NCBI GenBank assembly: GCA_964587105.1
Contig: CAZPKG010000004.1
Location: 153,443-217,442, forward strand
Length of the DNA stretch: 64,000 nt
Source: an uncultured Alphaproteobacteria bacterium
GTDB lineage: Bacteria; Electryoneota; RPQS01
Direction: 5' to 3'
Notes under the pieces: model-generated
Seen by the model: the letters and a program-made list of their open reading frames with translations, nothing else
The model's database searches: none
What the model was told of the DNA's origin: nothing
Shown here: one piece after another, positions 1-64,000 of the stretch
Numbering within the stretch: the first letter of the stretch is position 1
How the letters are laid out: each line of letters starts with the position of its first letter
Position numbers and translations under genes: made by a program

Positions 1-1016
1 TACGAAATCCCCAACGAGTATTTATAAATAGCATCAAAGCGGCCAAAATCTTCATAGGCCGCATCGAGTGCGAACGACGGGCCGCCGCGAGTTTTGAAGT
101 GAACACCGAATCCCGCGGTCAAACCTTCTTCAGAATCTTTGAGGAAAAGTGACTTGTATCCGGCCCGGAAGAATAATTGTTCGCGGAACGAATATTCGGA
201 GCCGAAATTTACGGATTCTTCATTGTCGTTGGGATGCAGAGCATCAGCGGCTACAGACAGGCGGTGCTTCTCATTCTGAAATGCTTCCATCGCCAAACCG
301 AACCGCATGGTGAGCGGTAACGGCCATTTGTCTGTACCAAGATTGGCGACGACGCTGCGGTTGTTGCCTTCGCGGGTTTCATCTACGTCATAGAGGCGCG
401 TCAAGTCACGGCCCGTCATCTGCATCTTGCCACCGAAGTTCGTGATGGCAATGCCGATGCGCATGCCGTTCAAATCGGTGCGATAGACGCTGCCGAGGTC
501 AATCGCGGCAGTGGCAGCCGATTCGTGCCAGATCCACTCGCGAATGTACTTTCCTGTGAAGCCAAGCTTGAACCGATCCGTGAACTGCTTTCCGTAGCTC
601 AATTGCATTGCCATACTGCCTGCACTGAAGAAATACCCCGCTCCGTCCTGTTCACCTTGCTGCGTCGTTGTGACTTCTTGATCCGGCATTGTAAGCAAGG
701 TGATTTGCGCGCCGAGTGCGTCGTCGTGCTCAAGCGGTAACACCGCCCCGATTACGTCATAACGCAAATCGGTTAGCCAGTCCGTGTGAATCAGCGTCGT
801 TTGAAACTTGTCAATGCCGGAAATACCTGCCGGGTTCCAATACAGAGCGGTGGCGTCATCTGCCATCGCTGTGAACGCGCCGCCCATACCGATCGCGCGC
901 GCACCGACCGCGATGTTCAAAAAAGGAGCAGCGGTCGAGCCGACTTTGCTCACTGCAAATGCGGATACCGACAAACTCAGAAGGGCGGATGCGAGAATAA
1001 TGGTCTTAAGCTTCAT
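1..1016 (-). CDS. PorV/PorQ-family (UPF0164-like) outer-membrane protein; stop codon lies just outside the window
   Basis: Absent from the ORF track because it runs off the edge. Manual translation from ATG 1016 (overlapping the upstream TGA): MKLKTIILASALLSLSVSAFAVSKVGSTAAPFLNIAVGARAIGMGGAFTAMADDATALYWNPAGI, the typical PorV-family N-terminus. The same frame reads ...GRFDAIYKYSLGIS at the window start. Confidence 0.8.
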   Translation of the reverse strand, partial: MKLKTIILASALLSLSVSAFAVSKVGSTAAPFLNIAVGARAIGMGGAFTAMADDATALYWNPAGISGIDKFQTTLIHTDWLTDLRYDVIGAVLPLEHDDALGAQITLLTMPDQEVTTTQQGEQDGAGYFFSAGSMAMQLSYGKQFTDRFKLGFTGKYIREWIWHESAATAAIDLGSVYRTDLNGMRIGIAITNFGGKMQMTGRDLTRLYDVDETREGNNRSVVANLGTDKWPLPLTMRFGLAMEAFQNEKHRLSVAADALHPNDNEESVNFGSEYSFREQLFFRAGYKSLFLKDSEEGLTAGFGVHFKTRGGPSFALDAAYEDFGRFDAIYKYSLGIS

Positions 1017-4000
1017 CACTTGATTACCGCAAACCTTCCCGTCTTCTCACCGTAGGGCGAGTCAACATGATATAGATAAACGCCATACGCGACATTCAAT
1101 CCGTCACGATTGCGCAAGTCCCAATTCTCCGTGCCGTCGTCAATTCCTGCATTGTGCTCGAGTGTGTCAACCAAGTCGCCGCGCAGCGTGTAAATGCGAA
1201 TCGTGCAGCGGTCCGGCAAATGATTGAACGTAATCCGCCGCTCGCCGCGCCCTTCATTAAAGGGGTTGGTTGGCTCTTGCACGTTAGCTGCAACATACGG
1301 ATTCGGATAGACATTGATTCTGTCGAGTTCAACCGCCGCCGCATTCACGCGCGCTGAGTTGGTCGAGTATTGGAATACATCAGCGTCAGAATACGGCTGA
1401 TAGAGTTTCAGATTGATCGCGTCTCCGGCGGTTGGTCGGACGGTATCTCCGGTCGCCGTTCTCGAGCGGAATTCCAAAGCCCATGTAACGACAGAGTCTT
1501 GCATGAAGATGATGACTTCGCCGTTATCCACAACTCCATTCGTAGTTGCGGTCTGTTCATCAAACGCGAATTTCAAATACTCATTCGTGCTGACATTCTT
1601 CACACGGAAATCAACGGGTGTTGCCGGCAGTACAAACAAATCAAACCAATTGAAATCTTCTGATGTATCCGCCACGCCTTCATCCCATTCCACCTGAAAG
1701 TCTCCTGGAATGCTCTCGCCGACAAGGAAATACTGACTGTAATTTGTCAGACCAAAACGGAATTCATACAATCCCTTTGAGGTGTCAGCCCAGCCCGACG
1801 CCTGCTGGATCAAAGTGGTTTGCCGAGGAGTCAGCATATAGGCGCGCTGACCGTCAAACAACTCCGTTCCTGCAACTCGGAAGTATTGCGCGGGATCGTA
1901 AGTTCCCGGCTGCAAATTGAACAAGGAATCGTAGTAGCTTGAGAAGCGATCCGCCTGACCGATCAAATTCTCCTGTGGGACAAGCGGGAGGTTCTCGGCT
2001 ATTGTATCCGTTCCGTTCGGGCCGTTGCGCGTAACAGTGTATGTTACACCCGAAGTATCACTGGGCTGATCAAACGAGAACTGGTATTGCGTGTTGCTTC
2101 CCACCAAACGCGGATCTACAACTTCAAGTGCAATGGTTCCCGTCGCCGATCCCGATACGTGGTTAACGGCGCTGAATTGCGGGTCTTCATAGCCCAATGC
2201 CGGCGCGCGCGGAACAATCGTAATCGTATTGATGTCTGGAGTTACGTTGCCGCCCGCATCTACAACAATTGTTTTGCTATTCTCGGCCGGCAAAATCTCT
2301 TTCTCAATGTCGCCCCGGTCGTAAGCCACGATAGCATAATAGTAAGTCTGCCCGTTCTCGACAGTTGTGTCCGTCCACGCATGTTCAAGACCACTGTCAT
2401 TGCCGAGGAAATAAATCACCGAATTGCGAATGACCGGGAAGAAACCTGCATTGCCGTTGTCAAGGTCAAACTGTGCAATGGGTTGATGGAAAACTTTGCG
2501 GCCCAAACCGTCTGTGATGGTGAAGACTTCGTTGAAACCCGGGTCGGTAGAGCGATAGATTTTGTACCCTTCAAAATCGAATCCGGTCACCGGATCGTAA
2601 GAAGCTTCAGCTATGTCATCCCAATAAAGTGTGACTTCGCCGTCACCCGGCACAGCCCACAAAGTAGGTTTGTCGGGCGGACGCGCGAAGTTGTAGTTCT
2701 CATCATAGATTTGCTGTACCGTGATTTTGTTATCCGTGATATCGAGCAAATCCTGTCCATAGGCCAAAGCCATTGAGAAGCGTTCGGTTTGACCGGGACG
2801 AAGCGGGAAAAAGCCCGATCCATAGATGAAGTCGCCGTCTTGCGGTTCAGTCGAAACGACGTCGAATCGGCCCGGCGTCATTCTTTCCCACAAGGCCGCG
2901 TCATCACGCATACGGACGGAACCCGGAGGCGAGAAGTACTCAAATGATGTCAAACCAATTTGGTCAGATTCATCCACGTCAGTCTTATCAAAGTGCGGTT
3001 CCCCATTGGTCGGGCGGCCATCGCCTTCACCCGCGTCACCCGTCAAGGCCACACCGTCGGCACCAACGTCATCAGTCAGAACATCCCAGTCGCCGTCGTT
3101 ATCAATACCGTCATCGCGAGCTTCGTCAAGCAATAGATCAGTCAAACCGCGTCCGGTTGTGTAATCTACATAAGCCAGATCACGATGGTCATTCCGCTCG
3201 TCAATCAATCCGTTCAAGTTGTCGTCAATACCGTTACCGCCGTCTTCAACGACTTGCTGGCCGGGCAACAATGTGATCTCGTCGTCACGAATGAAATATC
3301 TCAGCGGCCCGGTTTGCGGAAACGTGGTCACCGTGCGCTCGTAAGTATTATAATCAATCAAAACGACCGTCTGTCCCGGCCCAAATGAACGTGGCTGCAA
3401 AAATGTTCCCAACACGTCACCCGTGAGGTGTGGGCTGTTGGGGTCTTGACTGTCACCATCGTTGTCAATGCCGTCCACAGGATTACCCGGCGATTCCAAG
3501 AAGGCGTAGCCGACGTAGCCGACATTATTCGTTTCTGAAACCGGTACCCAGCCCGGGGAGCCTTGGTCGTCACTGTCAAAGCTGTAAGTAATGTCGTTTT
3601 CAAGATCAAAGTAAGCCAAGTCGTCTTCAGAGTCCTGACGGCCACCGGAAAGCGTCCCGACAACCATACCGAAGGCAACTTTGTCATAGGTATGCGTGCT
3701 GACATTCGTAATCTCATACAACCAGAAGATCACGTCTTGAGCCAGAAAGTGCGACCACTGCAAACCGCGAACAGAAACGCGCAAACCCAAACCTCGGCGC
3801 GCTGAATCCTGCTCATGCGGATAGTAATGATACACATTACCGGAGCTATCCGTCCGCTCAAACCATTCGAGATCGGCCTGATCGTCCATCTGGAAATAGC
3901 ATTCCTGATCGGCGTTCGAAACATTCTTGCCGAAGTAACCATTCCATGCACCGTGCCATCCCGGATCAGTCGCGTCGCGCACCCATGCTTTGTCACCTGA

Positions 4001-4483
4001 AAGCGAGTCGGTAATACTCTTGTCCGGCCATGCTGTCGGCCATGTGCTGGGCTGGTTACTCATTGCGACCAGTGGATCTTCACCAATCGCAGGCGGAGCT
4101 GCAAAACCCTTCAGCGGTTCAAAGCCCCAGAATGCGCCGCCGCCGGGAGGACCGTCCGGATTTCCGCGTGGACCGTCTGAAGTGCACACCGCACGCAGCG
4201 TGTCGCCGGACGGGTGAACAAACTCGATCCCGACAAGTGGAGATACGTCGCCGACATATTCGTCGCCCGTGCCAATTGGCCATTCACCGGAAATTTCGCC
4301 GATATTGCCGACCAATCCGTAATTATAGTAGGTGGTGCGCACAAGGTTTCCGCTCATCACGTTTTTCGCGCGGTAGAGCGGGTTCCCACGATAATTGAGC
4401 ATGGAATCAACTTGAGCGACCGCCGTCGTTGCCAATAGCGCGAGCGCGGCAACGCAGAGTGTATATTTGAAAATGGGTCTCAT
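1016..4483 (-). CDS. Large secreted protein (1155 aa) with Asp-rich Ca-binding-like repeats, an FN3-like domain and a T9SS-type C-terminal sorting domain
   Basis: Signal peptide; DGIDNDGD / NGIDDNLNGLIDE repeats; FN3-like segment (VTLYWD...FEGYKIYRS...YYYAIVAYD); C-terminal VYPNPY...IRIYTLRGDLV...WDLRN...GVYLYHV...FAVIK. Confidence 0.8.
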   Translation of the reverse strand: MRPIFKYTLCVAALALLATTAVAQVDSMLNYRGNPLYRAKNVMSGNLVRTTYYNYGLVGNIGEISGEWPIGTGDEYVGDVSPLVGIEFVHPSGDTLRAVCTSDGPRGNPDGPPGGGAFWGFEPLKGFAAPPAIGEDPLVAMSNQPSTWPTAWPDKSITDSLSGDKAWVRDATDPGWHGAWNGYFGKNVSNADQECYFQMDDQADLEWFERTDSSGNVYHYYPHEQDSARRGLGLRVSVRGLQWSHFLAQDVIFWLYEITNVSTHTYDKVAFGMVVGTLSGGRQDSEDDLAYFDLENDITYSFDSDDQGSPGWVPVSETNNVGYVGYAFLESPGNPVDGIDNDGDSQDPNSPHLTGDVLGTFLQPRSFGPGQTVVLIDYNTYERTVTTFPQTGPLRYFIRDDEITLLPGQQVVEDGGNGIDDNLNGLIDERNDHRDLAYVDYTTGRGLTDLLLDEARDDGIDNDGDWDVLTDDVGADGVALTGDAGEGDGRPTNGEPHFDKTDVDESDQIGLTSFEYFSPPGSVRMRDDAALWERMTPGRFDVVSTEPQDGDFIYGSGFFPLRPGQTERFSMALAYGQDLLDITDNKITVQQIYDENYNFARPPDKPTLWAVPGDGEVTLYWDDIAEASYDPVTGFDFEGYKIYRSTDPGFNEVFTITDGLGRKVFHQPIAQFDLDNGNAGFFPVIRNSVIYFLGNDSGLEHAWTDTTVENGQTYYYAIVAYDRGDIEKEILPAENSKTIVVDAGGNVTPDINTITIVPRAPALGYEDPQFSAVNHVSGSATGTIALEVVDPRLVGSNTQYQFSFDQPSDTSGVTYTVTRNGPNGTDTIAENLPLVPQENLIGQADRFSSYYDSLFNLQPGTYDPAQYFRVAGTELFDGQRAYMLTPRQTTLIQQASGWADTSKGLYEFRFGLTNYSQYFLVGESIPGDFQVEWDEGVADTSEDFNWFDLFVLPATPVDFRVKNVSTNEYLKFAFDEQTATTNGVVDNGEVIIFMQDSVVTWALEFRSRTATGDTVRPTAGDAINLKLYQPYSDADVFQYSTNSARVNAAAVELDRINVYPNPYVAANVQEPTNPFNEGRGERRITFNHLPDRCTIRIYTLRGDLVDTLEHNAGIDDGTENWDLRNRDGLNVAYGVYLYHVDSPYGEKTGRFAVIK

Positions 4484-7182
4484 TAGAATTCGTAGCTCAC
4501 ACCAAGTTTAATCAAGCGGGGCCGCGAGTATTGTGACGGATCGGGATAGACTTCGTTCAGCGTGTTGATCTCGGGAACTTCAACCGCGTCATTTTCGACG
4601 ATCGTATAACCGGCGCGGCCCGTGTCATTGTAAACGCGATCCTCATTCTTAATGTCAAAGAGGTTCTGGATCGTCGCGATGATCATGATCTTCTTTCCGC
4701 CCAGCGGGAACGCTTTGAACGCGTTCAAATCAAGATTATAATAATCCGGGCGGCGGCCATCGTTCTCAAAGCCGGTGCGAATGCCGTCGTCGGTTGGAGA
4801 ATAAGGCAAGCCGCTGCCATATTTACCTAACAGAGTCGCACCGTAACCTCGCTGCCCGGGTTTCGCGTAAGACAAGCTCGCATTCAACGTGTGGCGGCGG
4901 TCCCAATCGAGCGGAACAAGTTGCTGCTCGGGTTCGCGCGGGTTGTTTCCCTTTAAGTCGTTGTAAGCGGATTGCGGATCGCTGGCGTTGCCTTCGGCGA
5001 TTTGATAAGTGTAATCCACAAACGCGCTGAAGTTGTTTGCCATCCGCTTATCGAAAGAGAGTGTGATACCTTTCACTTCGCCGAAACTGCGGTTCACATA
5101 TTGTGCGTATTTTGTTCCGGATGAGTAAGTCTCGACAATCCTGTCAGTGGCGACAAGACTGCGGATATCACGGAAGAACAGCGACGTGGAGAGTGAAACA
5201 TCTTCCTGAATCTGCTGCTGAAAGCCAAATTCATAGGTAACGGTCTCTTCCATATCCAAATCAGGATTTCCCATCACCGTATTCAGTCCGACTCCAGATT
5301 CGAGTTCGTATTCCGGATTGGCATACATCCGCTCAAATGTGGGGCGCTGTACGAAATGACCGTAAGCAAAGTGGAAGACCCCTTCATCTGACATCGGGTA
5401 AGCGATACCAAGTCGCGGCGAGATTCTGTATTTCGCGTCAACTTTTTTATACCAATAACCAAGTCGTTCTTCCAGACTTTGAGCCGCGCGTTCGGGGAGC
5501 AACGGATTATATACATTTGGATCCTTCGGGTCAGACGGCAGGCGGCCATCCGGCTCAAAGTAATCCAACCGCAAGCCGACATTGACAATCAAAGAAGGCA
5601 ACTCAAACTTGTCCTGGGCAAACAAGGCCAGCTCATACGGATTGTTTTTGTACAGGTCGTGCGACGGGAACGAAATTGGTTCAATCGAGAACCTGAAACT
5701 ATCATCGCCGACATTAACCGGAACGAGGTTGATGTCTTCATAGAACAGTTCGTGCGCCTTGACGTCCACACCGAGCTTCAACAGATGGAGCTTGCTGGCC
5801 TGATACGATAGATTGCCGGTAAGTTGGTTGCTGTTTGTCCAGCGGCGAAAACGAGCTAAATCAGTTCCGGCTATGTTTAGCGTATATGGCGGATTGATAT
5901 CCTGATACTCGGGGTGCAAGTAACGCGGGTCGTCCGCATTATCAAAAAGCTGGTGATGGTATTCACTGAACGTGTTCGTTGCCGCGACTTCGTAGAACAT
6001 TGCGGCGCTCAGTGAGTGATTCATCTTCAGCACGTTTGTCCTGCCATCACGATAGCGGCGGAGAATGCCGTCTGGCACGTACTTCCAGTCATGCGAATAG
6101 TCGCGATAAGTCCTGCCGCTATAGAAAGTGGAGTAGTTTAGCTTGATCTGATCCGTGAGCGGATAAGTTAGCTTTAGGTTGCCCCACTTCTCCAGATTGT
6201 AGTTCATCGCAACGTAGCTATTATCGCCGTCGCGTGAAATGTAAGTTGTATTTCCATTATTCGGATTGTAAACGTTCCATCTTCTCTGCCCGTATTGCCA
6301 ACCGTCGTCATCTAAATAACGCAAGCTCCCATAAAATGAGAGCTTGTCAACAAGAGGCACGGGGCCATACAGAGTCGCGTTATAATCCTGAATATCCAGC
6401 GGCGAGACATGATCAATATTCATCCATGTCCGGGAATGCTCTGAGACATAGTCACCAAATTCAGTGGACACGGTGCCGTGATAATCCAGCGCGCCCTCCT
6501 TGGTGACGATGTTCACGATACCTGACATTGCCTGGCCATACTCAGCATTAAACGTTCCGCTGATGACCTGCAACTCCTGAACGGCATTGTTGTCAACTTG
6601 TGTACCTTGACTATTGTCGTAGGCGTCGGTAACGGAAATACCGTCCACCAGATACATCACTTCGCTACTGCGTCCGCCGCGGAAGTGGCCATCCACAACG
6701 CCGGCTTGAATCTCAATCACCTGTCCGAGATTTGTGACAGGCAGCGCTTGTATATCCGAGCTTCCCACCGTGGAAGTCGCAAAGGTGCGATCATTCTCAA
6801 TCAGTTTTCGCTCAGCGGTAATCACAACCTCGCCGGTTGTGACTGCTTCAACTCCCAACACCATATTTGCGTTGGTCGTTTGGTCCGTGATGACACGCAG
6901 GCCTTGCAGTGTCTTCGGTGAGTACCCGATCGCGGATACGCGCAAGGTAACATCACCCGGTGGCACATTAAGGATAAAAAATTCGCCATTAATATCCGCC
7001 GCAGCACCCAGGGATGTTCCCTCGACCATAACGGCAGCACCGATAATGGGATCGCCGTTTTCGGCGTCGGTTATTCTACCCGCGATTTTGCCGGTCGTAC
7101 CAGCAAAAACAGCCGAGCACATGACTACAAATAGCCACAGCCCGGCCGTTCCACCTCGGAAACTCCGATTTCCCAACCACAT
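4483..7182 (-). CDS. TonB-dependent receptor with N-terminal carboxypeptidase-regulatory-like domain
   Basis: GKIAGRITDAENGDPIIGAAV N-domain, plug motif (YLVDGISV...VISGTFNAEYGQAMSGIVNIVTK), NPDLDMEET, C-terminal ...LGVSYEF ending in Phe. Confidence 0.9.
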   Translation of the reverse strand: MWLGNRSFRGGTAGLWLFVVMCSAVFAGTTGKIAGRITDAENGDPIIGAAVMVEGTSLGAAADINGEFFILNVPPGDVTLRVSAIGYSPKTLQGLRVITDQTTNANMVLGVEAVTTGEVVITAERKLIENDRTFATSTVGSSDIQALPVTNLGQVIEIQAGVVDGHFRGGRSSEVMYLVDGISVTDAYDNSQGTQVDNNAVQELQVISGTFNAEYGQAMSGIVNIVTKEGALDYHGTVSTEFGDYVSEHSRTWMNIDHVSPLDIQDYNATLYGPVPLVDKLSFYGSLRYLDDDGWQYGQRRWNVYNPNNGNTTYISRDGDNSYVAMNYNLEKWGNLKLTYPLTDQIKLNYSTFYSGRTYRDYSHDWKYVPDGILRRYRDGRTNVLKMNHSLSAAMFYEVAATNTFSEYHHQLFDNADDPRYLHPEYQDINPPYTLNIAGTDLARFRRWTNSNQLTGNLSYQASKLHLLKLGVDVKAHELFYEDINLVPVNVGDDSFRFSIEPISFPSHDLYKNNPYELALFAQDKFELPSLIVNVGLRLDYFEPDGRLPSDPKDPNVYNPLLPERAAQSLEERLGYWYKKVDAKYRISPRLGIAYPMSDEGVFHFAYGHFVQRPTFERMYANPEYELESGVGLNTVMGNPDLDMEETVTYEFGFQQQIQEDVSLSTSLFFRDIRSLVATDRIVETYSSGTKYAQYVNRSFGEVKGITLSFDKRMANNFSAFVDYTYQIAEGNASDPQSAYNDLKGNNPREPEQQLVPLDWDRRHTLNASLSYAKPGQRGYGATLLGKYGSGLPYSPTDDGIRTGFENDGRRPDYYNLDLNAFKAFPLGGKKIMIIATIQNLFDIKNEDRVYNDTGRAGYTIVENDAVEVPEINTLNEVYPDPSQYSRPRLIKLGVSYEF

Positions 7183-7453
7183 ATGTATTCCTCTAAACTA
7201 GCCGGTCGCCACAAAAAACATGGCATTATTCCTTATTTTTCTTCGTACCCTTAAGTTAAGGGAGAGCTTTATGTTTGTCAAGTGTTTGCGTCACAATTCT
7301 CGATTTTCACCCCCTGCAATTCTTCGTATTTCCTTTGAATAATCATCGTAAAAGCCTCTTTAGGGTGCTTTCTGTGGCTCCTCGAAGGGCGTGCATTTTA
7401 ATCAGAACAGCCATATATTCAAGTACTCACGTCAATCGACCCGGAGGCACAAC

Positions 7454-8893
7454 ATGCGCTTCTCACAGATAATACTACTTGTCATCTTCCATGCCTCTCT
7501 TGGAGAGGCCCAGACATTCAGCGATTTTCTTTCTCGCGTCAATTCCGCGCCCAACGCTGAACGGCCTGCTATTGTTGATAGCTTCATGGCTGCAGTCCCA
7601 GCCTTTCCTTATATAGAGTCCACGCTGCAGGTTCATTTCCTCTATCGAGGGACTGCCGGAACAGTTCAGGTTCCGGGTGACATGAATGGTTGGACTCCCG
7701 GCGCCGCGAATATGACGCAGGTTTCGGGAACAGACCTTTGGTACTACAGCCGCATCTTTGAAGCAGATGCCCGGCTCGATTATAAGTTCGTGACCAACGG
7801 CTCGAACTGGATTCTCGATCCCCGAAACCCGTTCACCGTTACAGGCGGGTTCGGACCAAATTCCGAACTTCGGATGCCTGAGTTTGTTCAGCCCCCCGAA
7901 ATTGAGAACTATCCCGATGTACCACAAGGCGCAATCCGGGACACCATGTTCACCAGTTCAGTCATGGGGAACACTCGGCGTGTTCGGGTCTACACCCCGC
8001 CCGGTTATGCGGAGTCACAGAGTCGCTACCCGCTCCTGCTCGTTCATGACGGCCTTGAGTTCATTACTTTGGCGAGGTGCGAGCGGGTATTGAACTACCT
8101 GATCCACCACAACCAAATCCAGCCACTGATCGCTGTTTTCGTCCCCCCTGTCAGTCGAGAGGCCGAGTACGCAGGAAACCTGCAAGACCAATTTGGGCAG
8201 TTCATCACCACCGAACTTCTCCCCTTCGTCGATTCTGCCTATCGAACCGAGACCAACCCAATCCTCCGGGGAACAATGGGGTCCTCAAACGGTGGCAACA
8301 TTGCCCTTTGGCTCGGAGTCACGTATCCCGAAGTTTTCGGACAGATTATCGCCTTTTCAAGCAATGTGGAGGGCAACATTAGCTCGGTACTTGAGCAGAA
8401 CGCCGATCTTCCTTTGAGGTTCTACATCGACATCGGCACCTACGATATCGCAGTCCTAATTCCGCTCGTGCATGATTTGCAACAAACTCTTGAAAATCAA
8501 GGATATCCGTATTTCTATCAGGAAATCCACGACGGCCACAGTTGGGGAAACTGGAGAAACCACATTGACGATGCGCTGAGGTTTACTTTCCCCTCGCAGG
8601 TAAGTGCGCCCGAGCCGCCTAAGCTTCCGGTGATTATGGAGCTTGCGCAAAATTATCCAAATCCATTTAATCCAATAACTAACATTGAATTTACGCTGAT
8701 TCATCGTCAGTTTGTGAGCCTTGATATCTTTGACACAACCGGACGGCTCGTAACCACTCTCGCATCAGATTTCTATGATGCTGGTTTACATGAATTTGTA
8801 TTCAATGCTACAGCTGAATCGTCAGGTACCTACTTCGCTCGCCTGATCGCCGGCGGCCAGGTAGACGCGATCAAGATGGTTCTGATTAAATGA
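7454..8893 (+). CDS. Secreted enterochelin-esterase-like alpha/beta hydrolase with CBM48-like N-domain and T9SS-type C-terminal domain
   Basis: Start placed at ATG 7454 after GGAGG; signal peptide; VPGDMNGW/YKFV CBM48-like domain; nucleophile motif GSSNGG; HDGHSWGNW; C-terminal QNYPNPFNP...GTYFARL...KMVLIK. Confidence 0.85.
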   Translation: MRFSQIILLVIFHASLGEAQTFSDFLSRVNSAPNAERPAIVDSFMAAVPAFPYIESTLQVHFLYRGTAGTVQVPGDMNGWTPGAANMTQVSGTDLWYYSRIFEADARLDYKFVTNGSNWILDPRNPFTVTGGFGPNSELRMPEFVQPPEIENYPDVPQGAIRDTMFTSSVMGNTRRVRVYTPPGYAESQSRYPLLLVHDGLEFITLARCERVLNYLIHHNQIQPLIAVFVPPVSREAEYAGNLQDQFGQFITTELLPFVDSAYRTETNPILRGTMGSSNGGNIALWLGVTYPEVFGQIIAFSSNVEGNISSVLEQNADLPLRFYIDIGTYDIAVLIPLVHDLQQTLENQGYPYFYQEIHDGHSWGNWRNHIDDALRFTFPSQVSAPEPPKLPVIMELAQNYPNPFNPITNIEFTLIHRQFVSLDIFDTTGRLVTTLASDFYDAGLHEFVFNATAESSGTYFARLIAGGQVDAIKMVLIK

Positions 8894-8987
8894 GGGGACA
8901 CCACAAGATTCCCACTTCCAAGTCACGATCACATTTTTCCGATTTTCCATTTTTCAAAAAGTGTGAAAAAAGAATCCCCTAACACGC

Positions 8988-9019
8988 TCACATTACTCTT
9001 ACATTATTCTATTACTCTT
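8988..9019 (+). promoter_or_regulatory. Direct repeats (TCACAT/TTACAT at 11-bp spacing, ATTACTCTT repeated) upstream of the OmpR-family regulator; possible autoregulatory box
   Basis: tcacattactc-ttacattattct-attactctt, directly upstream of the response regulator start. Confidence 0.4.
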
Positions 9020-9042
9020 GGGTGTTCCTAAGACCAAAACCC

Positions 9043-9738
9043 ATGAGCAACAAGATGAAGAATACAGTTTTAGTAGTTGAAGATGAGCACGATATTCGCG
9101 AGCTTCTTGAGTACAATCTGACCCGCGACGGGTTCAACGTCCGGGCTGTTGAAACCGGCGAACAAGCTCTTTCGGCTGTGACAACCATGCCGCCTGATCT
9201 GATCTTGTTGGACCTGATGCTGCCCGGAATCGACGGCTTACAGGTTTGCCGCAGACTCAAGTCGGATGCCGCTACGGCAAATATTCCTATATTAATGTTG
9301 ACGGCAAAAGATGAGGAGACCGATGTTGTAACCGGCCTCGAACTCGGCGCCGACGACTATGTGACCAAGCCGTTCAGCCCGAAGGTCGTGGTTGCTCGTG
9401 CCCGTGCCGTTCTGCGGAGGTTGTCGGAGCCGGTTCACGGCGAGGACGAAGTCTTGAATTTCGACCAGATGACAATCCACCCGGGCCGTCATGAAGTTCT
9501 CGTAGAGGGCAAACTGATCGATCTGACCAACTCCGAGTTTCGCATCCTTCACCATATGGCCCGCCGCCCCGGATGGGTGTTTACGCGCTATCAACTCGTA
9601 GATGCAGTTCACGGAGAGAAGCATGCCGTCTCCGATCGGTCGGTTGATGTGATGATTGTGGGCCTTCGCCGCAAGTTAAACGAATGTGGAAATTACATTG
9701 AAACAGTCCGGGGAGTAGGCTACCGCTTCCGCACCTGA
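9043..9738 (+). CDS. phoB: OmpR/PhoB-family response regulator
   Basis: Receiver domain (VVEDE, LLDLMLPG, GADDYVTKPF) plus winged helix (RSVDV...LRRKL...IETVRGVGYRF), paired with a PhoR-like kinase. The orthology call is tentative because no pst genes are adjacent. Confidence 0.7.
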   Translation: MSNKMKNTVLVVEDEHDIRELLEYNLTRDGFNVRAVETGEQALSAVTTMPPDLILLDLMLPGIDGLQVCRRLKSDAATANIPILMLTAKDEETDVVTGLELGADDYVTKPFSPKVVVARARAVLRRLSEPVHGEDEVLNFDQMTIHPGRHEVLVEGKLIDLTNSEFRILHHMARRPGWVFTRYQLVDAVHGEKHAVSDRSVDVMIVGLRRKLNECGNYIETVRGVGYRFRT

Positions 9739-9779
9739 TCAACTGATTCGGGCTGGCGGTCGGACTTAACCTCACGCAT

Positions 9780-11555
9780 ATGGCTCGCCAAAAGCCGCTT
9801 TTTCGCAGACTCTTCATCCCCTATGTTGGTGTGGCCTTAGTCACGCTGGTCTTACTGTTGCTGTTCATTGGCTCAGCATTCCGGCGAGCCGAATTGAACC
9901 AACTCGAAACCAGTATCGGCCAGCGCGTCAATCTGACTCTTCCCGATATCGCGGAACGAATGGAATCCGCAACGCACGAACACCTCTGTAGCCTGCTTCG
10001 CGATCATGCGGATGCAGGCGATTTTCGTTTAACCCTGATCGATCGCACGGGCAACGTCATCGCTGAAAGTGATACAGTTCCGGAAGCTGTTCCAAACTTG
10101 GCCAATCGCCCTGAGATTTTGGTGGCGCTGCTTGGTCGGCGGGGAAGCTCAATCCGCGAAAGTCAGGAGTTCGGTTATACCTATTGCTTTGTGGCCGAGC
10201 CGATCATAATGGACGGCATGGTCATCGGGGCTTTGCGCGGTGGCGAGCGGATTATTGCTTCACGATGGGAACTGCTGAAGCGGACCGGCGGACTAATCGG
10301 AGTATCCGTCTTCTTGGTCGGATTCGGCGTTATCCTGATCTTTTTCGTTGTTCGGCGTGTCGCCGTCCCGATTGAAACGCTTCGACAAGGCGCATCGCGC
10401 TTCGCGCAAGGCAAACTCGACGAACGTCTCGATGAACCAGACACAACTGAACTGGCGTCGCTAAGCCATGCGCTGAACCACATGGCAGGCCAACTCGATG
10501 ACCGCATCCGCACTGTGGAACGCCAGCGGGAGGAGCAGGAGGCCGTACTCACGGCCATGCTCGAGGGAGTGCTCGCGGTTGATCGCGACGGTCAAGTCAT
10601 TATGATCAATAGCGCTGCCGCCAGACTCTTTGAAGTTGACCGAGAGCGCGCCAAAGGGCGCACCATTGAAGAAGCTGTTCGCAGCACGGACATTCACAAC
10701 TTCGTCAGGCTTACACTCAGCGCCGCCCAGCCGGTGGAGCGCGAGATTATTCGCTACGAAAATCAGGAGCGTGTACTCCAATTACGCGGTACACCGATTT
10801 TGGACGGCGGCGACGTTGCAGGCGTCGTGATCGTAATCAACGACGTCACGCAAATGCGCCGTCTCGAAGTTACCCGCCGCGAGTTTGTTGCCAATGCCAG
10901 TCACGAACTAAAAACTCCCGTTACGGCCATTAAGGGTTCAATCGAAACCTTGCGGGAGGGTGCGATGGCCAACCCGCGCGATGCCGAACGCTTTCTGGAT
11001 ATGATGGCACGGCAAGCCGATTACTTGCAATCGATCATAGAAGATCTGCTTAGTCTGGCGCGAATTGAACAAGCCTCGGAGAGTAACAAGCTTGCGGCTG
11101 AACGGCAAGAATTGCTTCCAATTCTCCAAGACGCCGTCGAGGCCACCTCCACCTCAGCCGAAGCCCGCGGCCAAAAAGTCGTGCTTACATGTCCGGAAGA
11201 ATTGTCTGCGACCTTCAATCCGTTCTTGATTCGGCAGGCGGTCATTAACTTGATTGACAATGCCTGCAAGTATAGCCCGGAGCGCACGCAAGTGGACGTA
11301 CGAGCCGAAATCAAAAACAAGATGCTGGTCATCTCAGTGGAAGATCGCGGCCCCGGCATTGCCGAGAAACATCTGCCGCGCATCTTTGAACGGTTCTATC
11401 GCGTCGAAGCATCGCGCAACCGAAAGTATGGCGGCACCGGTTTAGGGCTTGCCATAGTAAAACATGCAGCCTTAGCGCACGGCGGTACGACTGAAGTTGA
11501 CACGCAGTTGGGACGCGGCAGTACATTTTCAATTCACATCCCCACCGAACGTTAA
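9780..11555 (+). CDS. phoR: PhoR-like sensor histidine kinase (TM, HAMP, PAS, HisKA, HATPase)
   Basis: FVANASHELKTP H-box; NLIDNACKY; DRGPGI; FERFYRV; GGTGLGLAIVKH. Confidence 0.75.
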   Translation: MARQKPLFRRLFIPYVGVALVTLVLLLLFIGSAFRRAELNQLETSIGQRVNLTLPDIAERMESATHEHLCSLLRDHADAGDFRLTLIDRTGNVIAESDTVPEAVPNLANRPEILVALLGRRGSSIRESQEFGYTYCFVAEPIIMDGMVIGALRGGERIIASRWELLKRTGGLIGVSVFLVGFGVILIFFVVRRVAVPIETLRQGASRFAQGKLDERLDEPDTTELASLSHALNHMAGQLDDRIRTVERQREEQEAVLTAMLEGVLAVDRDGQVIMINSAAARLFEVDRERAKGRTIEEAVRSTDIHNFVRLTLSAAQPVEREIIRYENQERVLQLRGTPILDGGDVAGVVIVINDVTQMRRLEVTRREFVANASHELKTPVTAIKGSIETLREGAMANPRDAERFLDMMARQADYLQSIIEDLLSLARIEQASESNKLAAERQELLPILQDAVEATSTSAEARGQKVVLTCPEELSATFNPFLIRQAVINLIDNACKYSPERTQVDVRAEIKNKMLVISVEDRGPGIAEKHLPRIFERFYRVEASRNRKYGGTGLGLAIVKHAALAHGGTTEVDTQLGRGSTFSIHIPTER

Positions 11556-11574
11556 ACACGGCAAAGGTTCATTA

Positions 11575-11609
11575 AAAAGGCCGACGCATTCACGATGCGC
11601 CGGCCTTTT
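11575..11609. terminator. Bidirectional intrinsic terminator between convergent genes
   Basis: AAAAGGCCG-A-CGCAT tcacg ATGCG-C-CGGCCTTTT stem with A/T tracts on both sides. Confidence 0.8.
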
Positions 11610-11626
11610 CTATTGTCAACTCCAAA

Positions 11627-13243
11627 CTATCTGCGAACAAACAACTGAAACCCGTTCAGTTCCTCAGTTGCCGTATAGTGGCTTTCAATATAGCTAAAGT
11701 AGTCGTACTGTTTCAAATAGTCCAGCATTCGAAACTCACGCGGACACGCCTGAGGGTGTTCATTTGACTTAATCGCGATCAGAATCGGCGCTCTTTTCTC
11801 GATATCAGAAAAAAGGTCGCGCAGAAATGTTGATTCAAGTTTGCTCATTTCGGCGAGCTTATGATATTGAAACTCTTTCCGACTATGGTGCTTATCTACT
11901 TCGTAACACAACGGAACAGGTGCCGACACAAGATATCGGGATGCAGGAACCAAACCTAATTGCATGATCATCGGATAAGCGGGAGCAACTCCCGTATCAA
12001 TAAATAGCACAGAGTCACCGGGTTGTGTATATCGATCAACAGCTTTGTAAAGTTCCGTCGGAACGCTGCGTTCGTGCAGGAAGCGATCCATGCTGTAAAC
12101 TCGAAAGACACAAAATACGAGTACTCCGGCCAGTGCAACACGACCAAGCACAATTGAAAAATAAGGAATTGCGATAGAACTGCGAGCTGTGGTGTCAGAC
12201 TCTCTCGCAAAGGCAAGTGAAAACGATCCAAGCAAACTCGCAAGCGTCGCCGCTCCTACTCCGATCGGAATGGCGTGGTACTTCCAGCCTTTTAGCTGTG
12301 CAACATAAACCACTGCAGCGGTTAGAGTCGCATAGGCCAAACCAAGAATGAGTCTGCGACCTTCGCTACCAAAGTATCTGCTGACAAGAATCGCAATGCC
12401 GACCGCAATGGCCGGCACAATAAAATACGTCTTTGCGATTACGGCAACTATGCCGTTTGCATAGGCGTCATAATGCAGGGCCACTTCGGGCGCCCAAACA
12501 TAGAGCAAAGCGTTGATCATCTCCGCCGGAACGAAGAAAAAGTGCGCGACGTAAATCATACCGGCAGCTACAACGAACAAAAACTCAGTGGCAAGAAACG
12601 GTTTGAACCGACGAAAGGCAAGCAGCCAATAAATCTCCGGCGCCAGTGCGATGATAAGGAAGAATGGCTTTAAGCAAACTCCGACAGCGGCAGCTACGCC
12701 AATGGTTGCGGCGCGAAGTAGCGAGACCTCTTCGCCTGTCCAACTCAAGTAACGGAGAAGAATAAAGGGAAAACAGAAACTGACAAAGAGATGCTCGCGT
12801 TGACCAAATTCATTTCCGATGCCCAAGAGCATAAACCCGAGATAGGTCGAAAACACAAATATTGCCGAGCGTGTGCCGTTCTTCTGGTCGAATTGTCTGA
12901 GTGACTTGTAAATGCTGCTTGCAGATAAGATCACAAGTAGCAGCGCAAGAACCGAAAACGTGGGAAGAACATTCAAACCAAGGGCGCGGGAAAGAGCAAC
13001 GGGAATCGTATTGAGGTACATGATCAGCGGCAAGTTGACCTCAACAAAATCAACATAAGGAACCCAGCCATCCAGAATCAGCTGCCCCTGTTGCAGCAGT
13101 AACGCGCAGTCATGATGAATCTGTAATGGAAAACGAGCGATCAGGAAGATCTTGGCCGCAATAAACCCAATCGCAATTATCAAAAAAATTGCAGATAGTC
13201 CACCTCGAGCTAAGGAAGTCTTGGCGATGCCGCTCAAAAACAT
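11627..13243 (-). CDS. Polytopic membrane protein, probable GT-C fold (ArnT/PMT-like) glycosyltransferase
   Basis: About 10-12 hydrophobic segments; first loop HHDCALLL...GWVPYVDFVEVNLPL; KPFF motif; soluble C-terminal domain. Start uncertain (the ORF extends to 13333). Confidence 0.55.
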   Translation of the reverse strand: MFLSGIAKTSLARGGLSAIFLIIAIGFIAAKIFLIARFPLQIHHDCALLLQQGQLILDGWVPYVDFVEVNLPLIMYLNTIPVALSRALGLNVLPTFSVLALLLVILSASSIYKSLRQFDQKNGTRSAIFVFSTYLGFMLLGIGNEFGQREHLFVSFCFPFILLRYLSWTGEEVSLLRAATIGVAAAVGVCLKPFFLIIALAPEIYWLLAFRRFKPFLATEFLFVVAAGMIYVAHFFFVPAEMINALLYVWAPEVALHYDAYANGIVAVIAKTYFIVPAIAVGIAILVSRYFGSEGRRLILGLAYATLTAAVVYVAQLKGWKYHAIPIGVGAATLASLLGSFSLAFARESDTTARSSIAIPYFSIVLGRVALAGVLVFCVFRVYSMDRFLHERSVPTELYKAVDRYTQPGDSVLFIDTGVAPAYPMIMQLGLVPASRYLVSAPVPLCYEVDKHHSRKEFQYHKLAEMSKLESTFLRDLFSDIEKRAPILIAIKSNEHPQACPREFRMLDYLKQYDYFSYIESHYTATEELNGFQLFVRR

Positions 13244-13744
13244 ACAACACCATATATATGACAAAGTCACTGAACAGCATAACACAGCGTTCCGTTCAAC
13301 GTAGAACGTAATGCGATGATTGCAGAAATGCAATGGTTGTCAGCTTGGAAAAGCAGCAAATAAAAGGGTAAAAAAAGTATGTCATAAAAAAGTGTGAAGC
13401 ATTCTTCACACCATTGAACGGCAAGCGCACCAAACTCTAATATCGAAAATTCACCAAACGCTGTCAAAGAATCGAATTGACCTGAATGTCTCGACGCTAC
13501 GAGATCAAATTGTTGACATATTCCGCGAGAGGCATGCTCGAATCCACTCCGAAAAGTGTTCCAGCACGCCGCGCAAGATCTGTCGAAATAAATGAAAAAT
13601 AGAATTTTACGTTTGCTGATAGAATGCTATGCGGCAAAATCAGATGCAAATAACAATAGCGCGGCTCTTGCGTTTGGATGAGTCGCGCCCTACATTTAAG
13701 AAATGGCCTTGGTATGCCGCCACCGATGAGAAACCGGAGGTACT

Positions 13745-16700
13745 ATGAAACGCTTCCTTGTCGCTCTTCTTCTCGTGTTTTCTGTCCATTGTGCTTTTGC
13801 TGCCGGGCCATCCGTCCCGATTAGCATGTTTGGAACGCCGGAGATCACAGGCCTCGCGCCCGATCCGCTCTCAGTTACATCGTCGAGCCCTTCGTTGACA
13901 ACAATCTCGATGGTCAATCCGGCCATTGAGATTACTAACGAAAATCTCGATTTCCAATCTTGCCAAGTGGCCACTCTTTTAGGCGAGCCGGTCGTTTCCG
14001 AACCCGGAGCACCCGCAGTCCCGCGTGTCACGCGATTGTATCGCGTTCCCGAATTAGGTAGCATTGAGTTGGCGATTCGAGCCGCCGAGTTCGATGTGAT
14101 CGAGAATTACAACGCCTTTCCCTTTCCAATTGAAGAAGCCGGATCCATGCGCTATGAGCGGGATCCGGCTTTTTATCGTCAAGACGCATGGTATCCGGAA
14201 AACGTAGCCGAAATATCTGAGCCGATGATCTTCCGCGATTTTCGAACTGTAACCGTTACACTAAACCCGGTGCAGGTAAATCCGGTAACGCATCAAGCGC
14301 GAGTCTATCACAATATCTCGGTGGACATTGTCGCAAGCGATCAGCCCGGCCTCAATGAACTGACGCGCCCGCATCGCCCGTCCGGCGCTTATGCCTCGCT
14401 CTATCGTGGCTCCATTCTCAATTTGGAGGATAGCGCTTTAGATGACGAGACCACCACGCCGGGAACATATCTAATTGTTGCTCGAGATAACGCGACTCTA
14501 AACCCCTGGGTTGATAGTCTGGTCGAATGGCGTACCCGCTGCGGTTTCGACGTGGTGCTCAGAAGATTTACGGCGCTGCCAACTTCGTTGCAAGTGAAAA
14601 ATACGATTCAAGAGGTTTTCGACAACTCAGTTCCGCCCCTTGAGCACGTCTGCATAGTTGGTGATCCGCAAGGCAACTTCGCGATTCCAACCAACTCAAA
14701 TAGCGGCATGGATCATTACTATGCGCGCTTGGCGGGCAACGATATTATCCCCGATGTCTCTATTGGTAGAATCTCTGTTTCTGATCAATCTCAAATGTCA
14801 ACCACATGGCGAAAGCTTGTGGCCTATGAGCGCGAGCCGTTGATTGACAGCACAGGGTGGTTCTCGAAAAGTTTGCTTTACGCCATCGTGGGAATGCAGC
14901 AGCCTACGAATTTGCTCGTAACGCAATGGGCTGATCAACAGCTAAGGGAATTCACGGGAATACAAAACAACACGATTTCTTTTGCGACAGGTCAGGCCAA
15001 CGCGCAGTTTATTCAAAACCAATTCAATTCCGGAATAAGTTTGTTTCTCTATGCTGGTTACTGGATTGGTACGCTACAGGATATCTCATCAAGCTGTTTA
15101 AGCGGGTCGCGGCTGCCGGTTTGCGTTCTAATGGCTGGCGGAACCGGATACTTTGAAAACAACTTCAGCTTAGCTGAAGCATTTACATTTGCTGGCACAC
15201 CTACAAGTCCCCGTGGCGGAGTTGCGGCAATTGGCTACCTCGGCGCCGACGAGAACGGTCCGTTCTTCCGAACTTTCGGTGTCGGCTTCATTCGCGGAAT
15301 TAGCTCGTTGCAATTGGACAGGGTTGGTCTCTGTCAAATGGCAGGGTTCCTGACTCTACATGAAACGTATGGTGGAAACAATCAAATCTACACCCAACGG
15401 TTGCCGCACGTAAATCTCATGGGCGATCCCGCGCTCAGAATGTGGACGGATATTCCGACGACGCTTTCCGTTGTTCACCCGACCGCAATTGCGATTGGCG
15501 CTCGTGAATTTCAAGTCACCGTTTCTGAATCCATGACAGGGATGCCGATTCCCGATGCCTTGGTAGTGGCACAGATACAGAATGAATCTCCCATTCGGGT
15601 GCTAACAGATTCGGCTGGGTTCGCACGCCTGCCTGTAGCGATTGACAACCTCGGAACGCTTAAGTTGACGGTGACTAAGCACAATTGTAAACCCTTTCTT
15701 GCCGATGTACCTTGTCAATCAGCCGACCTAATGGTCTCGATCGACGCCTTGATCATCGACGATGATAACATTGGCGAAACGTCAGGCAACAACAACCACG
15801 AGTTCAACCCAGGCGAGGTGATCGACTTAGATATTGTGCTGGAAAACTTTGGAACAACTATTGAAGGAACAAATATCTCTGCGGAACTTGTTAGTCCGAG
15901 TCCTGAAGTGCAGGTTATAAACTCAATCTCAGGTTATCCGAATTTGCAACCGGGTCAACAGTCAGTCGGCCTGACAGCATTTAGAATCCATGTATCGCCG
16001 AATATGCAGGATGAGAGTTCGACAATGCTTGAACTGCATGTGACGGCTTCCAATGAAGAAAACATTAGCGCCATCCCCGTTCTATGTCATGCCGGAGACG
16101 CCGAATTTGTTTCCTATGAAATCCTCGCGTTGCCGTGGGATCCCGGAACAAGCAGGGATGTCATCTTAACCATTGCAAATCTTGGCACTCTCCCGATGAG
16201 CGGCGTAACCGGCGAATTGATTTCGCGGGACTCGAGTGTCACGGTTCTGGACAATGGCGGTGTTTTCGGAGATATTCAAGTCGGCGGTTCAGCGACCAAC
16301 GCTCCAGATGTTTTTACAGTTGCTGCAAGCTCATTGACGCCTCGTGGCCATCAGGCTCAAATGAGACTGATTATCGAAACCGCAACCGGATTTCATGACA
16401 GTGTGGATTTCAGCATGGCTTGCGGAGCTGCCGCGCCTATCGATCCTGCGGGGCCGGATGCCTTTGGCTACTATGCCTTCGACGACATCGATACGGCCTA
16501 CGACTCACACCCGACCTTTGAGTACTTAGATCTCAGCACAGGCGGCATTGGTGAAGATTTGAACCTGAACGATCCTGGCGAAAAGACCGATCATACGGTA
16601 ATCTATTCTGTCGTTCGCGAACTTCCGTTTCAGTTTACCTATTACGGCCAAACATTTGATACCATCACTATTTGCTCAAATGGCTGGATCGCTTTTGGGA

Positions 16701-18745
16701 ATGAAAGCTGGTGCGACGAGCCATTTGATCGTTCGATTCCTGCGGTGATGGCGCCGCAAAACATGGTAGCAATCTATTGGGATGATCTAAGGACCAGTTC
16801 GACGGGCGACGGAGTCTGGGTTTACTTCGACCATACCATATCTGCATATGTCATTCAGTGGAGAGCAACCGGCGGGGGCGTCGCATATAATCAAGCCGAG
16901 CTTGATTTCGAGATCATGATCCTGGATCCGGCTGTGTATCCTTCAAATGACGAGAATGACAAGCTCGTGTTTCTTTACAGAGATGTTACCATGAATTTGG
17001 GAGCTGTTGATCAATCTGAGGACATCGGCGGTTGCACGATTGGGATTCAGGATCATTCTGGAACTAAAGGATTGCAGCTGGTTCATCGAAATCAATATGC
17101 TCCGGGCGTGGCCGAGATCACAGATGGCCGTGTCATACTTCTTCAAACCGATATCAGACCATTGCGCGGCAATCTGGAAGGTTACGTAACCGACATACAA
17201 ACAGGCGCGCCCTTTCCCAATGCGGTTGTGAGTTTGCTTGGCACGTCACGGCAGGAATCTACCGACGCGCAAGGTTTTTATCGAATAAACGACGTAATGG
17301 TTGGAACCTACACGGCAATCGCCCATAGCGCAGGTTACAATGACGCCGTGGCATCGGAAATCGAAATCATTAATGACAGCACCCTAACCGTAAATTTCGA
17401 CTTACTCCATCCGGAATTTGAAACATCACGCGATACGATTCGTGAGTCATTGGTGGATGGTCCCACGATGCAAACAAGCTTCGAAATTTCCAATGCGGGC
17501 AACGGGCCGTTAGATTACGGGATCGAAATTGTCTTCACAAATAACGGCGAACCGGTGCGGCCATGGGAAAGCTTAGGCCACATCAATATTACGGACTTAA
17601 CTCAGGATACACGCATTCTCGGTTGCGAATTTGCGAATGAAAATTGGTATGCGACAGGTTCAAATGGCACAAACGGCGACAACTTTGTTCATGTCTTTGA
17701 TCGCGATGGGAATTACATTAGATCATTTCCTCAGCCATCCGTTGATCCAATTGGAATGTATGACTTGGCCTGGGATGGGCAGTATCTCTATGGATCGGAG
17801 AGCGGAACCGGAATCCTGCAAGGCTTCAATTTCAACGGCAACGATCAGGCGTCAGTCGCTTGCACCGCAGTCAATCCGGCGCGTGCAATTGCCTATGATC
17901 CCGCGACGGATCATTTTTGGGTGGCCGACTTAACGTCTGACATTTATGAAATTGACCGATCCGGTAACTGGATTTCTTCGATCGAGAACGCCGACGCTAT
18001 TCCGATTTCCGGACTGGCATGGCGCCCCGATGAGCCCAACGGTTATAAGCTATACGCATTGAGTCAGAATAACTCAGTGGCCTTGTGGCGAATTCACCCC
18101 GCAACTCACGCCTTCGAGTTCGTCAGGCAATTGGCCGGCAACGCAAGCGATCAAGCCGCAGGCTGTGCCATCACGACGGATTGGAACAACGCACTCTGGA
18201 CACTCGGTGCTGTCCTTCAAAACCAGGCCGGAGACCGTCTCGAAGTCTTCAACATGGGACTCAGATCGTCATGGATAACCGTGACACCGATAAATGCAAC
18301 GGTTGGCGGAGGTCAAACACAAACGGTGGCGCTTAGTTTTGACGGTTCACATTTGCGGCCTGATCAATATCATGTTTCGCTATTGATTGCTTGCCCAGTG
18401 CTGGAGCGAATTTTTGAAAGGCCGGTTGAGCTGACCGTAATCTACGACAGCGCTCCGTCGAGTGACTATCCAGAGCTTCCCGCGCGATATGCGCTATTCC
18501 AGAATTTCCCCAACCCATTTAACTCCGCTACCACAATCTCCTATGATTTGAAAATTGCGGGGCACACCGCACTAAATATCTACAACATAACCGGCCAGAT
18601 TGTCGAGTCGCTTGTGGACGAAGATCAGCTTGCGGGCAATCACAAGGTCGTCTTCAATAATCCGAGTTTGCCCAGCGGACTCTACTTCGCGCGCCTGACC
18701 AGCGGTGACTTTACAAAGACAACTAAAATGATTCTGCTGAAGTAA
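13745..18745 (+). CDS. Giant gingipain-like (Peptidase C25 family) multidomain secreted protein with T9SS-type C-terminal domain; catalytic residues appear absent
   Basis: C25 propeptide (GEPVVSEPGAPAVP...IFRDFRTVTV), C25 core (VCIVGD, DHYYARLAGND..PDVSIGRI, NLMGDPALRMW), Ig-like, CarboxypepD-like and propeller-like regions, C-terminal QNFPNPFN...GLYFARL...KMILLK. Confidence 0.8.
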   Translation: MKRFLVALLLVFSVHCAFAAGPSVPISMFGTPEITGLAPDPLSVTSSSPSLTTISMVNPAIEITNENLDFQSCQVATLLGEPVVSEPGAPAVPRVTRLYRVPELGSIELAIRAAEFDVIENYNAFPFPIEEAGSMRYERDPAFYRQDAWYPENVAEISEPMIFRDFRTVTVTLNPVQVNPVTHQARVYHNISVDIVASDQPGLNELTRPHRPSGAYASLYRGSILNLEDSALDDETTTPGTYLIVARDNATLNPWVDSLVEWRTRCGFDVVLRRFTALPTSLQVKNTIQEVFDNSVPPLEHVCIVGDPQGNFAIPTNSNSGMDHYYARLAGNDIIPDVSIGRISVSDQSQMSTTWRKLVAYEREPLIDSTGWFSKSLLYAIVGMQQPTNLLVTQWADQQLREFTGIQNNTISFATGQANAQFIQNQFNSGISLFLYAGYWIGTLQDISSSCLSGSRLPVCVLMAGGTGYFENNFSLAEAFTFAGTPTSPRGGVAAIGYLGADENGPFFRTFGVGFIRGISSLQLDRVGLCQMAGFLTLHETYGGNNQIYTQRLPHVNLMGDPALRMWTDIPTTLSVVHPTAIAIGAREFQVTVSESMTGMPIPDALVVAQIQNESPIRVLTDSAGFARLPVAIDNLGTLKLTVTKHNCKPFLADVPCQSADLMVSIDALIIDDDNIGETSGNNNHEFNPGEVIDLDIVLENFGTTIEGTNISAELVSPSPEVQVINSISGYPNLQPGQQSVGLTAFRIHVSPNMQDESSTMLELHVTASNEENISAIPVLCHAGDAEFVSYEILALPWDPGTSRDVILTIANLGTLPMSGVTGELISRDSSVTVLDNGGVFGDIQVGGSATNAPDVFTVAASSLTPRGHQAQMRLIIETATGFHDSVDFSMACGAAAPIDPAGPDAFGYYAFDDIDTAYDSHPTFEYLDLSTGGIGEDLNLNDPGEKTDHTVIYSVVRELPFQFTYYGQTFDTITICSNGWIAFGNESWCDEPFDRSIPAVMAPQNMVAIYWDDLRTSSTGDGVWVYFDHTISAYVIQWRATGGGVAYNQAELDFEIMILDPAVYPSNDENDKLVFLYRDVTMNLGAVDQSEDIGGCTIGIQDHSGTKGLQLVHRNQYAPGVAEITDGRVILLQTDIRPLRGNLEGYVTDIQTGAPFPNAVVSLLGTSRQESTDAQGFYRINDVMVGTYTAIAHSAGYNDAVASEIEIINDSTLTVNFDLLHPEFETSRDTIRESLVDGPTMQTSFEISNAGNGPLDYGIEIVFTNNGEPVRPWESLGHINITDLTQDTRILGCEFANENWYATGSNGTNGDNFVHVFDRDGNYIRSFPQPSVDPIGMYDLAWDGQYLYGSESGTGILQGFNFNGNDQASVACTAVNPARAIAYDPATDHFWVADLTSDIYEIDRSGNWISSIENADAIPISGLAWRPDEPNGYKLYALSQNNSVALWRIHPATHAFEFVRQLAGNASDQAAGCAITTDWNNALWTLGAVLQNQAGDRLEVFNMGLRSSWITVTPINATVGGGQTQTVALSFDGSHLRPDQYHVSLLIACPVLERIFERPVELTVIYDSAPSSDYPELPARYALFQNFPNPFNSATTISYDLKIAGHTALNIYNITGQIVESLVDEDQLAGNHKVVFNNPSLPSGLYFARLTSGDFTKTTKMILLK

Positions 18746-18766
18746 AACTCATTTTCATAAAATAAG

Positions 18767-18794
18767 AAGAGGGGACGCGGTTGTGTCCCCTCTT
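18767..18794. terminator. Intrinsic terminator between convergent genes
   Basis: AAGAGGGGACGC ggtt GTGTCCCCTCTT followed by a T-rich tract. Confidence 0.75.
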
Positions 18795-18880
18795 TGCTCT
18801 TTGCATGAAGCGTCTAAGCTTATGCCCTATTGGACGGTGACAGCGCAACTGCCAATCCACCCGAAATCAGTTCGAACAAA

Positions 18881-19345
18881 CTAAGCCTGCCGTTTCGATC
18901 TCTTTTTTACTGCGGTTTCAAGCAGGCTATTTCGTTGTTCTTCGCGCATCGCGGATAGATCCGCGATGGACGTCGATTTCAAGAAATCCTCGATTGCAGT
19001 TTTTGTTTTCTTCCAGTGCTTGTGGATGCAACAAGCCGTCTCATCACTGCACACACCGCAGCCGAGCAGGCAGTCTTTTGCAAGAGTCAGGCCGTCATAC
19101 AACAGAAAAATATCGTACAGCGAAATAGTCTCAGGCTTCTTAGCCAGTGCAAAACCTCCGCCCGGTCCGCGTGCGCCGGAAACAATTCCGTTTGCCGATA
19201 ATTCTCTTAAAAGTTTGGATAGAAATGGAGCAGGCAAATTTTCAGAATCCGCTATCACGGCTCCCAGCACCGGGCCGTTGGATTTGTTTTGCGCCAGATA
19301 AACTAACGCTCGAATTGCGTAACTCGTTTGCTTGGAAAAAATCAT
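18881..19345 (-). CDS. Rrf2-family transcriptional regulator (Cys-rich, probably Fe-S binding)
   Basis: MIFSKQTSYAIRAL...PAPFLSKLL...GARGPGGGFALAK; CLLGCGVCSDETACCIH. Confidence 0.9.
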   Translation of the reverse strand: MIFSKQTSYAIRALVYLAQNKSNGPVLGAVIADSENLPAPFLSKLLRELSANGIVSGARGPGGGFALAKKPETISLYDIFLLYDGLTLAKDCLLGCGVCSDETACCIHKHWKKTKTAIEDFLKSTSIADLSAMREEQRNSLLETAVKKRSKRQA

Positions 19346-19533
19346 CGGTCTCGAAATGCAATTGGAATACAACACAAAGTATGTTTGTCATACATATATA
19401 ATAGTGAATTAACCTGTCTATTGCCATTGAAGATCAACCACAATCGCGAATTTGCGGGAGTAGATGACTTAGCAGATCAGGAGCTGAGCATTACTGACGC
19501 CAGACCAAGAGTCCTCCTTAGGAAAAATAATTA

Positions 19534-19549
19534 TAGATATTTTTATCCA
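19534..19549. promoter_or_regulatory. Candidate Rrf2 operator 1 (TAGATATTTTTATCCA), overlapping a minus-strand TATAAT at 19530-19535
   Basis: Imperfect palindrome, 15/16 identical to the copy at 19658-19673. Confidence 0.6.
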
Positions 19550-19620
19550 AAAATACGATAAATTTTATCTACTAATTTGTAAATATTACAGATACAGAAA
19601 CAGTTGAATAGCTTCATAAT

Positions 19621-19649
19621 TTGACAAAGGGCTAAACTCAAATTATATT
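19621..19649 (+). promoter_or_regulatory. sigma70-type promoter of the rrf2-moaA-nar operon
   Basis: TTGACA (19621-19626), 17-bp spacer, TATATT (19644-19649), 27 bp before ATG 19676. Confidence 0.7.
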
Positions 19650-19657
19650 TAGATAAA

Positions 19658-19673
19658 TAGACATTTTTATCCA
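19658..19673. promoter_or_regulatory. Candidate Rrf2 operator 2 (TAGACATTTTTATCCA) between the promoter and the start codon
   Basis: Near-identical to operator 1; lies just downstream of the predicted transcription start. Confidence 0.6.
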
Positions 19674-19675
19674 TT

Positions 19676-20107
19676 ATGTTGTTTTCCAATTCAGCAGCAT
19701 ACGCAGTCCGCGCGCTTGTCTGGTTGGCCCGGCAACCCAAAGACAGCCGGTGGCTGGCGACAGATGTAGCCCGCATGGAGGGAATTCCACAACCTTATCT
19801 CAGTAAGGTTCTCGGAGTTCTTTCTTCGCAGGGCTTCATCTCTTCGACTCGCGGACCGAAGGGAGGGTACGTCCTCGTGCAGGCGCCGGACACGATAACT
19901 CTGCTGAAGGTTTCAGAACTGTTCGACTCCGAAAAACGACTTACCTCATGCGTCTTTGCATACACCGCCTGTGGACATTGCGAACATTGTCCGTTTGGTG
20001 AACTCTGGAACGGCACGCGCGACTCGATTCGTCATTTCCTCGAATCTACAACCATTGAAGCGCTTGCACGAATCAATGGAATCAACGAACAGACCTGTAA
20101 TGGTTGA
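19676..20107 (+). CDS. Rrf2-family transcriptional regulator, first gene of the nar operon
   Basis: MLFSNSAAYAVRAL...PQPYLSKVL...STRGPKGGY; CVFAYTACGHCEHCPF. Confidence 0.9.
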   Translation: MLFSNSAAYAVRALVWLARQPKDSRWLATDVARMEGIPQPYLSKVLGVLSSQGFISSTRGPKGGYVLVQAPDTITLLKVSELFDSEKRLTSCVFAYTACGHCEHCPFGELWNGTRDSIRHFLESTTIEALARINGINEQTCNG

Positions 20108-21149
20108 AAGCCCCTCATTGAAAACGTCAGATACAACGAATAGCGCTCAAGGTAGTCGCGACTCCCGCCTAATCGACCGTTTCGGAAGGGTTCATGATTA
20201 TCTAAGAATCTCCGTGACGGACCGCTGCAACTTGCGTTGCACCTACTGCATGCCCGCAGCCGGATTAAAGTGGAGGAGCACCGAGCACCTATTGAGCAAC
20301 GACGAGATAATGGCCGTCGCTAGTCTCATGGCTCAGATGGGTGTTCGCAAAATCCGTCTTACTGGGGGTGAGCCTACAACGCGAATCGATCTCGCTGAGC
20401 TTGTAGCACGGTTAAAAACAATTGAAGGAATAGAGACTGTTTCGCTGACCACGAACGGGGTCTTGTTTGCTCAGTATGCGCAGGCGCTGAAACAAGCTGG
20501 GTTGGACGGAGTAAACATCAGCTTGGACAGCTTAGATCGCGATAATTTCGCCAGAATTGCACGACGGGATATGTTGCCAAAGGTTCTCGCCTCAATCGAC
20601 GCGGCACTCGAATGCGCGTTCCTGCCTCTTAAAATCAATATGGTCGTCATGGCTGGAGTAAATGAGCATGAGATGCTTGACTTTGTCGAGCTGGCTCGCG
20701 CAAAACCCGTAAATGTGCGATTCATCGAGTATATGCCGTTCAAGGGAAACCAATGGGATCCCACAGGAGTCGTCTCCTACGCCGCCATGCGCGCCCGCAT
20801 CGATCAACAATATCCGCTGCACGCCATGCCCGAGACATATATTGAAAACCGCGTCGCGGAGGACTATATGATTCCTGGCTTTCAGGGCAAAATCAGTTTC
20901 ATTGCTTCGATGTCGCGCAGTTTTTGTGCAACGTGTTCACGCCTCAGATTAACCGCCGATGGCGCGCTTAAGGCCTGCCTTTTCTTTCCGGCACAAATAC
21001 AACTGCGTGAACACCTTCGGCGAGGAGCTTCGAATGTTGAACTCAAAGATTTGATTTCACTCGCAGTGCTTGGCAAACCTGAAGGCCATCCCGATCCGAG
21101 TGAACTAACTGCTCTGAATGATTTGAGCATGATTGAAATTGGAGGATAG
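20100..21149 (+). CDS. moaA: GTP 3',8-cyclase MoaA
   Basis: LRISVTDRCNLRCTYCMP radical-SAM motif; FCATCSRLRLTADG..KACLF; C-terminal MIEIGG. Start placed at the ATG overlapping the rrf2 stop. Confidence 0.95.
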   Translation: MVESPSLKTSDTTNSAQGSRDSRLIDRFGRVHDYLRISVTDRCNLRCTYCMPAAGLKWRSTEHLLSNDEIMAVASLMAQMGVRKIRLTGGEPTTRIDLAELVARLKTIEGIETVSLTTNGVLFAQYAQALKQAGLDGVNISLDSLDRDNFARIARRDMLPKVLASIDAALECAFLPLKINMVVMAGVNEHEMLDFVELARAKPVNVRFIEYMPFKGNQWDPTGVVSYAAMRARIDQQYPLHAMPETYIENRVAEDYMIPGFQGKISFIASMSRSFCATCSRLRLTADGALKACLFFPAQIQLREHLRRGASNVELKDLISLAVLGKPEGHPDPSELTALNDLSMIEIGG

Positions 21150-21152
21150 CAG

Positions 21153-21674
21153 ATGTCAGAAAATGTGATCCACTCTGAACATCAAACAGTCAACGGCCGC
21201 ATCGTCGCAATCTCGACAAGCGTCAAGCGGGGAATACCCAAATCGAATCAGAATGAAGTCCGCCTGATCGAGAACTGGGGAATGGAAAACGACGTGCACG
21301 CAGGGAATTGGCACCGGCAAATCAGCATTTTGGCTATGGAAAGCGTCCAGAAAATGCGCGACAAAGGTGTGCCTGTCCGCCCGGGAGCCTTTGCCGAAAA
21401 CCTTACGACGGAGTTTATAGACATTCCCAATTTGAGCATCGGAACTCTCGTTACAATCGGCGAATCAGAGTTGGAAATCACCCAGATCGGCAAGGAATGT
21501 CACCAGAAATGCGCAATATACTATCGCGCCGGAGATTGTGTAATGCCGCGTGAGGGAATCTTTGCGATCGTGAAAAAAGGCGGCGTCATTAAAGTGGGGG
21601 ATCCAGTCGTCGTCCACCTAACCCCGTTTGACAAATCAGCAATTCAAATGAGTGTCAGCGAGGCTGTGTCATGA
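21153..21674 (+). CDS. MOSC-domain protein
   Basis: GMENDVHAGNWHRQISIL, GAFAENLTT, LEITQIGKECH, MPREGIFA. Confidence 0.85.
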   Translation: MSENVIHSEHQTVNGRIVAISTSVKRGIPKSNQNEVRLIENWGMENDVHAGNWHRQISILAMESVQKMRDKGVPVRPGAFAENLTTEFIDIPNLSIGTLVTIGESELEITQIGKECHQKCAIYYRAGDCVMPREGIFAIVKKGGVIKVGDPVVVHLTPFDKSAIQMSVSEAVS

Positions 21675-22453
21675 CAAGGATTGTGATCGCAACATTAATC
21701 ATTTGCTTTTGCACGTTGACTCACGCCCGCGCACAATCGAGCGACTCACTTGCGAGCGCGGACACGACGATGCAAATCGACGTCCCCGCACAGGCCTTTG
21801 CGCAAAAGTGCGCAGGCTGCCACACGGTCGGCGGAGGCAAGCTAACCGGGCCGGACCTGTTGCCGACACAAGCTTGGCCGAGGCAAGAGCTTGCGGCAAA
21901 AGTGAAACTGATGGAACAACGTGTCGGACCTCTTTCGTCCGATGAAATCACTCAATATGTCGAGTTGCTGCAAGATTCACGCGCACAAGACCGCATTCGT
22001 GTTGCGCAAGAACTCGCCAGTAAAGCCGTTGCCGCTACGCTTGAACCTGCCTCGGCGAAGATTGGCAGGAATCTATTCGAGGGTGTAACACCGCTCGCAA
22101 ACGGCGGCGTCGCATGTATTACTTGTCATCGTGCAGGATCCCAAGGTGGAACTCTCGGCCCCGATCTCAGCGCCTTACATTCGCGCATGGGAAAAGTGGC
22201 AATGACATCCGCCATTCAACAAACGAACTTTCCGGTAATGTCGGGAACATACAAAAATAAACCTGTAACCGCACAAGAAGCTGTGCACATTGCCGAATAT
22301 CTCACAAATCCCGAGCTAATGCCGGCGGCGAGCATCGCCGACAACGCTCCGATCTTCGGCGCCTCACTCGGAGTGCTTAGCTTAATAATTGTAGTCGGAC
22401 TTTATCGTAACCGCTCGCGCAGCGGCCTTGCGCGCCAACGAGGTGTAGCATGA
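21671..22453 (+). CDS. Membrane-anchored periplasmic diheme cytochrome c (positionally like Thermus NarC)
   Basis: Signal peptide; CAGCH and CITCH, each followed by GPDL; C-terminal TM helix; overlaps the narG start. Confidence 0.85.
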
Positions 22454-25400
22454 GTTGGATCACCGATCTCTTCGATCCCAAGCAGCGCGAATGGGAAGAT
22501 TTCTACCGTAACCGTTGGTCTTATGACAAGATCATCCGCAGCACGCACGGTGTAAACTGCACAGGTGGATGCAGTTGGAATATCTATGTCAAGAATGGCA
22601 TCGTCACGTGGGAAATGCAGGCGTTGGACTATCCGATTATCGACAAGGATATTCCGCCCTACGAGCCGCGCGGCTGTCAACGCGGCATTTCCTATTCGTG
22701 GTACATTTACAGCCCGATCCGCGTCAAGTACCCATATGTACGAGGCGTGCTGATTGACCTGTGGCGCGAAGCCAAACTGCAATTCCCTGATGACCCCGTC
22801 GGTGCATGGAACTCAATAGTTTCAAATCCCGAATCGCGCGCGAAGTATCATTCCGCACGCGGTAAAGGCGGACTGCGGCGCTTCAGTTGGGACGAAGCGC
22901 TTGAATTGCTTGCCGCTGCGAATATTCACACCGTGATGAAGCACGGCCCCGATCGCATTGCAGGCTTTTCTCCAATTCCCGCGATGTCTATGGTCAGCTA
23001 CGCTGCCGGAGCGCGCTTCATGCAGCTCATGGGCGGCGTATCGCTTTCATTCTATGATTGGTATTGCGACTTGCCTCCGGCGTCTCCCGAAATTTGGGGG
23101 GAGCAAACCGACGTGGCGGAGAGCGCCGATTGGTTCAAGTCAAACTTCATCGCGGTTGTCGGATCAAACGTCTTGATGACACGCACTCCCGACGCACACT
23201 TTCTGGTGGAAGCACGGCATCGCGGCGCGAAAGTCGTTGTGTTCTCACCGGACTTCTCGATGGTGTCAAAAGTTTCTGACGAGTGGGTTCCCATTCATCA
23301 AGGGCAGGACTCTGCGTTTTGGATGTCGGTTGGCCACACAATCTTGCGCGAGAACTATGTTGAGCGCACGGTTCCGTTCTTCGTGGATTATCAAAAGCAA
23401 TACACGGACGGCCCGATTCTGGTTGAATTGCACAAACAGGCCGACGGCACATTCAGGCCCGGGCAATATCTGCGCGCAGCGCAGGTTGAAGAAACCAAGA
23501 GTGTAGACAATGCGCAATGGAAATTCTTCATGCTTGACTCGAAGAGTGGTGAGCTACGCTTACCGCAAGGCACAATCGGTCATCGCTGGCAAAAGAAGAA
23601 GGGTCAATGGAATCTAAAGCTTGAAGATGAGCGGACGGGCAATGCATTTGATCCGCGTTTGATGCTCGATCCAGCGCAAGATGAAAAGATTACGGTGTCA
23701 TTGCCGGAGTTTTCCTCCGAGCAGGGAGACGATTGGGTAAAGACGACTGTTCCCGCACGCAAAATCAAGACTGTGAGCGGCGACGTCTATGTCACAACGG
23801 CATTTGAACTGCTCATTGCAAGATACGGTGTCAATCGAGATGCCGCACACCCGACCCCGTATGACGAGCCGGATCAAGCATATACTCCTGCATGGCAAGA
23901 GAAATTCACCGGAGTCTCCGGCGACGTCGTGCTGCAGTTTGCGCGCGAATGGGCAATGACCGCTGAAAAGAGCGGCGGAAAGTGCAGTGTAATCATCGGC
24001 GCGGGCGTGAATCACTGGTATCACAATAATCTGATCTATCGCTCAATCATCTCAAGTTTAATGCTTTGCGGATGTGTCGGGAAGAATGGCGGCGGATTAA
24101 ATCACTACGTCGGTCAAGAAAAACTTGTGCCGCAGACGTCGTGGGCGCCCATTGCGTTCGGCACGGATTGGTCTGCACCGCCACGGTTGCAGAATACTCC
24201 GTCTTTTCACTATGTAAACTCCGATCAATGGCGTTACGATTCCAAGTTCGACGACATTTGCCCTGTGGCCGATCGTTCTCACAGCATGGCTCACGGCCAC
24301 ACCATTGACAAACAAATTCAAGCCGTGCGATCCGGCTGGCTTCCTTCCTATCCGCAGTTTGATCAGTCATCATTGGAAGTTGCAAAAGAAGCGCGAAACA
24401 GTGGCGCGACAGATGAGGCAACGATAGTCAAGAACGTCGTCGAGAGATTAAAAGCGAAGAAACTGAAATTCGCCGTAGAAGATCCCGATTCACCGAAGTG
24501 CTTCCCGCGGCTGTTCTACATTTGGCGCGGCAACGCACTTCTCTCTTCTGCAAAGGGCCACGAGTATTTCCTGAAACACTACTTGGGCACGCATACAAAT
24601 CTGATTGCGAAAGAGCAGGCCAAAGAGCACGTCGAAGAAGTAACGTGGCATGACAAAGTCGAACTCGGAAAGATGGACCTCGTGGTTGACTTGAATTACC
24701 GCATGGATTCATCCGCCCTCTATTCCGACGTCATTCTTCCCGCCGCGACCTACTACGAAAAGAACGATCTGAACTCAACGGATATGCACAGCTTCATACA
24801 TCCGTTGCAAGCGGCGGTCCCTGCATGTTGGGAATCGAAGAGTGACTGGGATATCTTCCGTGAAGTAGCGAAAGTAACGTCTAAACTTGCCGAACGATAT
24901 CTTCCCGATCCCGTTGAAGACGTTGTAACGGCTCCGCTCGCGCACGACACTCCCGCCGAAATCGCGCAGCCATCCGTCAAGGACTGGTCAAAGGGTGAAT
25001 GTGAGGCTATTCCCGGCAAGACGATGCCAAACATAAAAGTTGTCAAGCGAGACTACAAGAATGTTATCAACAAATTTATCAGTCTCGGACCCAACTTCCG
25101 CAATGGCCTTGGGATGCACGGCGTGCAATTTGAAGTTGCCGACATGTACGACGCTTACATGGAAAATAATCCGACCGAGAAGTGGGGCGGAGGAGTTTAT
25201 CCTTCATTGCGGGAGGACGTACTCGTATGTGAAGCGATTCTGAATTTTGCGCCGGAGACGAACGGCGAATTGGCTTATAGGTCATACCAATCCGAAGCCA
25301 TACGCACGGGTATGGATCATTCACATTCCGCCGAGAAAACGCGCTCGATTCGGATCACATTCGATGATATCGCCGCGCAACCCCGCCGTATCCTCACGAC

Positions 25401-26073
25401 TCCTTTCTGGACTGGAATCACAAGCGACAACCGAACATACTCCGCCTACTGCCAAAACGTCGAAGGACTCGTCCCGTGGCGCACGCTAAGCGGCAGACAG
25501 CACTACTATCTTGATCACGAATCCTATATCGCATACGGCGAGAACCTTCCCACATATAAGCCACGCCCAGTTCGCGAAATTCTTGGCGATTTGTCGCAAT
25601 CCAAGCCCTCAGGCGGAACACTTGTGCTAAATTATCTAACGCCGCACGGCAAATGGTCCATTCACTCGACCTATGGTGACACGTTAAGAATGCGCACGCT
25701 CAGTCGCGGCCACGACCCGATTTGGATAAACGACAAAGACGCGTTGCTGTTAGGAGTGGAAGACAACGACTGGGTTGAAATCTTCAACGATCATGGAGTC
25801 GTGTGCACGGTCGCCAACGTCAGCGCGAGAATTCCTCGCGGCATGTGTTTCATCTATCACTCGCCTGAGCGCACACTCGGAATTCCCAAGTCGCCCGAAC
25901 GTGGCTACCGTCGCGCAGGCGGGCACAACAGTTTAACGCGCGCGCGCCTGAAGCCGCTCTTTATGATTGGCGGCTACGGCCAATTTACCTATGCCTTCAA
26001 CTACTGGGGCCCGCCCGGAGTAAACCGCGACACGTTTGTAGCCGTTAAGAAACTCGAAAAAGTAATCTGGTGA
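22450..26073 (+). CDS. narG: Respiratory nitrate reductase alpha subunit (cytoplasm-facing, no Tat signal)
   Basis: [16 protein letters not shown]0 motif, [40 protein letters not shown]. Confidence 0.97.
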
Positions 26074-26082
26074 AGGTGAACA

Positions 26083-27576
26083 ATGGACATTAGAGCACAA
26101 GTTTCCATGGTATTTCACCTCGACAAATGCATCGGTTGTCACACGTGCAGTGTAGCCTGCAAAAATGTGTGGACGGACAGACCGGGTGCTGAGTACATGT
26201 GGTGGAACAACGTCGAAACAAAACCCGGTACAGGATTCCCGCATCGCTGGGAAGATCAGGAACGCTACAAAGGCGGTTGGAAACTAAACGGCGGCAAAAA
26301 TCTTCAGCTGAAATCGCAGTCCAAGCTCGGCGGCCTCCTTAAGCTCTTCTACAACCCAAATCAACCCGGTCTGGAAGACTATTACGAACCGTGGACCTAC
26401 GAGTACGAGAATTTGTTTGATGCACCGGCCGGCGATGATCAACCGACCGCCAAACCGGTCTCGCAAATCACCGGCGATGAAATGAAGATTGAGCGCGGCC
26501 CCAATTGGGATGACGACCTCTCCGGTTCGCCGCTGTATGCCGCAAACGACGTCAACTACGATCAACTTACACCTGAAGAGCGGCAACAGTTGTTTGAAAT
26601 TCAGCGCGTCGCATTTATGTATCTTCCGCGCATTTGTAACCATTGCGCGAACCCGAGCTGCGTCGCCTCCTGTCCGTCAGGAGCGCTCTACAAACGAGGT
26701 GAAGATGGAATTGTTCTGATAAACCAGGATGTCTGCCGTGGTTGGCGCGCCTGCATTTCCGCCTGTCCCTACAAAAAAATATACTACAATTGGGTGACTG
26801 GAAAATCAGAGAAGTGCATACTCTGTTATCCTCGACTCGAAACCGGTCAGGCTCCCGCCTGTTTCCACTCGTGCGTAGGCCGGATTCGCTATCTTGGAGT
26901 GCTTCTTTACGACGCGGATCGAATTGAATCCGCAATGAAAACAGCCGACCCGATGCTGGTGGAAGCGCAGCGCGATGTAATCTGCGATCCCGAAGACGAG
27001 TCCGTAATCGCTTCGGCGCGCGCCAACGGAGTCAGTGATGAAATGATTGAAGCTGCGCGCAAATCTCCGGTTTACAAATATGTCGTTAAGTGGAAACTCG
27101 CCCTGCCCCTTCACATTGAATACCGGACAATGCCGATGCTGTTCTATGTGCCGCCGCTTCTGCCTGTGATGGGAAAAGACGGCGACCAGCCGTATGATCA
27201 TGCCGAAGACGCATTCTTTACTTCACTCGACAAGTCCCGGCTTTCAATTAAGTACATGGCGCGGCTGTTCAGCGCCGGAAATGAAACGGTAGTGACGGCG
27301 TCACTGAAAAAACTCATGGCTGTTCGCTACTTTATGCGCATGAAGGAAGTGGGAGACGTGAATGATGACCGCGTGCGCCGCATCATGCGCGAAGCAGGAA
27401 CGACGCCGGAAGAGGCGGAAGAAATCTACATGCTAACCGCAGTGCCGACTGTGCACAAACGCTATGTACTTCCGCCGCTCCAGCGTGAAGAAGCGATTGG
27501 CTCCATGTGCGACGTGCAGGATTGTAAAGGCAGCTGCGGCTTCGGCGCCACATCCGGCGCAGAGAGGAGCGTGTGA
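26083..27576 (+). CDS. narH: Respiratory nitrate reductase beta subunit
   Basis: CIGCHTCSVAC, CNHCANPSCVASC, CRGWRACISACPY, CILCYPR...PACFHSCVG. Confidence 0.97.
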   Translation: MDIRAQVSMVFHLDKCIGCHTCSVACKNVWTDRPGAEYMWWNNVETKPGTGFPHRWEDQERYKGGWKLNGGKNLQLKSQSKLGGLLKLFYNPNQPGLEDYYEPWTYEYENLFDAPAGDDQPTAKPVSQITGDEMKIERGPNWDDDLSGSPLYAANDVNYDQLTPEERQQLFEIQRVAFMYLPRICNHCANPSCVASCPSGALYKRGEDGIVLINQDVCRGWRACISACPYKKIYYNWVTGKSEKCILCYPRLETGQAPACFHSCVGRIRYLGVLLYDADRIESAMKTADPMLVEAQRDVICDPEDESVIASARANGVSDEMIEAARKSPVYKYVVKWKLALPLHIEYRTMPMLFYVPPLLPVMGKDGDQPYDHAEDAFFTSLDKSRLSIKYMARLFSAGNETVVTASLKKLMAVRYFMRMKEVGDVNDDRVRRIMREAGTTPEEAEEIYMLTAVPTVHKRYVLPPLQREEAIGSMCDVQDCKGSCGFGATSGAERSV

Positions 27577-28112
27577 TGTCCGCCAGAAATCTCAACCTTG
27601 TATGTGACGAACTTGCCACACTGCTGAGTTACCCGGATTCCAACTACTATTCAATGCTTCAAAAAGCAGTCGAGTCTCCTTCAAGCAGAAAATCCGCCAA
27701 AGCTCTGAGGACGTTTCAAGAGTCAATTGCAAATTTATCCGAATCTGAGTTGCAAGAATTCTATTCAAGCACGTTCGATCTCAACCCGCTCTGTTCGCCC
27801 GCGTTGAGCGTTCACTTGTTCGGCGTGGAGAGTTTCAAACGTTCGCATCTTATGGTAGGCCTGTTAGACATGTATCGAGCCGCCGATTTCCAAACCGTTG
27901 GAGAAACCGCAGATCATATGAGCACGGTCGTGCGCTTCCTGTCGCATTCTTCATCTGAAGAGCGAGAAGAAATCGCTCAGTTTATCCTATTGCCCGGTCT
28001 GACAAAAATCGCCGAATTTCTGGAGTCAAAGTCAAACTCATTCTCTCATCTGGTGAAAGCAGCCGCAATGATAGTGGCAGCCGAAACAGGGAAGGAGGCA
28101 AAATATGCTTGA
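27576..28112 (+). CDS. narJ: Nitrate reductase molybdenum cofactor assembly chaperone
   Basis: LLSYPD, YSSTFDL, ETADHMS; position between narH and narI. Confidence 0.85.
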   Translation: MSARNLNLVCDELATLLSYPDSNYYSMLQKAVESPSSRKSAKALRTFQESIANLSESELQEFYSSTFDLNPLCSPALSVHLFGVESFKRSHLMVGLLDMYRAADFQTVGETADHMSTVVRFLSHSSSEEREEIAQFILLPGLTKIAEFLESKSNSFSHLVKAAAMIVAAETGKEAKYA

Positions 28113-29421
28113 ACTGTTTGCATTTGTCGGTCTGCCCTATGCCGCGATCATCATCTGTATTGTCGGAATTGTGTGGCGCTTCCGCAATGACCGCTACGGA
28201 ATTTCATCGCTGTCGTCGCAATTCCTCGAAAGCAAGAAACTATTGTGGGGTTCTGCGCCGTGGCATATCGGTATTCTTGTGATCTTCCTCGGCCACTTCG
28301 TCGCATTCCTTATTCCGGGAGTATGGCAACGGTTGATGGCTGTGCCGATGCTGTTGGCCATTGCAGAAACGACCGGAATCGCTGCGTCGGTGCTGTGTCT
28401 GTTGGGATTGCTTGTACTCTTCTATCGCAGAGTGACTACAGGCAGACTTCAAAGATCAACAAATATCGGTGACTTCGTCGTAACAGCCTTGCTGTTGGCG
28501 CAAGTAGCTCTGGGCTTAATGGTTGCAGGCGGCTATCGCTGGGGAGCAAGCTGGTCAACCGGAACTCTTTCGCCTTATGTTTGGAGTTTGTTGACACTCA
28601 ATCCGGACGTATCGGTTATTCGCGACATGCCCGTTGTCATTCAAGCTCACGTTGTGGGCGCTTGGTTGATCTTACTGGTGTTTCCATTCACGCGCCTGAT
28701 TCACATGGTATCTGTGCCGATGCAATATCTCTTTCGCTCGCCACAGAAAGTTGTCTGGAACAACCCTCGGCGCAACAATCAAGCCGCCGCCGCGCGGGTT
28801 ACTCAAGAATCGCGCCGTCATTTCATAAAGGCCGCTGTCGGGCTTAGTGCTGCCGGTCTATTATTGTCAGTCGGCGTCCTCGATAAATTGGGCCGGTTCT
28901 TCCAAATGCCGGGATTGCACAACGATGAAGAAGCGAACTTGCTCGAAACCCGTTTACGCCGTTTGCAATTGACCGCAGAAGAGAAGGAACTTGAACTCGA
29001 ACGGCTTCGCAGTGATCACATCTACGTCGCGAAACTGTCCGAATTGAACAACTCCGTCGGAAAATACTTCATTGACTACTCAATGCGTCCCGGTCTTGCC
29101 TTTCGCTCGGACGATGGCTGGCCCATGCTGCTATCCGCGAAATGTACGCATTTGGGTTGCACCGTCGGAAATCAAGTTGATGCGAACGGAAAAATCCTCT
29201 GCCCGTGTCATGTCTCCTATTTTGACATCAAGACCGGAATTCCCAATGAAGGCGCTCCTGCCAAGGCGCCCCTTGACAGAATCGCGTGGGTGTTGAAGGA
29301 TGACCAAGGAAATGAAGTCGCTACAGAAAGCCCTCGTGGTTCACGCACCGGAAGAGTGGACCCAGCGTTGGCGGACGGATATTCTTTGTTTATCGTTAGA
29401 TCTTTGTCGGCGGAGGCGTAA
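28105..29421 (+). CDS. narI: NarI (nitrate reductase gamma subunit) fused to a twin-arginine TM anchor and a Rieske [2Fe-2S] domain
   Basis: NarI His pairs WHIGILVIFLGH and QAHVVGAW...FTRLIH; SRRHFIK at residues 236-242 (28810-28830) then a hydrophobic helix; CTHLGC (29143-29160) and CPCH (29200-29211) in one uninterrupted ORF. Confidence 0.92.
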   Translation: MLELFAFVGLPYAAIIICIVGIVWRFRNDRYGISSLSSQFLESKKLLWGSAPWHIGILVIFLGHFVAFLIPGVWQRLMAVPMLLAIAETTGIAASVLCLLGLLVLFYRRVTTGRLQRSTNIGDFVVTALLLAQVALGLMVAGGYRWGASWSTGTLSPYVWSLLTLNPDVSVIRDMPVVIQAHVVGAWLILLVFPFTRLIHMVSVPMQYLFRSPQKVVWNNPRRNNQAAAARVTQESRRHFIKAAVGLSAAGLLLSVGVLDKLGRFFQMPGLHNDEEANLLETRLRRLQLTAEEKELELERLRSDHIYVAKLSELNNSVGKYFIDYSMRPGLAFRSDDGWPMLLSAKCTHLGCTVGNQVDANGKILCPCHVSYFDIKTGIPNEGAPAKAPLDRIAWVLKDDQGNEVATESPRGSRTGRVDPALADGYSLFIVRSLSAEA

Positions 29422-30518
29422 TGAAACAGCCATTCGTCAATTCAGTGATTGATTTTCTCGCATCCCGCTTGCCATTCCACAAGCTCGATGTCAAGCACAT
29501 GATCACGGAAAAAGAGGTGCCGGTCCACCGCATGTCGTGGGGGTATTACATCGGTGGGCTTGCACTGTTTTTCTTTATCATCCAAGTGTTTACCGGGATG
29601 ATGCTCTTATTCTACTATGAACCAACCGTCAGTGAAGCGCATGAGTCGGTCGAGTACATCACTCATTTCGTGACGATGGGCGGTTTGATTCGGAATCTTC
29701 ACGCCTGGTCGGCTTCGTTCATGATCTTCTGTGTCATCGCTCATATGCTCAGCGCCTTAGCGATGAAGGCCTTTGCAAAGCCGCGGGAAGTAACGTGGAT
29801 CGCAGGCGTACTGCTATTGCTGATCACTTTTGGCTTCGGCTTCACCGGCTATCTGCTTCCGTGGAATCAAATAGCAGTTAACGCGACAAAAGTAGGCTTG
29901 GCGTCAATCGATCAGGTTGGTCAATATCTTCCTGCCGCGCTCTCGCATCTTGCCGAAGATGTGCGCATCACAATTCAAGGTGCGCCTGCCATCGGGCAGG
30001 CAACACTAAGCAGGTTTTTCGCGCTTCACGTTGTCATTCTCCCGCTGCTCGTCTTTGGCGTCATCGGTTTGCATGTGCTGTCGGTACAAATGCATGGAAT
30101 GAGTCCCGGCATCGAGGATAAACCTCGCCGTAAAGAAAAATTCTTTCCGTTCTTTATTCTCAAGGACTTCAAAGAATGGGGGATTGCTTTTCTTGTCTTG
30201 TTCATCATAGCGCTCTGTCTGCCGTTTGATTCGCTCTTTCCGTATCCGTTGCTTGAACCGTATAATGCATTAGGATCGACTCCCGACGGAATTAAACCGG
30301 AGTGGTACTTCTACTTCGTTTACTATCCGATGGAACTGTTGCCGTTCTGGATCATCATCATCGTGATGACCTGTGCAACGCTTGGACTGTTCGCAGCGCC
30401 GTGGATTTTCAAAGGGTCAAGCCACAAGACAATGCGGTGGATCGCGTCGGCAATCGCCGCCTATCTGATTACCATGACTCTTTTCGGCGAAAACATCTAT
30501 CACGCAATCAAGGGGTAA
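29421..30518 (+). CDS. Cytochrome b of a bc-type (Rieske/cytb) complex, with b and subunit IV fused
   Basis: RNLHAWSAS...IAH, FTGYLLPWNQ, RFFALHVV...GLH, Qo-site motif KPEWYF. Confidence 0.9.
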   Translation: MKQPFVNSVIDFLASRLPFHKLDVKHMITEKEVPVHRMSWGYYIGGLALFFFIIQVFTGMMLLFYYEPTVSEAHESVEYITHFVTMGGLIRNLHAWSASFMIFCVIAHMLSALAMKAFAKPREVTWIAGVLLLLITFGFGFTGYLLPWNQIAVNATKVGLASIDQVGQYLPAALSHLAEDVRITIQGAPAIGQATLSRFFALHVVILPLLVFGVIGLHVLSVQMHGMSPGIEDKPRRKEKFFPFFILKDFKEWGIAFLVLFIIALCLPFDSLFPYPLLEPYNALGSTPDGIKPEWYFYFVYYPMELLPFWIIIIVMTCATLGLFAAPWIFKGSSHKTMRWIASAIAAYLITMTLFGENIYHAIKG

Positions 30519-30524
30519 ACTGAG

Positions 30525-31112
30525 ATGCATCGTAAACTCCTTCTAATGCTGATGATCCTGATAGCGGGCCGGTGCTTTGCCTATCCTGAGTTTCAAAAAT
30601 TCTCGCAAACAAATTCAGGTCGCCCCATCAACTGCGCAATGTGCCATGCCAACGGTGACGGCCCCGAAGGCGTGTCCCGCGGACAAATCGGAAGTTTGAC
30701 GCCAAGCGAGTTAAATAGGCTCAACGCCGCACGCGGCGCGTTCGCGCCCGGAATGGTCGTGGAAAACCCGATTCTCAACGCATTCGGGAATAACATTATT
30801 CATACGATCGGCAAAACGAAATTCCTTGAACTTCGCGCCCATCCTGAGCTTTTAGCGGATGTGTACGGGTTTCAAAGTGATTTGGACGAGGACGGAATTC
30901 CTGACGCCCGTGAATACTTGGAGGGCACACACCCTCTGAATAACGTACATGGTAACCCGCTCCGACTCTTTCTGCACAATCTGAATTTTTACAAACTCCA
31001 CGTAATCCTTACCGTTCTGGCCACGATTGCAGGCTTCTACGGTTTTAGTCATTTGCTGCACGGATTCGCCTCCGGCGCATCCGCGAAATTACCCCAAGAA
31101 CGAACATCCTAA
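30525..31112 (+). CDS. Membrane-anchored monoheme cytochrome c-like protein
   Basis: Signal peptide, CAMCH, DLDEDGIPDAREY Ca-binding-like motif, C-terminal TM helix. Confidence 0.7.
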   Translation: MHRKLLLMLMILIAGRCFAYPEFQKFSQTNSGRPINCAMCHANGDGPEGVSRGQIGSLTPSELNRLNAARGAFAPGMVVENPILNAFGNNIIHTIGKTKFLELRAHPELLADVYGFQSDLDEDGIPDAREYLEGTHPLNNVHGNPLRLFLHNLNFYKLHVILTVLATIAGFYGFSHLLHGFASGASAKLPQERTS

Positions 31113-31130
31113 GTACTGCGAGGTCAATTC

Positions 31131-32651
31131 ATGCAAGATCGCAGACGCGCAATTCAAGTTCTGGTATTGAACACATTGGCATTTACCATCTGCTTCGCCG
31201 GATGGATGATGAACGGTGTGTTGATTACCTACCTTGTGGACAATGATATTTTCCGCTGGGACAAAGCCCAGATGGGTTGGTTAATCGGCATCCCCGTGTT
31301 AACCGGATCACTCATGCGATTGCCGGTCGGCGTGCTTACCGACAAGTACGGTGGCAGAAGAGTCTATACAATTCTGATGTTGGTCTCTGCGATTCCGATG
31401 TTCATGACCGGTTTCGCAAGTGAATACTATCAATTTGTATTTGCAAGCTTGGGATTCGGGCTGACCGGCGCCGCATTCGCCGTCGGGATAGCCTACACGT
31501 CGGTGTGGTTCCCCAAAGAGCGGCAAGGGACTGCGTTAGGGATTTTCGGTGTCGGAAATGCCGGTTCGGCCTTGACAAGCATGGGAGCGCCGTTCGTATT
31601 GAAGTGGTTGACCGACAACGGAGCGAATGTCGAAGGCTGGAGAACGCTTCCAAAAATCTACGCCGCCGCATTGGTAGCCATGTCGCTGATTTTCTACTTT
31701 CTGACCTACGAAAAAAAGATCGAACACTCCGCCGGACTCACGCTTCGGCAGCGCCTCGAACCATTGAAGTATGTGCGCGTCTGGCGGTTTGGGCTTTACT
31801 ATTTTCTTGTGTTCGGAGCGTTCGTGGCCTTGGCGCAGTGGTTGATTCCCTACTATGTAAACGTCTATACCATGAGCGTCGCCTCAGCGGGACTCATGGC
31901 TTCAATTTTCAGCTTGCCGTCTGGTTTGATTCGCGCTCTCGGAGGATGGATGTCCGACAAGTTCGGAGCTCGGCGGGTGATGTATTGGGTATTAGGGTCA
32001 TGCTTGGTGGGGTGCGCGCTGCTTTGTGTTCCACGTATGGATATTGAATCGCCCGGTTCAGGTGTTACGGCTGCACGAGCGGGAATCGTAACATTTGTAT
32101 CAGATACGTTGATTCGAGTCGATCAACGCGAGTATAAGACTCGCCCGGAGCCAGCCTCATGGCGGCAAAATCAAGACAACGCATTTCTCGTTTTTCCATC
32201 CGGAGAGTTTTGGCATAAGCCCGTCGTGAAAGAGGGCGACAAGGTCGTTAAGAAGCAACTACTCGCGCGCGGCGTCACACACCTCTTCTTTCAAGCCAAT
32301 ATCTGGATCTTCACCTTCTTAGTATTCATTGTCGGAATTATGATGGGAATCGGCAAAGCGGCAGTGTACCGGCACATCCCGGACTACTACCCCGAGCAGA
32401 TTGGCGTCGTTGGTGGAATCGTCGGCGTCGTCGGCGGCTTAGGTGGATTCTTCTGCCCGATTCTGTTTGGGTACATGCTCAAGTGGACGGGAATTTGGAC
32501 GACTCTCTGGATATTCCTCGGCGCTTTGTCATTCGTGTGTTTGATTTGGATGCATTTTGTCATCCAGAAGATGATGCATAAGAACGCGCCGACTTTGATG
32601 CGTCACATTGAAGATCGACACGATCACCCAATCGAAACCCATCCCGCCTAA
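31131..32651 (+). CDS. narK: NarK1-type nitrate/nitrite MFS transporter with an inserted soluble domain
   Basis: GSLMRLPVGVLTDKYGGRRV, QGTALGIFGVGN, GMGIGKAAVY-like nitrate signature, GGLGGFF. Confidence 0.9.
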   Translation: MQDRRRAIQVLVLNTLAFTICFAGWMMNGVLITYLVDNDIFRWDKAQMGWLIGIPVLTGSLMRLPVGVLTDKYGGRRVYTILMLVSAIPMFMTGFASEYYQFVFASLGFGLTGAAFAVGIAYTSVWFPKERQGTALGIFGVGNAGSALTSMGAPFVLKWLTDNGANVEGWRTLPKIYAAALVAMSLIFYFLTYEKKIEHSAGLTLRQRLEPLKYVRVWRFGLYYFLVFGAFVALAQWLIPYYVNVYTMSVASAGLMASIFSLPSGLIRALGGWMSDKFGARRVMYWVLGSCLVGCALLCVPRMDIESPGSGVTAARAGIVTFVSDTLIRVDQREYKTRPEPASWRQNQDNAFLVFPSGEFWHKPVVKEGDKVVKKQLLARGVTHLFFQANIWIFTFLVFIVGIMMGIGKAAVYRHIPDYYPEQIGVVGGIVGVVGGLGGFFCPILFGYMLKWTGIWTTLWIFLGALSFVCLIWMHFVIQKMMHKNAPTLMRHIEDRHDHPIETHPA

Positions 32652-32675
32652 ACTAAACCGGAAACGGATAAGCAC

Positions 32676-34241
32676 ATGGCTCAAACATTAGTTCGTTGGA
32701 ACGTTGAAGACGATTCGTTTTGGGAAGGCGAAGGCAAGCGCACGGCCTACCGGAATCTTTGGATTTCGATACCCTGCCTTCTGTGCGGATTTGCGGTCTG
32801 GATGTATTGGTCAATTATCACGACAAAGATGCAGGAACTCGGATTCCAATTCGACCCGGACCCGGCCAAGAACAAAGCGATGCTCTACACGTTGATCTCG
32901 ATTGCCGGATTGACTGGCGCGACGCTGCGTATTCCAAATTCCTTCTTCGTGGCCTTAAGCGGAGGGCGAAACGTAATTGCAGTTACGACCGCCTTGCTCA
33001 TTTTGCCCGCGCTCGGTCTTGGCATGGCGCTTCATGCTCCCGGCACGTCGTACTCAACATTTGTTATTCTGTCGGCGCTGTCAGGAATCGGCGGCGGCGC
33101 CTTCGCTTCGTCGATGTCAAATATTAGTTTGTTCTTTCCTAAACGTGTTCAAGGCACTGCCCTGGGACTTAATGCCGGCTTAGGAAATCTCGGCGTCAGT
33201 GTCATGCAAGTTCTCTTGCCGTTCGTAATGACCTTTGGCATGTTTGGAGCATTTGGAGGGAGTGCATGGAAAACTGCCGCCGCAGTCGGCGCGCAGCCTG
33301 CAGGAACACAAGTATGGATTCAGAACGGGGGTTTTGTGTGGGTGCCGATCCTTGCAGTCCTTTCGATTCTTGCCTGGTTGCTCATGAACAATCTTGCCAT
33401 GCACGAAGTGGGCTCGTCTTCTTCGGCCATTGCCAAAATGCTCTATCTCACGCTACTCGGGTTTGCCGGATCGGCTCTGGGCTTATATCTTCTCGTGGCT
33501 CTCAAAGTAAACATGTGGATAGTCCTGCCGATCACGATCCTGATGACGCTCGCACTGATTCGTTACCTCGCGCCGGGTAAAATTCGGCAGAATTTGAGTA
33601 ATCAATTCGCGATCTTCAAAGAAAAGCATAACTGGGTAATGACTTGGCTCTACGTGATGACATTTGGCTCGTTCATCGGGTATTCCGCCGCGTTTCCCAA
33701 ACTTATCCAAGACGTGTTTGGTTCGCTTCCCGACGGCACGGCCAATCCGCACGCTCCTAATCCATTCGCATACGCCTGGCTCGGGCCGTTAGTTGGTTCG
33801 CTCATTCGCCCTGTCGGTGGTTGGCTGTCTGATAAGTTCGGTGGTGCGCGTGTCACACAATGGGACACGGTGATTATGATTGCCGCCGCACTCGGTGTTG
33901 CTTACAACATCAAGGCTGCCAGCAGTTCTCCGACTCCTGAAGCGTTCTTTGTCCCGTTCCTGTTGCTCTTTCTCCTCCTGTTTATTACAACAGGCATCGG
34001 TAACGGATCAACGTTCCGCATGATTCCCATAATCTTTGACTCCAAACTTGCCGGACCTGTGCTCGGTTGGACGTCGGCGATTGCGGCCTACGGCGCGTTT
34101 ATCATCCCCAAAGTATTCGGTGCTCAAATTCAAGCCGGACATCCCGAATACGCACTCTACGGATTTGCGCTTTACTATGTAAGCTGCCTGATCGTAAATT
34201 GGTGGTTCTATGCTCGCAAGAACGCCGAAATCAAGTGCTGA
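32676..34241 (+). CDS. narK: NarK2/NarU-type nitrate/nitrite MFS transporter
   Basis: WNVEDDSFW, RNLWISIP, GGGAFASSMSNISLFFPK, YVMTFGSFIG, GIGNGSTFRMIP. Confidence 0.92.
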   Translation: MAQTLVRWNVEDDSFWEGEGKRTAYRNLWISIPCLLCGFAVWMYWSIITTKMQELGFQFDPDPAKNKAMLYTLISIAGLTGATLRIPNSFFVALSGGRNVIAVTTALLILPALGLGMALHAPGTSYSTFVILSALSGIGGGAFASSMSNISLFFPKRVQGTALGLNAGLGNLGVSVMQVLLPFVMTFGMFGAFGGSAWKTAAAVGAQPAGTQVWIQNGGFVWVPILAVLSILAWLLMNNLAMHEVGSSSSAIAKMLYLTLLGFAGSALGLYLLVALKVNMWIVLPITILMTLALIRYLAPGKIRQNLSNQFAIFKEKHNWVMTWLYVMTFGSFIGYSAAFPKLIQDVFGSLPDGTANPHAPNPFAYAWLGPLVGSLIRPVGGWLSDKFGGARVTQWDTVIMIAAALGVAYNIKAASSSPTPEAFFVPFLLLFLLLFITTGIGNGSTFRMIPIIFDSKLAGPVLGWTSAIAAYGAFIIPKVFGAQIQAGHPEYALYGFALYYVSCLIVNWWFYARKNAEIKC

Positions 34242-34273
34242 GAAAAATTGCATCTAACAACACATAAGTCACC

Positions 34274-34975
34274 ATGAGTATTTCACTTGAAACTCCTGTC
34301 GGCCAATTGGTCGTCGAAAAACCCAACCGCGCACACATCTTTCAGCGCTTTCAAATTGACTACTGCTGCGGCGGAGCGCAGCCACTGAGAGAGGCCTGCG
34401 CGTCAAAGAACGTGGATCCGCAAATTATCCTTGCAGAGATTTCAAATCAAGACGGCCGTGCAGATGTCAGCACGGAACCTGATTGGTCTAAGGCAACGAT
34501 GTCGGCGCTTGTCGAGAATATTCTGAATCAGCACCACGAATATCTCCGGAACGCGCTTCCGCATCTCGGCGAAATGGCGGAGAAGGTTTATCGTGTGCAT
34601 GGTGAGAACCATCCTGAACTGCTTACGATTCTGCAAGTCTTCTCCGGGCTGTTTCAGGAATTAGATTCGCACATGTATAAGGAAGAGAACATTTTGTTCC
34701 CAGCCATCAAGCGTATTGAGCAGGGATCGCTTCCCCGCGAAGCCGGAGCACAGCTGTTCGGCCCGGTCAGTGTCATGGAAGCTGAACACGAATCGGCGGG
34801 CAATGCTCTTAAACGGCTTCGTGAGTTGACCAACAATTATTCCCCACCCGATGGGGCTTGCAATACGTATCGTGGCCTATTCGCAGGTCTTGAGGAGCTT
34901 GAGCGCGACCTTCACTGGCACATTCACAAAGAGAACAATATCTTGTTCCCAAGAGCACTTGCCGGCGCCAATTGA
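34274..34975 (+). CDS. ric: Iron-sulfur cluster repair di-iron protein (Ric/YtfE/ScdA)
   Basis: IDYCCGG, HHEYLR, HMYKEENILFP, ACNTYR, HIHKENNILFP. Confidence 0.95.
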   Translation: MSISLETPVGQLVVEKPNRAHIFQRFQIDYCCGGAQPLREACASKNVDPQIILAEISNQDGRADVSTEPDWSKATMSALVENILNQHHEYLRNALPHLGEMAEKVYRVHGENHPELLTILQVFSGLFQELDSHMYKEENILFPAIKRIEQGSLPREAGAQLFGPVSVMEAEHESAGNALKRLRELTNNYSPPDGACNTYRGLFAGLEELERDLHWHIHKENNILFPRALAGAN

Positions 34976-34999
34976 CGCTCGTCCTTGGTGTCAACACAG

Positions 35000-35036
35000 A
35001 AGCCCCTGCTTACAAGTCAGTAAGCAGGGGCTTTTT
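35000..35036 (+). terminator. Intrinsic terminator ending the nar operon
   Basis: AAGCCCCTGCTTAC aagtca GTAAGCAGGGGCTT followed by TTT. Confidence 0.85.
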
Positions 35037-35189
35037 AGTGCTTATCTCAAAATAATATTGAGTCGTTGTTTTCGCCGAGCGTGGGCGTCCCCGCCCCGCC
35101 GGAATCCGAAAAATCTCGGTTGTTGTGCCAAAAATGTCGCGTACGCCATCAAAGTTTGGGGGATTGAGTTATTTCAAGATAAGCTCATA

Positions 35190-35210
35190 GTGGAGACGGA
35201 GGGAATCGAA
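35190..35210 (-). repeat. att core copy 1: tmRNA-like 3'-end fragment (one mismatch to copies 2 and 3)
   Basis: Minus strand TTCGATTCCCTCCGTCTCCAC = T-loop, T-stem 3' half, acceptor strand CGTCTCC and discriminator A; no T-stem 5' half upstream. Confidence 0.75.
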
Positions 35211-35507
35211 TAATCAATCACTTTTCGCAAACCAGCTCTAACAGATAAAGAAACAGCCCATTAACAGGGGCTGTCCATACTCAGAAACTCTTCGCAAGTT
35301 CAAAGTTTACCATCGGTGCTTCTGGCGATATAGCACATATTTGCACACTGGAAGCGTCTACTTGAAAGTAGCTTCGGACAGGCTCTTTCACCCAATCCGG
35401 ATCGGTGTTTGACAGGCCAATTTGATTTGCATACATCCTTGAGCCTGCAATTGTAATTCTGATCATTTAATGTAACATGCTCTAACGGAGAACAGCGCGA
35501 ATCGGAA

Positions 35508-37139
35508 TCAGTCAGGTGACAGCCACTGAAAAAGTTCATCGGCATTTGTCAGTAATCTTAGACTGTCAATCCGCTGGAGGTCCCGCATTGTTCTCGCCAG
35601 CTCGGATATGCCGGCAAGGTACTCTCCTGACTTGTTCGGAGGGTACATAGCAAGAACAACGAGTTGGACTTTGTTTCTCGCATCGGCGTCGACTATCCCT
35701 TGTCTTGGAATACCTGCCGCCCAATATACAGCACTAAGACCACTGACAACAGCGTGGGGCACGGCAAGACCCTCGTTCAGGAAGGTTGACATTTCAGCTT
35801 CGCGTGTTAGCACGGCTTCAACAGAAGCCGGCTGGACTTCACTTGGACAGCGCTTAACTATTAACTCGTGCAACTCTCTGATTGCGGTCGCTTTCGTCAT
35901 AGGGTGGTCCCAGACCGCCGCAGCCACAAAACGGGGTAGGCTACTCAATGGCCTGTCCACGCGATCTAATTCCACCCTAATCTCGTTTGTTGCGGTGTCG
36001 CCAATTTCTGGAATTCGCTCATCAAGAACTACAATGCGATACCCCGATCCTGCTTCGATAAGTTTTTCTACATTATTCTTAGGTGTGAATACACGCTGCA
36101 TTAAGGTCCTTTTGTTGGGTCTTCCAATCACAACATGACCTACTCGGTAGTCTCGAGCAAACCTCAAAATTGTCTCGACGACGTCCTCACCTTTCAAAGT
36201 GAAGACCATCGCCCCAAGTTGATTGGCAAGCGTGAGTGCATCAGCCAACACTCGCTGTTTGCCAGCATCAATCTTCAAGGGTGTTTCTTTGGGTGTCTGA
36301 ACATGTACAGCATACCAACGCCTGTTTAAGCGACCTGCTAATCGTGATCCGTATCGAAGTAAATTCGCGTTATTAGGGCCTGATGCACTTAGACAAACGA
36401 CAATTTGGTCAGGCGGTACAGCTGCACTATCATCATGCTGTTCGCGTCGTTTGAAATCAATTTGTGAAGCTGTCTCTCGCAAAGTCAGCTCACGCAATTG
36501 CTCAAGCCGTGGAGCTTGAAAATAGTTTTGAGATGCAAGCGAAACACGCTCTTGCGGGTAGATTTTCCCTTTCTCCAGGCGTTTTACAAGATCCTCCGGA
36601 GAAAGATCCACGTTGACGATTTCATCCGCCTGCTTCAAGACGAGATCGGGCACTCGCTCTGCAACTCTCACATTGACAAGCCCCTCAACTGTATTGTACA
36701 GACTCTCCAGGTGTTGGACATTCATGGTTGAGATTACATGGATGCCCGCAGCAAGCAACTCCTCAACATCCATGTAGCGCTTTGAGTTCTTGCTGTCCGG
36801 AGGATTTGTGTGTGCGAGTTCGTCCACCAAAACAATTCGTGGTTTCCTGGACAGTATCGCGTCAGTATTCATTTCCTCGAGCGTTATGCCGCGGTAGGTT
36901 ACTTGCTGACGGGGCACTATTTCAAGGCCTTCCAATAATGCGGCGGTGTCTCCGCGTCCGTGCGTTTCGACAAGCCCAACAACGACATCTACACCTTCTT
37001 GCTTCAAGCGGTGTCCCTCTTGCAACATGAGATAGGTTTTCCCGACGCCCGGAGCATATCCGAGATAGACTTTCAAGCGGCCACGCTCAGAACGCCGAAT
37101 GAGATCGAGGAAACTTGATACTTTGCGATCAGGCGCCAT
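35508..37139 (-). CDS. kdpD: KdpD N-terminal sensor domain + USP domain fused to a PTS EIIA (EIIA-Ntr/Fru-like) domain; no kinase domain
   Basis: RGRLKVYLGYAPGVGKTYLML, LVDELAHTN, STMNVQHLESL; USP segment (IVVCLS...WYAVHV); C-terminal VLTREAEMSTFLNEGLAVPHA EIIA motif. Confidence 0.85.
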   Translation of the reverse strand: MAPDRKVSSFLDLIRRSERGRLKVYLGYAPGVGKTYLMLQEGHRLKQEGVDVVVGLVETHGRGDTAALLEGLEIVPRQQVTYRGITLEEMNTDAILSRKPRIVLVDELAHTNPPDSKNSKRYMDVEELLAAGIHVISTMNVQHLESLYNTVEGLVNVRVAERVPDLVLKQADEIVNVDLSPEDLVKRLEKGKIYPQERVSLASQNYFQAPRLEQLRELTLRETASQIDFKRREQHDDSAAVPPDQIVVCLSASGPNNANLLRYGSRLAGRLNRRWYAVHVQTPKETPLKIDAGKQRVLADALTLANQLGAMVFTLKGEDVVETILRFARDYRVGHVVIGRPNKRTLMQRVFTPKNNVEKLIEAGSGYRIVVLDERIPEIGDTATNEIRVELDRVDRPLSSLPRFVAAAVWDHPMTKATAIRELHELIVKRCPSEVQPASVEAVLTREAEMSTFLNEGLAVPHAVVSGLSAVYWAAGIPRQGIVDADARNKVQLVVLAMYPPNKSGEYLAGISELARTMRDLQRIDSLRLLTNADELFQWLSPD

Positions 37140-37144
37140 GTACT

Positions 37145-37738
37145 TTAGCTTTCCTTGTCCAGGGCAATGTTTAGAACAAGAACATTTACTCCCGGTTCTC
37201 CAAGAAGTTCAAGCGAACGTGAATCTGTTGCGTCATCAATTAGTTGAAAGACGCGTTCTAATGAAATCTCACGTGTTTTCGCAACGCGGGGAGCTTGGAG
37301 TCTTGCATTCTCTATGCTAATATGAGGATCAAGTCCGCTTGCCGAAGCTGTGACTGCATCGGCGGGGATTGGGACGCCGTGCGGGACACCGTTCAGCTCG
37401 CGATAGGCCATGACACGTTGGGCTACTTGGTTAATCAGCGTTTGCGAAAGCGGCCCCAAGTTTGTGCCGCCAGATGAGGTCGCGTCGTATCCATTTCCAG
37501 CCGCGGATGGGCGCGAATGAAAGTAGCGAACATCAGTAAAAGACTGACCTATTAGTGAAGAGCCCACGACCATGCCGGATGAATTTGTGACTAAACTGCC
37601 GTTTGCTTGCGACGGAAAAAGCGCTTGCGCAATCCCCCACACAACCAACGGATAAACGCCGCACAAGATGACTGTAAGCAATATCGTCGCGAAGAGTGCG
37701 GGCCGTAGCTCTTGAAAAAGTACTTTCATTTTAGACAA
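37145..37738 (-). CDS. kdpC: K+-transporting ATPase subunit C
   Basis: [38 protein letters not shown]. Confidence 0.95.
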
Positions 37739-39755
37739 TCTTCAAAGCTGTGATAAGCATATCAATTGCCTTGATACCAATAAAAGGAACGACGATTCCG
37801 CCAAGTCCGTAGATTAACAGATTGCGACGCAAAATAGATCCGGCACTTGCAGGGCGGAATTCGACGCCTCGCAAAGCCAGTGGGGTCAAAGCGATAATGA
37901 TCAGCGCATTAAAGATGACCGCGCTCATAATCGCACTGTACGGGCTATCAAGACGCATAACATTGAGCGGCGCAATTACAGCAAACGTACCCATCAGCAT
38001 TGCCGGAATAATTGCGAAGTATTTTGCGACGTCGTTCGCAATGCTGAACGTAGTTAATGCCCCTCGTGTAATTAGAAGTTGCTTGCCGGTCTCGACGACT
38101 TCTATAAGCTTCGTGGGATTGGAGTCAAGATCGATCATATTACCCGCTTCTTTAGCAGCTTGAGTACCGGTGTTCATGGCTACGCCGACGTCGGCTTGCG
38201 CAAGCGCTGGAGCATCGTTAGTGCCATCACCGGTCATTGCAACGAGATGCCCCTTTGCCTGTTCGCTTCGAATCAACTCCAGCTTGTCTTCAGGTGTTGC
38301 CTCTGCGAGATAATCATCAACCCCGGCTTCCTTGGCAATCGTCGCGGCGGTAAGCGGGTTGTCACCCGTGATCATAACAGTCTTGATTCCCATCGCGCGA
38401 AGTCGCGCGAAACGGTCTGGAAGACCTGTTTTCACAATATCCCTCAAGTAAATGACACCCAAGACTTTTTTGTCCTTGGCAACGACAATCGGCGTTCCGC
38501 CCGCTGTCGCGATTTTCTGCACTGAGTCCTCAACTTCGTTTGGAAATGAGCTGTCAATATATGAGCGAACAGCATCTGCCGCGCCCTTGCGAATCTCCAG
38601 CCTATGGGCGTTCAGACCGCTCATGCGTGTCTTGGCGGTAAACGGTACAAACTCTGCACCCTGAAGTTCTTTGATACTTCTCTCGCGGAAGCCATGTTCC
38701 TTGGCAAGTACAACAATGCTGCGACCCTCTGGAGTTTCGTCTGCAAGTGATGCAAGCTGGGCCGCATCTACCAAGTCGCGGATGTTCACGCCGGGCGCAG
38801 GAATGAACTCCGTAGCCTGACGGTTGCCTAATGTAATTGTACCGGTCTTATCAAGCAAGAGAACGTCCACATCGCCCGCAGCTTCAACAGAGCGACCGCT
38901 CATGGCCAACACGTTTTTTCGTGAAAGGCGGTCGATTCCGGCAATACCGATAGCGCTTAACAAACCGCCAATCGTTGTCGGAATCAGACACACCAGAAGC
39001 GAAACAAGCACAGTAATCGAGAAGCTGACTCCTGAATAGACGCCAAAGGGCTTCAATGTTACAATTACTAACAGGAATATCAGTGTCAATGCTGACAAGA
39101 GAATTGTCAACGCGATCTCATTAGGCGTCTTTTGACGGCGTGCACCTTCTACAAGCGCAATCATTTTATCCATCAGGCTTTCACCGGGATTGGCTGAAAC
39201 GCGCACGAGAATAGAATCAGAAAGTACAACAGTTCCGCCAGTAACCGAACTGCGATCTCCGCCTGATTCGCGCACGACAGGTGCGGACTCACCTGTGATC
39301 GCCGATTCGTTGACCATCGCGGCACCCTCGATGACTTCACCGTCAGCCGGGATCAGTTCACCGGCGCTAACTCGCACAACGTCATCTTTGCATAAAGAGT
39401 CGGACGACACAAGATGATAGCTGCCGTTGCTCATGAGTTTGTTGGCATTCGTTTGTGAGCGGGACTTCCGCAAGGCATCGGCTTGCGCTTTACCGCGACT
39501 TTCTGCCAGCGATTCAGCGAAGTTTGAGAAAAACACGGTGATCCATAACCAGGCCGCAATCTGAAGCGAGAAGGATAGCGGTTCGTCTTGCGTCCAGCCC
39601 AGAATCGGAGCAAGAGAGGTAATAAACGCGCCGATCAACGTAACGAACATCACCGGATTGCGCAACTGCTCGTTGGGATTGAGCTTGCGTAAGGCGGCCC
39701 TCAACGCCGGGACGAGCACGGAACGATCAAGAATGCTTATAGCTTTGGTGCTCAT
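37731..39755 (-). CDS. kdpB: K+-transporting ATPase subunit B
   Basis: [45 protein letters not shown]. Confidence 0.97.
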
Positions 39756-39758
39756 GGA

Positions 39759-41498
39759 TCAAAAGAGTAGCGTGGAATGAGTCATCAGGAATTGTTCAAG
39801 CACTGGCCCTAAGGCGAGCACAGGCAGAAACGTCAATGCGCCGATAATTAGCACAGTTCCGGTTAAGAGCACTGTAAACGTCACACCGGACACAGGGAAA
39901 CTGCCCGCACCTTCGGCAACGAGTCTCTTGGAAGCAAGTTGTCCCGCAATCGACATTACCGGTACGATAATCATGAAGCGGCCAACGAGCATCGCGATAC
40001 CCATAAGAGTATCGTACCACGGAAAGTTTGTTCCAAGACCGGCAAAAGCGCTGCCGTTGTTTCCTGTTGCCGATGAAAAAGCGTACAGCACTTCGCTAAG
40101 TCCGTGCGGACCGCTATTGTTGAGGGATGCTGTTCCCCAATGCGAGACAACGCCCCAAGCGGTAAACCCAAGGATTGAAATCACGGGAACAAGAATACCA
40201 ATGGCCGCAAGCTTTACTTCAGTTGCGCCAATCTTTTTACCCAAATACTCCGGTGTGCGACCGACCATCAACCCGGCAATGAAAATTGCGAGGATGACGT
40301 AAAGGAGCATACCGTACAGCCCTGCGCCGACTCCACCAAAGATGACTTCTCCAATTTGCATATTAAACAAGGGAACGAAACCGCCCATGGGTGTCATCGA
40401 ATCGTGCATCGAGTTGACCGCACCGCAAGATGCATCGGTGGTGATCGTAGAAAAGAGTGCGCTGTTAAAGATTCCGAAACGCGTTTCCTTGCCTTCCATG
40501 TTTCCATCGGCTGCGGCGACACCCAACGCCGTGAGACGCGGATTGCCCGTTGATTCTGCATTCCATGCTACTAACGTGCCGCCGACAAACATTACAGCCA
40601 TTGTGACCCAAACCGCCCAACCGTGTCCCTGTGACTTAACCATGCGGCCAAGATAATACGTCAGTCCTGCCGGGATGAGAAAGATTGAAAGCAGTTGAAA
40701 GAAGTTGGTCAACGGAGTGGGATTCTCATAGGGATGAGCCGCGTTTGCGTTCATAAACCCGCCGCCGTTTGTGCCAAGCATTTTAATTGCGACCTGTGAG
40801 GCCATCGGACCTTGCGCAATTATCTGTGTGGGCGAAAGCGTGCTATCTAACGCCGCGTCTTGCATGATGTTGACTATCTCATAGGATTTGAAATTCTGGA
40901 TCATACCCTGACTGACAAGGAATAGCGCAAATACTAAGCTGATCGGAAGCAATACATATAAGGTGACCCGTGTAAGATCGACCCAAAAGTTACCAATCGT
41001 CTTGGCCGATGCGCGTGCGATTCCTCGCACCAGCGCAGCGGCGATCGCGATTCCGACCGCAGCGGAAGTGAAATTATGAAAAGTCAAGCCGACCATTTGC
41101 GAGAAATACGACATTGTCCCCTCCCCACCATAACTTTGCCAGTTCGTGTTCGTCGTAAAACTCGCCGCCGTATTAAACGTCAAGTGGCTCGACAATGGTC
41201 CAAAGTGTTGTGGATTTAGCGGTAATATATGCTGCATACGGAGAATCGTATATGTGAGCAGCATCCCAAAGAAACTGAACGTCAGAATCGAGAATGTATA
41301 TGACTTCCAGTCTTGCTCCACCGTCGGATCTACTCGCAGCAACTTGTATGTCAGTCGCTCTATTCCTCCGAACACAGGTTCAATCCCCACGCGTGCTTCA
41401 AAGTTAAGCACACGATAGAGATAGACCCCCATCGGCTTAGTTAGCAGCGCTAATATTCCCAGGTATAGGGAAAGTTGAATCCAACCTCCAATGCCCAT
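39759..41498 (-). CDS. kdpA: K+-transporting ATPase subunit A
   Basis: SFTTNTNWQSYGGE, LGTNGGGF, ASCGAVNSMHDS, GGVGAG, NNGSAFAG. Confidence 0.97.
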   Translation of the reverse strand: MGIGGWIQLSLYLGILALLTKPMGVYLYRVLNFEARVGIEPVFGGIERLTYKLLRVDPTVEQDWKSYTFSILTFSFFGMLLTYTILRMQHILPLNPQHFGPLSSHLTFNTAASFTTNTNWQSYGGEGTMSYFSQMVGLTFHNFTSAAVGIAIAAALVRGIARASAKTIGNFWVDLTRVTLYVLLPISLVFALFLVSQGMIQNFKSYEIVNIMQDAALDSTLSPTQIIAQGPMASQVAIKMLGTNGGGFMNANAAHPYENPTPLTNFFQLLSIFLIPAGLTYYLGRMVKSQGHGWAVWVTMAVMFVGGTLVAWNAESTGNPRLTALGVAAADGNMEGKETRFGIFNSALFSTITTDASCGAVNSMHDSMTPMGGFVPLFNMQIGEVIFGGVGAGLYGMLLYVILAIFIAGLMVGRTPEYLGKKIGATEVKLAAIGILVPVISILGFTAWGVVSHWGTASLNNSGPHGLSEVLYAFSSATGNNGSAFAGLGTNFPWYDTLMGIAMLVGRFMIIVPVMSIAGQLASKRLVAEGAGSFPVSGVTFTVLLTGTVLIIGALTFLPVLALGPVLEQFLMTHSTLLF

Positions 41499-41505
41499 TG
41501 TTGCC

Positions 41506-41589
41506 TCAGAATTTCTCTGGTCGAATCATTGCGACGAGCAGATAGATCATCAAGCCAATCGCGAGAGCACCAAGTACGATGTCGGCCAT
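41506..41589 (-). CDS. kdpF: KdpF small membrane subunit (27 aa; not in the ORF track)
   Basis: Manual translation MADIVLGALAIGLMIYLLVAMIRPEKF; ends 7 bp before the kdpA start. Confidence 0.9.
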   Translation of the reverse strand: MADIVLGALAIGLMIYLLVAMIRPEKF

Positions 41590-41591
41590 GT

Positions 41592-41675
41592 TTAGAGTCC
41601 GTCACAAAGTTGAGTGAGTTTGCCCATTAAGGCAAAGAAGGCCGCGGTACCAATCAAGTAAATGAAATCAACCAT
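41592..41675 (-). CDS. Small hydrophobic peptide (27 aa) upstream of kdpF
   Basis: Manual translation MVDFIYLIGTAAFFALMGKLTQLCDGL; single TM helix; 2-bp gap to kdpF. Confidence 0.65.
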   Translation of the reverse strand: MVDFIYLIGTAAFFALMGKLTQLCDGL

Positions 41676-41693
41676 CTCTACACTTTATCTTTC

Positions 41694-43508
41694 CTATTGA
41701 ACACACTTTTGTAAAGTAATACTGAACACTGACCCTTTGCCAAGTTCGCTCTTAACTCGTATGGATCCGCCGTGAGCTTCCACGATTTCGCGTGCGATAG
41801 CCAGTCCAAGTCCAGCGCCGTCAGTGGCTACCTTGGATTTGCCGCGATAGAAGCGATCAAAAATGTGAGGCAGTTCTTCTTTCGGTATGCCCGGCCCTTG
41901 ATCTGCAATTGATATGTCTATGGTCATTTCATTGCAGATTGCTGAAAGGGTCACCTCACCTCCCGCCTGGCTGAACCTTAAGGCATTCGACAGCAGATTA
42001 CTGAATACGTGGGAAATACGCGCTTCGTTTGCAAATACTTCAGGCAAATCCTCAGGTACATCAAGCACTAACTTAACCCCCAGATGCTGATATGCGCTTT
42101 GCGAAACTGCGACAGCACGGTCGATAAGTTTGTAAGTGGACACCGGCACAAGATCGAGCTGCGTCTTTCCTGCTTTATAGCGGGCAACGTCTAACAATTC
42201 ATTAACGATGCCAAACAAGCGCTCAGCATCATCACGAGCTGCGGTTAACAATTCAGCTTGTTTGTCATTGAGTTGACCGACTCTTTCGTCGTGCAGCATG
42301 TGCAGAGCCATTCGGACTGATGTTAAAGGAGTCTTTAACTCGTGTGAAACAGTCGACACCAGGTCATTTTCCAATTCAGACACGCGGCGCAACCGCGTGA
42401 CATCGACGTAGACTAGGATAATCCCGACCGGCAGCCCTTCTGAATCTCTTATGGGCAGTACGCGCGGTAGAAAGAACTTTTCCTTTCCTTTGACAAACGC
42501 TTGCACGACTCGTTCAGATTCTTTGTCCCCAACGAATTGGCCGGAGGTCTCTACATGCAGAGACTTGTGCCACTCGGGCGATGTGTCGTATATGCTCCCA
42601 CCTGGCCGGACCCCTACGATTCTACGTGCGGCCGCGTTGGCAAGCTCTACCGTTGCATCCGGAGCCATGACAATAACTGCATCTGGCAAGCTGTCGAGGA
42701 CCAGTTGCGCGCTTTGCTGACTTCGAGCCAGTTTTGCTTGATCTCCCTGCTTGAGCAACCTGAGTTCTGCGGCCATGTCATTGAACGCTTCCATGAGCTG
42801 ACCCACTTCATCGCGAATTCTGGGCTGGAGTACAAGGTTTAGATTGCCAGATTGAATTTCCCGTATTGATTGAGTTAGAATTTTCAGGGGTTGAAGAACT
42901 GCTCGTCCAGTAACTAAGATCAGGATCAATGCTAATAGAATTCCGGCTATTATCAGGACATAAGTGAATTGCTTTGCTTCTTGCGCACGGCGCTGCGCTT
43001 CTCCATCGACGGCAATCATGTTGGACAAGTTCATGTCCGAAATGTTCTGAATGACTAATTGAAGTCGCTCGACAGCAGGCCTAAACAGTCCATGATAACG
43101 TGCGAGAGTAGTCGAATCACCAAGTGTACCGCCGGTTAGTTGTAGCGCCTCTGCTTGGACTTTTTGCCAGAACTCAATGACAGCTTTGACTGAATCTCTT
43201 TCACCGGATAAAGTGATGTTCCCCTGTTCAAGCTTAAGCATTTGATTAAACTGTTGTGTCGCGGCTTCAATTCTCATGCTGTCAAGGCGCTGGCCGAGTA
43301 CTGTGACATCCTGCACTTCATCGTGAAAATCGCTGAGAGCCTTCTTCAACCCTTCGCAATAGACAATGCTGTCATAGTTTTCCCGTAGAATTTTGGTCAG
43401 AGCATTCCCGTAACTGTTTACAACGCTAGTACCGATTGCGGCTACGAGAACCGCGACGGCAAGAAGTGCCGAAAAACCTACAATGAGTTTTGCTTTAAGG
43501 CTGAACAT
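41694..43508 (-). CDS. Sensor histidine kinase (TM, periplasmic helical domain, TM, HAMP, PAS, HisKA, HATPase) of the kdp cluster
   Basis: Start placed at MFSLK (ATG 43508 after AAGGA); VSHELKTPLTS; NLLSNALRF; DQGPGI; GAGLGLAIA. Confidence 0.9.
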   Translation of the reverse strand: MFSLKAKLIVGFSALLAVAVLVAAIGTSVVNSYGNALTKILRENYDSIVYCEGLKKALSDFHDEVQDVTVLGQRLDSMRIEAATQQFNQMLKLEQGNITLSGERDSVKAVIEFWQKVQAEALQLTGGTLGDSTTLARYHGLFRPAVERLQLVIQNISDMNLSNMIAVDGEAQRRAQEAKQFTYVLIIAGILLALILILVTGRAVLQPLKILTQSIREIQSGNLNLVLQPRIRDEVGQLMEAFNDMAAELRLLKQGDQAKLARSQQSAQLVLDSLPDAVIVMAPDATVELANAAARRIVGVRPGGSIYDTSPEWHKSLHVETSGQFVGDKESERVVQAFVKGKEKFFLPRVLPIRDSEGLPVGIILVYVDVTRLRRVSELENDLVSTVSHELKTPLTSVRMALHMLHDERVGQLNDKQAELLTAARDDAERLFGIVNELLDVARYKAGKTQLDLVPVSTYKLIDRAVAVSQSAYQHLGVKLVLDVPEDLPEVFANEARISHVFSNLLSNALRFSQAGGEVTLSAICNEMTIDISIADQGPGIPKEELPHIFDRFYRGKSKVATDGAGLGLAIAREIVEAHGGSIRVKSELGKGSVFSITLQKCVQ

Positions 43509-43521
43509 GCTTTCCTTGTAT

Positions 43522-43537
43522 TGCGAACGAGATACCA
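43522..43537 (-). promoter_or_regulatory. Candidate sigma54 -24/-12 promoter for the HK-kdpFABC-kdpD' transcript
   Basis: Minus strand TGGTATCTCGTTCGCA (GG-N10-GC). The implied leader is only a few nt, which weakens the call. Confidence 0.4.
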
Positions 43538-43584
43538 ACTGCTTCGTCAACTCGGCCGCCTTGTAAAAGATGAAGTTAAGAACC

Positions 43585-43616
43585 AAAAACGCCTCTCCGG
43601 TAACGGAAAGGCGTTT
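43585..43616 (-). terminator. Intrinsic terminator after the sigma54-dependent regulator
   Basis: Minus strand AAACGCCTTTCCG ttac CGGAGAGGCG TTTTT. Confidence 0.75.
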
Positions 43617-43663
43617 CAAGAATCAATGACAAATCGGCAAAGCATTGAAATTTGAAATGCATA

Positions 43664-44992
43664 TCATATGTTGTATTCTTTGCGCCGCCTCCATAAGGTT
43701 GCCGAGTCTATCCCCAATATGCGCGCGGCGTCTTCCAACGATTTGGTCTTCGCCAAAACACTTCGAATGTGCGCTTCCTCCACGGCGCTAATTGGAATCA
43801 TACCCCCAATTTCTGCACCGCGTTTGCTCTCGCGCAGTTTCTCAGGGAGATGTTCGAGTAGGACAGTCGAACCATGGCAGAGAATCACCGCACGTTCAGT
43901 GATGTTCCTAAGTTCGCGCACGTTCCCCGTCCAGTCATGATTTTCTAAAGCCAACAATGCATCGTCCGCAAATCCGACGATCTTGCGGTGATTCTGCGCC
44001 GAAAAAAAGCTTAAGAAATGCTCGGCCATCTTTACGATATCATCGCGCCGCTCTCGCAACGGCGGAAGTGTGATTTCAAACACATTCATCCTATAATACA
44101 GTTCCTGGCGAAAGGTCCCGGCACTCACAGCTTCTTCCAGATCGATGCTCGTCGCCGCAATAATTCGCACATCGGCCTTGCGGGTTTCTGCTTCGCCGAT
44201 TCGCTCGTATTCATGATCTTGAAGGAAGCGCAGCAATTTCGGCTGCAAAGAGAGCGGAAGGTCGGCAATTTCATCCATAAAGAGAGTGCCACCCTCTGAT
44301 GCAGCTACACGACCCTGCGCGTCCTTTATCGCTCCTGTAAAAGACCCACGTTTGTGTCCAAAAAGCTCACTTTCCAACAGATGCGTTGGAATTGCCGGGC
44401 AAGATATTGTATTAAATGGTTTGTCTGCGCGATCGCTCCACTTTCCAATCATCCTCGCAATCAGGCTCTTACCGGTCCCGCTCTCCCCACGCAATAGCAC
44501 GGTTATATTGGAACGGGCCGCCTCACGAGCGAGATTCAATGCTTGCTGCATGCCCGCATGAGCCGTTGCGAGTTCTATTTCCGGATGAAGCTGATCTAAC
44601 GTCGATTGCAGGGCTTCCACCTTCTGTTCAAGGTTTCGCAATTCACGAACTCGATGCAGTATCACCTGAATCTGCGCAGGCGTAAACGGCTTCGGAACAT
44701 AGTCTGCTGCTCCGCGCTTCATCGCTTCAACGGCCGTCTCAATACTCGCATATGCCGTGATAATCACAATCTTCATCCAAGGTTGTGCGGCCCTCAGCTT
44801 GACGATAAGCTCCATCCCCGAATCAACGCCCAGCCGTAAGTCCACAAAAGCAAGATCAAACGACGTGCGCGACGTCTCAGCCAGAGCATCAATAACGTTG
44901 CTTACCGCGCTGACGCTATGTTCTTCTGTCTCGAGAAGAATCGTGAGGGTTTTGCGAATATTTTGTTCGTCGTCAACGATGAGAATTTGCAT
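43664..44992 (-). CDS. NtrC-family sigma54-dependent response regulator (REC-AAA+-HTH)
   Basis: VDDE receiver; GESGTGKS; ESELFGHKRGSFTGA; FRQELYYRMNV; WTGNVRELRN; ILGIDSATLWRR. Confidence 0.93.
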   Translation of the reverse strand: MQILIVDDEQNIRKTLTILLETEEHSVSAVSNVIDALAETSRTSFDLAFVDLRLGVDSGMELIVKLRAAQPWMKIVIITAYASIETAVEAMKRGAADYVPKPFTPAQIQVILHRVRELRNLEQKVEALQSTLDQLHPEIELATAHAGMQQALNLAREAARSNITVLLRGESGTGKSLIARMIGKWSDRADKPFNTISCPAIPTHLLESELFGHKRGSFTGAIKDAQGRVAASEGGTLFMDEIADLPLSLQPKLLRFLQDHEYERIGEAETRKADVRIIAATSIDLEEAVSAGTFRQELYYRMNVFEITLPPLRERRDDIVKMAEHFLSFFSAQNHRKIVGFADDALLALENHDWTGNVRELRNITERAVILCHGSTVLLEHLPEKLRESKRGAEIGGMIPISAVEEAHIRSVLAKTKSLEDAARILGIDSATLWRRRKEYNI

Positions 44993-45067
44993 GACTGTTG
45001 TCGTAGGGGTTTGTACTCCGGAATATAACGAATTTCTGCGAATACATCCTCGAAGGCTCGATCGAAC

Positions 45068-45132
45068 AACAAAACACCCTTGCTAAGTTCATGCTTAACA
45101 AGGGTGTAATAGTGGAGACGGCGGGAATCGAA
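45068..45132 (-). repeat. att copy 2: 21-bp tmRNA-like 3' fragment (45112-45132) plus terminator-like hairpin (45075-45106)
   Basis: The 65 bp match 52979-53043 with 3 mismatches. Confidence 0.85.
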
Positions 45133-45248
45133 AGAGCCGTCGCATTTCGAACATGCCTTGTAAGACAACTATAATCAACAAGTAAGCTACCTGCGTGGCT
45201 CTTCTCGATTAACTGTTAAGTCTATATTTTAGCATCGAACAGCAACCG

Positions 45249-45270
45249 AAAACAGGACAAAAACAGGACA
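45249..45270 (+). repeat. Tandem 11-bp direct repeat AAAACAGGACA x2; candidate integrase arm-type sites
   Basis: Exact repeat about 120 bp inside the att core. Confidence 0.6.
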
Positions 45271-45367
45271 GTGAAATTAGGGGTGCATGGGGACAAAGTT
45301 ACCCGGGGGGTCGCAAGGGCCGTAAGGCATAACCAGGGATATTTGTGCTGTGATTAGATCTCCAAGT

Positions 45368-46273
45368 TCACTCCTTGAGAGTTGTTGGTGCGCTCGATTT
45401 CTCAATCTGCACAGTACAATGCTCGATGCCGAATTGACATCGGAACAAACTTAACGCAGCCTCGAGAATCAAGTGCGGTTCGGTTCCTTCATCGCAAATG
45501 AGGTGCACCGTCAACACGGGTTCGCCGCTCGCAATCTGCCAGACATGGAGGTCGTGAAACCCCGTTACATTCGGTAACCGTTCAATTTCGTATCCAATCT
45601 CTTGAAGATTCCATGCCACGGGAGTTCCTTCAAGCAGAATATGGATTGACTCCCAAACGAGTTTCCACGTGCTAAACAGAATGAGGATTCCAATAAGGAT
45701 GGATACAACGGGATCAATCCAATACCCTACACCGGCGAGCACTGCTAACCCGGCAGCGATAACACTAATCGATCCAGCTCCGTCAGCTACTAAGTGCAGA
45801 AAGGCCGAGCGGACATTGAGATCGTCATGTCGGTGCTTAGACAACATCCAAGCGCTTCCGAGGTTCGCGAGTAGCCCGAGGACCGCTACGGGTAGCATCA
45901 CCTTTGCATCCACTGGCTGCGGATTTCCAATTCGTTGAAAAGCTGCATACATGATGAAACCCACAACACCCCAGAGTACAAGGCCGTTCAGCAAACCAGA
46001 CAGTACTTCTAAGCGGCCCATTCCATAAGTCTTACTCATGGTTGGAGGACGAGCGGAAATGTGTGCAACCCACAAAGCCGCACTCAGCGCGACAACATCC
46101 GAAAGCATGTGTCCGGCATCGGCCAGCAACGCCAGCGATCCGCTAATCCAACCTCCAACGAGCTCAATTAGGAGAAAGGTGCCATTGAAGATCAGCGCCC
46201 ATCGCAGCGCCCGGATCTTGTTGTAGCGATCCGGAGCGCGCGCGTGGAGTTCATTGTGGAGGATACTAACCAT
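45368..46273 (-). CDS. Cation diffusion facilitator (CzcD/ZitB-like Zn/Co/Cd transporter)
   Basis: SLALLADAGHMLSD, GRLEVL, NVRSAFLHLVAD, DPVVS, HDLHVWQI, HCTVQIE; the start overlaps the upstream RND stop. Confidence 0.9.
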   Translation of the reverse strand: MVSILHNELHARAPDRYNKIRALRWALIFNGTFLLIELVGGWISGSLALLADAGHMLSDVVALSAALWVAHISARPPTMSKTYGMGRLEVLSGLLNGLVLWGVVGFIMYAAFQRIGNPQPVDAKVMLPVAVLGLLANLGSAWMLSKHRHDDLNVRSAFLHLVADGAGSISVIAAGLAVLAGVGYWIDPVVSILIGILILFSTWKLVWESIHILLEGTPVAWNLQEIGYEIERLPNVTGFHDLHVWQIASGEPVLTVHLICDEGTEPHLILEAALSLFRCQFGIEHCTVQIEKSSAPTTLKE

Positions 46274-49200
46274 GATGCCGGTGCTCCGCTTCGACGACTT
46301 CCTCAAGAATGGACTCCTCAGCCTTTCGCTTGGCTCCGAATTTCCAATATAAGGCGGGTAGAACGACCATGTTAAGCGCTGTTGATGTCAGAAGACCGCC
46401 CAAAATGACAATTGCCATCGGCGTCTGAATCTCCTTACCTGGTTGCCCGCCACCCAATGCTAATGGAAGCAGTGCTAATCCGGCGCAAAGAGCCGTCATT
46501 AGAATGGGGTTCATTCGCTCCATACTGCCACGGATGATCGCGCTACGGGCGGACATCCCCTCCTTGTCAATCAGATCATGGAAATGGGCAATCATCAGAA
46601 TACCGTTTCTGGCTGCAATTCCGAACAATGTCACAAAGCCAACCAACGCCGCAATGGAGACAATACCGCTGGTGAACTTGATGGCGAACACCCCGCCGAT
46701 TAGCGCAAGTGGCAGGTTGACCATGACCAGAAATGCATCACGAAACGTTCCGAACTCCATGTAGAGTAGAACGAGAATTGCACCCAACGACAGGAGTGAA
46801 AGCAACAGGATGACTCGACTCGCGGCCTCCGCGCTTTCGAACTGTCCGCCGTACGAAATGAAGTATCCGTCGGGCATCTTCACATTTGCCGATACCTTCG
46901 TTCTAACCTCTTCGACCACGCTTCCAAGATCGCGTCCTGCGATATTCGACTGCACCACGATCTTTCGACTTACATTTTCTCTGCTGATCGAGTTTGGTCC
47001 GCTTGAGCGATACACTGTTGCCATCTCATTCAGCGGCACTTGCGGCCCCGCCGGTGTCGCGAAGAGACTGGTGCGAATCAGTTCGTCATCCTTCCGTGCG
47101 TCTTCAGGAAATCTAACAACAAGATCAAAGGGAAGCTGGCCTTCCAATACCTGTCCCACAACCTCGCCGTTGAATGCCGTCTCAATGTTCTCAGCGAGAT
47201 CGGCGACTTGCACACCATAGACCGCCATCGCATCGCGGTTCATCTCGACGCGAAGTTGGGGCACGTCCACCTGAGGCTCTACGGCCAAGTCCACCAGACC
47301 ATCGACAGTCTGCATTTGCGCCTTTACTTGTTGGGCAATATTCCGAAGCTCATAGAGGTTGCTTCCGAATATCTTTACGGCCAGCGCGGCCTGCGTTCCG
47401 CTCAGCATGTGATCAATCCGGTGCGAAAGCGGCTGACCGATACTGATGATAGCGCCGGGTACGTCGGTAAGCAATTCTCGCAGCTCATGGAAGACTTCTT
47501 CCTTGCGGAATCCCTCCGGACTGAGCCGGACCTCCAGTTCAGTTTGATTGCTTCCGAAGGCATGTTCATCCAACTCGCCTCGGCCCGTTCGTCTGGCCAC
47601 CGACAGCACCGCAGGATGTGTCATTAACTTTTGCTCAACCAATTCTCCAATATCTGTAGATTCCTGCAGCGACGTTCCCGGTGGTGTGATGCAGATCACT
47701 GTGGCGGATCCTTCGTTAAACTCAGGCAGGAACGATCGGCCCAACTGAGTGTACACGACAAGAGTTATCGCGATTAAGCCCGCAGAAAACGCGATGACCC
47801 AGTTGCCTCGTTTTAGAGCCCATTCCAAAGCTGGCCGGTAGCCCGTCTTAAGTTTACGTACAACCCATGTTTCGTGATGTGCTGACTTCTGCTTCAATGC
47901 GGGCAGCAGGTAGAGGCTGAGTGCCGGTACGATAGTTACTGCAACCATGAGTGAAGCGAACACCGCGATCACGAAGGCAAAACCAAGCGGCAACAGCAAT
48001 CGGCCTTCAATGCCTGACATGAAGAACAGTGGCGCAAATACGGCGATAATAATGAACGTTGCAACAACCATTGGCTGCCGTATTTCGTTGGATGCCGCGA
48101 AAATGACTATCAATGATGGCCGCTGCTTTTCCTCCGGTAATGCCTTGTTCTCTCGGAGTCTCCTAAAGACGTTTTCCACGTAGATGATGGCGTCGTCAAC
48201 CAGCACGCCAACAGCGATAGCCATTCCTCCAAGCGTCATAGTGTTCACGGTCAACCCCAACCAGTACATCGCAAGTATTGCGATAATCAACGACAAAGGA
48301 ATAGAAACCAGACTGATGAATGTCGTGCGCATGTTTGCTAGGAAGAGGAGCAGGATAATCGTAACCAATATCGCCCCGTCACGCAGTGCTTCAACGACAT
48401 TATGGATACTCACATCGATGAAGTCCGCTTGCCGGAATACATGATTGTTGAGTTCCACGTCAGCTGGTAGTATCGGTTTCATTTCCTCGATCAATGCGTC
48501 GAGTCGCTCTGTGAGTTCCAGCGTGTTGGCATTAGGTTGCTTCTGAATGGACAGGACAACCGCATCGCGGCCGCTGATCGAAGATGTTCCGAGCACGGTT
48601 CCAGAACCGACCTTGACATCAGCCACGTTCTCGACAAGTACCGGACTTCCATCCCGAACTGTCACCACAGCTCGCTTTAAGTCTTCAAGCTCTTCAATTC
48701 TCCCAAGTCCGCGTATCAGGTATTCGTTTCCACTTGCCACAAAAAAACCACCTGTCGAATTCAAATTTGCCTTGCTCACGGCTTCCTTAAGCTCTTCCAG
48801 GCTGATCTGGTAGGCGGCTAATCTCTCCGGGCTTGCAAGGACTTGATACTGCTTCCGTTCACCGCCAATTGCGATGACTTGCGAGACTCCCGATATGGCA
48901 AGCAATCGCCTTCTCAAGATATTGTCTGCGAAGGACCGCAATTCCATCGCTGGCAGCGAATCACTCGACACCCCAACGAGCATGATCTCACCCATCAGAG
49001 AGGAAACAGGAGCCATCATGGGCGGATCCATTCCCGGTGGCAACAGGCTGAGAACCGATTGCAGTTTCTCCGCCACGATTTGTCTTGCTTGGAACACATC
49101 CGTGCCCCATTCGAATTCAATCCAAATAACAGCAAGGCCGGTGGCGAGCGACGAGCGCACGCGGCGAACTCCGGACGCACCATTCATGGCCGTTTCAATT

Positions 49201-49403
49201 GGGAAGGCAACCAATGTCTCCACTTCTTCAGGCGCCATGCCGTGTGCGTCTGCAAGGATGGTCACGGTTGATGCCGTTAAGTCGGGGAAGACATCAACAG
49301 GCAATCTGAAGGTTACAAAATAACCCAAGAACAGAATCAGCACTGAAGCGAGCACAACGATGAAGCGATTCTCGAGCGAGAACCTGATTATCTTTTCAAA
49401 CAT
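46266..49403 (-). CDS. CusA/CzcA-family heavy-metal RND permease
   Basis: LPVDVFPDL, GVLVDDAIIYVEN, GFVTLFGIAARNGI, RMNPILMTAL; His-rich C-terminus. Confidence 0.93.
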   Translation of the reverse strand: MFEKIIRFSLENRFIVVLASVLILFLGYFVTFRLPVDVFPDLTASTVTILADAHGMAPEEVETLVAFPIETAMNGASGVRRVRSSLATGLAVIWIEFEWGTDVFQARQIVAEKLQSVLSLLPPGMDPPMMAPVSSLMGEIMLVGVSSDSLPAMELRSFADNILRRRLLAISGVSQVIAIGGERKQYQVLASPERLAAYQISLEELKEAVSKANLNSTGGFFVASGNEYLIRGLGRIEELEDLKRAVVTVRDGSPVLVENVADVKVGSGTVLGTSSISGRDAVVLSIQKQPNANTLELTERLDALIEEMKPILPADVELNNHVFRQADFIDVSIHNVVEALRDGAILVTIILLLFLANMRTTFISLVSIPLSLIIAILAMYWLGLTVNTMTLGGMAIAVGVLVDDAIIYVENVFRRLRENKALPEEKQRPSLIVIFAASNEIRQPMVVATFIIIAVFAPLFFMSGIEGRLLLPLGFAFVIAVFASLMVAVTIVPALSLYLLPALKQKSAHHETWVVRKLKTGYRPALEWALKRGNWVIAFSAGLIAITLVVYTQLGRSFLPEFNEGSATVICITPPGTSLQESTDIGELVEQKLMTHPAVLSVARRTGRGELDEHAFGSNQTELEVRLSPEGFRKEEVFHELRELLTDVPGAIISIGQPLSHRIDHMLSGTQAALAVKIFGSNLYELRNIAQQVKAQMQTVDGLVDLAVEPQVDVPQLRVEMNRDAMAVYGVQVADLAENIETAFNGEVVGQVLEGQLPFDLVVRFPEDARKDDELIRTSLFATPAGPQVPLNEMATVYRSSGPNSISRENVSRKIVVQSNIAGRDLGSVVEEVRTKVSANVKMPDGYFISYGGQFESAEAASRVILLLSLLSLGAILVLLYMEFGTFRDAFLVMVNLPLALIGGVFAIKFTSGIVSIAALVGFVTLFGIAARNGILMIAHFHDLIDKEGMSARSAIIRGSMERMNPILMTALCAGLALLPLALGGGQPGKEIQTPMAIVILGGLLTSTALNMVVLPALYWKFGAKRKAEESILEEVVEAEHRHHG

Positions 49404-49414
49404 TGATTTGCTCC

Positions 49415-51076
49415 TTAGTGTCCGTGACCGGCATGACCTGCATCGGCGGCGCTAATCTTCAATGATGCAAGTCGGACCTTGTATGCACCAATGCTCACAA
49501 CACGCTCGCTTGCATTTAGCCCGCTAATGACTTCGACGTATCCTTCATCCTTTGCGCCAGTCTCCACAACTCGTCGGGCAAACTCCTCTCCTCCGACCTG
49601 TACATAGACTACAGATGTACCATCCTCATCGAGAACTGACGATTCGGGAACCGCCAGTGCTTCCCGCGACGATCGGGTCTTTAGATACACCTGCGCATAG
49701 CTGCCGGGGCGGAAAAGCGAATTAGAGTTATTGAGTTCGAAAATCACTGGAACGCGTCGCGTCACCGGATCAAGCAAAGTACTCACGGTGACAAGTCTGC
49801 CTCCAAGACTGGACACCCGGTAGATCTCGTTGGAACCACTCAAGGAAAATGTGGCATCGTCCACTTGATCCAGTCGGTCGGATTCTGAAACCGGGACTTG
49901 TACTTCCAGCCAAATCCGAGATGGATTAATGATGTTGAAGAGATGCTCCCCCATCACAACGTGCTGACCATAACGCAAATGAATGTCCGTGATTACTCCA
50001 CTGGCCGGAGCACGCAGGTGAAAGTGCTCTCCTTCAGAGAGCATCTCGTCTATGTCTGAGTCCAGTCCGCCAAGCGTGCCTCTTACGCGACTTCGCTTAT
50101 TCTCCAAGTCCAGTCTGGCTTCTTCCTTGCGTTTAGCCGAAACCGCTCCTTCATCCGCGAGCCGGCTGACTCGCTCGTACTCAGCCTTAGCCAGCCTGTA
50201 ATCATTCAGCAACTGCGTCCATCCACTTTCCGGGCCGCCTGACGGTGCAACGCGAGCCAGCACTTCGCCTTTGGAAACTTGCTGCCCCGGCCGAACGATT
50301 CCGTGTTGAGGATCCGGCACTAAGACTCCGTCAAACGGAGCAAATACTTCCGCTTCACCGACACCTGCCGCCTTGATTTCGCCAAGTGCACGAATATTGT
50401 CAGATATGGTTCGACGTTCAACAGGGCGAGATGCAAACTCAACCTGCCATTGCTGCTCTTTTAGAAAATTCACAATCTCTTCGGAAGATCCATTTGCAGA
50501 GCCTTCGTGCCCGGATGATTCGGCGTGTGCTTCACCATCGTCGTGGCCATGCTCTTCACCTTCCGCATGAGCTGCATGATCGTGACCGGCGTGAGCTTCA
50601 CCTTCTGTAGCAAACACGTCAACGTCGTCGAAAACGACACGCTGGATGCGCCCCTCTCGTGTCAGACTAAATACCATCTGATACTCACCTGCGGCGGGAG
50701 CTGTTACATCTAAGTCAAATATTCCCGGACGCGCGGGGCCGGCGGCATCCGCTCTTTGCACTTCCCGATCACGTTGCATGAATTGCAAAGTCAGTGAACC
50801 GGCTCCGACTGGCTTGTTTGTGGCCAAGTCCGTGACATGCGCCAGCACTTCTGTTTCCTGCCCGCCGAGCATTTTCGTCAACTCGACGAAGACTTCAAGG
50901 CTATCTTGCCACACCGTGAAGGACAGCGCCTCGTCGCCGTGAGCATGACCAGCGTGCTCTGCACCGCTCTCTTCGTTGTGGACATTCTGATCGGTGTCTG
51001 TCTTGGACTTACAGCCGAAAATTACAAGCGTGGCTACTAATGACGACACCGTGATCAATGAAGGGTATTTTTTCAT
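49415..51076 (-). CDS. CusB/CzcB-family periplasmic adaptor lipoprotein with His-rich segments
   Basis: Lipobox IFGC; HAGHAHGD and HAGHDHAAHAEGEEHGHDDGEAH tracts; MFP motifs (APFDG, APASGVI, LFRPGSYA, LAVPESSV). Confidence 0.9.
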   Translation of the reverse strand: MKKYPSLITVSSLVATLVIFGCKSKTDTDQNVHNEESGAEHAGHAHGDEALSFTVWQDSLEVFVELTKMLGGQETEVLAHVTDLATNKPVGAGSLTLQFMQRDREVQRADAAGPARPGIFDLDVTAPAAGEYQMVFSLTREGRIQRVVFDDVDVFATEGEAHAGHDHAAHAEGEEHGHDDGEAHAESSGHEGSANGSSEEIVNFLKEQQWQVEFASRPVERRTISDNIRALGEIKAAGVGEAEVFAPFDGVLVPDPQHGIVRPGQQVSKGEVLARVAPSGGPESGWTQLLNDYRLAKAEYERVSRLADEGAVSAKRKEEARLDLENKRSRVRGTLGGLDSDIDEMLSEGEHFHLRAPASGVITDIHLRYGQHVVMGEHLFNIINPSRIWLEVQVPVSESDRLDQVDDATFSLSGSNEIYRVSSLGGRLVTVSTLLDPVTRRVPVIFELNNSNSLFRPGSYAQVYLKTRSSREALAVPESSVLDEDGTSVVYVQVGGEEFARRVVETGAKDEGYVEVISGLNASERVVSIGAYKVRLASLKISAADAGHAGHGH

Positions 51077-51078
51077 GG

Positions 51079-52323
51079 TTAGTTCTCCAGGGGTTCAAGA
51101 CCAGCCACCCGGCGCATTTCGGCGCGGGCCAGGGCCAGTGAGTTTCTCAATCTTAGAGCTGCATCCTGTGCCTCGATGCCGGTACGCAACGCATCCACCA
51201 ATTCCAGCGCACTCATCTCGCCCTCCAAGTACAACCGCACTCCACGCTGCATGTTAACGTTGGCGCTGTCTTCCAGCGAGCCATTCAATGAGAAGTTTAT
51301 CTGCTCGGCAAGCTGAAGTTGTCTGAAAGCTGATCGAACTTGCTGTTCCACAAGTTGTCGCTGACTCCTGTGCTGAATCTCGGCCTGCGCAAGCTCCGAT
51401 CTTGCGACATTTGTTTCGCTTCTACGTTGGCCCCACAATGGGATTTCCAGCTCGCCTTCCACATAGAGTCCGCCGGGACCGGGATCCATAGTCTTGTCGC
51501 CAATTCCAAAACTCATGTCCGGAAATTGACTCCAGCGTGCTTGACTAAGGGCCTTTTGTGCGGCACCGAGTGACTTTTCAGAACGGACGAGTTCTGCTCG
51601 ATGTTGTAGCGCATAGCTCACCGCTTCGTCTTCAGATTTGAACAAAGTTGACGGCGGTTCAGTAAGCTCTATCGTCTGAAAACTCTCAGGCGAAAGCCCC
51701 GTCAAGTGAATCAATTCGGACAGGGCGTTCGCAACCTCTTGCTGGAGCTCCTGTTTGTGATTCTGAAGCTGTATCTTCTCCAACACGAATCTCTGCTCAT
51801 CGTAAGGGGCGATGTCTCCAAGTTCGCGACGAGCTGCGGTCGCTTTCGACAGATGCTCTGACTGCATCAGCACGCTATCCATTAGTTCGCTTTGACGTTG
51901 GAAGCGATCGTATTCATAAGCTTGAGTCAGCACTCGTACAATGAGCTCGCGCTTCGCTTCGACATATTCGGCCTGAGCCGCTTCATAAGCTGACTTGGTC
52001 GAACCACGCTTTGATGCCTGTGACCAGAGAAAGCCCAGGCTCTGCCGCACTCCTATGATGCGCTCGGTAGTTCCGGCGTTATCATTCAGGGATTCTTGCG
52101 ATCCGAACATTGAGGGATTGGGGAAAGCTCTGCTGCCCGTGTATGCTGAACGGGCACGAGATAAATTCGTTTGTGCCTCGGCCAATACGGGTGATGTAGA
52201 GTCGAGAGATGCGATTATCTGCTGAAGCGATAGTGCATGGGGTTGTGCAGCGGAAGGTGAGAAAGGGACTGTAACAAAAAACGCTCCAAGCAGGAGCGTC
52301 AACCAAGTTAGTTGAGATGGCAT
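51079..52323 (-). CDS. TolC/CzcC-family outer-membrane efflux protein
   Basis: Signal peptide; FPNPS; two OEP helical repeats; YLEGEMSALELVDA. Confidence 0.88.
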   Translation of the reverse strand: MPSQLTWLTLLLGAFFVTVPFSPSAAQPHALSLQQIIASLDSTSPVLAEAQTNLSRARSAYTGSRAFPNPSMFGSQESLNDNAGTTERIIGVRQSLGFLWSQASKRGSTKSAYEAAQAEYVEAKRELIVRVLTQAYEYDRFQRQSELMDSVLMQSEHLSKATAARRELGDIAPYDEQRFVLEKIQLQNHKQELQQEVANALSELIHLTGLSPESFQTIELTEPPSTLFKSEDEAVSYALQHRAELVRSEKSLGAAQKALSQARWSQFPDMSFGIGDKTMDPGPGGLYVEGELEIPLWGQRRSETNVARSELAQAEIQHRSQRQLVEQQVRSAFRQLQLAEQINFSLNGSLEDSANVNMQRGVRLYLEGEMSALELVDALRTGIEAQDAALRLRNSLALARAEMRRVAGLEPLEN

Positions 52324-52390
52324 TCCTGTACTCCAAGTTCACATGAGTGTTAGCGCACCTTTTGAGGCGCGGAGTCATCCTATGGGTGAA

Positions 52391-52723
52391 TCAGGAGAAC
52401 AGTCGAGGAGGGCGTTCTATGGCAAGTAGGAAGGTCTCTAAGGTAGGGTTAACGTGGAAGTGCTCAGCCTTTGACACGGGCAAGTGGTGAGCATCATGCG
52501 ATGTTGTTAAGACGCCAATTACGACAGTGTGGCAAAAGCAGCCGCATTTGCAGTCATCGTGTTCTCCGCCTGCAGTCGATGAGGAGTGCTCATGCCCATC
52601 CTCGCAATCATGACCCATCGTCCGAACCAGCGGCGACGCGATGATTAGCAAGCTGAAGACGGTAAGACTGATGATTAGAAGTTGACTTTTCACAATATGG
52701 ACGGCATGTATACCCTTGAGCAT
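52391..52723 (-). CDS. Small exported/membrane His/Cys-rich protein leading the efflux operon (CzcI/DUF2946-like position)
   Basis: Hydrophobic N-terminus; GHDCEDGHEH...HDDCKCGCFCH; ends IERPPR. Start uncertain. Confidence 0.55.
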   Translation of the reverse strand: MLKGIHAVHIVKSQLLIISLTVFSLLIIASPLVRTMGHDCEDGHEHSSSTAGGEHDDCKCGCFCHTVVIGVLTTSHDAHHLPVSKAEHFHVNPTLETFLLAIERPPRLFS

Positions 52724-52978
52724 CAAACTGCAATATACGCCTTTTTGTTCCGTGAAACAATAACTGGGCCGGGATAACACCTGACACATAAGCCACGTCT
52801 ACCTATCGGTCTACCGTCCTCATCTGATAGAGACGGCGGGATGTTTTCTCGCGTTCGCTACAGAAATCACTCGCCATAACTATATATATTACATTGCTAT
52901 AACTCTTAGCTTCTGTCCGGTCTTTCGATCGATGTACTGTTTTTGTCCTGTAAAATTTGTCACTATTTGCTGCCAGAT

Positions 52979-53043
52979 AACAAAACACCCTTGCTAAGTT
53001 CATACTTAACAAGGGTGCAATTGTGGAGACGGCGGGAATCGAA
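52979..53043 (-). repeat. att copy 3: 21-bp tmRNA-like 3' fragment (53023-53043) plus terminator-like hairpin (52986-53017)
   Basis: Minus strand TTCGATTCCCGCCGTCTCCAC; 62/65 identity with 45068-45132. Confidence 0.85.
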
Positions 53044-53138
53044 TTATTAGTCCACTTCTGGTCGTGTACTCTAACAGAAAAAAGAAACAGCCCCTTACAG
53101 GGGATGTCTTCGTCTCAGGATTCTACATAAGTTCAATA

Positions 53139-53180
53139 TTTAGCACGTAACTTCATGCGGATTTAGCACGTTTTTAGCAC
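53139..53180 (+). repeat. Three TTTAGCAC direct repeats (53139, 53162, 53173); candidate arm-type sites
   Basis: The last two are spaced 11 bp apart; related TAGCAC/TTGCAC pair at 35331/35341 in the homologous arm of island C. Confidence 0.55.
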
Positions 53181-53466
53181 ACCTGAATTGTTCTAAGGAA
53201 ACCTTCGCTCGCGCGATTCAAAATATGAATTCGATAAGTCGTGTTCAGAGCCAAATCGAGTGTACTATGACTTCCCGTCGCCATCTGCGTCAATACCCCC
53301 ATGATGTGAACCGCACTTGTGGAATTATCTGATCGACAAGTCAACCTTGTCCCGAACCAATTGATCAAGAGAAAGTGGGTTGACGTTGTTATTATACGAA
53401 GTACATCGCAATCACGACAGTTTTGGGACAGATTGGCACCACGTTGCACGCACCCGACACGAATAA

Positions 53467-53931
53467 CTAAGGATTGTTCACCAGCACGATGTAATATTGC
53501 TGCGTCGCCGGGCCTGCCAGCACATTCGTGTCCGTGTAAAACGTGTCCGTCACGGTTGCAACGAAGTTGCCGGGACCTGGTACAAAATCAATCGAAGGAG
53601 CACGGTGAATCGAATAGCTGCCCGCTCCGGCCCGCGTCTCCCAATAGAGCCGCGCATCCGGTGTCGCTTCTTTGATGACCAGGCGTTGAATCGGCGAGAG
53701 CGGTGATACTTGCAACACGGGCGAGAGGAATCCCGCGTACAAGTTGAAATTCGCGCTCGACTGCACGCCAATTGGCGTCGGCTGCCCGAACGCCGACACC
53801 AGCCCGAAATTCGTTGTACTCGACGCGCCGCCGCCGGCATCCATCACGCTCTTGGTCAACCTGAAATTCTCGCTCTGCGATTGCGCCCACAACAGGGTAG
53901 GGAGGAGGAGAAGAAAAAGTGCCTTCTTCAT
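53467..53931 (-). CDS. Small secreted protein (154 aa) with Gly-rich N-domain and FN3-like C-domain
   Basis: Signal peptide MKKALFLLLLPTLLWA; SVMDAGGG...GQP...YAGF; LYWE...SYSIHR...DTFYTD. Confidence 0.7.
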   Translation of the reverse strand: MKKALFLLLLPTLLWAQSQSENFRLTKSVMDAGGGASSTTNFGLVSAFGQPTPIGVQSSANFNLYAGFLSPVLQVSPLSPIQRLVIKEATPDARLYWETRAGAGSYSIHRAPSIDFVPGPGNFVATVTDTFYTDTNVLAGPATQQYYIVLVNNP

Positions 53932-53942
53932 GGTTCTGTTCC

Positions 53943-56393
53943 TTACTGCTTATCTGAAGTATTCAAACTGCCAAATTGCAAAATCGCGGCCTCTAGCTGC
54001 TTCACACGTTCGTCGAGATTTGCGATTCGCTCGTCCTTCGTCCGGTTGCCCGTAATCAGCTCCGCATTCTGCTTCGCCAACTCCTGCACCGCCGCGAATA
54101 ACACACCGTCCGCGTCAATCGTCGAGATACCGAGCGAGTCGCTGCCCAGTTGGAACGCATTCCAAAAATCCTGCGCCATCGGACCGATGTGCTCGGTGCC
54201 TTCAGCTTCTGACTTGTACTCCCAGTTCTTGATCGGAAGCGCCGCCACTTTGTCCAGAACGGCCTTGGTGTCGGTCAGATGAATGTCGCGCTTCCTTGTG
54301 CTATCAGATACGGCAACCCAAGCGTTTGCGCCGGCCGGAAGGATCGCACCGGACGTTTGTCCCGCATTGGAGTACAAACGGAAACCACCTGCCGCACGGG
54401 CGTTAAACTGATTGGCTACTGAAGATGACAGTACCGATCCGCTGTTGTCCGCGAAGACAAAACAGCCAGAATTGGCCGCATAAGCTTGCCGCCCCATTGC
54501 GACCGAATAGCTCCCCTGCGCCTCATTGCTTCTCCCTCCTGGCACTGATGAATAATCCCCTGAAGCAATGTTCTCGCTGCCGCCACCGATGGTGGAATAG
54601 AATCCTGATGCAAAGTTATTGCTGCCAGCACCAATGAAAGCATGCGTGCCTGAACAAGTATTCCCGGCGCCTCCGACGATTGAGGCATATTGATCGGAAA
54701 CAGAGTTATCCGAGCCGCCTCCGATAAAGCCATATTGAGAAGGCCCTGTAAGGACATTCCGAGCCCCCGCCCCAATAAACGAAAAAGCGGACCTGTTCTC
54801 ATTCGAGGAGCCTCCGACGGTTGCTGCGTTCAGACCAGAAACCAAATTGTCAGAGCCGCCTCCAAGAAACCCATGTTGAGAAGCGCTTTCAAGGGTGTTT
54901 CGAGCGCCCCCTCCTATGACGGAAAAGGCGGAAGTAATATCGTTGCGTTGGCCACCTACAATTGCTGAATAATTGCCCCGAACAGAATTCGAATCAGCTG
55001 CACTAAGTCCGCCGCCTCCACCTATGAACGAGTAATTGCCATGTGCTTTGTTTTCGCGGCCGCCAACGACGACCGAAGAAAGACCGTGTGCAACATTGGA
55101 CACACCGCCGCCAATTATTGAATGTTCCCCGGACGCAACGTTCGCGAAACCCCCACCGACTACCGAAGCAAACTGACCGGATGCGGTGTTACTTTCCCCA
55201 CCGCCAACAGATGAACCATTGCCGGATGCCAAATTGGACAACCCTCCTCCAACGTATGCGTAATGGTCTGTGGCAACGTTGTACTGCCCGCCCCCAACGG
55301 TCGCAAAGTTGCCGAGTGCGGAGTTCCCCAGGCCTCCGCCCGACGTCGAGCCGAGACCTTCGGATTGATTCCCTTGCCCTCCACAGACTGTCGACCACTC
55401 TCCCGATGCCGTATCCTGCACTCCTCCACCGACAAAAGAATATACTCCCGATGCGACGTTGTCCCGTCCTCCTGCCACCACCGCAAAGCTGTCCGATGCT
55501 GTGTTGTTCTGCCCACCGCCAATACGCGCACTAAAGCCGGTCGCGTCATTCTGCTGGCCACCGCCGATGGACGACAAGTACCCTTGCGTGCGATTGATAT
55601 AGCCGGATTGTATGCCGGAATAGAACCCGTCCGCATAATTCCCCGCGCCACCACCCACCACGGCGTAATTGCCCCGCGCGCTGTTCGAGTCCAGAGCTGC
55701 ACTCCCACCGCCACCGCCAACAGTCGCATATATGCCGTTCGCACGGTTAAACCTGCCGCCGCCAATGGCTGTGTTCTGACCGATCGCACGGTTGTCATTG
55801 CCGCCCGCGACGACCGAGTTCTGTCCGCTGGCGGTATTATCCGAGCCGCTGAGAACCGCCGCGCGGTTTGCCGTCGCGCTGTTCGTTCCACCGAGCGCAA
55901 TCGAGTTCGACCCCGAGGCTGTGTTGTTTGACCCTGCCACAAACGAGTTGCTCCCCGAGTTAGTCTGTCCGGGTCCAAATGTCCCCTTGCCCGTGACGGT
56001 GAGGTCGTTGAAGACGGTGCCACCCAGCGCACCGTCCACCGTTCCCACGCGATAAGCGTGACCGACCGAGACGACTTGATTTCTCGGACTCATTTCCGTA
56101 TCTGCACCAATCGTCACGCCCAGCCAACGGTTGACAGCAAACGAGTCCGGCAGCACGGTCACGGAACCTAACAATACGTTGAACAGCCCATCTGTCACCG
56201 TTACGGCTGGATGCGACTCTGTCCAAATCGCCGTTCCGCCTCCGGCGGAGCCGTAAAGCCTAAACGTCATCGCCACCGTCGTGTCGAGCGGTGCGCCGCC
56301 CAACGAGGTCAATTGTCCCTGATAGTTGACAAGTTGCGGTATCGCAAAGGCGTTCAGGGCCGCGGCCAAAAGGGCTGCAAGTGCGGTTTTCAT
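53943..56393 (-). CDS. Secreted trimeric fibre-like protein: Gly/Asn-rich beta-repeat shaft plus Peptidase S74 intramolecular chaperone domain
   Basis: Signal peptide; VNYQGQL...MTFRLY...WTESH...DGLFNVLLGS; about 30 repeats of GG..N.A.G..S; SDSTRK and HIGPMAQDF; terminal coiled coil. Confidence 0.85.
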   Translation of the reverse strand: MKTALAALLAAALNAFAIPQLVNYQGQLTSLGGAPLDTTVAMTFRLYGSAGGGTAIWTESHPAVTVTDGLFNVLLGSVTVLPDSFAVNRWLGVTIGADTEMSPRNQVVSVGHAYRVGTVDGALGGTVFNDLTVTGKGTFGPGQTNSGSNSFVAGSNNTASGSNSIALGGTNSATANRAAVLSGSDNTASGQNSVVAGGNDNRAIGQNTAIGGGRFNRANGIYATVGGGGGSAALDSNSARGNYAVVGGGAGNYADGFYSGIQSGYINRTQGYLSSIGGGQQNDATGFSARIGGGQNNTASDSFAVVAGGRDNVASGVYSFVGGGVQDTASGEWSTVCGGQGNQSEGLGSTSGGGLGNSALGNFATVGGGQYNVATDHYAYVGGGLSNLASGNGSSVGGGESNTASGQFASVVGGGFANVASGEHSIIGGGVSNVAHGLSSVVVGGRENKAHGNYSFIGGGGGLSAADSNSVRGNYSAIVGGQRNDITSAFSVIGGGARNTLESASQHGFLGGGSDNLVSGLNAATVGGSSNENRSAFSFIGAGARNVLTGPSQYGFIGGGSDNSVSDQYASIVGGAGNTCSGTHAFIGAGSNNFASGFYSTIGGGSENIASGDYSSVPGGRSNEAQGSYSVAMGRQAYAANSGCFVFADNSGSVLSSSVANQFNARAAGGFRLYSNAGQTSGAILPAGANAWVAVSDSTRKRDIHLTDTKAVLDKVAALPIKNWEYKSEAEGTEHIGPMAQDFWNAFQLGSDSLGISTIDADGVLFAAVQELAKQNAELITGNRTKDERIANLDERVKQLEAAILQFGSLNTSDKQ

Positions 56394-56810
56394 CGGGATT
56401 CTCCGTGATTTCAGTATTCAACAAGGTATTCTACAATTTACCCTTTGATAAGCAGACGTGTCAACAAACTCATATGTGCTCGAGTATTGTGGTTCGATAT
56501 GCTTCAAGGGTGTTAAAATAATGTAAAATCAAGTTTTAAACACCCGCGATGGGTCATCAAAACAGTGTATACACAAAAACCGAGGCGAAGCACTAATTGT
56601 GGCAGTTTATGCAGCTTGTGAACAAAAATCTAATCCGGTCAGGCCCTAAATTGTAGCAATACTGTGTTTACTGACTACCTTGCTTCGGAGCGTGAAAGAA
56701 GCCGAGTGACCAAGTTCCTGACTGCTGACTCCAGTTCAGTTCGGTCGAAAAGACTCACAAATTGCACTGCTCGCGAATCATACAAAATATTTGACTAACC
56801 ATGAAAAGTA

Positions 56811-56839
56811 TTGACATACCAGCGCCACATTGTTAAATT
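56811..56839 (+). promoter_or_regulatory. sigma70-type promoter with extended -10
   Basis: TTGACA (56811-56816), 17 bp, TG-n-TAAATT (56834-56839); about 40 bp before the GGAGG-preceded GTG at 56879. Confidence 0.6.
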
Positions 56840-56878
56840 CAGGGAAATCCAATTGATTTGAGAAAGCGGAGGCAAATC

Positions 56879-58198
56879 GTGCAGAGGTCATTTCTGTGGA
56901 TTGCATTGATTGTTTCGATAGTTCTCGTCGGCTGTACCAGCGAAAGCGACAACGATGAGTCTAATGGTGCAGCTCGAATTGAAGTAACATACCCTGAATC
57001 CGGCGCAATTCTCGATCTCGGACGTGCGCGTACCCTTCGGTGGGAGTGGCGTGATTTTTCCGGCCCGGTGAGAATCAGCTTGACGGACACACCTTCAGGA
57101 TTCGAGAAGCTGATTGCCGAAAGCGCATCGAACATCGGCACCTATCCAGACTTTGCGCCGGATAGCGTGTGCTTCGGTTGTCGAATCAGAATAGAGAGCG
57201 TGGAACAGCCTGAGGTTTATGACGAAAGCGGACAGTTCAGCGTCGTTTATCCGTGGAGTGTTACATATTTGCAAGAAAACGCTTTGTATGGTGTCGATTA
57301 CGTAGATGATGGCGGTGGAACTGGCGGCCTGTTCGCATGCGGGGGTGACGGTACAATCGTCCATTGGTCGGAGGAATATGGCAGTTACACTACCGTCGTT
57401 ATCGACTCAGACATCGACCTGTATGCAGTAGATGCTGTCTCCGAGACCAGGGCTTGGGTGGTTGGTCAAGGAGGAGCAATCTATCATGCCGCATCTAATC
57501 ATTACGACTGGCAGCCACAGAATTCAGGAGTTACTGTTCCATTGCGTTCGGTCTATTTTGCCAATGATGGATTGACAGGCTATGTTGTTGGCGGCGTTCT
57601 TGGGGCAGGAGGTGTCCTATTGCGAACCAACGATGGAGGCGAGACGTGGAGTGGCAGCATCCTCTCTCTGAGCGCTGCTGCGCTGTGCGTTCACGGCGAC
57701 AGCACGGTGGTATGGATAGGGCAGGAGGACGGCGTAATCTGGAAGCTGCAGGATGGAACAGCAACTACCGACACAACTGACCTCGGGGCAATCACGGATG
57801 TTGCCGCAGACTGGCAACCAGGATTCTTTGGCCAACTGGTCGCGCCAGCCGTTTACGCGATTTCACAGTCGGGCGCCATTCAGCGTTACATCGACTACAG
57901 TGATGGTGGAGTCTGGGAGCCTCTGGCCGAAGGGACATCCGAATCGGCCAATTGGGGCAAACTGTTCGCTAACGAACCATATGACTATTGCTGGGCGGCT
58001 GGTCCCGGATCAGTGCTGCGAACCGGCGGGCCGTACTCATCAGGCTGGTACACTTCAATTGTAGATCCTGAGATTGGCGACGCGTGGGTAATGGACATAA
58101 CCGGTTGGCGGCAATACCGTGATGGCAACTGGTACTTGTGGGCCGTTACGGAGGGAGGCGCGATCTTAACCGCATTCAACGGTGCGCTCGATTATTGA
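56879..58198 (+). CDS. Lipoprotein with Ig-like N-domain and YCF48/BNR-type beta-propeller
   Basis: Lipobox LVGC; WVVGQGGAIY, LRSVYFAND..GYVVGG, LLRTNDGGETW. Confidence 0.75.
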   Translation: MQRSFLWIALIVSIVLVGCTSESDNDESNGAARIEVTYPESGAILDLGRARTLRWEWRDFSGPVRISLTDTPSGFEKLIAESASNIGTYPDFAPDSVCFGCRIRIESVEQPEVYDESGQFSVVYPWSVTYLQENALYGVDYVDDGGGTGGLFACGGDGTIVHWSEEYGSYTTVVIDSDIDLYAVDAVSETRAWVVGQGGAIYHAASNHYDWQPQNSGVTVPLRSVYFANDGLTGYVVGGVLGAGGVLLRTNDGGETWSGSILSLSAAALCVHGDSTVVWIGQEDGVIWKLQDGTATTDTTDLGAITDVAADWQPGFFGQLVAPAVYAISQSGAIQRYIDYSDGGVWEPLAEGTSESANWGKLFANEPYDYCWAAGPGSVLRTGGPYSSGWYTSIVDPEIGDAWVMDITGWRQYRDGNWYLWAVTEGGAILTAFNGALDY

Positions 58199-58272
58199 AA
58201 TCACGCAGCGAGACTGCGCTCCCGATAACCGGCGGTTCTATGGACCATGGCGGTAATGCTTGGAAGACTCTC

Positions 58273-59922
58273 ATGAGTAATCAGCTGTTGCTCGCGGCGC
58301 TTGTGCTCGTCACGTCACTAGCCGCCTTTGCGGGACCACGCCCGCCGCTCTCGTTGGACGGGCAGCTGAACCTAAATGGCAGCACAAACGGTTCGTCCAC
58401 CACTCCGAGTGGCAGCGATCCCAATAGCTATATCGTTACGGGATCCCTCCGGCTTCGTTTGTACGATTGGGAGTTTCCCGTATCTGTCACGTACTCTGAC
58501 AAAGAAAAGTCGTTTCAGCAGCCGTTCAACCGCTACGGCATGACCGCTCAGCGCAAGGGCATCAAATTGCTCGTCGGTTGGCGATCGCTTGCGCTTTCCA
58601 AGTATACGACTGGCAGCAGCACATGGCTTGGTGGCGGATTTGAGTTAAATCCAAAAGGGTTCTGGTTGGCCGGGTACTACGGACGCATGCAGCGTGCCGT
58701 TGAGCCGGACAGCACGGACCCTTCTGTCATTGCAGCATTTGAGCGCTGGGGCTGGGGAGGCGGGATCGGTTATCGTGCAGGTAACAGCAAAATTGAAATC
58801 ACAGCTGCGTCAGCGTGGGACAAAGGCGAAGGAAACCTCGACTCCCTAAACAGGCTTTCGCACCCGCAAAAGAGCACCGCAGCAAGCGTGGCATTACGAA
58901 TACCGATTCTAAAGAGAGTGAAGCTGTCTGCCGAAACCGCGGCCAGTTTACAAACCACAAATCTCAACGGTCTTCCAATTGACGCCACTGATGAAATTCC
59001 CTCAGGGTTGATAGGGACGCTCGGACTGAACCAGTCCACCTTTCTGTCGACTGCCAGCGACGCCGGAGTTTCTTATGATGATAGAATTTTCGGTCTCAAG
59101 ATTGGCTACCTTCGGATCGACCCGGAATACGGGACACTTGGGGCAAGTTACATGCGCGGTGACATCGAGAAGATTCACATCGCGCCGCGATTGCGGCTGC
59201 CAGCAGGCAATATCGGGATCAGCGGCTCTATCGGAATTGAGCGCAATAATACCGACAATGCGCGTCGCTTAACGACAAGTCGTCAGGTCGCATCGGCATC
59301 GGCGGATTGGGCACCGAGCAAATGGTTTGGTATCTTTGCGACACTCTCCAACAGCAGCCAAGATCAAGAGGCAAACAGGCCTGAAATCGCCGATTCCTTG
59401 AGGCGGGGTTACACCGATGTGTCCTGTTCACTTTCGCCGCGGTTTACGATGCGAGAGTCAGCCCGAACTCATACAATTTCGCCAAATCTTGATTATGGGA
59501 AGTTCGTCGCCAGCAACGACGACAATGGTGCAATGAACTTTGCGACGCAGACGCTTCGCATCGCTTATCAATTGGGGTGGCGCCGGACTGGGCAGAGCAT
59601 ATCGTTCAGTTATTCGAGAATTCGAGTTCACGATTCTACATCCGATCCTACGAGTTCGACCCTTTCTCTGGCCTGTTCATCACCTCTGCGCACTGACAAG
59701 ATAATCGGTACATTAAGCGTTTCCCGATCTTCAGCAGAAGCTGCTGCGATTCAAACCGAGAATCATGGTGCTGAGATATCGTTTCAGATTTTGCCAACTC
59801 GCGAAGACCGTATTCAATTGGCAGGCGCTTGGCACAGAACAGTGACAGACGGTGTGAACAGCGAGACGATCACCAACTCTCGCCTATCACTAAACTACAA
59901 CCGACGTTTTCAGTTACTATAG
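58273..59922 (+). CDS. Probable outer-membrane beta-barrel protein
   Basis: Signal peptide; QQPFNRYG; many alternating amphipathic strands; C-terminal ...SLNYNRRFQLL. Start uncertain (the ORF opens at 58138). Confidence 0.65.
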   Translation: MSNQLLLAALVLVTSLAAFAGPRPPLSLDGQLNLNGSTNGSSTTPSGSDPNSYIVTGSLRLRLYDWEFPVSVTYSDKEKSFQQPFNRYGMTAQRKGIKLLVGWRSLALSKYTTGSSTWLGGGFELNPKGFWLAGYYGRMQRAVEPDSTDPSVIAAFERWGWGGGIGYRAGNSKIEITAASAWDKGEGNLDSLNRLSHPQKSTAASVALRIPILKRVKLSAETAASLQTTNLNGLPIDATDEIPSGLIGTLGLNQSTFLSTASDAGVSYDDRIFGLKIGYLRIDPEYGTLGASYMRGDIEKIHIAPRLRLPAGNIGISGSIGIERNNTDNARRLTTSRQVASASADWAPSKWFGIFATLSNSSQDQEANRPEIADSLRRGYTDVSCSLSPRFTMRESARTHTISPNLDYGKFVASNDDNGAMNFATQTLRIAYQLGWRRTGQSISFSYSRIRVHDSTSDPTSSTLSLACSSPLRTDKIIGTLSVSRSSAEAAAIQTENHGAEISFQILPTREDRIQLAGAWHRTVTDGVNSETITNSRLSLNYNRRFQLL

Positions 59923-59938
59923 CGATCGGAAGCAGGGC

Positions 59939-62900
59939 ATGAAAAGACTCATTGTTGCAGCACTCGCATTCTTTTTGCAGGCGGTGCCAGAAACAGCTTC
60001 GATCCTGCAAGCGCAGGAAATCGTGAACATAAGCGTAAACGTTGTGCCGCCTTTTAGTGCTCGCTTCAGCTATTATCAGGAAGCCAACGTGATTCTCATC
60101 ACGATGAATTGGACACCGTCGCCAAACAACACCTTGGAAGTCCTGCCAGTCAAGCTTGCGGCACGTGTTGATCAGCTTGATGGTGACATTCAAGTTTGGA
60201 CGAGTTCGAATCTGCCCATGATAGAATTGCCACGCAACGCCCCATTTATCGTCCGGGCGACCGATGTCAGCCAGATGATAGACGCAAACAATATCAGCAC
60301 CGAGGGCATTGAATACCAAAGCCTCGTAACCGGCGACAGGCTACCCGAAGGCGACTATCGTTTGTGCGTCTATGCGCTTGACCCCGTGACGGAAGACACA
60401 ATTTCGTCCGCAGATCGCGTGCGCTGTGCAAACATCCTGATTGAATACTCGACCCCGCCTCAACTTGTTTCGCCGTGTGAGGAGTCCGGAGGCCTTATTG
60501 TGTATCACGGGGACGATATTCAGTTTCGTTGGACTCCTGTGTTCGATGGAACATTGGATGTGCTGTATGAACTGATTGTTGAAGACGTCGTTCTCGGAGA
60601 TACTCGAGAACCAGAAGTGATTTTGCAAGAGTCGCGAGGAAGTTGGAAATTCGACCCGGATCCCGTGACCACCCCCTTCGCGATTATGCCGTATCACGAA
60701 TATCGCTTTGCCGAGTCCGACCAGTTTGTATGGCAAGTGCGCGCGTATAGGTTGGACGAAACCGTCGCATTTGAAAACGATGGGAGAAGCGAGGTCTGCC
60801 AATTTGGATTGAGCACAATAGGGCGGGACGACGAAGGAGTAGATCTTGTTTATCCGAACTGCCTCTTCGCCAGCGACGAAGAACAGTGCATCGCTGATCG
60901 TATCCCTCCCTTCGTGATTCGCGTTGATCAGAATAGTCCTCCTCGTGACATTCTATTAACGATTCAGGATCTGGGAGGCGTTGATGGAAGCGGACCGACG
61001 CGAGGCAGTCAGTCGTACTATGCATTCGATGCAACTCTCCCCTTGTCTGAAGAAGTGATACTCCTCAATGCGCCTGCTGGCCACGTAATGGACGCGCTGT
61101 GCGAAGGCGACAATTACGAGTTTGAGCCGGGACACCGGTATATGTGGCGCGTGGAGCTTGAGCAACCTACTGACGAGCGGGAGGAACCTCGGCGCGACTT
61201 ACAGGCAGAGGCAACAGTCGTTTGCTTGCCCGAATTAGCGTGCATTTACCCGCCCAATGGTGCCGAAATCGATCGATTCGAGACTCGTAGTGCAGAGTTC
61301 GAATTGCGTATTGAACCTCGACCAACATCCGTTACTGGAACAATTCCAACACATCCAGCGGATTGCCAGCTTAGGATCATTCGGATAGACACTCCATCGC
61401 CAACAGTAGTCCTGGATCAGCTGGTGGTGGCGGAGTTTCCGGTCGGTGACAATCAGATTTTACTTGATCAAGCGTTCCCCAATCTCGCGCCCGGCAACTA
61501 CCAGATCGAGGCACGCTGGCTCGCATACCCGGACCTGGCTGCTTCGAGCGAATTCACGATCACCGATGGTGCGGACGAATGCCTAACGGTTGAAGGTGTA
61601 TTCCCTGTAGACCATGCTTCCGTCCCTGGCTTGGCCGTCGCCGAAGAACCCTCGTTCTCCGTCAGGATCTCACCGAATTTCAACGAGGCATCGTTAGTTT
61701 CCGGCGAATTCAAGCTTTGGCATAAGGATCCGGAGGATGAAGATTGGCGAGAGATATACCGCGGCCGGCCCGATGCCACCTATTTCTTTGACAGACTTGA
61801 GATTCGTGAAAGAACACCCTCGGGAATACTATATGCAGACTTTGTTCCAAGAACACCGGATGGACGACCGGTTGACTTTCGATTGGGTGACGAATGCGTA
61901 TGGCAGGTTGAGCTAGTTGTGGATCCCACAAGTGCACGCACGGATGGCGTCATCTGCGAAGAGGATGGATACTCAAGTATCTACTACCACTTCACGGTTG
62001 GCGAACGGCCCGGATTGGTTTCAGAAGACTCGCTTGGAGGGAGTGAAGAACGCTCACATGATGGTGACACAGATCGAGATACGGATGAGCGGACGCCCGT
62101 TGTAGAGTGCAATCCGCCATCCTCAAATCAAGCACCCATTTCTCGACACGATGCCGTCGCTGACACGCTGCGAATCGGGGGTGCAAGATTGCTATGGAAT
62201 CGTCCTGAATGCCGCTTCAATGAGCGCCACGAGCTCTCAGGCGTTGGCCACGTTCTATATCGCGGCAAAGGTTATCTTGTCGAATTCGACAATCTCGTCC
62301 TCAATTCAGACAATGAAGTGATACGGGGCCAAGCAATCGTCCAATCACTGAGCGTACCGGGCCTTGTTGACAATATTGGGCGTGAGGTCGAACTAAATGC
62401 TGAACAGATACGCAGGGTGAAACAGATTTGGCAAGTCGGTGGGAATCTCTATGACACGGCAACGGACAATATCAGGGTTCCATATGGCATCGATTTAGAC
62501 TTTGGCAATCCGGACAACAGCGAGCCAGGCGGATGGGCATTTAAGGCAACGACCGTTCGACTAGCTTTTGAGCCAAATTTGGTCAAGTACGATGAGGTGA
62601 TTGCAGTTCGTGTACCCATGACAACCGCAGAGGGTCCGGACTTCAACTGGATCGGAGTTTACGCGCAAAACATCCCAATGTGCGAAACGGAGGATGCTGA
62701 ATGGCTGGTTGCATACAGGCTTTACGAGGACATTCAGGTAACTTTCCCTGAAGCAGGCAACACAACTTTCAGGATTCGCGGGAGCGCAGCAGAGGATCTT
62801 ACAAACGACTACGTGCTTGAACCAGGCGACGGCACAGCAATCCTGGCCAGCCATCGCGGTTTCGAGCAGTTCCACATAGAGGGCGAACTTACTTTGCCAC

Positions 62901-64000
62901 GGTCTGTAGTTGTACCGTTAGAGGGCGACAATGCGGAAAGTTGGACGCCGGCAGCATCGGGGCAGGTTACCGTGCGAGGAATGTATGACGTTATGCTAAG
63001 TGGCAGAGTTGACGAAAGCGACCCATCTCAGACTCTTGCAGGAGGCATGTACCTCGCATTTGACCTTCCCCCATGCATGATTGCAACTACCTCCGCAAAA
63101 TTGCAAGCTGAGCGGGCCGTGCTTGATCTGTCGAATTACTGGACACCCGCGTCAACGGGCACATCCGACGTTACATTCGATTTTCTTGGAAGGGTTGTCA
63201 TTCCGTCGGAACCGCGTCCAGTTGCGGCATACGAACCGGAATGGCGAGGTTTTTATGTGGGGCAAGGTGCCGTCATGGTTCCAGGGGTTGGAGAAATCGC
63301 GTTTGGTGTTTCCAACGCCTACTGGGGAAGTCCTGTGAGTATGAGCATTTTCGCTGCGCCGCATTTTGAGACGAAACTCTTTGACACTCTGCACGTTCGA
63401 TTGGATACCGTGGATTTCGAGATTGATCACGGTAACTTCGAAAGAGCGCGTGTGATGACCAGTCTGTCTTTGCCTGGCACGAACTCTGGGCGTGCGCATC
63501 TTGATCTGACGTATCATCAAGTGCCGGATGATTCTGCGTGGGATGGTGGGGCTGCCTTAAGCGCACGTCTGTATGCCAGCCCAGGCACAAAGTTCGGACT
63601 TACTGATTACGCCGAATTCACTTTGGCAGACGGTTCCGCAGCGGCCGTAACTGCCGTTGCTCATCCTCCTGCGGGGCAGAGTCCGTATACTGTCCAATTT
63701 GACCTCAGTGGTACGTTAGGGCTGGTTAAACGATCGGACGACAACACAGTCTTTAAACTCGCCGGGATAGAATTCGAACACTTCCGTTATGCTTCGGACG
63801 GACGTGGTATTGAGGCTCCGCGAATTACGTATCTCGGCCGAAACCTAGAACAAGGCGATGGCGATGAGTCCGAAGATACAGAAGGAGATTCGGATGAAGA
63901 TCCAGAAGAAGCCCTATCCATGGGAGACAACCAACAAGCAGGTGGTTTTCCGATTGGCTTGGAAGATATCGATTTTGAGTTTCGTAACGGCGGCCGAAGT
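59939..64000 (+). CDS. Giant secreted protein (>1350 aa, truncated by the window) with TANFOR-like N-terminal domain
   Basis: Not in the ORF track, consistent with no stop in the window. Manual translation MKRLIVAALAFFLQAV...EIVNISVNVVPPFS...RLPEGDYRLCVYALD...PPQLVSP...QFRWTP; the frame was spot-checked as open through to ...EDIDFEFRNGGRS at 64000. Confidence 0.75.
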   Translation, partial: MKRLIVAALAFFLQAVPETASILQAQEIVNISVNVVPPFSARFSYYQEANVILITMNWTPSPNNTLEVLPVKLAARVDQLDGDIQVWTSSNLPMIELPRNAPFIVRATDVSQMIDANNISTEGIEYQSLVTGDRLPEGDYRLCVYALDPVTEDTISSADRVRCANILIEYSTPPQLVSPCEESGGLIVYHGDDIQFRWTPVFDGTLDVLYELIVEDVVLGDTREPEVILQESRGSWKFDPDPVTTPFAIMPYHEYRFAESDQFVWQVRAYRLDETVAFENDGRSEVCQFGLSTIGRDDEGVDLVYPNCLFASDEEQCIADRIPPFVIRVDQNSPPRDILLTIQDLGGVDGSGPTRGSQSYYAFDATLPLSEEVILLNAPAGHVMDALCEGDNYEFEPGHRYMWRVELEQPTDEREEPRRDLQAEATVVCLPELACIYPPNGAEIDRFETRSAEFELRIEPRPTSVTGTIPTHPADCQLRIIRIDTPSPTVVLDQLVVAEFPVGDNQILLDQAFPNLAPGNYQIEARWLAYPDLAASSEFTITDGADECLTVEGVFPVDHASVPGLAVAEEPSFSVRISPNFNEASLVSGEFKLWHKDPEDEDWREIYRGRPDATYFFDRLEIRERTPSGILYADFVPRTPDGRPVDFRLGDECVWQVELVVDPTSARTDGVICEEDGYSSIYYHFTVGERPGLVSEDSLGGSEERSHDGDTDRDTDERTPVVECNPPSSNQAPISRHDAVADTLRIGGARLLWNRPECRFNERHELSGVGHVLYRGKGYLVEFDNLVLNSDNEVIRGQAIVQSLSVPGLVDNIGREVELNAEQIRRVKQIWQVGGNLYDTATDNIRVPYGIDLDFGNPDNSEPGGWAFKATTVRLAFEPNLVKYDEVIAVRVPMTTAEGPDFNWIGVYAQNIPMCETEDAEWLVAYRLYEDIQVTFPEAGNTTFRIRGSAAEDLTNDYVLEPGDGTAILASHRGFEQFHIEGELTLPRSVVVPLEGDNAESWTPAASGQVTVRGMYDVMLSGRVDESDPSQTLAGGMYLAFDLPPCMIATTSAKLQAERAVLDLSNYWTPASTGTSDVTFDFLGRVVIPSEPRPVAAYEPEWRGFYVGQGAVMVPGVGEIAFGVSNAYWGSPVSMSIFAAPHFETKLFDTLHVRLDTVDFEIDHGNFERARVMTSLSLPGTNSGRAHLDLTYHQVPDDSAWDGGAALSARLYASPGTKFGLTDYAEFTLADGSAAAVTAVAHPPAGQSPYTVQFDLSGTLGLVKRSDDNTVFKLAGIEFEHFRYASDGRGIEAPRITYLGRNLEQGDGDESEDTEGDSDEDPEEALSMGDNQQAGGFPIGLEDIDFEFRNGGRS

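Follow-up and report, generated by a model that had tools for sequence, protein, structure and literature searches.

A nitrate reductase cassette with a NarI::Rieske fusion and a built-in cytochrome bc module

When a nitrate reductase and a bc-type quinol oxidase are encoded side by side and share a polypeptide, the question arises of where quinol is oxidized and by which route its electrons reach nitrate. The stretch of DNA analyzed here (64,000 nucleotides; hereafter the window) raises this question through seven uninterrupted open reading frames (21671-31112, + strand) that encode, in this order, a diheme cytochrome c, NarG, NarH, NarJ, a NarI::Rieske fusion, cytochrome b, and a monoheme cytochrome c. 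An earlier note on this DNA had placed the same seven genes here on the same strand, and the placement holds for each of them.

Gene content, neighbors, and conservation of the cassette

The features of the region are the following (coordinates in the window):
18881-19375, - strand: second Rrf2 gene, divergent (PF02082, E 3e-32)
19621-19649, + strand: sigma-70-like promoter match (TTGACA-17-TATATT, 11/12), upstream of the next gene
19676-20107, + strand: Rrf2-family regulator, NsrR-like candidate (PF02082, E 1.5e-30)
20133-21149, + strand: MoaA, radical-SAM enzyme of molybdenum cofactor synthesis (PF04055 and PF06463)
21153-21674, + strand: MOSC-domain protein (PF03473)
21671-22453, + strand: NarC-type diheme cytochrome c (CAGCH and CITCH)
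22450-26073, + strand: NarG, cytoplasmic Mo-bisMGD catalytic subunit (TIGR01580, 1513 bits against a cut-off of 1084)
26083-27576, + strand: NarH, four-cluster iron-sulfur subunit (TIGR01660, 640 against 524; PF13247, PF14711)
27573-28112, + strand: NarJ chaperone (PF02613, E 1.2e-10)
28105-28779, + strand: NarI domain, residues 1 to ~225 of the fusion (PF02665, E 1.2e-63; TIGR00351, 125 against 105.6)
28780-29421, + strand: C-terminal half of the fusion, with RR motif, sixth TM helix, arm, and periplasmic Rieske [2Fe-2S] domain (PF00355)
29421-30518, + strand: cytochrome b, fused b6 plus subunit-IV type (PF00033, PF13631, PF00032)
30525-31112, + strand: monoheme cytochrome c (CAMCH), in the "c1/f" position of the bc module
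31131-32651 and 32676-34241, + strand: two NarK-family MFS nitrate/nitrite transporters (PF07690)
34274-34975, + strand: RIC/ScdA di-iron protein (PF04405 and PF01814)

Neighboring genes overlap by 4 nt at the MOSC/cytochrome c, cytochrome c/NarG, and NarH/NarJ junctions, by 8 nt at NarJ/NarI::Rieske, and by 1 nt at NarI::Rieske/cytochrome b, with short gaps of 9 and 6 nt at the remaining junctions of the cassette. The seven-gene arrangement far exceeds chance expectation. The functional unit probably extends beyond 21671-31112, from 19676 on the 5' side to 34975 on the 3' side. A possible operon start is the sigma-70-like match at 19621-19649, which is a consensus match only, in a region whose total of such matches is not above that of shuffled sequence. 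On the 5' side, an Rrf2 gene neighbors the cassette in 24 related loci; MoaA, whose longest open reading frame runs from 19956 and whose likely ATG is at 20133, has a 338-aa ortholog in the equivalent position at related locus L001, and the MOSC gene is syntenic at related loci L001 and L006. On the 3' side, the MFS transporters match TIGR00886 and NF011608 with scores under both cut-offs, and 51 related loci likewise have an MFS pair beside the cassette; the RIC/ScdA gene, of a family annotated with iron-center repair under NO stress, recurs in 15. NnrS, RIC, and a multiheme cytochrome lie near a few cassettes.

The same cassette is found on five independent contigs with five taxon labels. 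In GTDB, the NarI::Rieske fusion occurs in at least 556 species genomes, and the best 80 of these are all metagenome-assembled genomes (MAGs) with about 15 different taxon labels; those with the cassette include Verrucomicrobiota, Hydrogenedentota, Obscuribacterales, and Planctomycetota. Two-domain homologs of ~438 aa occur in NCBI, JGI, ENA, and Logan assemblies, and at least 120 clusters (90% identity) hold both Pfam domains in one protein. Among the loci whose flanks permit the check, the diheme cytochrome c is present in 61/61, NarG in 63/63, NarH in 73/73, NarJ in 80/80, cytochrome b in 78/78, and the monoheme cytochrome c in 74/74. The whole cassette is strictly co-inherited in related loci. 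The earlier note had proposed a survey of gene neighborhoods and a check for an assembly chimera; the survey finds the bc genes beside nar in every assessable fusion locus, and the fusion recurs in many independent assemblies. That it is an artifact of assembly or gene calling is a reading with negligible probability, which we reject: nothing that speaks for it was found, the 438-aa frame is continuous, its linker is conserved, and four assembly sources and at least 556 GTDB genomes contain it.

The reductase and its fused Rieske domain

NarG carries an FS0 motif, HGVNCTGGC (H-x3-C-x3-C), that begins at residue 33, and a search of its N-terminus for a twin-arginine (Tat) motif found none; this and the NarK transporters bear out the earlier view of a cytoplasm-facing enzyme. 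NarJ scores 42.9 against TIGR00684, under its cut-off of 59.35. The core resembles E. coli NarGHI (PDB 1Q16) in that NarG, NarH, and NarI pass the same NCBIfam equivalog models and that NarI shares the four heme-ligating histidines. It differs in lacking the NarG N-terminal tail, in a hydrophobic residue in place of NarI Lys86, and in the addition of NarC, Rieske, cytochrome b, and cytochrome c.

The fusion of NarI and Rieske in one gene is borne out as a single, continuous 438-aa frame (28105-29421, + strand) with both domains. Nitrate_red_gam spans residues 5-218, with five TM helices and two b hemes. The ligands H54, H64, H182, and H200 are invariant among homologs, as had been claimed for the four histidines, and the AF2 model of the domain superposes on 1q16_C with a TMt of 0.79. 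A Tat-like SRRHFIK (R237 R238), weakly matched by PF10518, precedes the next TM helix; R238 is invariant, and R237 is Arg in 85 of 86 homologs and Lys in one. A charged helical arm of 30 residues (273-302), retained in homologs, leads to the Rieske domain at residues 307-388 (CTHLGC...CPCH), whose C347, H349, C352, C366, C368, and H369 are invariant and whose best PDB sequence match is 9rk3_A (E 4.5e-10). The helices agree with the AF2 secondary structure, and the arrangement of the domains is uncertain because the single-chain model of the fusion reached a pTM of 0.48.

From this order of elements we infer that the five NarI helices would insert first and that the twin-arginine motif and sixth helix would then export the folded Rieske domain, a dual Sec/Tat route. 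The dual Sec/Tat three-helix Rieske protein of actinobacteria (Sco3746) likewise has a twin-arginine motif before its last TM helix, followed by an extracytoplasmic cofactor domain; in contrast to it, the fusion has five earlier helices that form a complete diheme NarI, and its Sec/Tat insertion is a prediction. The NarI::Rieske family is not among the dual Sec/Tat polytopic proteins listed by Tooke et al. 2017 (PMC5449189), and a full-text literature search found no published description of the fusion. Because the Rieske domain is a C-terminal extension of NarI, the Nar and bc parts are tied together, and the earlier proposal of a Nar-bc supercomplex enforced by a covalent link is well founded.

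A Thermus-type reductase joined to a bc module

The diheme cytochrome c has a signal peptide followed by a periplasmic domain, which a TM helix at the C-terminus anchors; C47/C50/H51/M81 and C149/C152/H153/M190 do not vary among 55 homologs. Its likeness to Thermus NarC, which had been noticed before, proves to be true homology (BLASTP, 32% identity, E 1e-14), with a shared position upstream of narG: in a search of a plasmid database, it matched only 13 Thermus megaplasmids, each with the gene directly 5' of narG. The narCGHJIK operon of Thermus thermophilus, found on the NCE element and megaplasmids, has the same order (cytochrome c-narG-narH-narJ-narI-MFS). Thermus NarC has the same two hemes and C-terminal anchor, NarG is 59% identical with an equally short N-terminus lacking a Tat motif, and NarI is 35% identical with a common LLE-TG motif. 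However, Thermus NarI stops after helix 5 (229 aa) and retains Arg at the position of E. coli Lys86, and genes for Rieske, cytochrome b, and the monoheme cytochrome c are absent from the operon. In Thermus two-hybrid assays NarC interacts with NarI, and it has been implicated in electron transfer to and from the periplasmic side (PMC7694296).

The same kinship invites a reading in the opposite direction, since the gene cluster for cytoplasmic NXR in Nitrobacter has been described as closely resembling Thermus narCGHJI, down to the cytochrome c (PMC7694296). The enzyme would then be a cytoplasm-facing nitrite oxidoreductase, in which cytochrome c receives the electrons by way of NarI and NarC, while the bc module serves reverse flow to quinone. 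We consider this very improbable, as NarG passes the narG equivalog model and the recurrent NarK-type, Rrf2, RIC, and Moco-synthesis neighbors are the set expected for nitrate respiration. Moreover, we know of no nitrite oxidizers in the carrier taxa named above or in the others.

The remaining genes belong to the bc module. Cytochrome b has ~7 TM helices; H94, H108, H203, H218, and P293-E294-W295 do not vary across 79 homologs, and conservation of the Qo PEWY block (293-296), Y296 included, is at least 97%. As in cytochrome b6f and Bacillus-type bc complexes, its N-terminal half is closest to b6 (1vf5_A, E 6e-44) and PEWY is present; 14 residues separate the helix-D histidines, a b6-like spacing, and the seven-helix layout is that of b6 plus subunit IV, here in one protein. 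Unlike b6f, it lacks the heme cn Cys, with Tyr43 at the position of b6 Cys35. The monoheme cytochrome c resembles cytochrome f in its signal peptide, in a heme site close to the N-terminus, and in its C-terminal anchor, but differs from it in being all-alpha; between its heme domain and the anchor it has an EF-hand-like loop. CAMCH is invariant in 77 homologs, among which there is no second invariant Met or His; D119-x-D-x-D-G-x-x-D-x-x-E130 is also invariant, and the mature N-terminus bears a conserved YPEFQ. It has no Pfam, NCBIfam, or PDB sequence match, and a Foldseek search of the PDB with its AF2 model (pLDDT 91.6) gave a best E of only 4.8; the fold, as modeled, is undescribed. A stand-alone version of the module occurs without nar genes, with a Rieske protein of 224-229 aa (49% identical), cytochrome b (59%), and the same cytochrome c (43%), and adjoins small soluble-type cytochromes c. 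From NarC homology and this stand-alone module it follows that the cassette combines NarCGHJI of the Thermus type with a bc module that existed beforehand.

The quinol site and the path of electrons

The earlier note took NarI to be quinol-oxidizing and hence counted two quinol sites, a claim that the alignments do not support. Position 83 of fused NarI, which aligns with E. coli NarI Lys86, is Ala, Val, Leu, Phe, or Ile, with one Thr, and is Lys or Arg in 0/120 sequences, whereas Arg stands there in 118/118 unfused sequences of Thermus-type NarI. We take Lys86 to be a quinol-site residue, relying here only on the titles of PDB entries 1Y5I, 1Y5N, and 1Y4Z; Bertero et al. in 2005 reportedly found it important for quinol oxidation. 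Positions 75, 83, 86, and 87 are variable in the fused form and invariant in the unfused one, while His64 and Glu88, the latter near the distal heme, are still invariant when fused. As judged from these comparisons, the basic residue of the site is lost specifically in fused NarI. This hydrophobic replacement favors a serial path in which Nar is fed from one quinol site only, Qo; NarI could still bind quinol through other residues.

In a supercomplex with two working sites, NarI would oxidize quinol for NarGH, and a bc Q cycle would separately feed periplasmic acceptors, via the monoheme cytochrome c and NarC to nitrite, NO, or N2O reductases or oxidases, with the fusion merely enforcing co-assembly and stoichiometry. 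The four heme ligands and invariant Glu88 are consistent with this, as are the bc modules without Nar beside small soluble-type cytochromes, the few cassettes near NnrS, a multiheme cytochrome, or RIC, and the proposal that Thermus NarC passes Nar electrons to periplasmic Nir and Nor, replacing complex III (PMC7694296). We nevertheless judge it rather unlikely. It conflicts with the loss of the basic residue in all 120 fused sequences, against its presence in all 118 unfused ones, and with the relaxed constraint nearby; it also leaves unexplained why a general-purpose bc module is fused to NarI and co-inherited with nar across ~15 taxon labels. Further, no nir, nor, or nos genes lie within the 64-kb window, and none of these types recurs within 10 kb to either side at 83 distinct related loci (BLAST clustering of ORFs, Pfam annotation of representatives). 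Thus, the periplasmic nitrite-, NO-, or N2O-reducing customers envisaged earlier are without genomic support at that range, and the cassette, with no linked downstream reductase, looks self-contained.

The Qi side of cytochrome b bears on the bifurcation also raised in the earlier note, in which the high-potential electron from Qo would go to the c hemes and from there to periplasmic acceptors, and the low-potential one would pass sideways from the cytochrome b hemes to the NarI hemes and nitrate, bypassing Qi. The covalent tether, which places NarI beside cytochrome b, and a NarI without its own quinol-site residue would suit such a route. However, Q223, H225, and GMS are invariant, and the motif SVQ(M/L)HGMS is identical in cytochrome b of the cassette and of the stand-alone module, which lacks a NarI partner; in both, Qi is therefore the probable end point of the low-potential chain. 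The shared motif fits an ordinary Q cycle, and nitrate, at +420 mV, needs no low-potential electron. Bifurcation hence appears improbable.

We thus prefer, with a probability of about 0.5, the reading in which the seven genes form one obligate supercomplex, with quinol oxidized only at Qo and feeding Nar. One part would be a Thermus-type NarC-NarG-NarH-NarI nitrate reductase with a cytoplasmic active site, and the other a b6-like Rieske/cytochrome b/cytochrome c quinol oxidase. Menaquinol would be oxidized solely at Qo, built from cytochrome b and the Rieske domain. The first electron would pass from Rieske to the monoheme cytochrome c, the diheme NarC, and the distal and proximal hemes of NarI, and on through the NarH clusters to the Mo of NarG, where nitrate would be reduced inside the cell; the other would pass through hemes bL and bH to the Qi site, closing the Q cycle. 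The NarK-type transporters would bring nitrate in and nitrite out, and Rrf2 and RIC would handle NO by-products. Q-cycle charge separation would add to the inward electron transfer via NarI, giving up to ~4 charges per 2e- if the path is serial, versus 2 for classical NarGHI, and the energy that the cassette conserves per nitrate may exceed that of the textbook enzyme. The menaquinol-to-nitrate span of ~0.5 V has room for ~4 charges per 2e-. Against the serial path, the step from c heme to heme bD would be uphill if the potentials are E. coli-like and opposes the membrane potential, and Thermus NarC is viewed as an electron exit, not an entry. To our knowledge, electron flow from c-type hemes to NarI heme bD has been demonstrated in no system.

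Two precedents can be counted for the serial path. In haloarchaea (pNarGH with NarB/NarC), as in the cassette, Rieske and cytochrome b are encoded with narGH, and Q-cycle-type delivery to the nitrate reductase has been proposed (PMC3509893). In contrast to the cassette, haloarchaeal NarG is exported and outward-facing, the intermediate carrier is a b-type rather than a c-type cytochrome, and the invariant order is Rieske, cytochrome b, hypothetical, NarG, NarH, with the first two genes 5' of narG and no NarI described, whereas the cassette keeps NarI, fused. The other precedent is Streptomyces coelicolor Nar1, which requires bcc-aa3 and purifies together with it (PMC7931247). Actinobacterial bcc-aa3 shares the logic of a hard-wired respirasome in which a membrane diheme cytochrome c bridges Rieske/cytochrome b to a terminal reductase; its link is noncovalent and its main partner is the oxidase, whereas the link in the cassette is covalent and to Nar. 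The cytochrome b of the cassette is closer to b6 than to actinobacterial QcrB (E 1e-16 to 1e-18).

Gene content, spread and conservation of the cassette

The segment 21671-31112 (+) of the window is occupied by seven uninterrupted, co-directional ORFs whose junctions are overlaps of 1-8 nt or gaps of 6-9 nt. Pfam and NCBIfam profiles, together with inspection of the translations, gave the following identities, in gene order:

NarC-type diheme cytochrome c, 260 aa: two CxxCH motifs, a signal peptide and a C-terminal TM helix
NarG: narG equivalog TIGR01580 at 1513 bits (cut-off 1084); FS0 motif HGVNCTGGC (H-x3-C-x3-C) at residues 33-41
NarH: TIGR01660 at 640 (cut-off 524)
NarJ: matches PF02613; TIGR00684 at 42.9, under its cut-off of 59.35
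NarI::Rieske fusion, 438 aa: NarI at residues 5-218 (TIGR00351, 125 bits against 105.6); SRRHFIK and a sixth TM helix at 236-260; Rieske domain at 307-388 with CTHLGC...CPCH
Cytochrome b, 365 aa, a single chain: PF00033 and PF00032; four heme histidines and PEWY
30525-31112 (+), monoheme cytochrome c, 195 aa: CAMCH, a signal peptide and a C-terminal anchor; matches neither Pfam nor NCBIfam

Upstream, from 19676, lie Rrf2, MoaA and MOSC genes, and downstream, to 34975, two genes for NarK-family MFS transporters are followed by one for a RIC/ScdA protein; the transcription unit is probably longer than the range of 21671-31112 proposed in the earlier note. The Rrf2 gene ahead of the cassette (19676-20107, +) has a divergent Rrf2-family partner (18881-19375, -), and the 300-bp intergenic stretch between them holds the best promoter-like site of a promoter/terminator scan that was otherwise little informative. 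The pair may constitute a paired switch sensing NO and nitrite.

Inspection of the NarG N-terminus found no twin-arginine (RR) motif. Because it lacks a Tat signal and is accompanied by NarK-family transporters, NarG can be assigned to the cytoplasm-facing type; judged by their sequences, the NarGH core and the NarI fold fit a cytoplasm-facing NarGHI in all but the basic residue of the Q-site. The haloarchaeal periplasm-facing Nar with its Rieske/cytochrome b pair differs on two counts, the NarG Tat signal that is absent here and the NarI that is kept, and these exclude an enzyme of that type.

A search of 5.8 billion proteins with the fusion recovered 664 relatives. The best 120 of these, drawn from NCBI, JGI, ENA and Logan assemblies, all combine PF02665 with PF00355, and nearly all are 422-452 aa long, with one of 479 aa. 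At least 556 GTDB species genomes encode a relative of the fusion (one genome per species scanned). The best 80 of these loci come without exception from MAGs, among which those labelled Verrucomicrobiota, Hydrogenedentota, Obscuribacterales, Planctomycetota and Acidobacteriota are common.

Table. Taxon labels of the MAGs carrying the best 80 loci; such labels may carry binning errors (e.g., 'Clostridia' and 'Alphaproteobacteria').
Verrucomicrobiota: 19
Obscuribacterales / Melainabacteria: 16
Hydrogenedentota: 10
Acidobacteriota: 6
Planctomycetota: 5
Bacteroidota: 3
Myxococcota / Deltaproteobacteria: 3
Sumerlaeota: 2
Omnitrophota: 2
Gemmatimonadota, Nitrospiraceae, Eisenbacteria, FCPU426: 1 each
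Other (unclassified 'bacterium', Proteobacteria, Clostridia): 10

The window proteins were searched against 85 related loci, a gene being counted only where the flank was long enough. In every assessable locus the partners of the fusion are present in the same order: the NarC-like cytochrome in 61/61, NarG in 63/63, NarH in 73/73, NarJ in 80/80, cytochrome b in 78/78 and the monoheme cytochrome in 74/74. Precomputed gene calls on five contigs with five taxon labels give the identical cassette. A Sumerlaeota contig (locus L005) has a DUF6448 gene and about 1.7 kb between narG and narH, at 6223-7951, with the rest of the cassette intact. The cofactor ligands are equally constant. Cytochrome b keeps H94, H108, H203 and H218 along with P293-E294-W295 in all 79 sequences, and the PEWY block including Y296 in at least 97%; the Rieske ligands and disulfide cysteines C347, H349, C352, C366, C368 and H369 are invariant in 86 sequences, as are the NarI heme ligands H54, H64, H182 and H200 and the three heme-c sites in their respective alignments. 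Of the twin arginines of the fusion, R238 is invariant and R237 is arginine in 85 of 86 sequences and lysine once.

The earlier note had allowed for an assembly chimera and for bc genes that are not conserved beside nar. With the fusion found in at least 556 GTDB genomes and in independent assemblies of four sources, and the complete cassette in all assessable loci, chimerism is ruled out, and the chance that the fusion is an artefact of any kind is negligible; the bc genes stay next to nar wherever this can be assessed. No description of the NarI-Rieske fusion or of the cassette was found in the open-access full text of PubMed Central and bioRxiv; an earlier mention could exist in the subscription literature. 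The Rieske/cytochrome b genes of Caldithrix abyssi belong to a nap cluster, not to nar. In public annotation the fusion is a 'respiratory nitrate reductase subunit gamma' and the monoheme cytochrome a 'hypothetical protein'.

The Rieske/cytochrome b module and its joint with NarI

In its motifs, the bc module has the defining features of the Rieske/cytochrome b complexes (bc1, b6f and relatives): a Rieske CxHxGC...CxCH signature, four heme histidines on helices B and D with a Qo PEWY, and a dedicated membrane-bound c-type cytochrome. The closest PDB match of the cytochrome b is cytochrome b6 (1vf5_A, E 6e-44), and the 14 residues between its helix-D histidines are the b6-type spacing. Sequence inspection indicates seven helices, with b6 and subunit IV in one chain, and an invariant tyrosine, Tyr43, stands at the position of b6 Cys35, the ligand of heme cn. 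The module thus departs from cytochrome b6f proper in its unsplit 365-aa cytochrome b, the missing heme-cn cysteine and a cytochrome c that is all-alpha and without the cytochrome f fold, which together rule out that assignment.

The monoheme cytochrome is unusual in several respects. AF2 predicts an all-alpha fold at a pLDDT of 91.6, and no relative was found in the PDB by Foldseek (best E 4.8), sequence search or profile search. Among 77 homologs from the related loci, the only invariant Met or His is the histidine of CxxCH itself. A near-invariant YPEFQ forms the mature N-terminus, directly past a predicted A-x-A signal-peptidase site, and an EF-hand-like loop, DxDxDGxxDxxE, is invariant; from this loop, the protein may bind Ca2+. 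The N-terminal YPEFQ...GR-x-V-N-CAMCH resembles the YPIFAQQ...GRIVCANCH of cytochrome f, and by analogy with the latter the N-terminal amine may serve as a heme ligand. Homology to cytochrome f was nonetheless rejected, as the PDB profile search did not return cytochrome f, AF2 confidently predicts an all-alpha chain and a Foldseek comparison gave nothing; homology to c1 was likewise not found by these searches.

The fusion makes the Rieske domain of this module continuous with NarI. The NarI part of its AF2 model superposes on E. coli NarI (1q16_C) with a TMt of 0.79, and a small Rieske domain is preceded by a confidently predicted charged helix of 30 residues (273-302); the pTM of the whole model is 0.48, so that its inter-domain geometry is unreliable. 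The end of NarI is cytoplasmic, and the RR motif and sixth helix that follow its five helices therefore put the Rieske domain, as we infer, on the P side (periplasm). There it would be able to serve the Qo site of cytochrome b, and its tether would force NarGHI and the bc module into a single complex. The segment SRRHFIKAAVGL, with a twin-arginine motif just before the final TM helix and a cofactor-binding domain after it, gives a weak PF10518 match at residues 236-253. Dual Sec/Tat insertion has been demonstrated for actinobacterial Rieske proteins (PMC5449189), and NarI::Rieske would represent a 5+1 helix version of such insertion. The fusion is not among the dual Sec/Tat families listed by Tooke et al. 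2017 (PMC5449189) and is a new candidate family of such dually integrated membrane proteins.

Both halves of the cassette have relatives elsewhere. Against 72,556 plasmids, the diheme cytochrome matched only 13 Thermus thermophilus megaplasmids, and none carried a copy of the fused-cassette cytochrome itself. The match on pTHTHE1601 is the c-type cytochrome gene directly upstream of narG, i.e., narC of narCGHJI, which is followed by an MFS transporter gene; in strain NAR1 the operon is written narCGHJIKT. In pairwise comparison the Thermus proteins share 32% (NarC, E 1e-14), 59% (NarG) and 35% (NarI) identity with their window counterparts. In Thermus, NarC is a periplasmic diheme cytochrome bound to the membrane that interacts with NarI, is required for Nar maturation and has been implicated in electron passage between Nar and periplasmic partners (PMC7694296). 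The cassette shares with it a gene for a membrane-anchored, NarC-homologous diheme cytochrome directly upstream of narG in 61 of 61 loci, and on such homology belongs to the NarC-containing (Thermus-type) nitrate reductases.

The other half was traced by searching the linker-plus-Rieske region against 1.84 billion cluster representatives. Just 15 clusters reached E <1e-30, and they include unfused Rieske proteins of 224-229 aa with the same layout as the C-terminal half of the fusion, namely RR, TM helix, helical arm and Rieske domain. These are encoded in a stand-alone module in the order small cytochrome c, Rieske, cytochrome b and a further cytochrome c of 190 aa. The cytochrome b is 59% identical to that of the cassette, and the 190-aa protein, at 43% identity, is the counterpart of the odd monoheme cytochrome of the cassette. 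No nar genes were found near these modules on the contigs examined. Two such modules, each with one or two small monoheme cytochromes c, a 224-227-aa Rieske protein with the arm, a 370-aa cytochrome b and a 190-aa YPEF-type cytochrome, are located as follows:

L087 (contig with an unfused bc module), 7815-12356: stand-alone bc module, preceded by a 460-aa ORF for which no Pfam match is recorded
L089 (a second such contig), 9576-11897: stand-alone bc module

The module looks like an undescribed variant of complex III. Since NarC is homologous to that of Thermus and the bc module occurs unfused elsewhere, the cassette can be read from these comparisons as a NarCGHJI of Thermus type to which an already existing bc module was attached at the NarI C-terminus.

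Proposed electron path from quinol to nitrate

The earlier note had NarI and the Qo site both oxidizing quinol in parallel. This bears directly on the NarI Q-site, for which we aligned 120 fused domains, 118 unfused Thermus-type NarI and E. coli NarI. Bertero et al. 2005 reportedly found NarI Lys86 important for quinol oxidation. By their entry titles, PDB 1Y5I and 1Y5N carry a mutation of this residue, which adjoins the pentachlorophenol Q-site of 1Y4Z. The Lys86 column holds arginine in 118/118 unfused NarI, whereas fused NarI has A, V, L, F or I (one Thr) and K or R in 0/120; the window protein has Leu83 at this position and so lacks the basic Q-site residue. After redundancy reduction, unfused NarI shows no variation at positions 75, 83, 86 and 87, where helix 3 begins on the periplasmic side; fused NarI is variable there, as expected of a site freed from selection. 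The loss in 120/120 fused NarI speaks against the parallel design, which we regard as less likely than not.

A serial design, in which quinol would be oxidized at Qo only and the electrons would reach NarGH through the c hemes and NarI, is favored instead by the loss of the basic Q-site residue in fused NarI alone among the sequences aligned. The strict retention of both c-type cytochromes also favors it, as does the absence of a recurrent nir, nor or nos neighbor: no linkage to nir, nor, nos or nrf was found within the 64-kb window or as a recurrent flank neighbor, the recurrent neighbors being NarK, Rrf2, Moco-synthesis and RIC genes. The Qi-side motif, identical in the stand-alone and cassette cytochromes b, points the same way. 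A branched route, with electrons passing from cytochrome b to NarI, is improbable, and reverse (NXR) operation of the enzyme still more so. That the seven gene products form a supercomplex is highly probable; that its path is serial, with Qo alone oxidizing quinol, is an evenly balanced proposition.

In the serial design, electrons would pass from menaquinol through Qo, the Rieske domain, the monoheme cytochrome, NarC, the NarI hemes and NarH to NarG, with a normal Q cycle running alongside. Classical NarGHI conserves just 2 charges per 2 electrons, and by the usual bioenergetic accounting the serial path would conserve about 4. Menaquinol lies at about -74 mV and nitrate at +420 mV, a span that would cover the larger figure; it could pay for about twice the 2 charges, and a hard-wired Nar-bc complex would show how this gap is closed. 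The Streptomyces Nar1, which needs and co-purifies with a bcc-aa3 supercomplex (PMC7931247), is a precedent for a bc complex feeding Nar.

Taken together, we assign a probability of about 0.5 to the reading that the cassette represents a class of nitrate respirasome not described before: NarI does not oxidize quinol, a built-in Q-cycle module feeds NarGH through three c hemes and NarI, and the cassette, complete in itself, is passed on horizontally among at least 556 mostly uncultured species. If so, NarGHI would here act as a 'cytochrome c:nitrate oxidoreductase' with the charge conserved per nitrate roughly doubled, and many environmental narG reads would stem from an enzyme whose energetics and inhibitor sensitivity are unlike those of the textbook one. 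For a sizeable group of environmental nitrate reducers, the assumed growth yields and expected inhibitor responses may consequently be wrong. The Nar-bc complex would be a natural, covalently tethered respiratory supercomplex suited to structural work, and the change from arginine to a hydrophobic residue at NarI position 83 is a clean evolutionary marker that makes the choice between serial and parallel designs directly testable. Further yields are a cytochrome c without structural relatives and the candidate 5+1 helix dual Sec/Tat family.

Other features of the window

The nearest named relatives are Calditrichaeota MAGs. These relatives and the presence of T9SS-tailed proteins make a Calditrichota-like bacterium of the FCB group the probable host. 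The following features lie outside the nar region:

7391-8893: T9SS-tailed esterase, the second T9SS-tailed protein of the window
12001-14000: strong AT skew (+0.20) with low GC (0.48), spanning part of a 568-aa ORF (11627-13333, -; no Pfam match) and the intergenic stretch ahead of the C25 peptidase
13745-18745 (+): C25 peptidase of 1666 aa, gingipain-like; it has a propeptide and CarboxypepD_reg domains and ends in a T9SS sorting domain
35508-44992 (-): kdpABC operon with a truncated KdpD-like sensor (KdpD N-terminal domain and Usp) in which a PTS EIIA-2 end replaces the histidine kinase
53943-56393 (-): 816-aa protein with an ice-binding-like beta-roll and Peptidase_S74 (endosialidase chaperone), typical of phage tail spikes or fibers

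After the truncated KdpD-like sensor come a PAS/HAMP histidine kinase, encoded separately, and a sigma-54 response regulator; this layout is unusual for Kdp control. At 54001-56000 the local GC content climbs to 0.57, and the region of the Peptidase_S74 protein may be the remnant of a prophage or tailocin.

What the first reader, a model, noticed from the sequence alone, without database searches (positions are those of the whole stretch)
28105..29421. NarI-Rieske fusion has the hallmarks of a dual Sec/Tat-inserted membrane protein
Seen: after the NarI domain, S-R-R-H-F-I-K (28810-28830) closely matches the Tat consensus SRRxFLK. It is followed by a hydrophobic helix with no obvious cleavage site, a charged coiled-coil-like stalk (EEANLLETRLRRLQLTAEEKELELERLR) and the Rieske domain. 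Established: NarI has five TM helices with a cytoplasmic C-terminus, and polytopic actinobacterial Rieske proteins insert an odd number of helices by Sec, then hand a twin-arginine final helix and folded Fe-S domain to Tat. Inference: this is a further class of Sec/Tat hybrid substrate in which the Sec-inserted part is itself a diheme b redox subunit.
Basis: partly seen in the sequence, partly recalled or inferred. Interest (0 to 1): 0.8.

Follow-up and report, generated by a model that had tools for sequence, protein, structure and literature searches.

The report
NarI–Rieske fusion, likely Sec/Tat-inserted
One gene joins the membrane anchor of a respiratory nitrate reductase to the iron-sulfur subunit of a cytochrome bc-type complex; its conserved twin-arginine helix suggests membrane insertion by two export machines, and the fusion ties two respiratory enzymes usually treated as separate in bacteria.

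Summary
ORF 28105-29421 (438 aa) is a complete NarI domain with five helices and all four haem histidines. It is followed by a cytoplasmic linker, S-R-R-H-F-I-K, a sixth weakly hydrophobic helix, a 30-residue helical stalk and a bc-type Rieske domain.

RR is present in 193 of 194 distinct full-length homologues; the exception has KR. Loop charges fit an N-out/C-in NarI. Helix 6 is the least hydrophobic helix in 81 of 120 homologues and is followed by conserved K/R. The closest stand-alone Rieske proteins (49-51% identity) carry the same RR-helix-stalk at their N-terminus. The internal motif is therefore a retained Tat signal-anchor.

Dual Sec/Tat insertion is well supported in silico but untested experimentally. 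It would be a new family of a known class (Tooke 2017), and that class already includes a haem-b example, Sco3746.

The larger point is the gene context. All 80 retrieved loci, all from metagenome-assembled genomes (MAGs) labelled as many different phyla, show the same order wherever the contig reaches. That order is narC-like dihaem c, narG, narH, narJ, narI::Rieske, cytochrome b, then a novel monohaem c. This predicts a hard-wired Nar–Rieske/cytochrome b supercomplex. I found no paper describing it.

The parts
21671..22453 (+). NarC-like membrane-anchored dihaem cytochrome c (260 aa). It has a signal peptide, CAGCH and CITCH motifs and a C-terminal helix, and overlaps the narG start by 4 nt.
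   Evidence: Pfam Cytochrom_C/CBB3. The only plasmid-database hits are Thermus NarC genes upstream of narG (32% identity, E 7e-8). Found in 58 of the 80 loci; in 56 of them it ends within about 1.1 kb upstream of narG on the same strand, and narG is off the contig in the other two.
22450..26073 (+). narG, catalytic subunit of the cytoplasmic type, with no twin-arginine leader
   Evidence: TIGR01580 scores 1513 bits against a cut-off of 1084; the match starts at profile position 27.
26083..27576 (+). narH, iron-sulfur subunit
   Evidence: Identified here only by similarity and position: 51-96% identical reading frames lie between narG and narJ in the related loci, and the same position in the Thermus operon is annotated narH. 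The window protein itself was not scanned against a family library.
27573..28112 (+). narJ chaperone
   Evidence: Pfam Nitrate_red_del, E 1e-10.
28105..29421 (+). Whole narI::Rieske fusion ORF (438 aa)
   Evidence: The top 120 database homologues all carry both Pfam domains and nearly all are about 438 aa (range 422-479).
28117..28758 (+). NarI domain, aa 5-218. Five helices at about 5-23, 55-73, 89-107, 124-142 and 177-195. Haem ligands are H54, H64, H182 and H200.
   Evidence: Aligns with E. coli NarI residues 4-220, with H56/H66/H187/H205 matched. Foldseek TM-score 0.82 to 1Q16 chain C. The four histidines are invariant in 121 sequences.
28759..28809 (+). Cytoplasmic linker, aa 219-235: variable, basic, low model confidence
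   Evidence: pLDDT 53-60. Loop 5-6 carries a mean of 7.7 K+R.
28810..28830 (+). Twin-arginine motif S-R-R-H-F-I-K (aa 236-242)
28828..28884 (+). Helix 6 (aa 242-260), rich in Ala/Gly/Ser. Predicted to be the uncleaved Tat-dependent anchor.
   Evidence: Kyte-Doolittle 1.93. It is the least favourable of the six helices in 81 of 120 homologues. It lies within the AF2 helix 221-267.
28885..28920 (+). Post-helix segment with conserved basic residues and the F-F-x-G-P turn. Basic residues: K261 in 110/120, R264 in 61/120, K/R267 in 67/120, R270 in 55/120.
28921..29010 (+). Amphipathic helical stalk (aa 273-302) with the conserved L-E-L-E-R motif
   Evidence: AF2 helix 273-302. R300 is invariant, and E297, L298 and E299 are at least 90% conserved. 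The stalk is also present in the stand-alone relatives.
29017..29397 (+). Rieske [2Fe-2S] domain (aa 305-431). The cluster boxes are C347-T-H-L-G-C352 (29143-29160) and C366-P-C-H369 (29200-29211).
   Evidence: Pfam Rieske. pLDDT is about 90. All six Cys/His residues are invariant. The best PDB sequence matches are bc/b6f-type Rieske proteins.
29421..30518 (+). Cytochrome b (365 aa): b6-like N-terminal part fused to a subunit-IV-like part, with PEWY present
   Evidence: Pfam Cytochrome_B plus Cytochrom_B_C. Best PDB match is cytochrome b6, E 6e-44. Follows the fusion gene in 75 of the 80 loci; in the other five the contig ends within about 0.1 kb after it.
30525..31112 (+). Monohaem c-type cytochrome of unknown family (195 aa): signal peptide, CAMCH, C-terminal anchor
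   Evidence: No Pfam, NCBIfam or PDB match. A single CxxCH is present in all 69 homologues extracted from the loci. Follows cytochrome b in 70 of the 75 loci that have cytochrome b; in the other five the contig ends at or just after cytochrome b.
31131..34241 (+). Two NarK-type MFS nitrate/nitrite transporters (31131-32651 and 32676-34241)
   Evidence: Pfam MFS_1 for the first gene. The second was not scanned against a family library; it is called NarK-like from its position and from similar reading frames in the related loci. Same position as narK/narT in Thermus.

Best explanation
The gene encodes one polypeptide made of a full NarI dihaem cytochrome b and a full, Tat-anchored Rieske subunit of a Rieske/cytochrome b complex.

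Most likely biogenesis:
1. The five NarI helices are inserted co-translationally by SRP/Sec-YidC, with the N-terminus outside and the C-terminus inside. This is inferred from homology to E. coli NarI and from the charge distribution.
2. Helix 6 is too weakly hydrophobic, and is flanked by too many basic residues, to be inserted by Sec. It stays on the cytoplasmic side while the Rieske domain folds and receives its 2Fe-2S cluster. This step is inferred.
3. TatBC then recognises the internal S-R-R-x-F-L-K. The Tat system moves the stalk and the folded Rieske domain across the membrane and leaves helix 6 as an uncleaved anchor. This is inferred from motif conservation and from the established Tat dependence of Rieske proteins.

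Functionally, the covalent link ties a Thermus-type NarCGHI nitrate reductase to the cytochrome b and monohaem c encoded immediately downstream, giving a fixed Nar-bc supercomplex.

The most likely electron path, which is inference only, is as follows. Quinol is oxidised at the Qo site of cytochrome b. The electron then passes through the Rieske cluster, the c-type haems (the 195-aa cytochrome and the NarC-like cytochrome), the distal and proximal haems of NarI, NarH and finally NarG. The second electron recycles through the b haems (Q cycle). That would translocate 4 charges per 2 electrons, against 2 for an ordinary NarGHI redox loop.
For: Architecture and domains.

Topology:
- Six hydrophobic segments.
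- Mean K+R is 0, 0.7 and 1.5 in the N-terminus and loops 2-3 and 4-5.
- Mean K+R is 4.6, 3.1 and 7.7 in loops 1-2, 3-4 and 5-6.

Tat motif:
- RR in 193/194 sequences plus one KR.
- Consensus ESRRxFLKG.
- 9e-5 chance by shuffling.
- Pfam TAT_signal at E<=0.01 in 8 of 29 members.

Sec-release features defined experimentally by Tooke et al. (PMC5449189):
- Helix 6 is the least hydrophobic helix in 81/120 homologues.
- K261 is present in 110/120, with further K/R at 264, 267 and 270.

Homology of the internal motif to an N-terminal signal-anchor: stand-alone Rieske proteins P0123, P0124 and P0129 (224-229 aa; 49-51% identity for the two compared by BLASTP) start with a short n-region. This is followed by RR, the helix, the same stalk and the Rieske domain. 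All three sit directly upstream of a 369-370-aa cytochrome b; for the two whose DNA could be read it is 57-59% identical. P0123 also has a c195 homologue downstream.

Periplasmic location: the disulfide cysteines C352 and C368 are invariant, and the partner cytochrome b has an intact PEWY Qo motif.

Module:
- The order narC-like, narG, narH, narJ, fusion, cytB, c195 is kept in all 80 loci as far as each contig reaches.
- The NarC-like and NarI parts are closest to Thermus NarC and NarI.
- Thermus NarC interacts with NarI (PMC7694296).

Hint that NarI no longer oxidises quinol itself: the E. coli Q-site Lys86 is K in Pseudomonas and R in Thermus. At the equivalent column it is K/R in 0 of 121 family members.

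Precedents for Nar depending on a bc complex: Streptomyces Nar1 (PMC7931247) and the haloarchaeal Rieske/cytb-Nar clusters (PMC3509893).
Against: - No experiment of any kind supports the model. In the top 80 genomes every carrier is an uncultured MAG.
- In the window protein, helix 6 (summed scale value 2.77) is no less hydrophobic than helix 5 (2.87).
- The K/R after helix 6 and the stalk also occur in the stand-alone Rieske relatives. They are ancestral features, not evidence of a special hand-over mechanism.
- The Pfam TAT_signal hit is below the gathering score.
- Domain arrangement in the model is uncertain (pTM 0.50). Coordinates could not be inspected.
- The electron path is not constrained by any data. 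In E. coli the NarI haem potentials are lower than typical Rieske or cytochrome c potentials (my own knowledge), so the last step may be uphill. The NarC-like cytochrome may instead be an exit towards periplasmic reductases, as proposed for Thermus.
- The Lys86 comparison rests on only four canonical NarI sequences.
- Presence of tat genes in the carrier genomes was not checked.
Confidence: 0.7

Rival explanations
1. The twin-arginine motif is only an evolutionary remnant or a positive-inside topology signal. Helix 6 is inserted by Sec/YidC like the other five, and Tat plays no part.
For: Helix 6 of the window protein scores about the same as helices 2 and 5 on the crude scale. Basic residues before a helix are ordinary topology determinants. 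The Pfam TAT_signal match is sub-threshold.
Against: - Both arginines are invariant at about 50% overall identity, never KK. The single exception is KR, a variant I recall as functional in chloroplast Rieske proteins.
- The flanking S, F, L and K positions of the Tat consensus are conserved too. A mere charge signal would not require this.
- A Rieske domain threaded unfolded through Sec would have to acquire its Fe-S cluster outside the cytoplasm. That contradicts established knowledge of Rieske biogenesis: Paracoccus, Legionella, chloroplast and Streptomyces Rieske proteins are all Tat-dependent (cited in PMC5449189 and PMC10924467).
Confidence: 0.1
2. The fusion is a precursor. It is cut in the variable cytoplasmic linker, giving an ordinary NarI and an ordinary single-helix Tat-dependent Rieske protein. 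The mature complexes would then not be covalently tied together.
For: The linker (aa 217-236) is the least conserved and least confident part of the protein. The stand-alone relatives show that the Rieske part is functional as a separate protein.
Against: - No protease site or conserved cleavage motif is visible.
- The fusion is maintained with nearly constant length in hundreds of lineages. A simple stop and start between the genes would achieve the same outcome.
- There is no internal in-frame ATG or GTG before the RR in the window gene.
- Even if cleaved, the Rieske part would first be tethered to a Sec-inserted domain.
Confidence: 0.1
3. Helix 6 does not span the membrane and the Rieske domain stays in the cytoplasm. 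There it would act as a Rieske-type ferredoxin feeding NarH/NarG or another cytoplasmic partner.
For: Foldseek also matches the domain to small soluble Rieske ferredoxins. Cytoplasmic Rieske proteins such as NirD/NasG exist in nitrate metabolism.
Against: - A 19-residue uncharged segment is conserved after RR.
- The disulfide cysteines typical of bc-type Rieske proteins are invariant.
- The best sequence matches are bc/b6f Rieske subunits.
- A cytochrome b gene with an intact Qo motif follows the fusion in 75 of the 80 loci and in all three stand-alone relatives; the other five contigs end just after the fusion gene.
Confidence: 0.03
4. The module runs in reverse as a nitrite oxidoreductase. 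Electrons from nitrite would pass from the NarG-like subunit through NarI and the c haems or Rieske cluster. They would then be pushed uphill into the quinone pool through the bc part (reverse electron flow). Alternatively, the c haems serve mainly as a branch point to periplasmic nitrite, NO or N2O reductases.
For: Nitrobacter NXR has a narC-like gene cluster similar to that of Thermus. Thermus NarC is proposed to pass electrons to periplasmic reductases (PMC7694296).
Against: - NarG scores as an equivalog of respiratory narG.
- Two NarK-type transporters, an Rrf2 regulator and a RIC/ScdA repair protein flank the operon, as expected for nitrate respiration.
- To my knowledge the carrier lineages (Verrucomicrobia, Obscuribacterales, Hydrogenedentota and others) are not known as nitrite oxidisers.
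- This rival concerns the direction of electron flow only. It does not affect the Sec/Tat reading.
Confidence: 0.12

Closest known systems
Actinobacterial polytopic Rieske proteins (S. coelicolor Sco2149/QcrA; Keller 2012, Tooke 2017, PMC5449189)
   Same: The exported cargo is a Rieske Fe-S domain. A twin-arginine motif lies internally, directly before the last helix. That helix is weakly hydrophobic and followed by basic residues. The earlier helices are Sec-dependent.
   Different: In those proteins, two (or four) extra helices with no cofactor precede the motif, and the protein is N-in. Here five helices form a complete, cofactor-binding NarI, the protein is N-out, and there are six helices in all. 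The Rieske subfamily also differs, with a long helical stalk.
Sco3746 family (haem b-MoCo protein), the MLMS-1 polyferredoxin and the YkuE-like N-out proteins (Tooke 2017)
   Same: These are polytopic redox proteins with a conserved RR before the final helix and a cofactor domain outside. Sco3746 already has a Sec-inserted part predicted to bind two b haems. The YkuE-like family is a predicted N-out precedent.
   Different: The membrane domains and cargo domains are unrelated. NarI is not mentioned in that paper. None of those families links two respiratory complexes.
Thermus thermophilus NarCGHI (narCGHJIKT operon; PMC7694296)
   Same: The gene order is identical apart from the insertion. The window's 260-aa dihaem cytochrome and its NarI domain find Thermus NarC and NarI as their best plasmid-database matches. 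Glu88 is shared with Thermus NarI.
   Different: Thermus NarI is a stand-alone protein of 225 aa. Its operon has no Rieske, cytochrome b or monohaem c gene. Thermus keeps a basic residue at the E. coli Lys86 position.
Haloarchaeal Rieske/cytb-Nar gene clusters (PMC3509893)
   Same: Nitrate reductase genes sit in one cluster with Rieske and cytochrome b genes, and the proposal is that the bc-type complex feeds the reductase.
   Different: The haloarchaeal NarGH faces outward and has no NarI, the Rieske subunit is a separate protein, and electrons need not re-cross the membrane. [quoted passage not shown]
Streptomyces coelicolor Nar1 with the bcc-aa3 supercomplex (PMC7931247)
   Same: A cytoplasmic-type NarGHI depends in vivo on a bc-type complex and co-purifies with it.
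   Different: That association is non-covalent and the genes are unlinked. No fusion is involved.

Membership tests
Dual Sec/Tat-integrated polytopic membrane proteins (Keller 2012; Tooke 2017) | Several N-terminal transmembrane helices without a Tat motif, inserted by Sec | tested here: met
   Five helices homologous to E. coli NarI. Sec dependence itself is inferred.
Dual Sec/Tat-integrated polytopic membrane proteins (Keller 2012; Tooke 2017) | Conserved twin-arginine consensus on the cytoplasmic side, directly before the final helix | tested here: met
   SRRHFIK at aa 236-242. RR in 193/194 homologues plus one KR. The preceding loop carries 7.7 K+R on average.
Dual Sec/Tat-integrated polytopic membrane proteins (Keller 2012; Tooke 2017) | Final helix of relatively low hydrophobicity | tested here: inconclusive
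   Met at family level: least favourable helix in 81/120 homologues, median 4.1 against -1.6 to 2.9 for the others. In the window protein helix 6 (2.77) is about equal to helix 5 (2.87). The scale is crude.
Dual Sec/Tat-integrated polytopic membrane proteins (Keller 2012; Tooke 2017) | Positive charges just C-terminal of the final helix | tested here: met
   K261 in 110/120, R264 in 61/120, K/R267 in 67/120, R270 in 55/120. The same feature is present in the stand-alone relatives.
Dual Sec/Tat-integrated polytopic membrane proteins (Keller 2012; Tooke 2017) | Cofactor-containing globular domain C-terminal to the final helix, located outside the cytoplasm | tested here: met
   The Rieske domain is present. 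The outside location is inferred from topology, the disulfide cysteines and the Qo-site partner.
Dual Sec/Tat-integrated polytopic membrane proteins (Keller 2012; Tooke 2017) | Export of the C-terminal domain requires Tat and is abolished by RR->KK | not testable with these tools
   Needs reporter fusions in tat+ and tat- strains.
Rieske subunit of Rieske/cytochrome b complexes | CxHxGC...CxCH cluster boxes including the two disulfide cysteines | tested here: met
   C347, H349, C352, C366, C368 and H369 are invariant in 121 sequences.
Rieske subunit of Rieske/cytochrome b complexes | Membrane anchor helix with a twin-arginine signal, and an adjacent cytochrome b gene | tested here: met
   Helix 6 and the RR motif. 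The cytochrome b gene starts at the fusion's stop codon and follows the fusion in 75 of the 80 loci; the other five contigs end there.
NarI, respiratory nitrate reductase gamma subunit (TIGR00351 / PF02665) | Score above the curated cut-off, five helices and four haem-ligating histidines | tested here: met
   125 bits against 105.55. H54, H64, H182 and H200 align with E. coli H56, H66, H187 and H205.
NarI, respiratory nitrate reductase gamma subunit (TIGR00351 / PF02665) | Quinol-site lysine (E. coli Lys86; the K86A mutant structure is 1Y5I) | tested here: not met
   The equivalent column is A/V/L/F/I, with K/R in 0 of 121 sequences. The comparison set is only four canonical NarI sequences, so how general this feature is remains uncertain.
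Thermus-type NarCGHI | Membrane-anchored dihaem cytochrome c gene directly upstream of narG | tested here: met
   ORF 21671-22453 has two CxxCH motifs and a C-terminal helix, and is homologous to Thermus NarC.

The most novel reading that the evidence does not exclude
The seven-gene module encodes an obligate quinol:nitrate oxidoreductase supercomplex. The fused Rieske subunit ties a Q-cycle-running cytochrome b to NarI. Electrons return across the membrane through the NarI haems to cytoplasmic NarGH. Nitrate respiration would then conserve twice the energy of the textbook NarGHI redox loop: 4 charges per 2 electrons instead of 2. The module appears in MAGs labelled as many uncultured phyla, and it includes a c-type cytochrome of a fold not seen before.
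Probability: 0.35. Interest if true: 0.85.

Novelty: new variant of a known kind. Interest (0 to 1): 0.6.

Why it matters
**For protein targeting.** This would add a large, phylogenetically broad family to the few known membrane proteins that need both Sec and Tat. It has the largest Sec-inserted part so far (five helices, N-out) and a cofactor-loaded partner domain on each side of the hand-over point.

It also offers a natural experiment. The same RR-helix works as an N-terminal signal-anchor in the stand-alone relatives and as an internal one in the fusions.

**For bioenergetics.** It challenges the statement that bacterial cytoplasmic Nar bypasses the Rieske/cytochrome b complex. It makes a doubled coupling efficiency of nitrate respiration directly testable.

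The carriers include Verrucomicrobia, Obscuribacterales, Hydrogenedentota, Planctomycetota and Acidobacteriota from soils, groundwater and wastewater. The module may therefore matter for how nitrate reduction is modelled in those habitats. At present it is annotated only as 'nitrate reductase subunit gamma' plus hypothetical proteins.

Tried and rejected
**Literature**
- Nine full-text searches found no description of a NarI-Rieske fusion.
- One of them, on NarI Lys86, returned only naringenin papers and was wasted.

**Ideas dropped after testing**
- Stalk as spacer: I first thought the 30-residue stalk was a spacer evolved to bridge NarI and the Qo site. The stand-alone Rieske relatives have the same stalk.
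- Charges as adaptation: I first read the K/R after helix 6 as an adaptation to Sec release. They are equally present in the stand-alone proteins.
- c195 as a cytochrome f relative: I considered this because of the shared Y-P-x-F N-terminus before CxxCH. The confident model is all-alpha and matches nothing in the PDB, so only the idea of N-terminal amino-group ligation remains.
- Assembly or frameshift artefact: all 80 independent loci encode the same fusion.
- Recent horizontal island: GC content is flat at about 51%.

**Searches that added little**
- Rfam found nothing.
- A plasmid search found no fused form.

**Not attempted or not possible**
- I did not search for tat genes. None turned up among the 28 large flanking ORFs of the window that I scanned against Pfam; most of its ORFs shorter than 150 aa were not scanned.
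- The hydrophobicity scale values came from memory.
Full report
**What is at the coordinates.** ORF 28105-29421 (+) encodes 438 residues. Its ATG overlaps the stop of narJ, and its TAA overlaps the ATG of the next gene.
- Pfam finds Nitrate_red_gam over aa 5-218 (E 1e-63) and Rieske over aa 307-388 (E 1.5e-6).
- Pfam also gives a sub-threshold TAT_signal hit over aa 236-253 (17.6 bits; gathering score 22.7).
- NCBIfam TIGR00351 (narI equivalog) scores 125 bits, above its cut-off of 105.55.
- The strict motif [ST]RRxF[LIVM]K occurs in 18 of 200,000 shuffles of the protein. It occurs nowhere else in the six-frame translation of the window.

**The NarI part is complete.**
- It aligns with E. coli NarI residues 4-220 of 225.
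- H54, H64, H182 and H200 lie on the haem ligands H56, H66, H187 and H205.
- An AlphaFold2 model built from 121 sequences has mean pLDDT 85 (pTM 0.50). Its N-terminal half superposes on NarI of 1Q16 with TM-score 0.82.
- A hydropathy scan gives six segments: 5-23, 55-73, 89-107, 124-142, 177-195 and about 242-260.
- Across 120 homologues, mean K+R is 0, 0.7 and 1.5 in the N-terminus and loops 2-3 and 4-5.
- The corresponding means are 4.6, 3.1 and 7.7 in loops 1-2, 3-4 and 5-6.
- That is the N-out/C-in topology of E. coli NarI. It puts the RR motif in the cytoplasm and everything after helix 6 outside.

**The Rieske part is of the bc type.**
- The boxes C347-T-H-L-G-C352 and C366-P-C-H369 are invariant in 121 sequences. 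They include the two cysteines that form the disulfide in bc-type Rieske proteins.
- The best sequence matches among solved structures are Rieske subunits of anammox, Thermus, b6f and bc1 complexes.
- The model shows one long helix over 221-267 (linker plus helix 6) and a second helix over 273-302. A well-predicted beta domain covers 305-431.

**Conservation of the twin arginine.**
- A search of 5.8 billion proteins returned 664 hits. The top 120 all carry both domains, and nearly all are about 438 aa (range 422-479).
- In 194 distinct full-length sequences (database hits plus genomic loci), RR is present in 193 and KR in one.
- The surrounding consensus is E-S-R-R-x-F-L-K-G-A. It is followed by an Ala/Gly/Ser-rich stretch and then D/E-K.
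- Eight of 29 diverse members reach E<=0.01 against the short Pfam TAT_signal model.

**Comparison with the known dual Sec/Tat class.**
- Tooke et al. (PMC5449189) showed experimentally that two features make Sec release the last helix for Tat. These are low hydrophobicity of that helix and positive charges after it.
- They listed these families: actinobacterial Rieske (3 or 5 helices), Sco3746 (5 helices, predicted to bind two b haems, MoCo cargo), a polyferredoxin (5 helices) and YkuE-like proteins (4 helices, N-out).
- NarI does not appear in the paper.
- On a crude hydrophobicity sum, helix 6 is the least favourable helix in 81 of 120 family members. In the window protein it merely equals helix 5.
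- K261 (110/120), R264, K/R267 and R270 follow the helix.
Actinobacterial Rieske proteins insert an even number of helices by Sec, not an odd number. A Sec-inserted haem-b part already exists in Sco3746.

**Origin of the internal motif.** I searched 1.84 billion cluster representatives with aa 225-438.
- Only 15 clusters scored below E 1e-30.
- They include fusions of 423-441 aa and three stand-alone proteins of 224-229 aa (P0123, P0124, P0129).
- The stand-alone proteins start with a short polar n-region. RR, the same helix, the same stalk and the Rieske domain follow. The two I could compare by BLASTP are 49-51% identical to the window protein.
- P0123 is found on at least 24 contigs, up to 222 kb.
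- P0123 sits in a cluster with cytochrome c genes, the Rieske gene, a 370-aa cytochrome b (59% identical) and a 190-aa homologue of the window's monohaem cytochrome (43%). No nar genes lie in the 16.7 kb examined.
- P0124 and P0129 are likewise followed by a 369-370-aa cytochrome b.
- The internal RR-helix of the fusion is therefore homologous to an ordinary N-terminal Tat signal-anchor.
- The stalk and the post-helix charges are ancestral to this Rieske subfamily. They are not adaptations to the fusion.

**Gene context.**
It reported 565 confirmed relatives, but only those 80 were examined for the fusion. All 80 are MAGs.
- They are labelled Verrucomicrobiota, Obscuribacterales/Melainabacteria, Hydrogenedentota, Planctomycetota, Acidobacteriota, Sumerlaeota, Omnitrophota, Bacteroidota, Myxococcales and others.
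- In every locus, as far as the contig reaches, the order is narG-narH-narJ-fusion-cytochrome b-195-aa cytochrome c.
- 58 loci also have a homologue of the window's 260-aa dihaem cytochrome c. In 56 of them it ends within about 1.1 kb upstream of narG on the same strand.
- That dihaem protein's only matches in the plasmid collection are Thermus NarC genes (32% identity, E 7e-8). The best plasmid NarI matches are also from Thermus.
- The Thermus operon reads narC-narG-narH-narJ-narI-narK-narT.
- So the window's operon is a Thermus-type narCGHJI-KK operon. A Rieske/cytochrome b/monohaem-c unit has been inserted after narI, and its first gene has fused to narI.
- An Rrf2 regulator, moaA, a MOSC gene and a RIC/ScdA gene flank it.

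**How it probably works.**
- Shown: the architecture, its conservation, and the homology of each part.
- Inferred, biogenesis: Sec inserts helices 1-5. The Rieske domain folds and receives its cluster in the cytoplasm. Tat then exports the stalk and domain and leaves helix 6 as an anchor.
- Inferred, assembly: a Rieske head must dock on the Qo site of cytochrome b, and it is covalently tied to NarI. The mature assembly must therefore be a Nar-bc supercomplex.
- Favoured electron path: Qo, Rieske, c haems, NarI distal haem, NarI proximal haem, NarH, NarG, with a Q cycle in cytochrome b.
- By standard bookkeeping this moves 4 charges per 2 electrons instead of 2.
- With menaquinol (about -74 mV) and nitrate/nitrite (about +420 mV) the roughly 0.49 V span can pay for this. 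These potentials are my own knowledge.
- One hint fits this path. The Q-site Lys86 of E. coli NarI is K in Pseudomonas and R in Thermus. It is K/R in 0 of 121 family members.
- Precedents exist. Thermus NarC binds NarI and exchanges electrons with periplasmic partners. Streptomyces Nar1 depends on and co-purifies with bcc-aa3. Haloarchaea link outward-facing Nar to a Rieske/cytb complex.
[quoted passage not shown] This module contradicts that statement.

**Rivals.**
- A vestigial RR with Sec-only insertion is unlikely. Both arginines and the flanking consensus are conserved, and the Fe-S cargo has to fold in the cytoplasm.
- Cleavage in the linker cannot be excluded.
- A cytoplasmic Rieske domain conflicts with the disulfide cysteines, the hydrophobic helix and the cytochrome b partner.
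- Reverse operation as a nitrite oxidoreductase, or use of the c haems mainly as an exit to other reductases, remains possible. Neither affects the targeting question.

**Novelty and verdict.**
- Nine full-text searches found no description of the fusion or the module.
- Databases call the protein 'respiratory nitrate reductase subunit gamma' and its c-type partner 'hypothetical protein'.
- The targeting claim is a new family of a known class, well supported in silico.
- The module is a new variant of known Nar and bc systems, with a testable and potentially important energetic consequence.

Noticed in passing
window 30525-31112 (+): The 195-aa monohaem cytochrome c has no Pfam, NCBIfam or PDB sequence match and is 'hypothetical' in nearly every source that names it (one calls it cytochrome c553). 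A confident model (pLDDT 90.8, all-alpha) has no Foldseek match in the PDB at E<=0.001. The predicted signal-peptidase site (A-x-A) is followed by a near-invariant Y-P-E-F-Q in 40 of 43 homologues, always exactly 17 residues before the invariant CxxCH. No other His or Met is conserved. The N-terminal amino group may therefore be the sixth haem ligand, as in cytochrome f.
   Followed up: partly
window 21671-22453 (+): A 260-aa dihaem cytochrome c with a C-terminal anchor overlaps the narG start. It is homologous to Thermus NarC. A homologue is present in 58 related loci, in 56 of them ending within about 1.1 kb upstream of narG. NarC is described as absent from nar operons of mesophiles (PMC7694296).
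   Followed up: partly
L084 7541-10356; L087 7576-9793: Stand-alone versions of the Rieske/cytochrome b unit exist, with the 190-aa cytochrome c as well in L084. No nar genes lie within the stretches examined. The Rieske protein carries the RR-helix-stalk at its N-terminus. In L084 the unit is preceded by two small monohaem cytochromes c and a 460-aa protein of unknown family.
   Followed up: partly
window 28351-28371 (aa 83-89 of the fusion): The E. coli NarI quinol-site Lys86 corresponds to a hydrophobic residue in all 121 family members. Glu88 is invariant and is also Glu in Thermus NarI, but Met or Val in E. coli, Pseudomonas and Nocardia.
   Followed up: partly
window 29421-30518 (+): The cytochrome b is b6-like, with 14 residues between the helix-D histidines. 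It is fused to a subunit-IV-like part with PEWY. It has Tyr where cytochrome b6 has the Cys that binds haem ci.
   Followed up: partly
window 22450-26073 (+): NarG starts at position 27 of the TIGR01580 profile. The N-terminal leader, which in E. coli NarG is the vestigial twin-arginine peptide bound by NarJ (my own knowledge), is largely missing.
   Followed up: no
L033 (CAZEQP010000041.1), fusion gene 9001-10302: This is the only homologue with K-R instead of R-R (ESKRHFLRAF) before helix 6.
   Followed up: no
window 18881-19375 (-), 19956-21674 (+), 34274-34975 (+): The operon is flanked by a divergent Rrf2-family regulator, moaA plus a MOSC-domain gene, and a RIC/ScdA hemerythrin-type iron-centre repair protein. 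This fits nitrate respiration with nitrosative stress control.
   Followed up: no
window 35508-37139 (-): Next to kdpABC lies a 543-aa protein with a KdpD sensor domain, a Usp domain and a C-terminal PTS EIIA-2 domain in place of a histidine kinase.
   Followed up: no
window 13745-18745 (+) and 7391-8893 (+): A 1666-aa C25 (gingipain-type) peptidase and an esterase both end in type IX secretion sorting domains. This fits the Calditrichota-like relatives found for the nar genes.
   Followed up: no
window 53943-56393 (-): An 816-aa protein carries a Peptidase_S74 (endosialidase/tail-fibre chaperone) domain. Several neighbouring ORFs have no family match. This may be a phage-derived or surface-fibre gene.
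   Followed up: no

Follow-up and report, generated by a model that had tools for sequence, protein, structure and literature searches.

Islands integrated in tandem at the tmRNA gene (ssrA) are known from Dehalococcoides, where they are marked by a 20-bp direct repeat and where insertion occurs in the T-loop (McMurdie et al. 2011, PMC3146451). Some of these ssrA islands have no integration genes and have been interpreted as CIMEs (PMC3146451). The model of CIMEs and accretion has been reviewed for the ICESt1 family in streptococci (PMC5704250). Integration targeted to tRNA and tmRNA genes is also found in the Islander/TIGER islands (PMC4383910) and in the Prochlorococcus tycheposons (bioRxiv 10.1101/2020.12.28.424599).

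Here, we analyzed a 64-kb stretch of DNA (the window) from an uncultured FCB-group (Calditrichota-like) lineage, in which a kdp module and a czc module lie between three copies of an ssrA-derived repeat. Both modules are best read as a variant of the known tandem ssrA islands. Like those of Dehalococcoides, they are tandem islands with adaptive cargo flanked by directly repeated copies of the final ~20 nt of ssrA, the ssrA-derived part starting in the T-loop with conserved non-ssrA sequence just upstream. However, the Dehalococcoides islands have the serine recombinase DsiB in a six-gene integration module, whereas neither island here has one, and their repeats are all located within 100 kb downstream of an intact ssrA, which is absent from both the window and the corresponding flank of the relative L091. 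In addition, the repeat described here sits inside a ~220-nt unit that also holds two terminators and phased tandem words, and near an analogous site in a relative the one recombinase seen is a fragment of a tyrosine integrase.

The attL and attR sites in direct orientation, with no integration or transfer genes between them, resemble those of CIMEs. In contrast to the streptococcal elements, which are defined by adjacency to, or derivation from, an ICE or IME whose integrase is known and whose target is a protein gene or tRNA, the islands occupy a tmRNA-derived site in an uncultured FCB-group host and their helper element is putative. With Islander/TIGER islands and tycheposons they share site-specific integration in tRNA/tmRNA genes, a displaced 3′ fragment at the distal end, older elements pushed outward by successive integrations and degenerate partial-tRNA remnants; those elements are recognized by an integrase and an intact target gene, both absent here, and tycheposons also carry a replication module. 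The modules also bear a resemblance, and only that, to integron cassettes, with promoter-independent cargo, one site per unit, head-to-tail order and a recombinase outside the cassettes. Unlike integrons, they have no IntI, attI or folded attC, their sites are ssrA-derived with terminator hairpins, and each is an entire regulated operon, 8-10 kb long, that brings its own terminators.

The core repeat and its composite units

The core, GTGGAGACGG(A/C)GGGAATCGAA on the plus strand (reverse complement TTCGATTCCC(G/T)CCGTCTCCAC), occurs at 35190, 45112 and 53023 and, with two mismatches allowed, nowhere else in the window, while the number expected by chance is zero (100 dinucleotide shuffles). 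Read on the minus strand, it comprises the T-loop, the 3′ T-stem strand, the 3′ acceptor strand with U70, and A73, and the 5′ T-stem strand (GCGGG) is absent upstream of all three copies. All this agrees with the initial annotation, which had reported the three repeats, their start in the T-loop, the U70 and the missing 5′ half of the T-stem. Copy 1 has a G-to-T change that would disrupt the T-stem.

The core corresponds to the last 21 nt of ssrA, from T-loop to acceptor strand, and forms the direct repeat of the target 3′ part at the island ends. Elsewhere, 40 of the 41 gene-overlapping matches to the 21-mer fall on a tmRNA 3′ end (15 of 49 viral loci and 25 of 37 genome loci have a tmRNA called there); one locus lies inside a tRNA-Ala, and the remaining loci are fragments with no gene. 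These counts bear out the earlier description of the repeat as a tmRNA-like 3′ end. The single exception, a tRNA-Ala(CGC) in a Polyangia tRNA array (L073), was considered as the core source and rejected, because in the relatives L058 and L066 the core with the hairpin T2 runs on into full-length tmRNA genes (Rfam 168 and 160 bits), which makes ssrA the source. The ssrA similarity of all units ends exactly 5′ of TTCGATT, and five or six nucleotides upstream of this point the units have a common G(A/G)AC.

Each core sits in the middle of a composite unit of ~220 nt, with the order tandem 11-nt-phased words, conserved box, hairpin T1, spacer, core, hairpin T2. The three units of the window (J1-J3) have the following features:

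35152..35354, minus strand: junction unit J1 (profile match 35354..35152, E 3e-27; arm homology to J3)
about 35329-35348, minus strand: TGTGC words of J1
within 35152..35354, minus strand: GAACTT box of J1
35251-35276, minus strand: T1 hairpin of J1, called as a terminator, then a 25-nt spacer
35190-35210, minus strand: core copy 1, T-stem position mutated
45062..45280, minus strand: junction unit J2 (profile match, E 8e-56)
45249-45270, minus strand: two tandem words TGTCCTGTTTT of J2 (11-mer pair in 0 of 2000 shuffles)
within 45062..45280, minus strand: GATGCTAAAATATAGACTT box of J2, then a variant hairpin
45112-45132, minus strand: core copy 2
45074-45107, minus strand: terminator T2 of J2
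52972..53189, minus strand: junction unit J3 (profile match, E 2e-45)
about 53139-53182, minus strand: three tandem words GTGCTAAA of J3 (tandem word in 9 of 2000 shuffles)
within 52972..53189, minus strand: GCTAAATATTGAACTT box of J3
53091-53103, minus strand: T1 of J3, then a 25-nt spacer
53023-53043, minus strand: core copy 3
52985-53018, minus strand: T2 of J3

No T2 hairpin follows the J1 core. The 65-bp block with a hairpin noticed earlier at copies 2 and 3 is 62/65 identical (45068-45132 versus 52979-53043), and its hairpin was called as a minus-strand intrinsic terminator. The arm shared by copies 1 and 3 is also real (29/40 identical, ungapped), but it begins 25 nt, not 26 nt, from the core, and it extends well past the 40 bp first noted, to about 180 nt with 71% identity and a score ~10 sd above shuffles.

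A profile built from 10 units was scanned against the window and the relatives' loci L051-L105, where full-length matches were found at module boundaries only and no extra copies in the rest of the window or loci. A generic dispersed terminator repeat was rejected, as nhmmer showed no additional copies. The 35 viral-contig matches to a 16-mer of the arm box were treated as chance since none of them fits the unit profile (E ≤ 1e-3), and a search of the unit against plasmids gave no match. In seven of the ten units the tandem words start 135-141 nt from the core with a spacing of 10-11 nt, and their sequence varies from unit to unit (singly reached in 0, 2, 9, 28 and 35 of 2000 shuffles). To judge from sequence, this pattern is as would be expected for arm-type sites of a recombinase or excisionase.

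Two accessory modules in a conserved locus

The backbone on both sides of the modules is represented by the following genes:

34274..34975, plus strand: ScdA/RIC-type di-iron protein (Pfam), left backbone edge
53467..56393, minus strand: right backbone edge, homology to insert-less relatives resuming at 53468
53467-53931, minus strand: 154-aa protein
53943-56393, minus strand: tail-fibre-like Peptidase_S74 protein (Pfam)

The ScdA/RIC-type gene is the last of a narGHJI-cytochrome b-NarK cluster and is collinear with L089 up to 34965. Three JGI contigs (L088-L090) are collinear on both sides with 72-78% nucleotide identity (window 25313-34965 and 53468-63786), but carry 346 bp between the ScdA and 154-aa genes versus 18.5 kb in the window, which makes the kdp and czc islands accessory at this locus. 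The initial annotation had suggested such a comparison with related genomes, and in none of these contigs are kdp and czc present without the repeats, both modules being absent. The junction in these relatives carries a tRNA-Lys-type piece, not a tmRNA-type one.

Three or more integrations, as first envisaged, would make the DNA right of copy 3 a further island. This segment C, which comprises the 154-aa gene, the tail-fibre-like gene and the genes for the giant protein, is not visibly one: relatives lacking kdp and czc show it in collinear order, and it is not phage-like; a prophage reading was rejected, with no PHROGs matches. The homologue search for the giant protein covered 8000 candidates with none scoring, and the exact tail-fibre-like protein sequence is not on record. 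The 154-aa gene belongs to a multi-copy family. In several genomes a tRNA or tmRNA 3′ piece comes after a member of this family, and in L061 a complete ssrA does; there, a paralogous gene lies 67 nt upstream of ssrA with similar spacing.

The first module, kdp, contains six genes:

35508..44992, minus strand: kdp module (Pfam), bounded by J1 and J2 (35.2-45.1 kb)
43664-44992, minus strand: sigma-54 response regulator (Pfam)
41694-43619, minus strand: PAS/HAMP histidine kinase (Pfam)
39759-41498, minus strand: KdpA (Pfam)
37731-39755, minus strand: KdpB (Pfam)
37145-37738, minus strand: KdpC (Pfam)
35508-37139, minus strand: KdpD-sensor/Usp/EIIA protein (Pfam)

The kdp operon is a potassium pump. 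An independent 3.8-kb Logan contig (SRR14271333) is 100% identical over 38827-42654. The module is collinear at 70-77% nucleotide identity in L102, L105, L100 and L104 with unrelated flanks. These four chromosomal sites have different neighbours each, three of them have units, and the kdp homology between genomes ends at the units. A unit is present on both sides of kdp in L102 and L105, and conservation of the module extends to its upstream unit (J2) in the window, L100, L102 and L105 (J2 identity 74.5% over 200 nt in L100 and 93% over 74 nt in L102).

The second module, czc, is metal-efflux cargo consisting of czcCBA plus a CDF gene:

45368..52789, minus strand: czc module (Pfam, translation), bounded by J2 and J3 (45.1-53.0 kb)
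52391-52789, minus strand: small His/Cys-rich protein
51079-52323, minus strand: outer-membrane factor (Pfam)
49415-51076, minus strand: membrane-fusion protein (Pfam)
46266-49403, minus strand: RND pump (Pfam)
45368-46306, minus strand: CDF transporter (Pfam)
52830..52951, no strand assigned: czc inner arm beside J3 (same features in L066)
52830-52841: partial core GAGACGGCGGGA in the inner arm
52937-52951 and about 52913: inverted TGTCC words CTGTTTTTGTCCTGT and CTGTCCGG in the inner arm

In L066, a czc-like module appears at a real ssrA: the intact gene is followed by T2, inverted TGTCC words, the partial core AGACGGCGGG and then the OEP, MFP and RND genes, and the arm between T2 and the efflux genes is the arm at the J3 side of czc in the window.

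Recombinase, intact ssrA and competing explanations

Pfam searches of the main ORFs detected no recombinase in either module or elsewhere in the window, and the segment ORFs contain neither a resolvase domain nor a DsiB-type module. An integrase pseudogene in the window was considered and rejected, as the best tblastn match to the integrase domain of a relative had an E-value of 0.3 and fell inside a giant gene. Among Pfam annotations of genes beside tmRNA-type units in L100, L102, L104 and L105, no integrase was found either. Islands driven by an integrase of their own are not supported, the segments having no integrase or remnant of one (Pfam, tblastn). The proposed link to tyrosine integrases fared better: in L103, the same intergenic spot, immediately after the ScdA orthologue, holds an analogous unit based on the tRNA-Lys(CUU) 3′ half, and next to it is a tyrosine-integrase catalytic domain (PF00589) that an IS3 element has cut short.

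An intact ssrA had been predicted just to the right of the window. No tRNA or tmRNA genes were found within the 64 kb (ARAGORN, Rfam; Rfam even at E ≤ 10), and in L091, the closest relative (85% amino acid identity to the queried segment of the giant protein), a stretch of ~10 kb past the window-equivalent right end is free of tmRNA, core and integrase, leaving that prediction unsupported. An ssrA still further to the right than ~10 kb may exist. The arrangement in L061 had suggested an ssrA hidden or degenerated to the right of copy 3, which was rejected: ARAGORN and Rfam (E ≤ 10) gave no match, the unit profile shows an arm unlike the tmRNA body, and the 154-aa gene is multi-copy. Of the original model, the tmRNA-end att repeats bounding accessory DNA stand, whereas the ssrA to the right, the integrase and the third island find no support.

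We propose, with a probability of about 0.6, that kdp and czc are CIME-like islands lacking an integrase, accreted in tandem and mobilized in trans. They look like mobile modules because copies of an ssrA-end recombination site bound each of them, in direct orientation on one strand (J1/J2 around kdp, J2/J3 around czc). The units are best read as attP-like hybrids of neighbouring att arms, each containing the 21-nt tmRNA end and a terminator. Five points count against this proposal. A cognate integrase was found neither in the window nor beside the tmRNA-type units of L100, L102, L104 and L105. No ssrA adjoins the array, whereas classical accretion occurs at the target gene and no regenerated target ends the array in the window or the ~10 kb beyond it in L091. 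Base composition of the modules is no different from that of the backbone. The cores around kdp in L100, L102 (downstream) and L105 have decayed. Finally, J2 apparently travels with kdp, while in a simple attP × attB reaction the upstream arm should derive from the target.

An alternative, in line with the initial annotation, is a classical tandem array anchored at an intact minus-strand ssrA further right; segment C would then be a large third island of greater age, with ssrA at its far end and perhaps an integrase that also serves kdp and czc. The element-type arm of J3, homologous to that of J1 and attached to the 154-aa gene, would by the standard model imply something ssrA-proximal upstream, members of the 154-aa family precede tRNA or tmRNA 3′ pieces in several genomes and a complete ssrA in L061, and Dehalococcoides arrays reach up to 100 kb from ssrA (PMC3146451). 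We nevertheless regard this arrangement as unlikely: segment C has collinear counterparts in relatives, where it lies directly next to ScdA, at a tRNA-Lys-type rather than a tmRNA-type junction, its proteins have no phage or mobility signatures (Pfam, PHROGs), and the L091 flank is free of tmRNA, core and integrase over ~10 kb.

It is less likely again that the units are fossil att sites serving as portable homology, with RecA-dependent exchange between ~220-nt units or larger transferred fragments and no part played by a dedicated recombinase today. Window cores are perfect or one base apart, against an identity of about 70% in the arms, and the unit-specific tandem words are kept paired at a fixed distance from the core, which together suggest continued protein recognition; moreover, homologous recombination works poorly on units with 70-95% identity across 220 nt. 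Such exchange would fit the lack of an integrase in or near any of the tmRNA-type units examined, the movement of the upstream unit with kdp, which simple exchange at the core does not predict, and the cores around kdp with at least three mismatches in L100, L102 (downstream) and L105, from which it follows that many copies are fossils. Least probable is a role as transcript-end elements unrelated to mobility (double terminators, or a tRNA-like 3′-UTR or processing signal, recruited downstream of operons), although the intrinsic terminators T1 and T2 were predicted on the strand that encodes the modules and the T2 stem shows compensatory changes from genome to genome. With T1 ahead of the core, much of the transcription would end before reaching it, and the core has no 5′ T-stem strand; there is no Rfam match even at E ≤ 10; in some genomes the core decays while the hairpins persist; and full units occur only at the boundaries of location-variable modules, not at other operon ends of the window or of the relatives' loci.

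Proposed mobilization in trans and its significance

For the CIME-like islands mobilized in trans, we envisage a putative tyrosine-type site-specific recombinase, encoded elsewhere and perhaps still active, which would bind the core and, by a second domain, contact the tandem words specific to each unit some 137 nt upstream. Recombination between two cores in direct orientation would excise a module as a circle with one unit, and this circle could insert into any resident unit or into the ssrA 3′ end. Successive insertions would give the order ScdA / J1 / kdp / J2 / czc / J3 / 154-aa gene. The tmRNA-derived site itself would have reached its place beside the 154-aa gene, away from any ssrA seen. 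T1 before the core and T2 after it would end transcription, so that a module would be insulated wherever it is inserted.

A bolder and rather doubtful extension is that the units are recombination sites for operon-scale cassettes, independent of the tmRNA gene, with a helper recombinase shuffling whole operons in trans. The cargo would be kdp, czc and possibly dnaE2 or two-component modules (L080, L054), the tandem words would guide the recombinase, resident units would be scattered in Calditrichota-like chromosomes, and a parallel set of units would be built on the tRNA-Lys(CUU) 3′ half. If true, the system would be a functional analogue of the integron for insulated operons.

Standard island finders would miss these modules because they require an integrase and an intact target gene. 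The combination of core, two terminators and phased words provides a signature for finding such modules in metagenomes, and, given the cognate recombinase, the units would be compact natural att sites with built-in transcriptional insulation. Calditrichota-like lineages have been seen mostly as metagenome-assembled genomes. If the proposed reading is true, this uncultured lineage of the FCB group moves whole operons, each with its own regulation, for potassium uptake and heavy-metal efflux, and does so without plasmids, phages or self-encoded integrases.

Core copies and junction units in the window

A motif scan of the window placed the core, a 21-nt tmRNA-like 3' end of the form GTGGAGACGG(A/C)GGGAATCGAA, on the plus strand at 35190, 45112 and 53023, in agreement with the initial annotation. 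With two mismatches allowed, no further copies were found in the window, and none would be expected by chance. On the minus strand, the core reads TTCGATTCCC(G/T)CCGTCTCCAC and includes, in this order, a T-loop, the 3' strand of the T-stem, and the 7-nt acceptor 3' strand with U70, followed by A73 and one C. The absence of the 5' T-stem strand ahead of the core, also described previously, was confirmed in all three copies, and ARAGORN and Rfam detected no tRNA or tmRNA genes in the whole window (Rfam with relaxed thresholds near copy 3 gave nothing either). The 65-nt block reported for copies 2 and 3 has 62/65 identities, and the hairpin within it is an intrinsic terminator of the minus strand (T2). 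The shared arm (flanking non-ssrA DNA) of copies 1 and 3 is also real, with homology of ~180 nt at 71% identity (score ~10 sd above shuffles) and a second minus-strand terminator (T1), but it begins 25 nt from the core rather than the 26 given earlier.

Segments of the window around the core copies
Left flank: narGHJI-cytochrome b-NarK-ScdA cluster
35211-45111, minus strand: kdp segment; one complete kdp operon, its own sigma-54 two-component regulators, and a KdpD-sensor/Usp/EIIA protein
45133-53022, minus strand: czc segment; czcCBA, a CDF transporter, and a small His/Cys-rich protein
Right flank: 154-aa protein, tail-fibre-like Peptidase_S74 protein, two unknown proteins, and a giant protein

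All kdp and czc genes are encoded on the minus strand, the same orientation as the tmRNA fragments. Recombinase domains are absent from the ORFs of both segments and of the rest of the window, and tblastn with the integrase domain of a relative revealed no integrase remnant in the window. The initial interpretation needs correcting on this point, as neither module carries an integrase. The proteins of the right flank have no phage-like character. T9SS sorting domains among the window proteins, together with the names of homologues, suggest an uncultured Calditrichota-like bacterium of the FCB group.

The last kdp gene (35508-37139) encodes a protein with the KdpD N-terminal sensor, Usp and PTS EIIA-2 domains and no kinase domain; kdpABC is preceded by two regulator genes, one for a separate PAS/HAMP kinase and one for a sigma-54 activator. 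This KdpD-sensor/Usp/EIIA architecture is common in metagenomes, with at least 7999 of the 8000 matches listed at E ≤ 1e-30. At 28105-30518, a 438-aa fusion joins NarI, the gamma subunit of nitrate reductase, to a Rieske domain, and a cytochrome b/b6 gene comes next; this electron-transfer layout is unusual for a nar cluster and is conserved in the related contigs L088-L090. The giant ORF (59939-64000, continuing past the window end) encodes 2393-2410 aa in relatives and has no Pfam domain; a word-based search returned no homologues, although copies 75-85% identical are present in L089 and L091.

The junctions around the three core copies were aligned with junctions from relatives, and a profile was built from the ten units in all. 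On the tmRNA-sense strand, the architecture common to these ~220-nt units comprises two to three tandem words spaced 10-11 nt, a GATGCTAAATATTGAACTT box, T1, a 25-45-nt spacer, the core, and T2. Full-length profile matches were found at 35152-35354, 45062-45280 and 52972-53189 (J1, J2 and J3) and at module boundaries in relatives, with no extra copies in the rest of the window or in the other relatives' loci L051-L105; at intact ssrA loci, the match was limited to the core-plus-T2 part. For seven of the ten units, the distance from the core to the start of the tandem words is 135-141 nt, and the words vary by unit (TGTGC, TGTCCTGTTTT, GTGCTAAA, TTGTTTT, GGTCTT, TTGTCAAAA, TGTGCCG), and several are individually unlikely by chance (reached in 0, 2, 9, 28 and 35 of 2000 shuffles). 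With the pattern expected for such sites, these words are putative arm-type sites bound by a recombinase or by its directionality factor.

The other inner end of the czc module (52830-52951) has inverted TGTCC words and a partial core. This partial core, (A)GACGGCGGG(A), lies ~190 nt from T2 in the promoter-side arm of the efflux module, both in the window (52830-52841) and in L066 (~4150), and may represent either the decayed remains of an older att core or an additional binding site of the core type. In a Calditrichaeota MAG (L080, 102-6863), a full tmRNA-type unit without ssrA lies after a DnaE2-like polymerase gene and ahead of a CHAT/TPR gene; in a second MAG (L054, 1400-5272), such a unit comes after a pair of histidine-kinase and sigma-54 regulator genes. 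These cases suggest that further module types exist.

tmRNA origin of the core

The search used the exact 21-mer for viral contigs and a 24-nt version for genomes, with each species represented once. The viral search gave 49 loci, where the ARAGORN gene over the match was a tmRNA in every called case (15 loci); the other matches include many copies without a gene, some of them close to a contig end, and contig 3300046660_000410 has one at each end. The 24-nt version was found at 37 loci, including 25 tmRNA 3' ends, one tRNA-Ala(CGC) 3' end and 11 without a call. In the tRNA-Ala case (L073, 7462-7536, a Polyangia MAG), the gene lies within a 24-gene tRNA array. In the relatives L058 and L066, a full-length tmRNA (Rfam 168 and 160 bits) runs directly into core and T2, and its 5' end GGGGACG pairs with CGTCTCC via G3:U70. 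The core and T2 are thus the ssrA 3' end and terminator in this lineage. The tmRNA-type identity proposed for the core is therefore supported.

The locus and its modules in other genomes

The JGI contigs L088-L090 encode the protein most similar to the 154-aa protein (89% aa identity) and are collinear with the window on both sides (72-78% nt identity; L089 22-9646 corresponds to 25313-34965, and 10002-20464 to 53468-63786). These contigs have 346 bp in place of the 18.5 kb of the window. This difference between collinear flanks indicates that the kdp-czc block is accessory at this locus and that the right flank is shared backbone, in line with the suggested island nature of the inserted DNA. 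Of the three or more successive integrations proposed, two modules can be demonstrated and a third cannot.

The kdp module is collinear (70-77% nt identity) in four other assemblies, L102, L105, L100 and L104, with different neighbours in each and homology ending at the units.

Boundaries of the kdp module in three relatives
L102: upstream, perfect core with arm, T1 and T2; downstream, decayed unit
L105: upstream, decayed unit; downstream, decayed unit
L100: upstream, decayed unit; downstream, tRNA-Ser-like 3' piece with hairpin

The L100 piece (11790-11880) comprises a variable arm, T arm and acceptor strand TCTCTCCG followed by the hairpin, and adds a third type to the RNA-gene fragments at module boundaries. 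In L104 (9200-12750), the genes after kdp encode a ferredoxin-like protein, a small His/Cys-rich ORF product and an OEP. They resemble a czc-like module in the order opposite to the window, with only the box and a terminator present and no core. In L066, T2, inverted TGTCC words and the partial core come after an intact ssrA and lead into an OEP-MFP-RND module; this arm is the same as that of the window czc module beside J3. At least one genome thus has a module of this kind at a genuine ssrA.

An analogous unit based on tRNA-Lys(CUU) lies directly downstream of the orthologous ScdA gene in L103, in the order TGTCCC x2, tRNA 3' half from the anticodon loop, hairpin, and TGTCCCG x2. It adjoins a tyrosine integrase catalytic domain cut off by an IS3 element. 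The integrase part, in the region 2610-4587, is a 168-aa C-terminal domain (PF00589). Two further copies of the IS flank an inverted copy of the tail-fibre-like/153-aa gene pair within the 20-kb locus. The 346-bp gap of L089 holds the same tRNA-Lys piece. Such halves, extending from anticodon loop to acceptor end (L089, 10520-10640; L093, 10560-10660; L097/L098, ~10560-10650; L103, 2290-2450), follow 154-aa family genes in relatives (the ScdA gene in L103) with a conserved hairpin AAAGCCCTGC...GCAGGGCTTT; no intact tRNA was found at these units. Their layout is that of the tmRNA-type unit with another RNA gene as its base. In L083 (3725-4420, a Calditrichaceae MAG), tRNA-Lys(CUU) and ssrA share a strand, with the tRNA gene 266 nt upstream; the source genes of the two unit kinds are thus neighbours in at least one relative. 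The 154-aa protein (53467-53931; no Pfam or PHROG match) and its Peptidase_S74 partner (53943-56393) occur together as a multi-copy pair, with three or more copies on one 3.36-Mb contig and one copy (L061, 6770-7995) 67 nt upstream of an intact tmRNA gene.

Probable integrase-less islands in tandem

In the best-supported reading, kdp and czc are integrase-less, att-bounded islands accreted in tandem. Site-specific recombination at the 21-nt core would have built the array, a recombinase supplied in trans would perform, or have performed, the reaction, and the double terminators may insulate each module. The initial annotation placed an intact ssrA just beyond position 64000. This is not supported by L091, a closer right-flank relative (85% aa identity) reaching ~10 kb past the equivalent of the window end, as no tmRNA, tRNA or core was found in that extension. 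An ssrA farther to the right, with the DNA right of J3 as a third, old island, is unlikely, and is favoured by the element-type arm of J3 attached to the 154-aa gene and by the repeated occurrence of tRNA or tmRNA 3' pieces after genes of this family, with ssrA itself in L061.

The unit upstream of kdp is conserved together with the module across genomes, which would not be predicted if attP and attB were simply exchanged. Several relatives have decayed cores, so many copies are fossils, whereas the window cores are intact and their arms have diverged to ~70%. Exchange of modules by homologous recombination between fossil units seems improbable, and a purely transcript-level role of the units, the poorest fit to the data, is very improbable.

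The tmRNA assignment of the cores and the island nature of the inserted DNA are both supported. As tandem accreted islands, kdp and czc fit the CIME (cis-mobilizable element)/accretion model (PMC5704250), and a close parallel is provided by the tandem ssrA islands of Dehalococcoides, with a 20-bp repeat, T-loop insertion and integrase-less islands proposed as CIMEs (PMC3146451). The array differs in that all modules lack an integrase of their own, no ssrA is visible at the array, and the junctions are composite and attP-like. An ssrA-independent, operon-scale cassette system is a further, less likely possibility.
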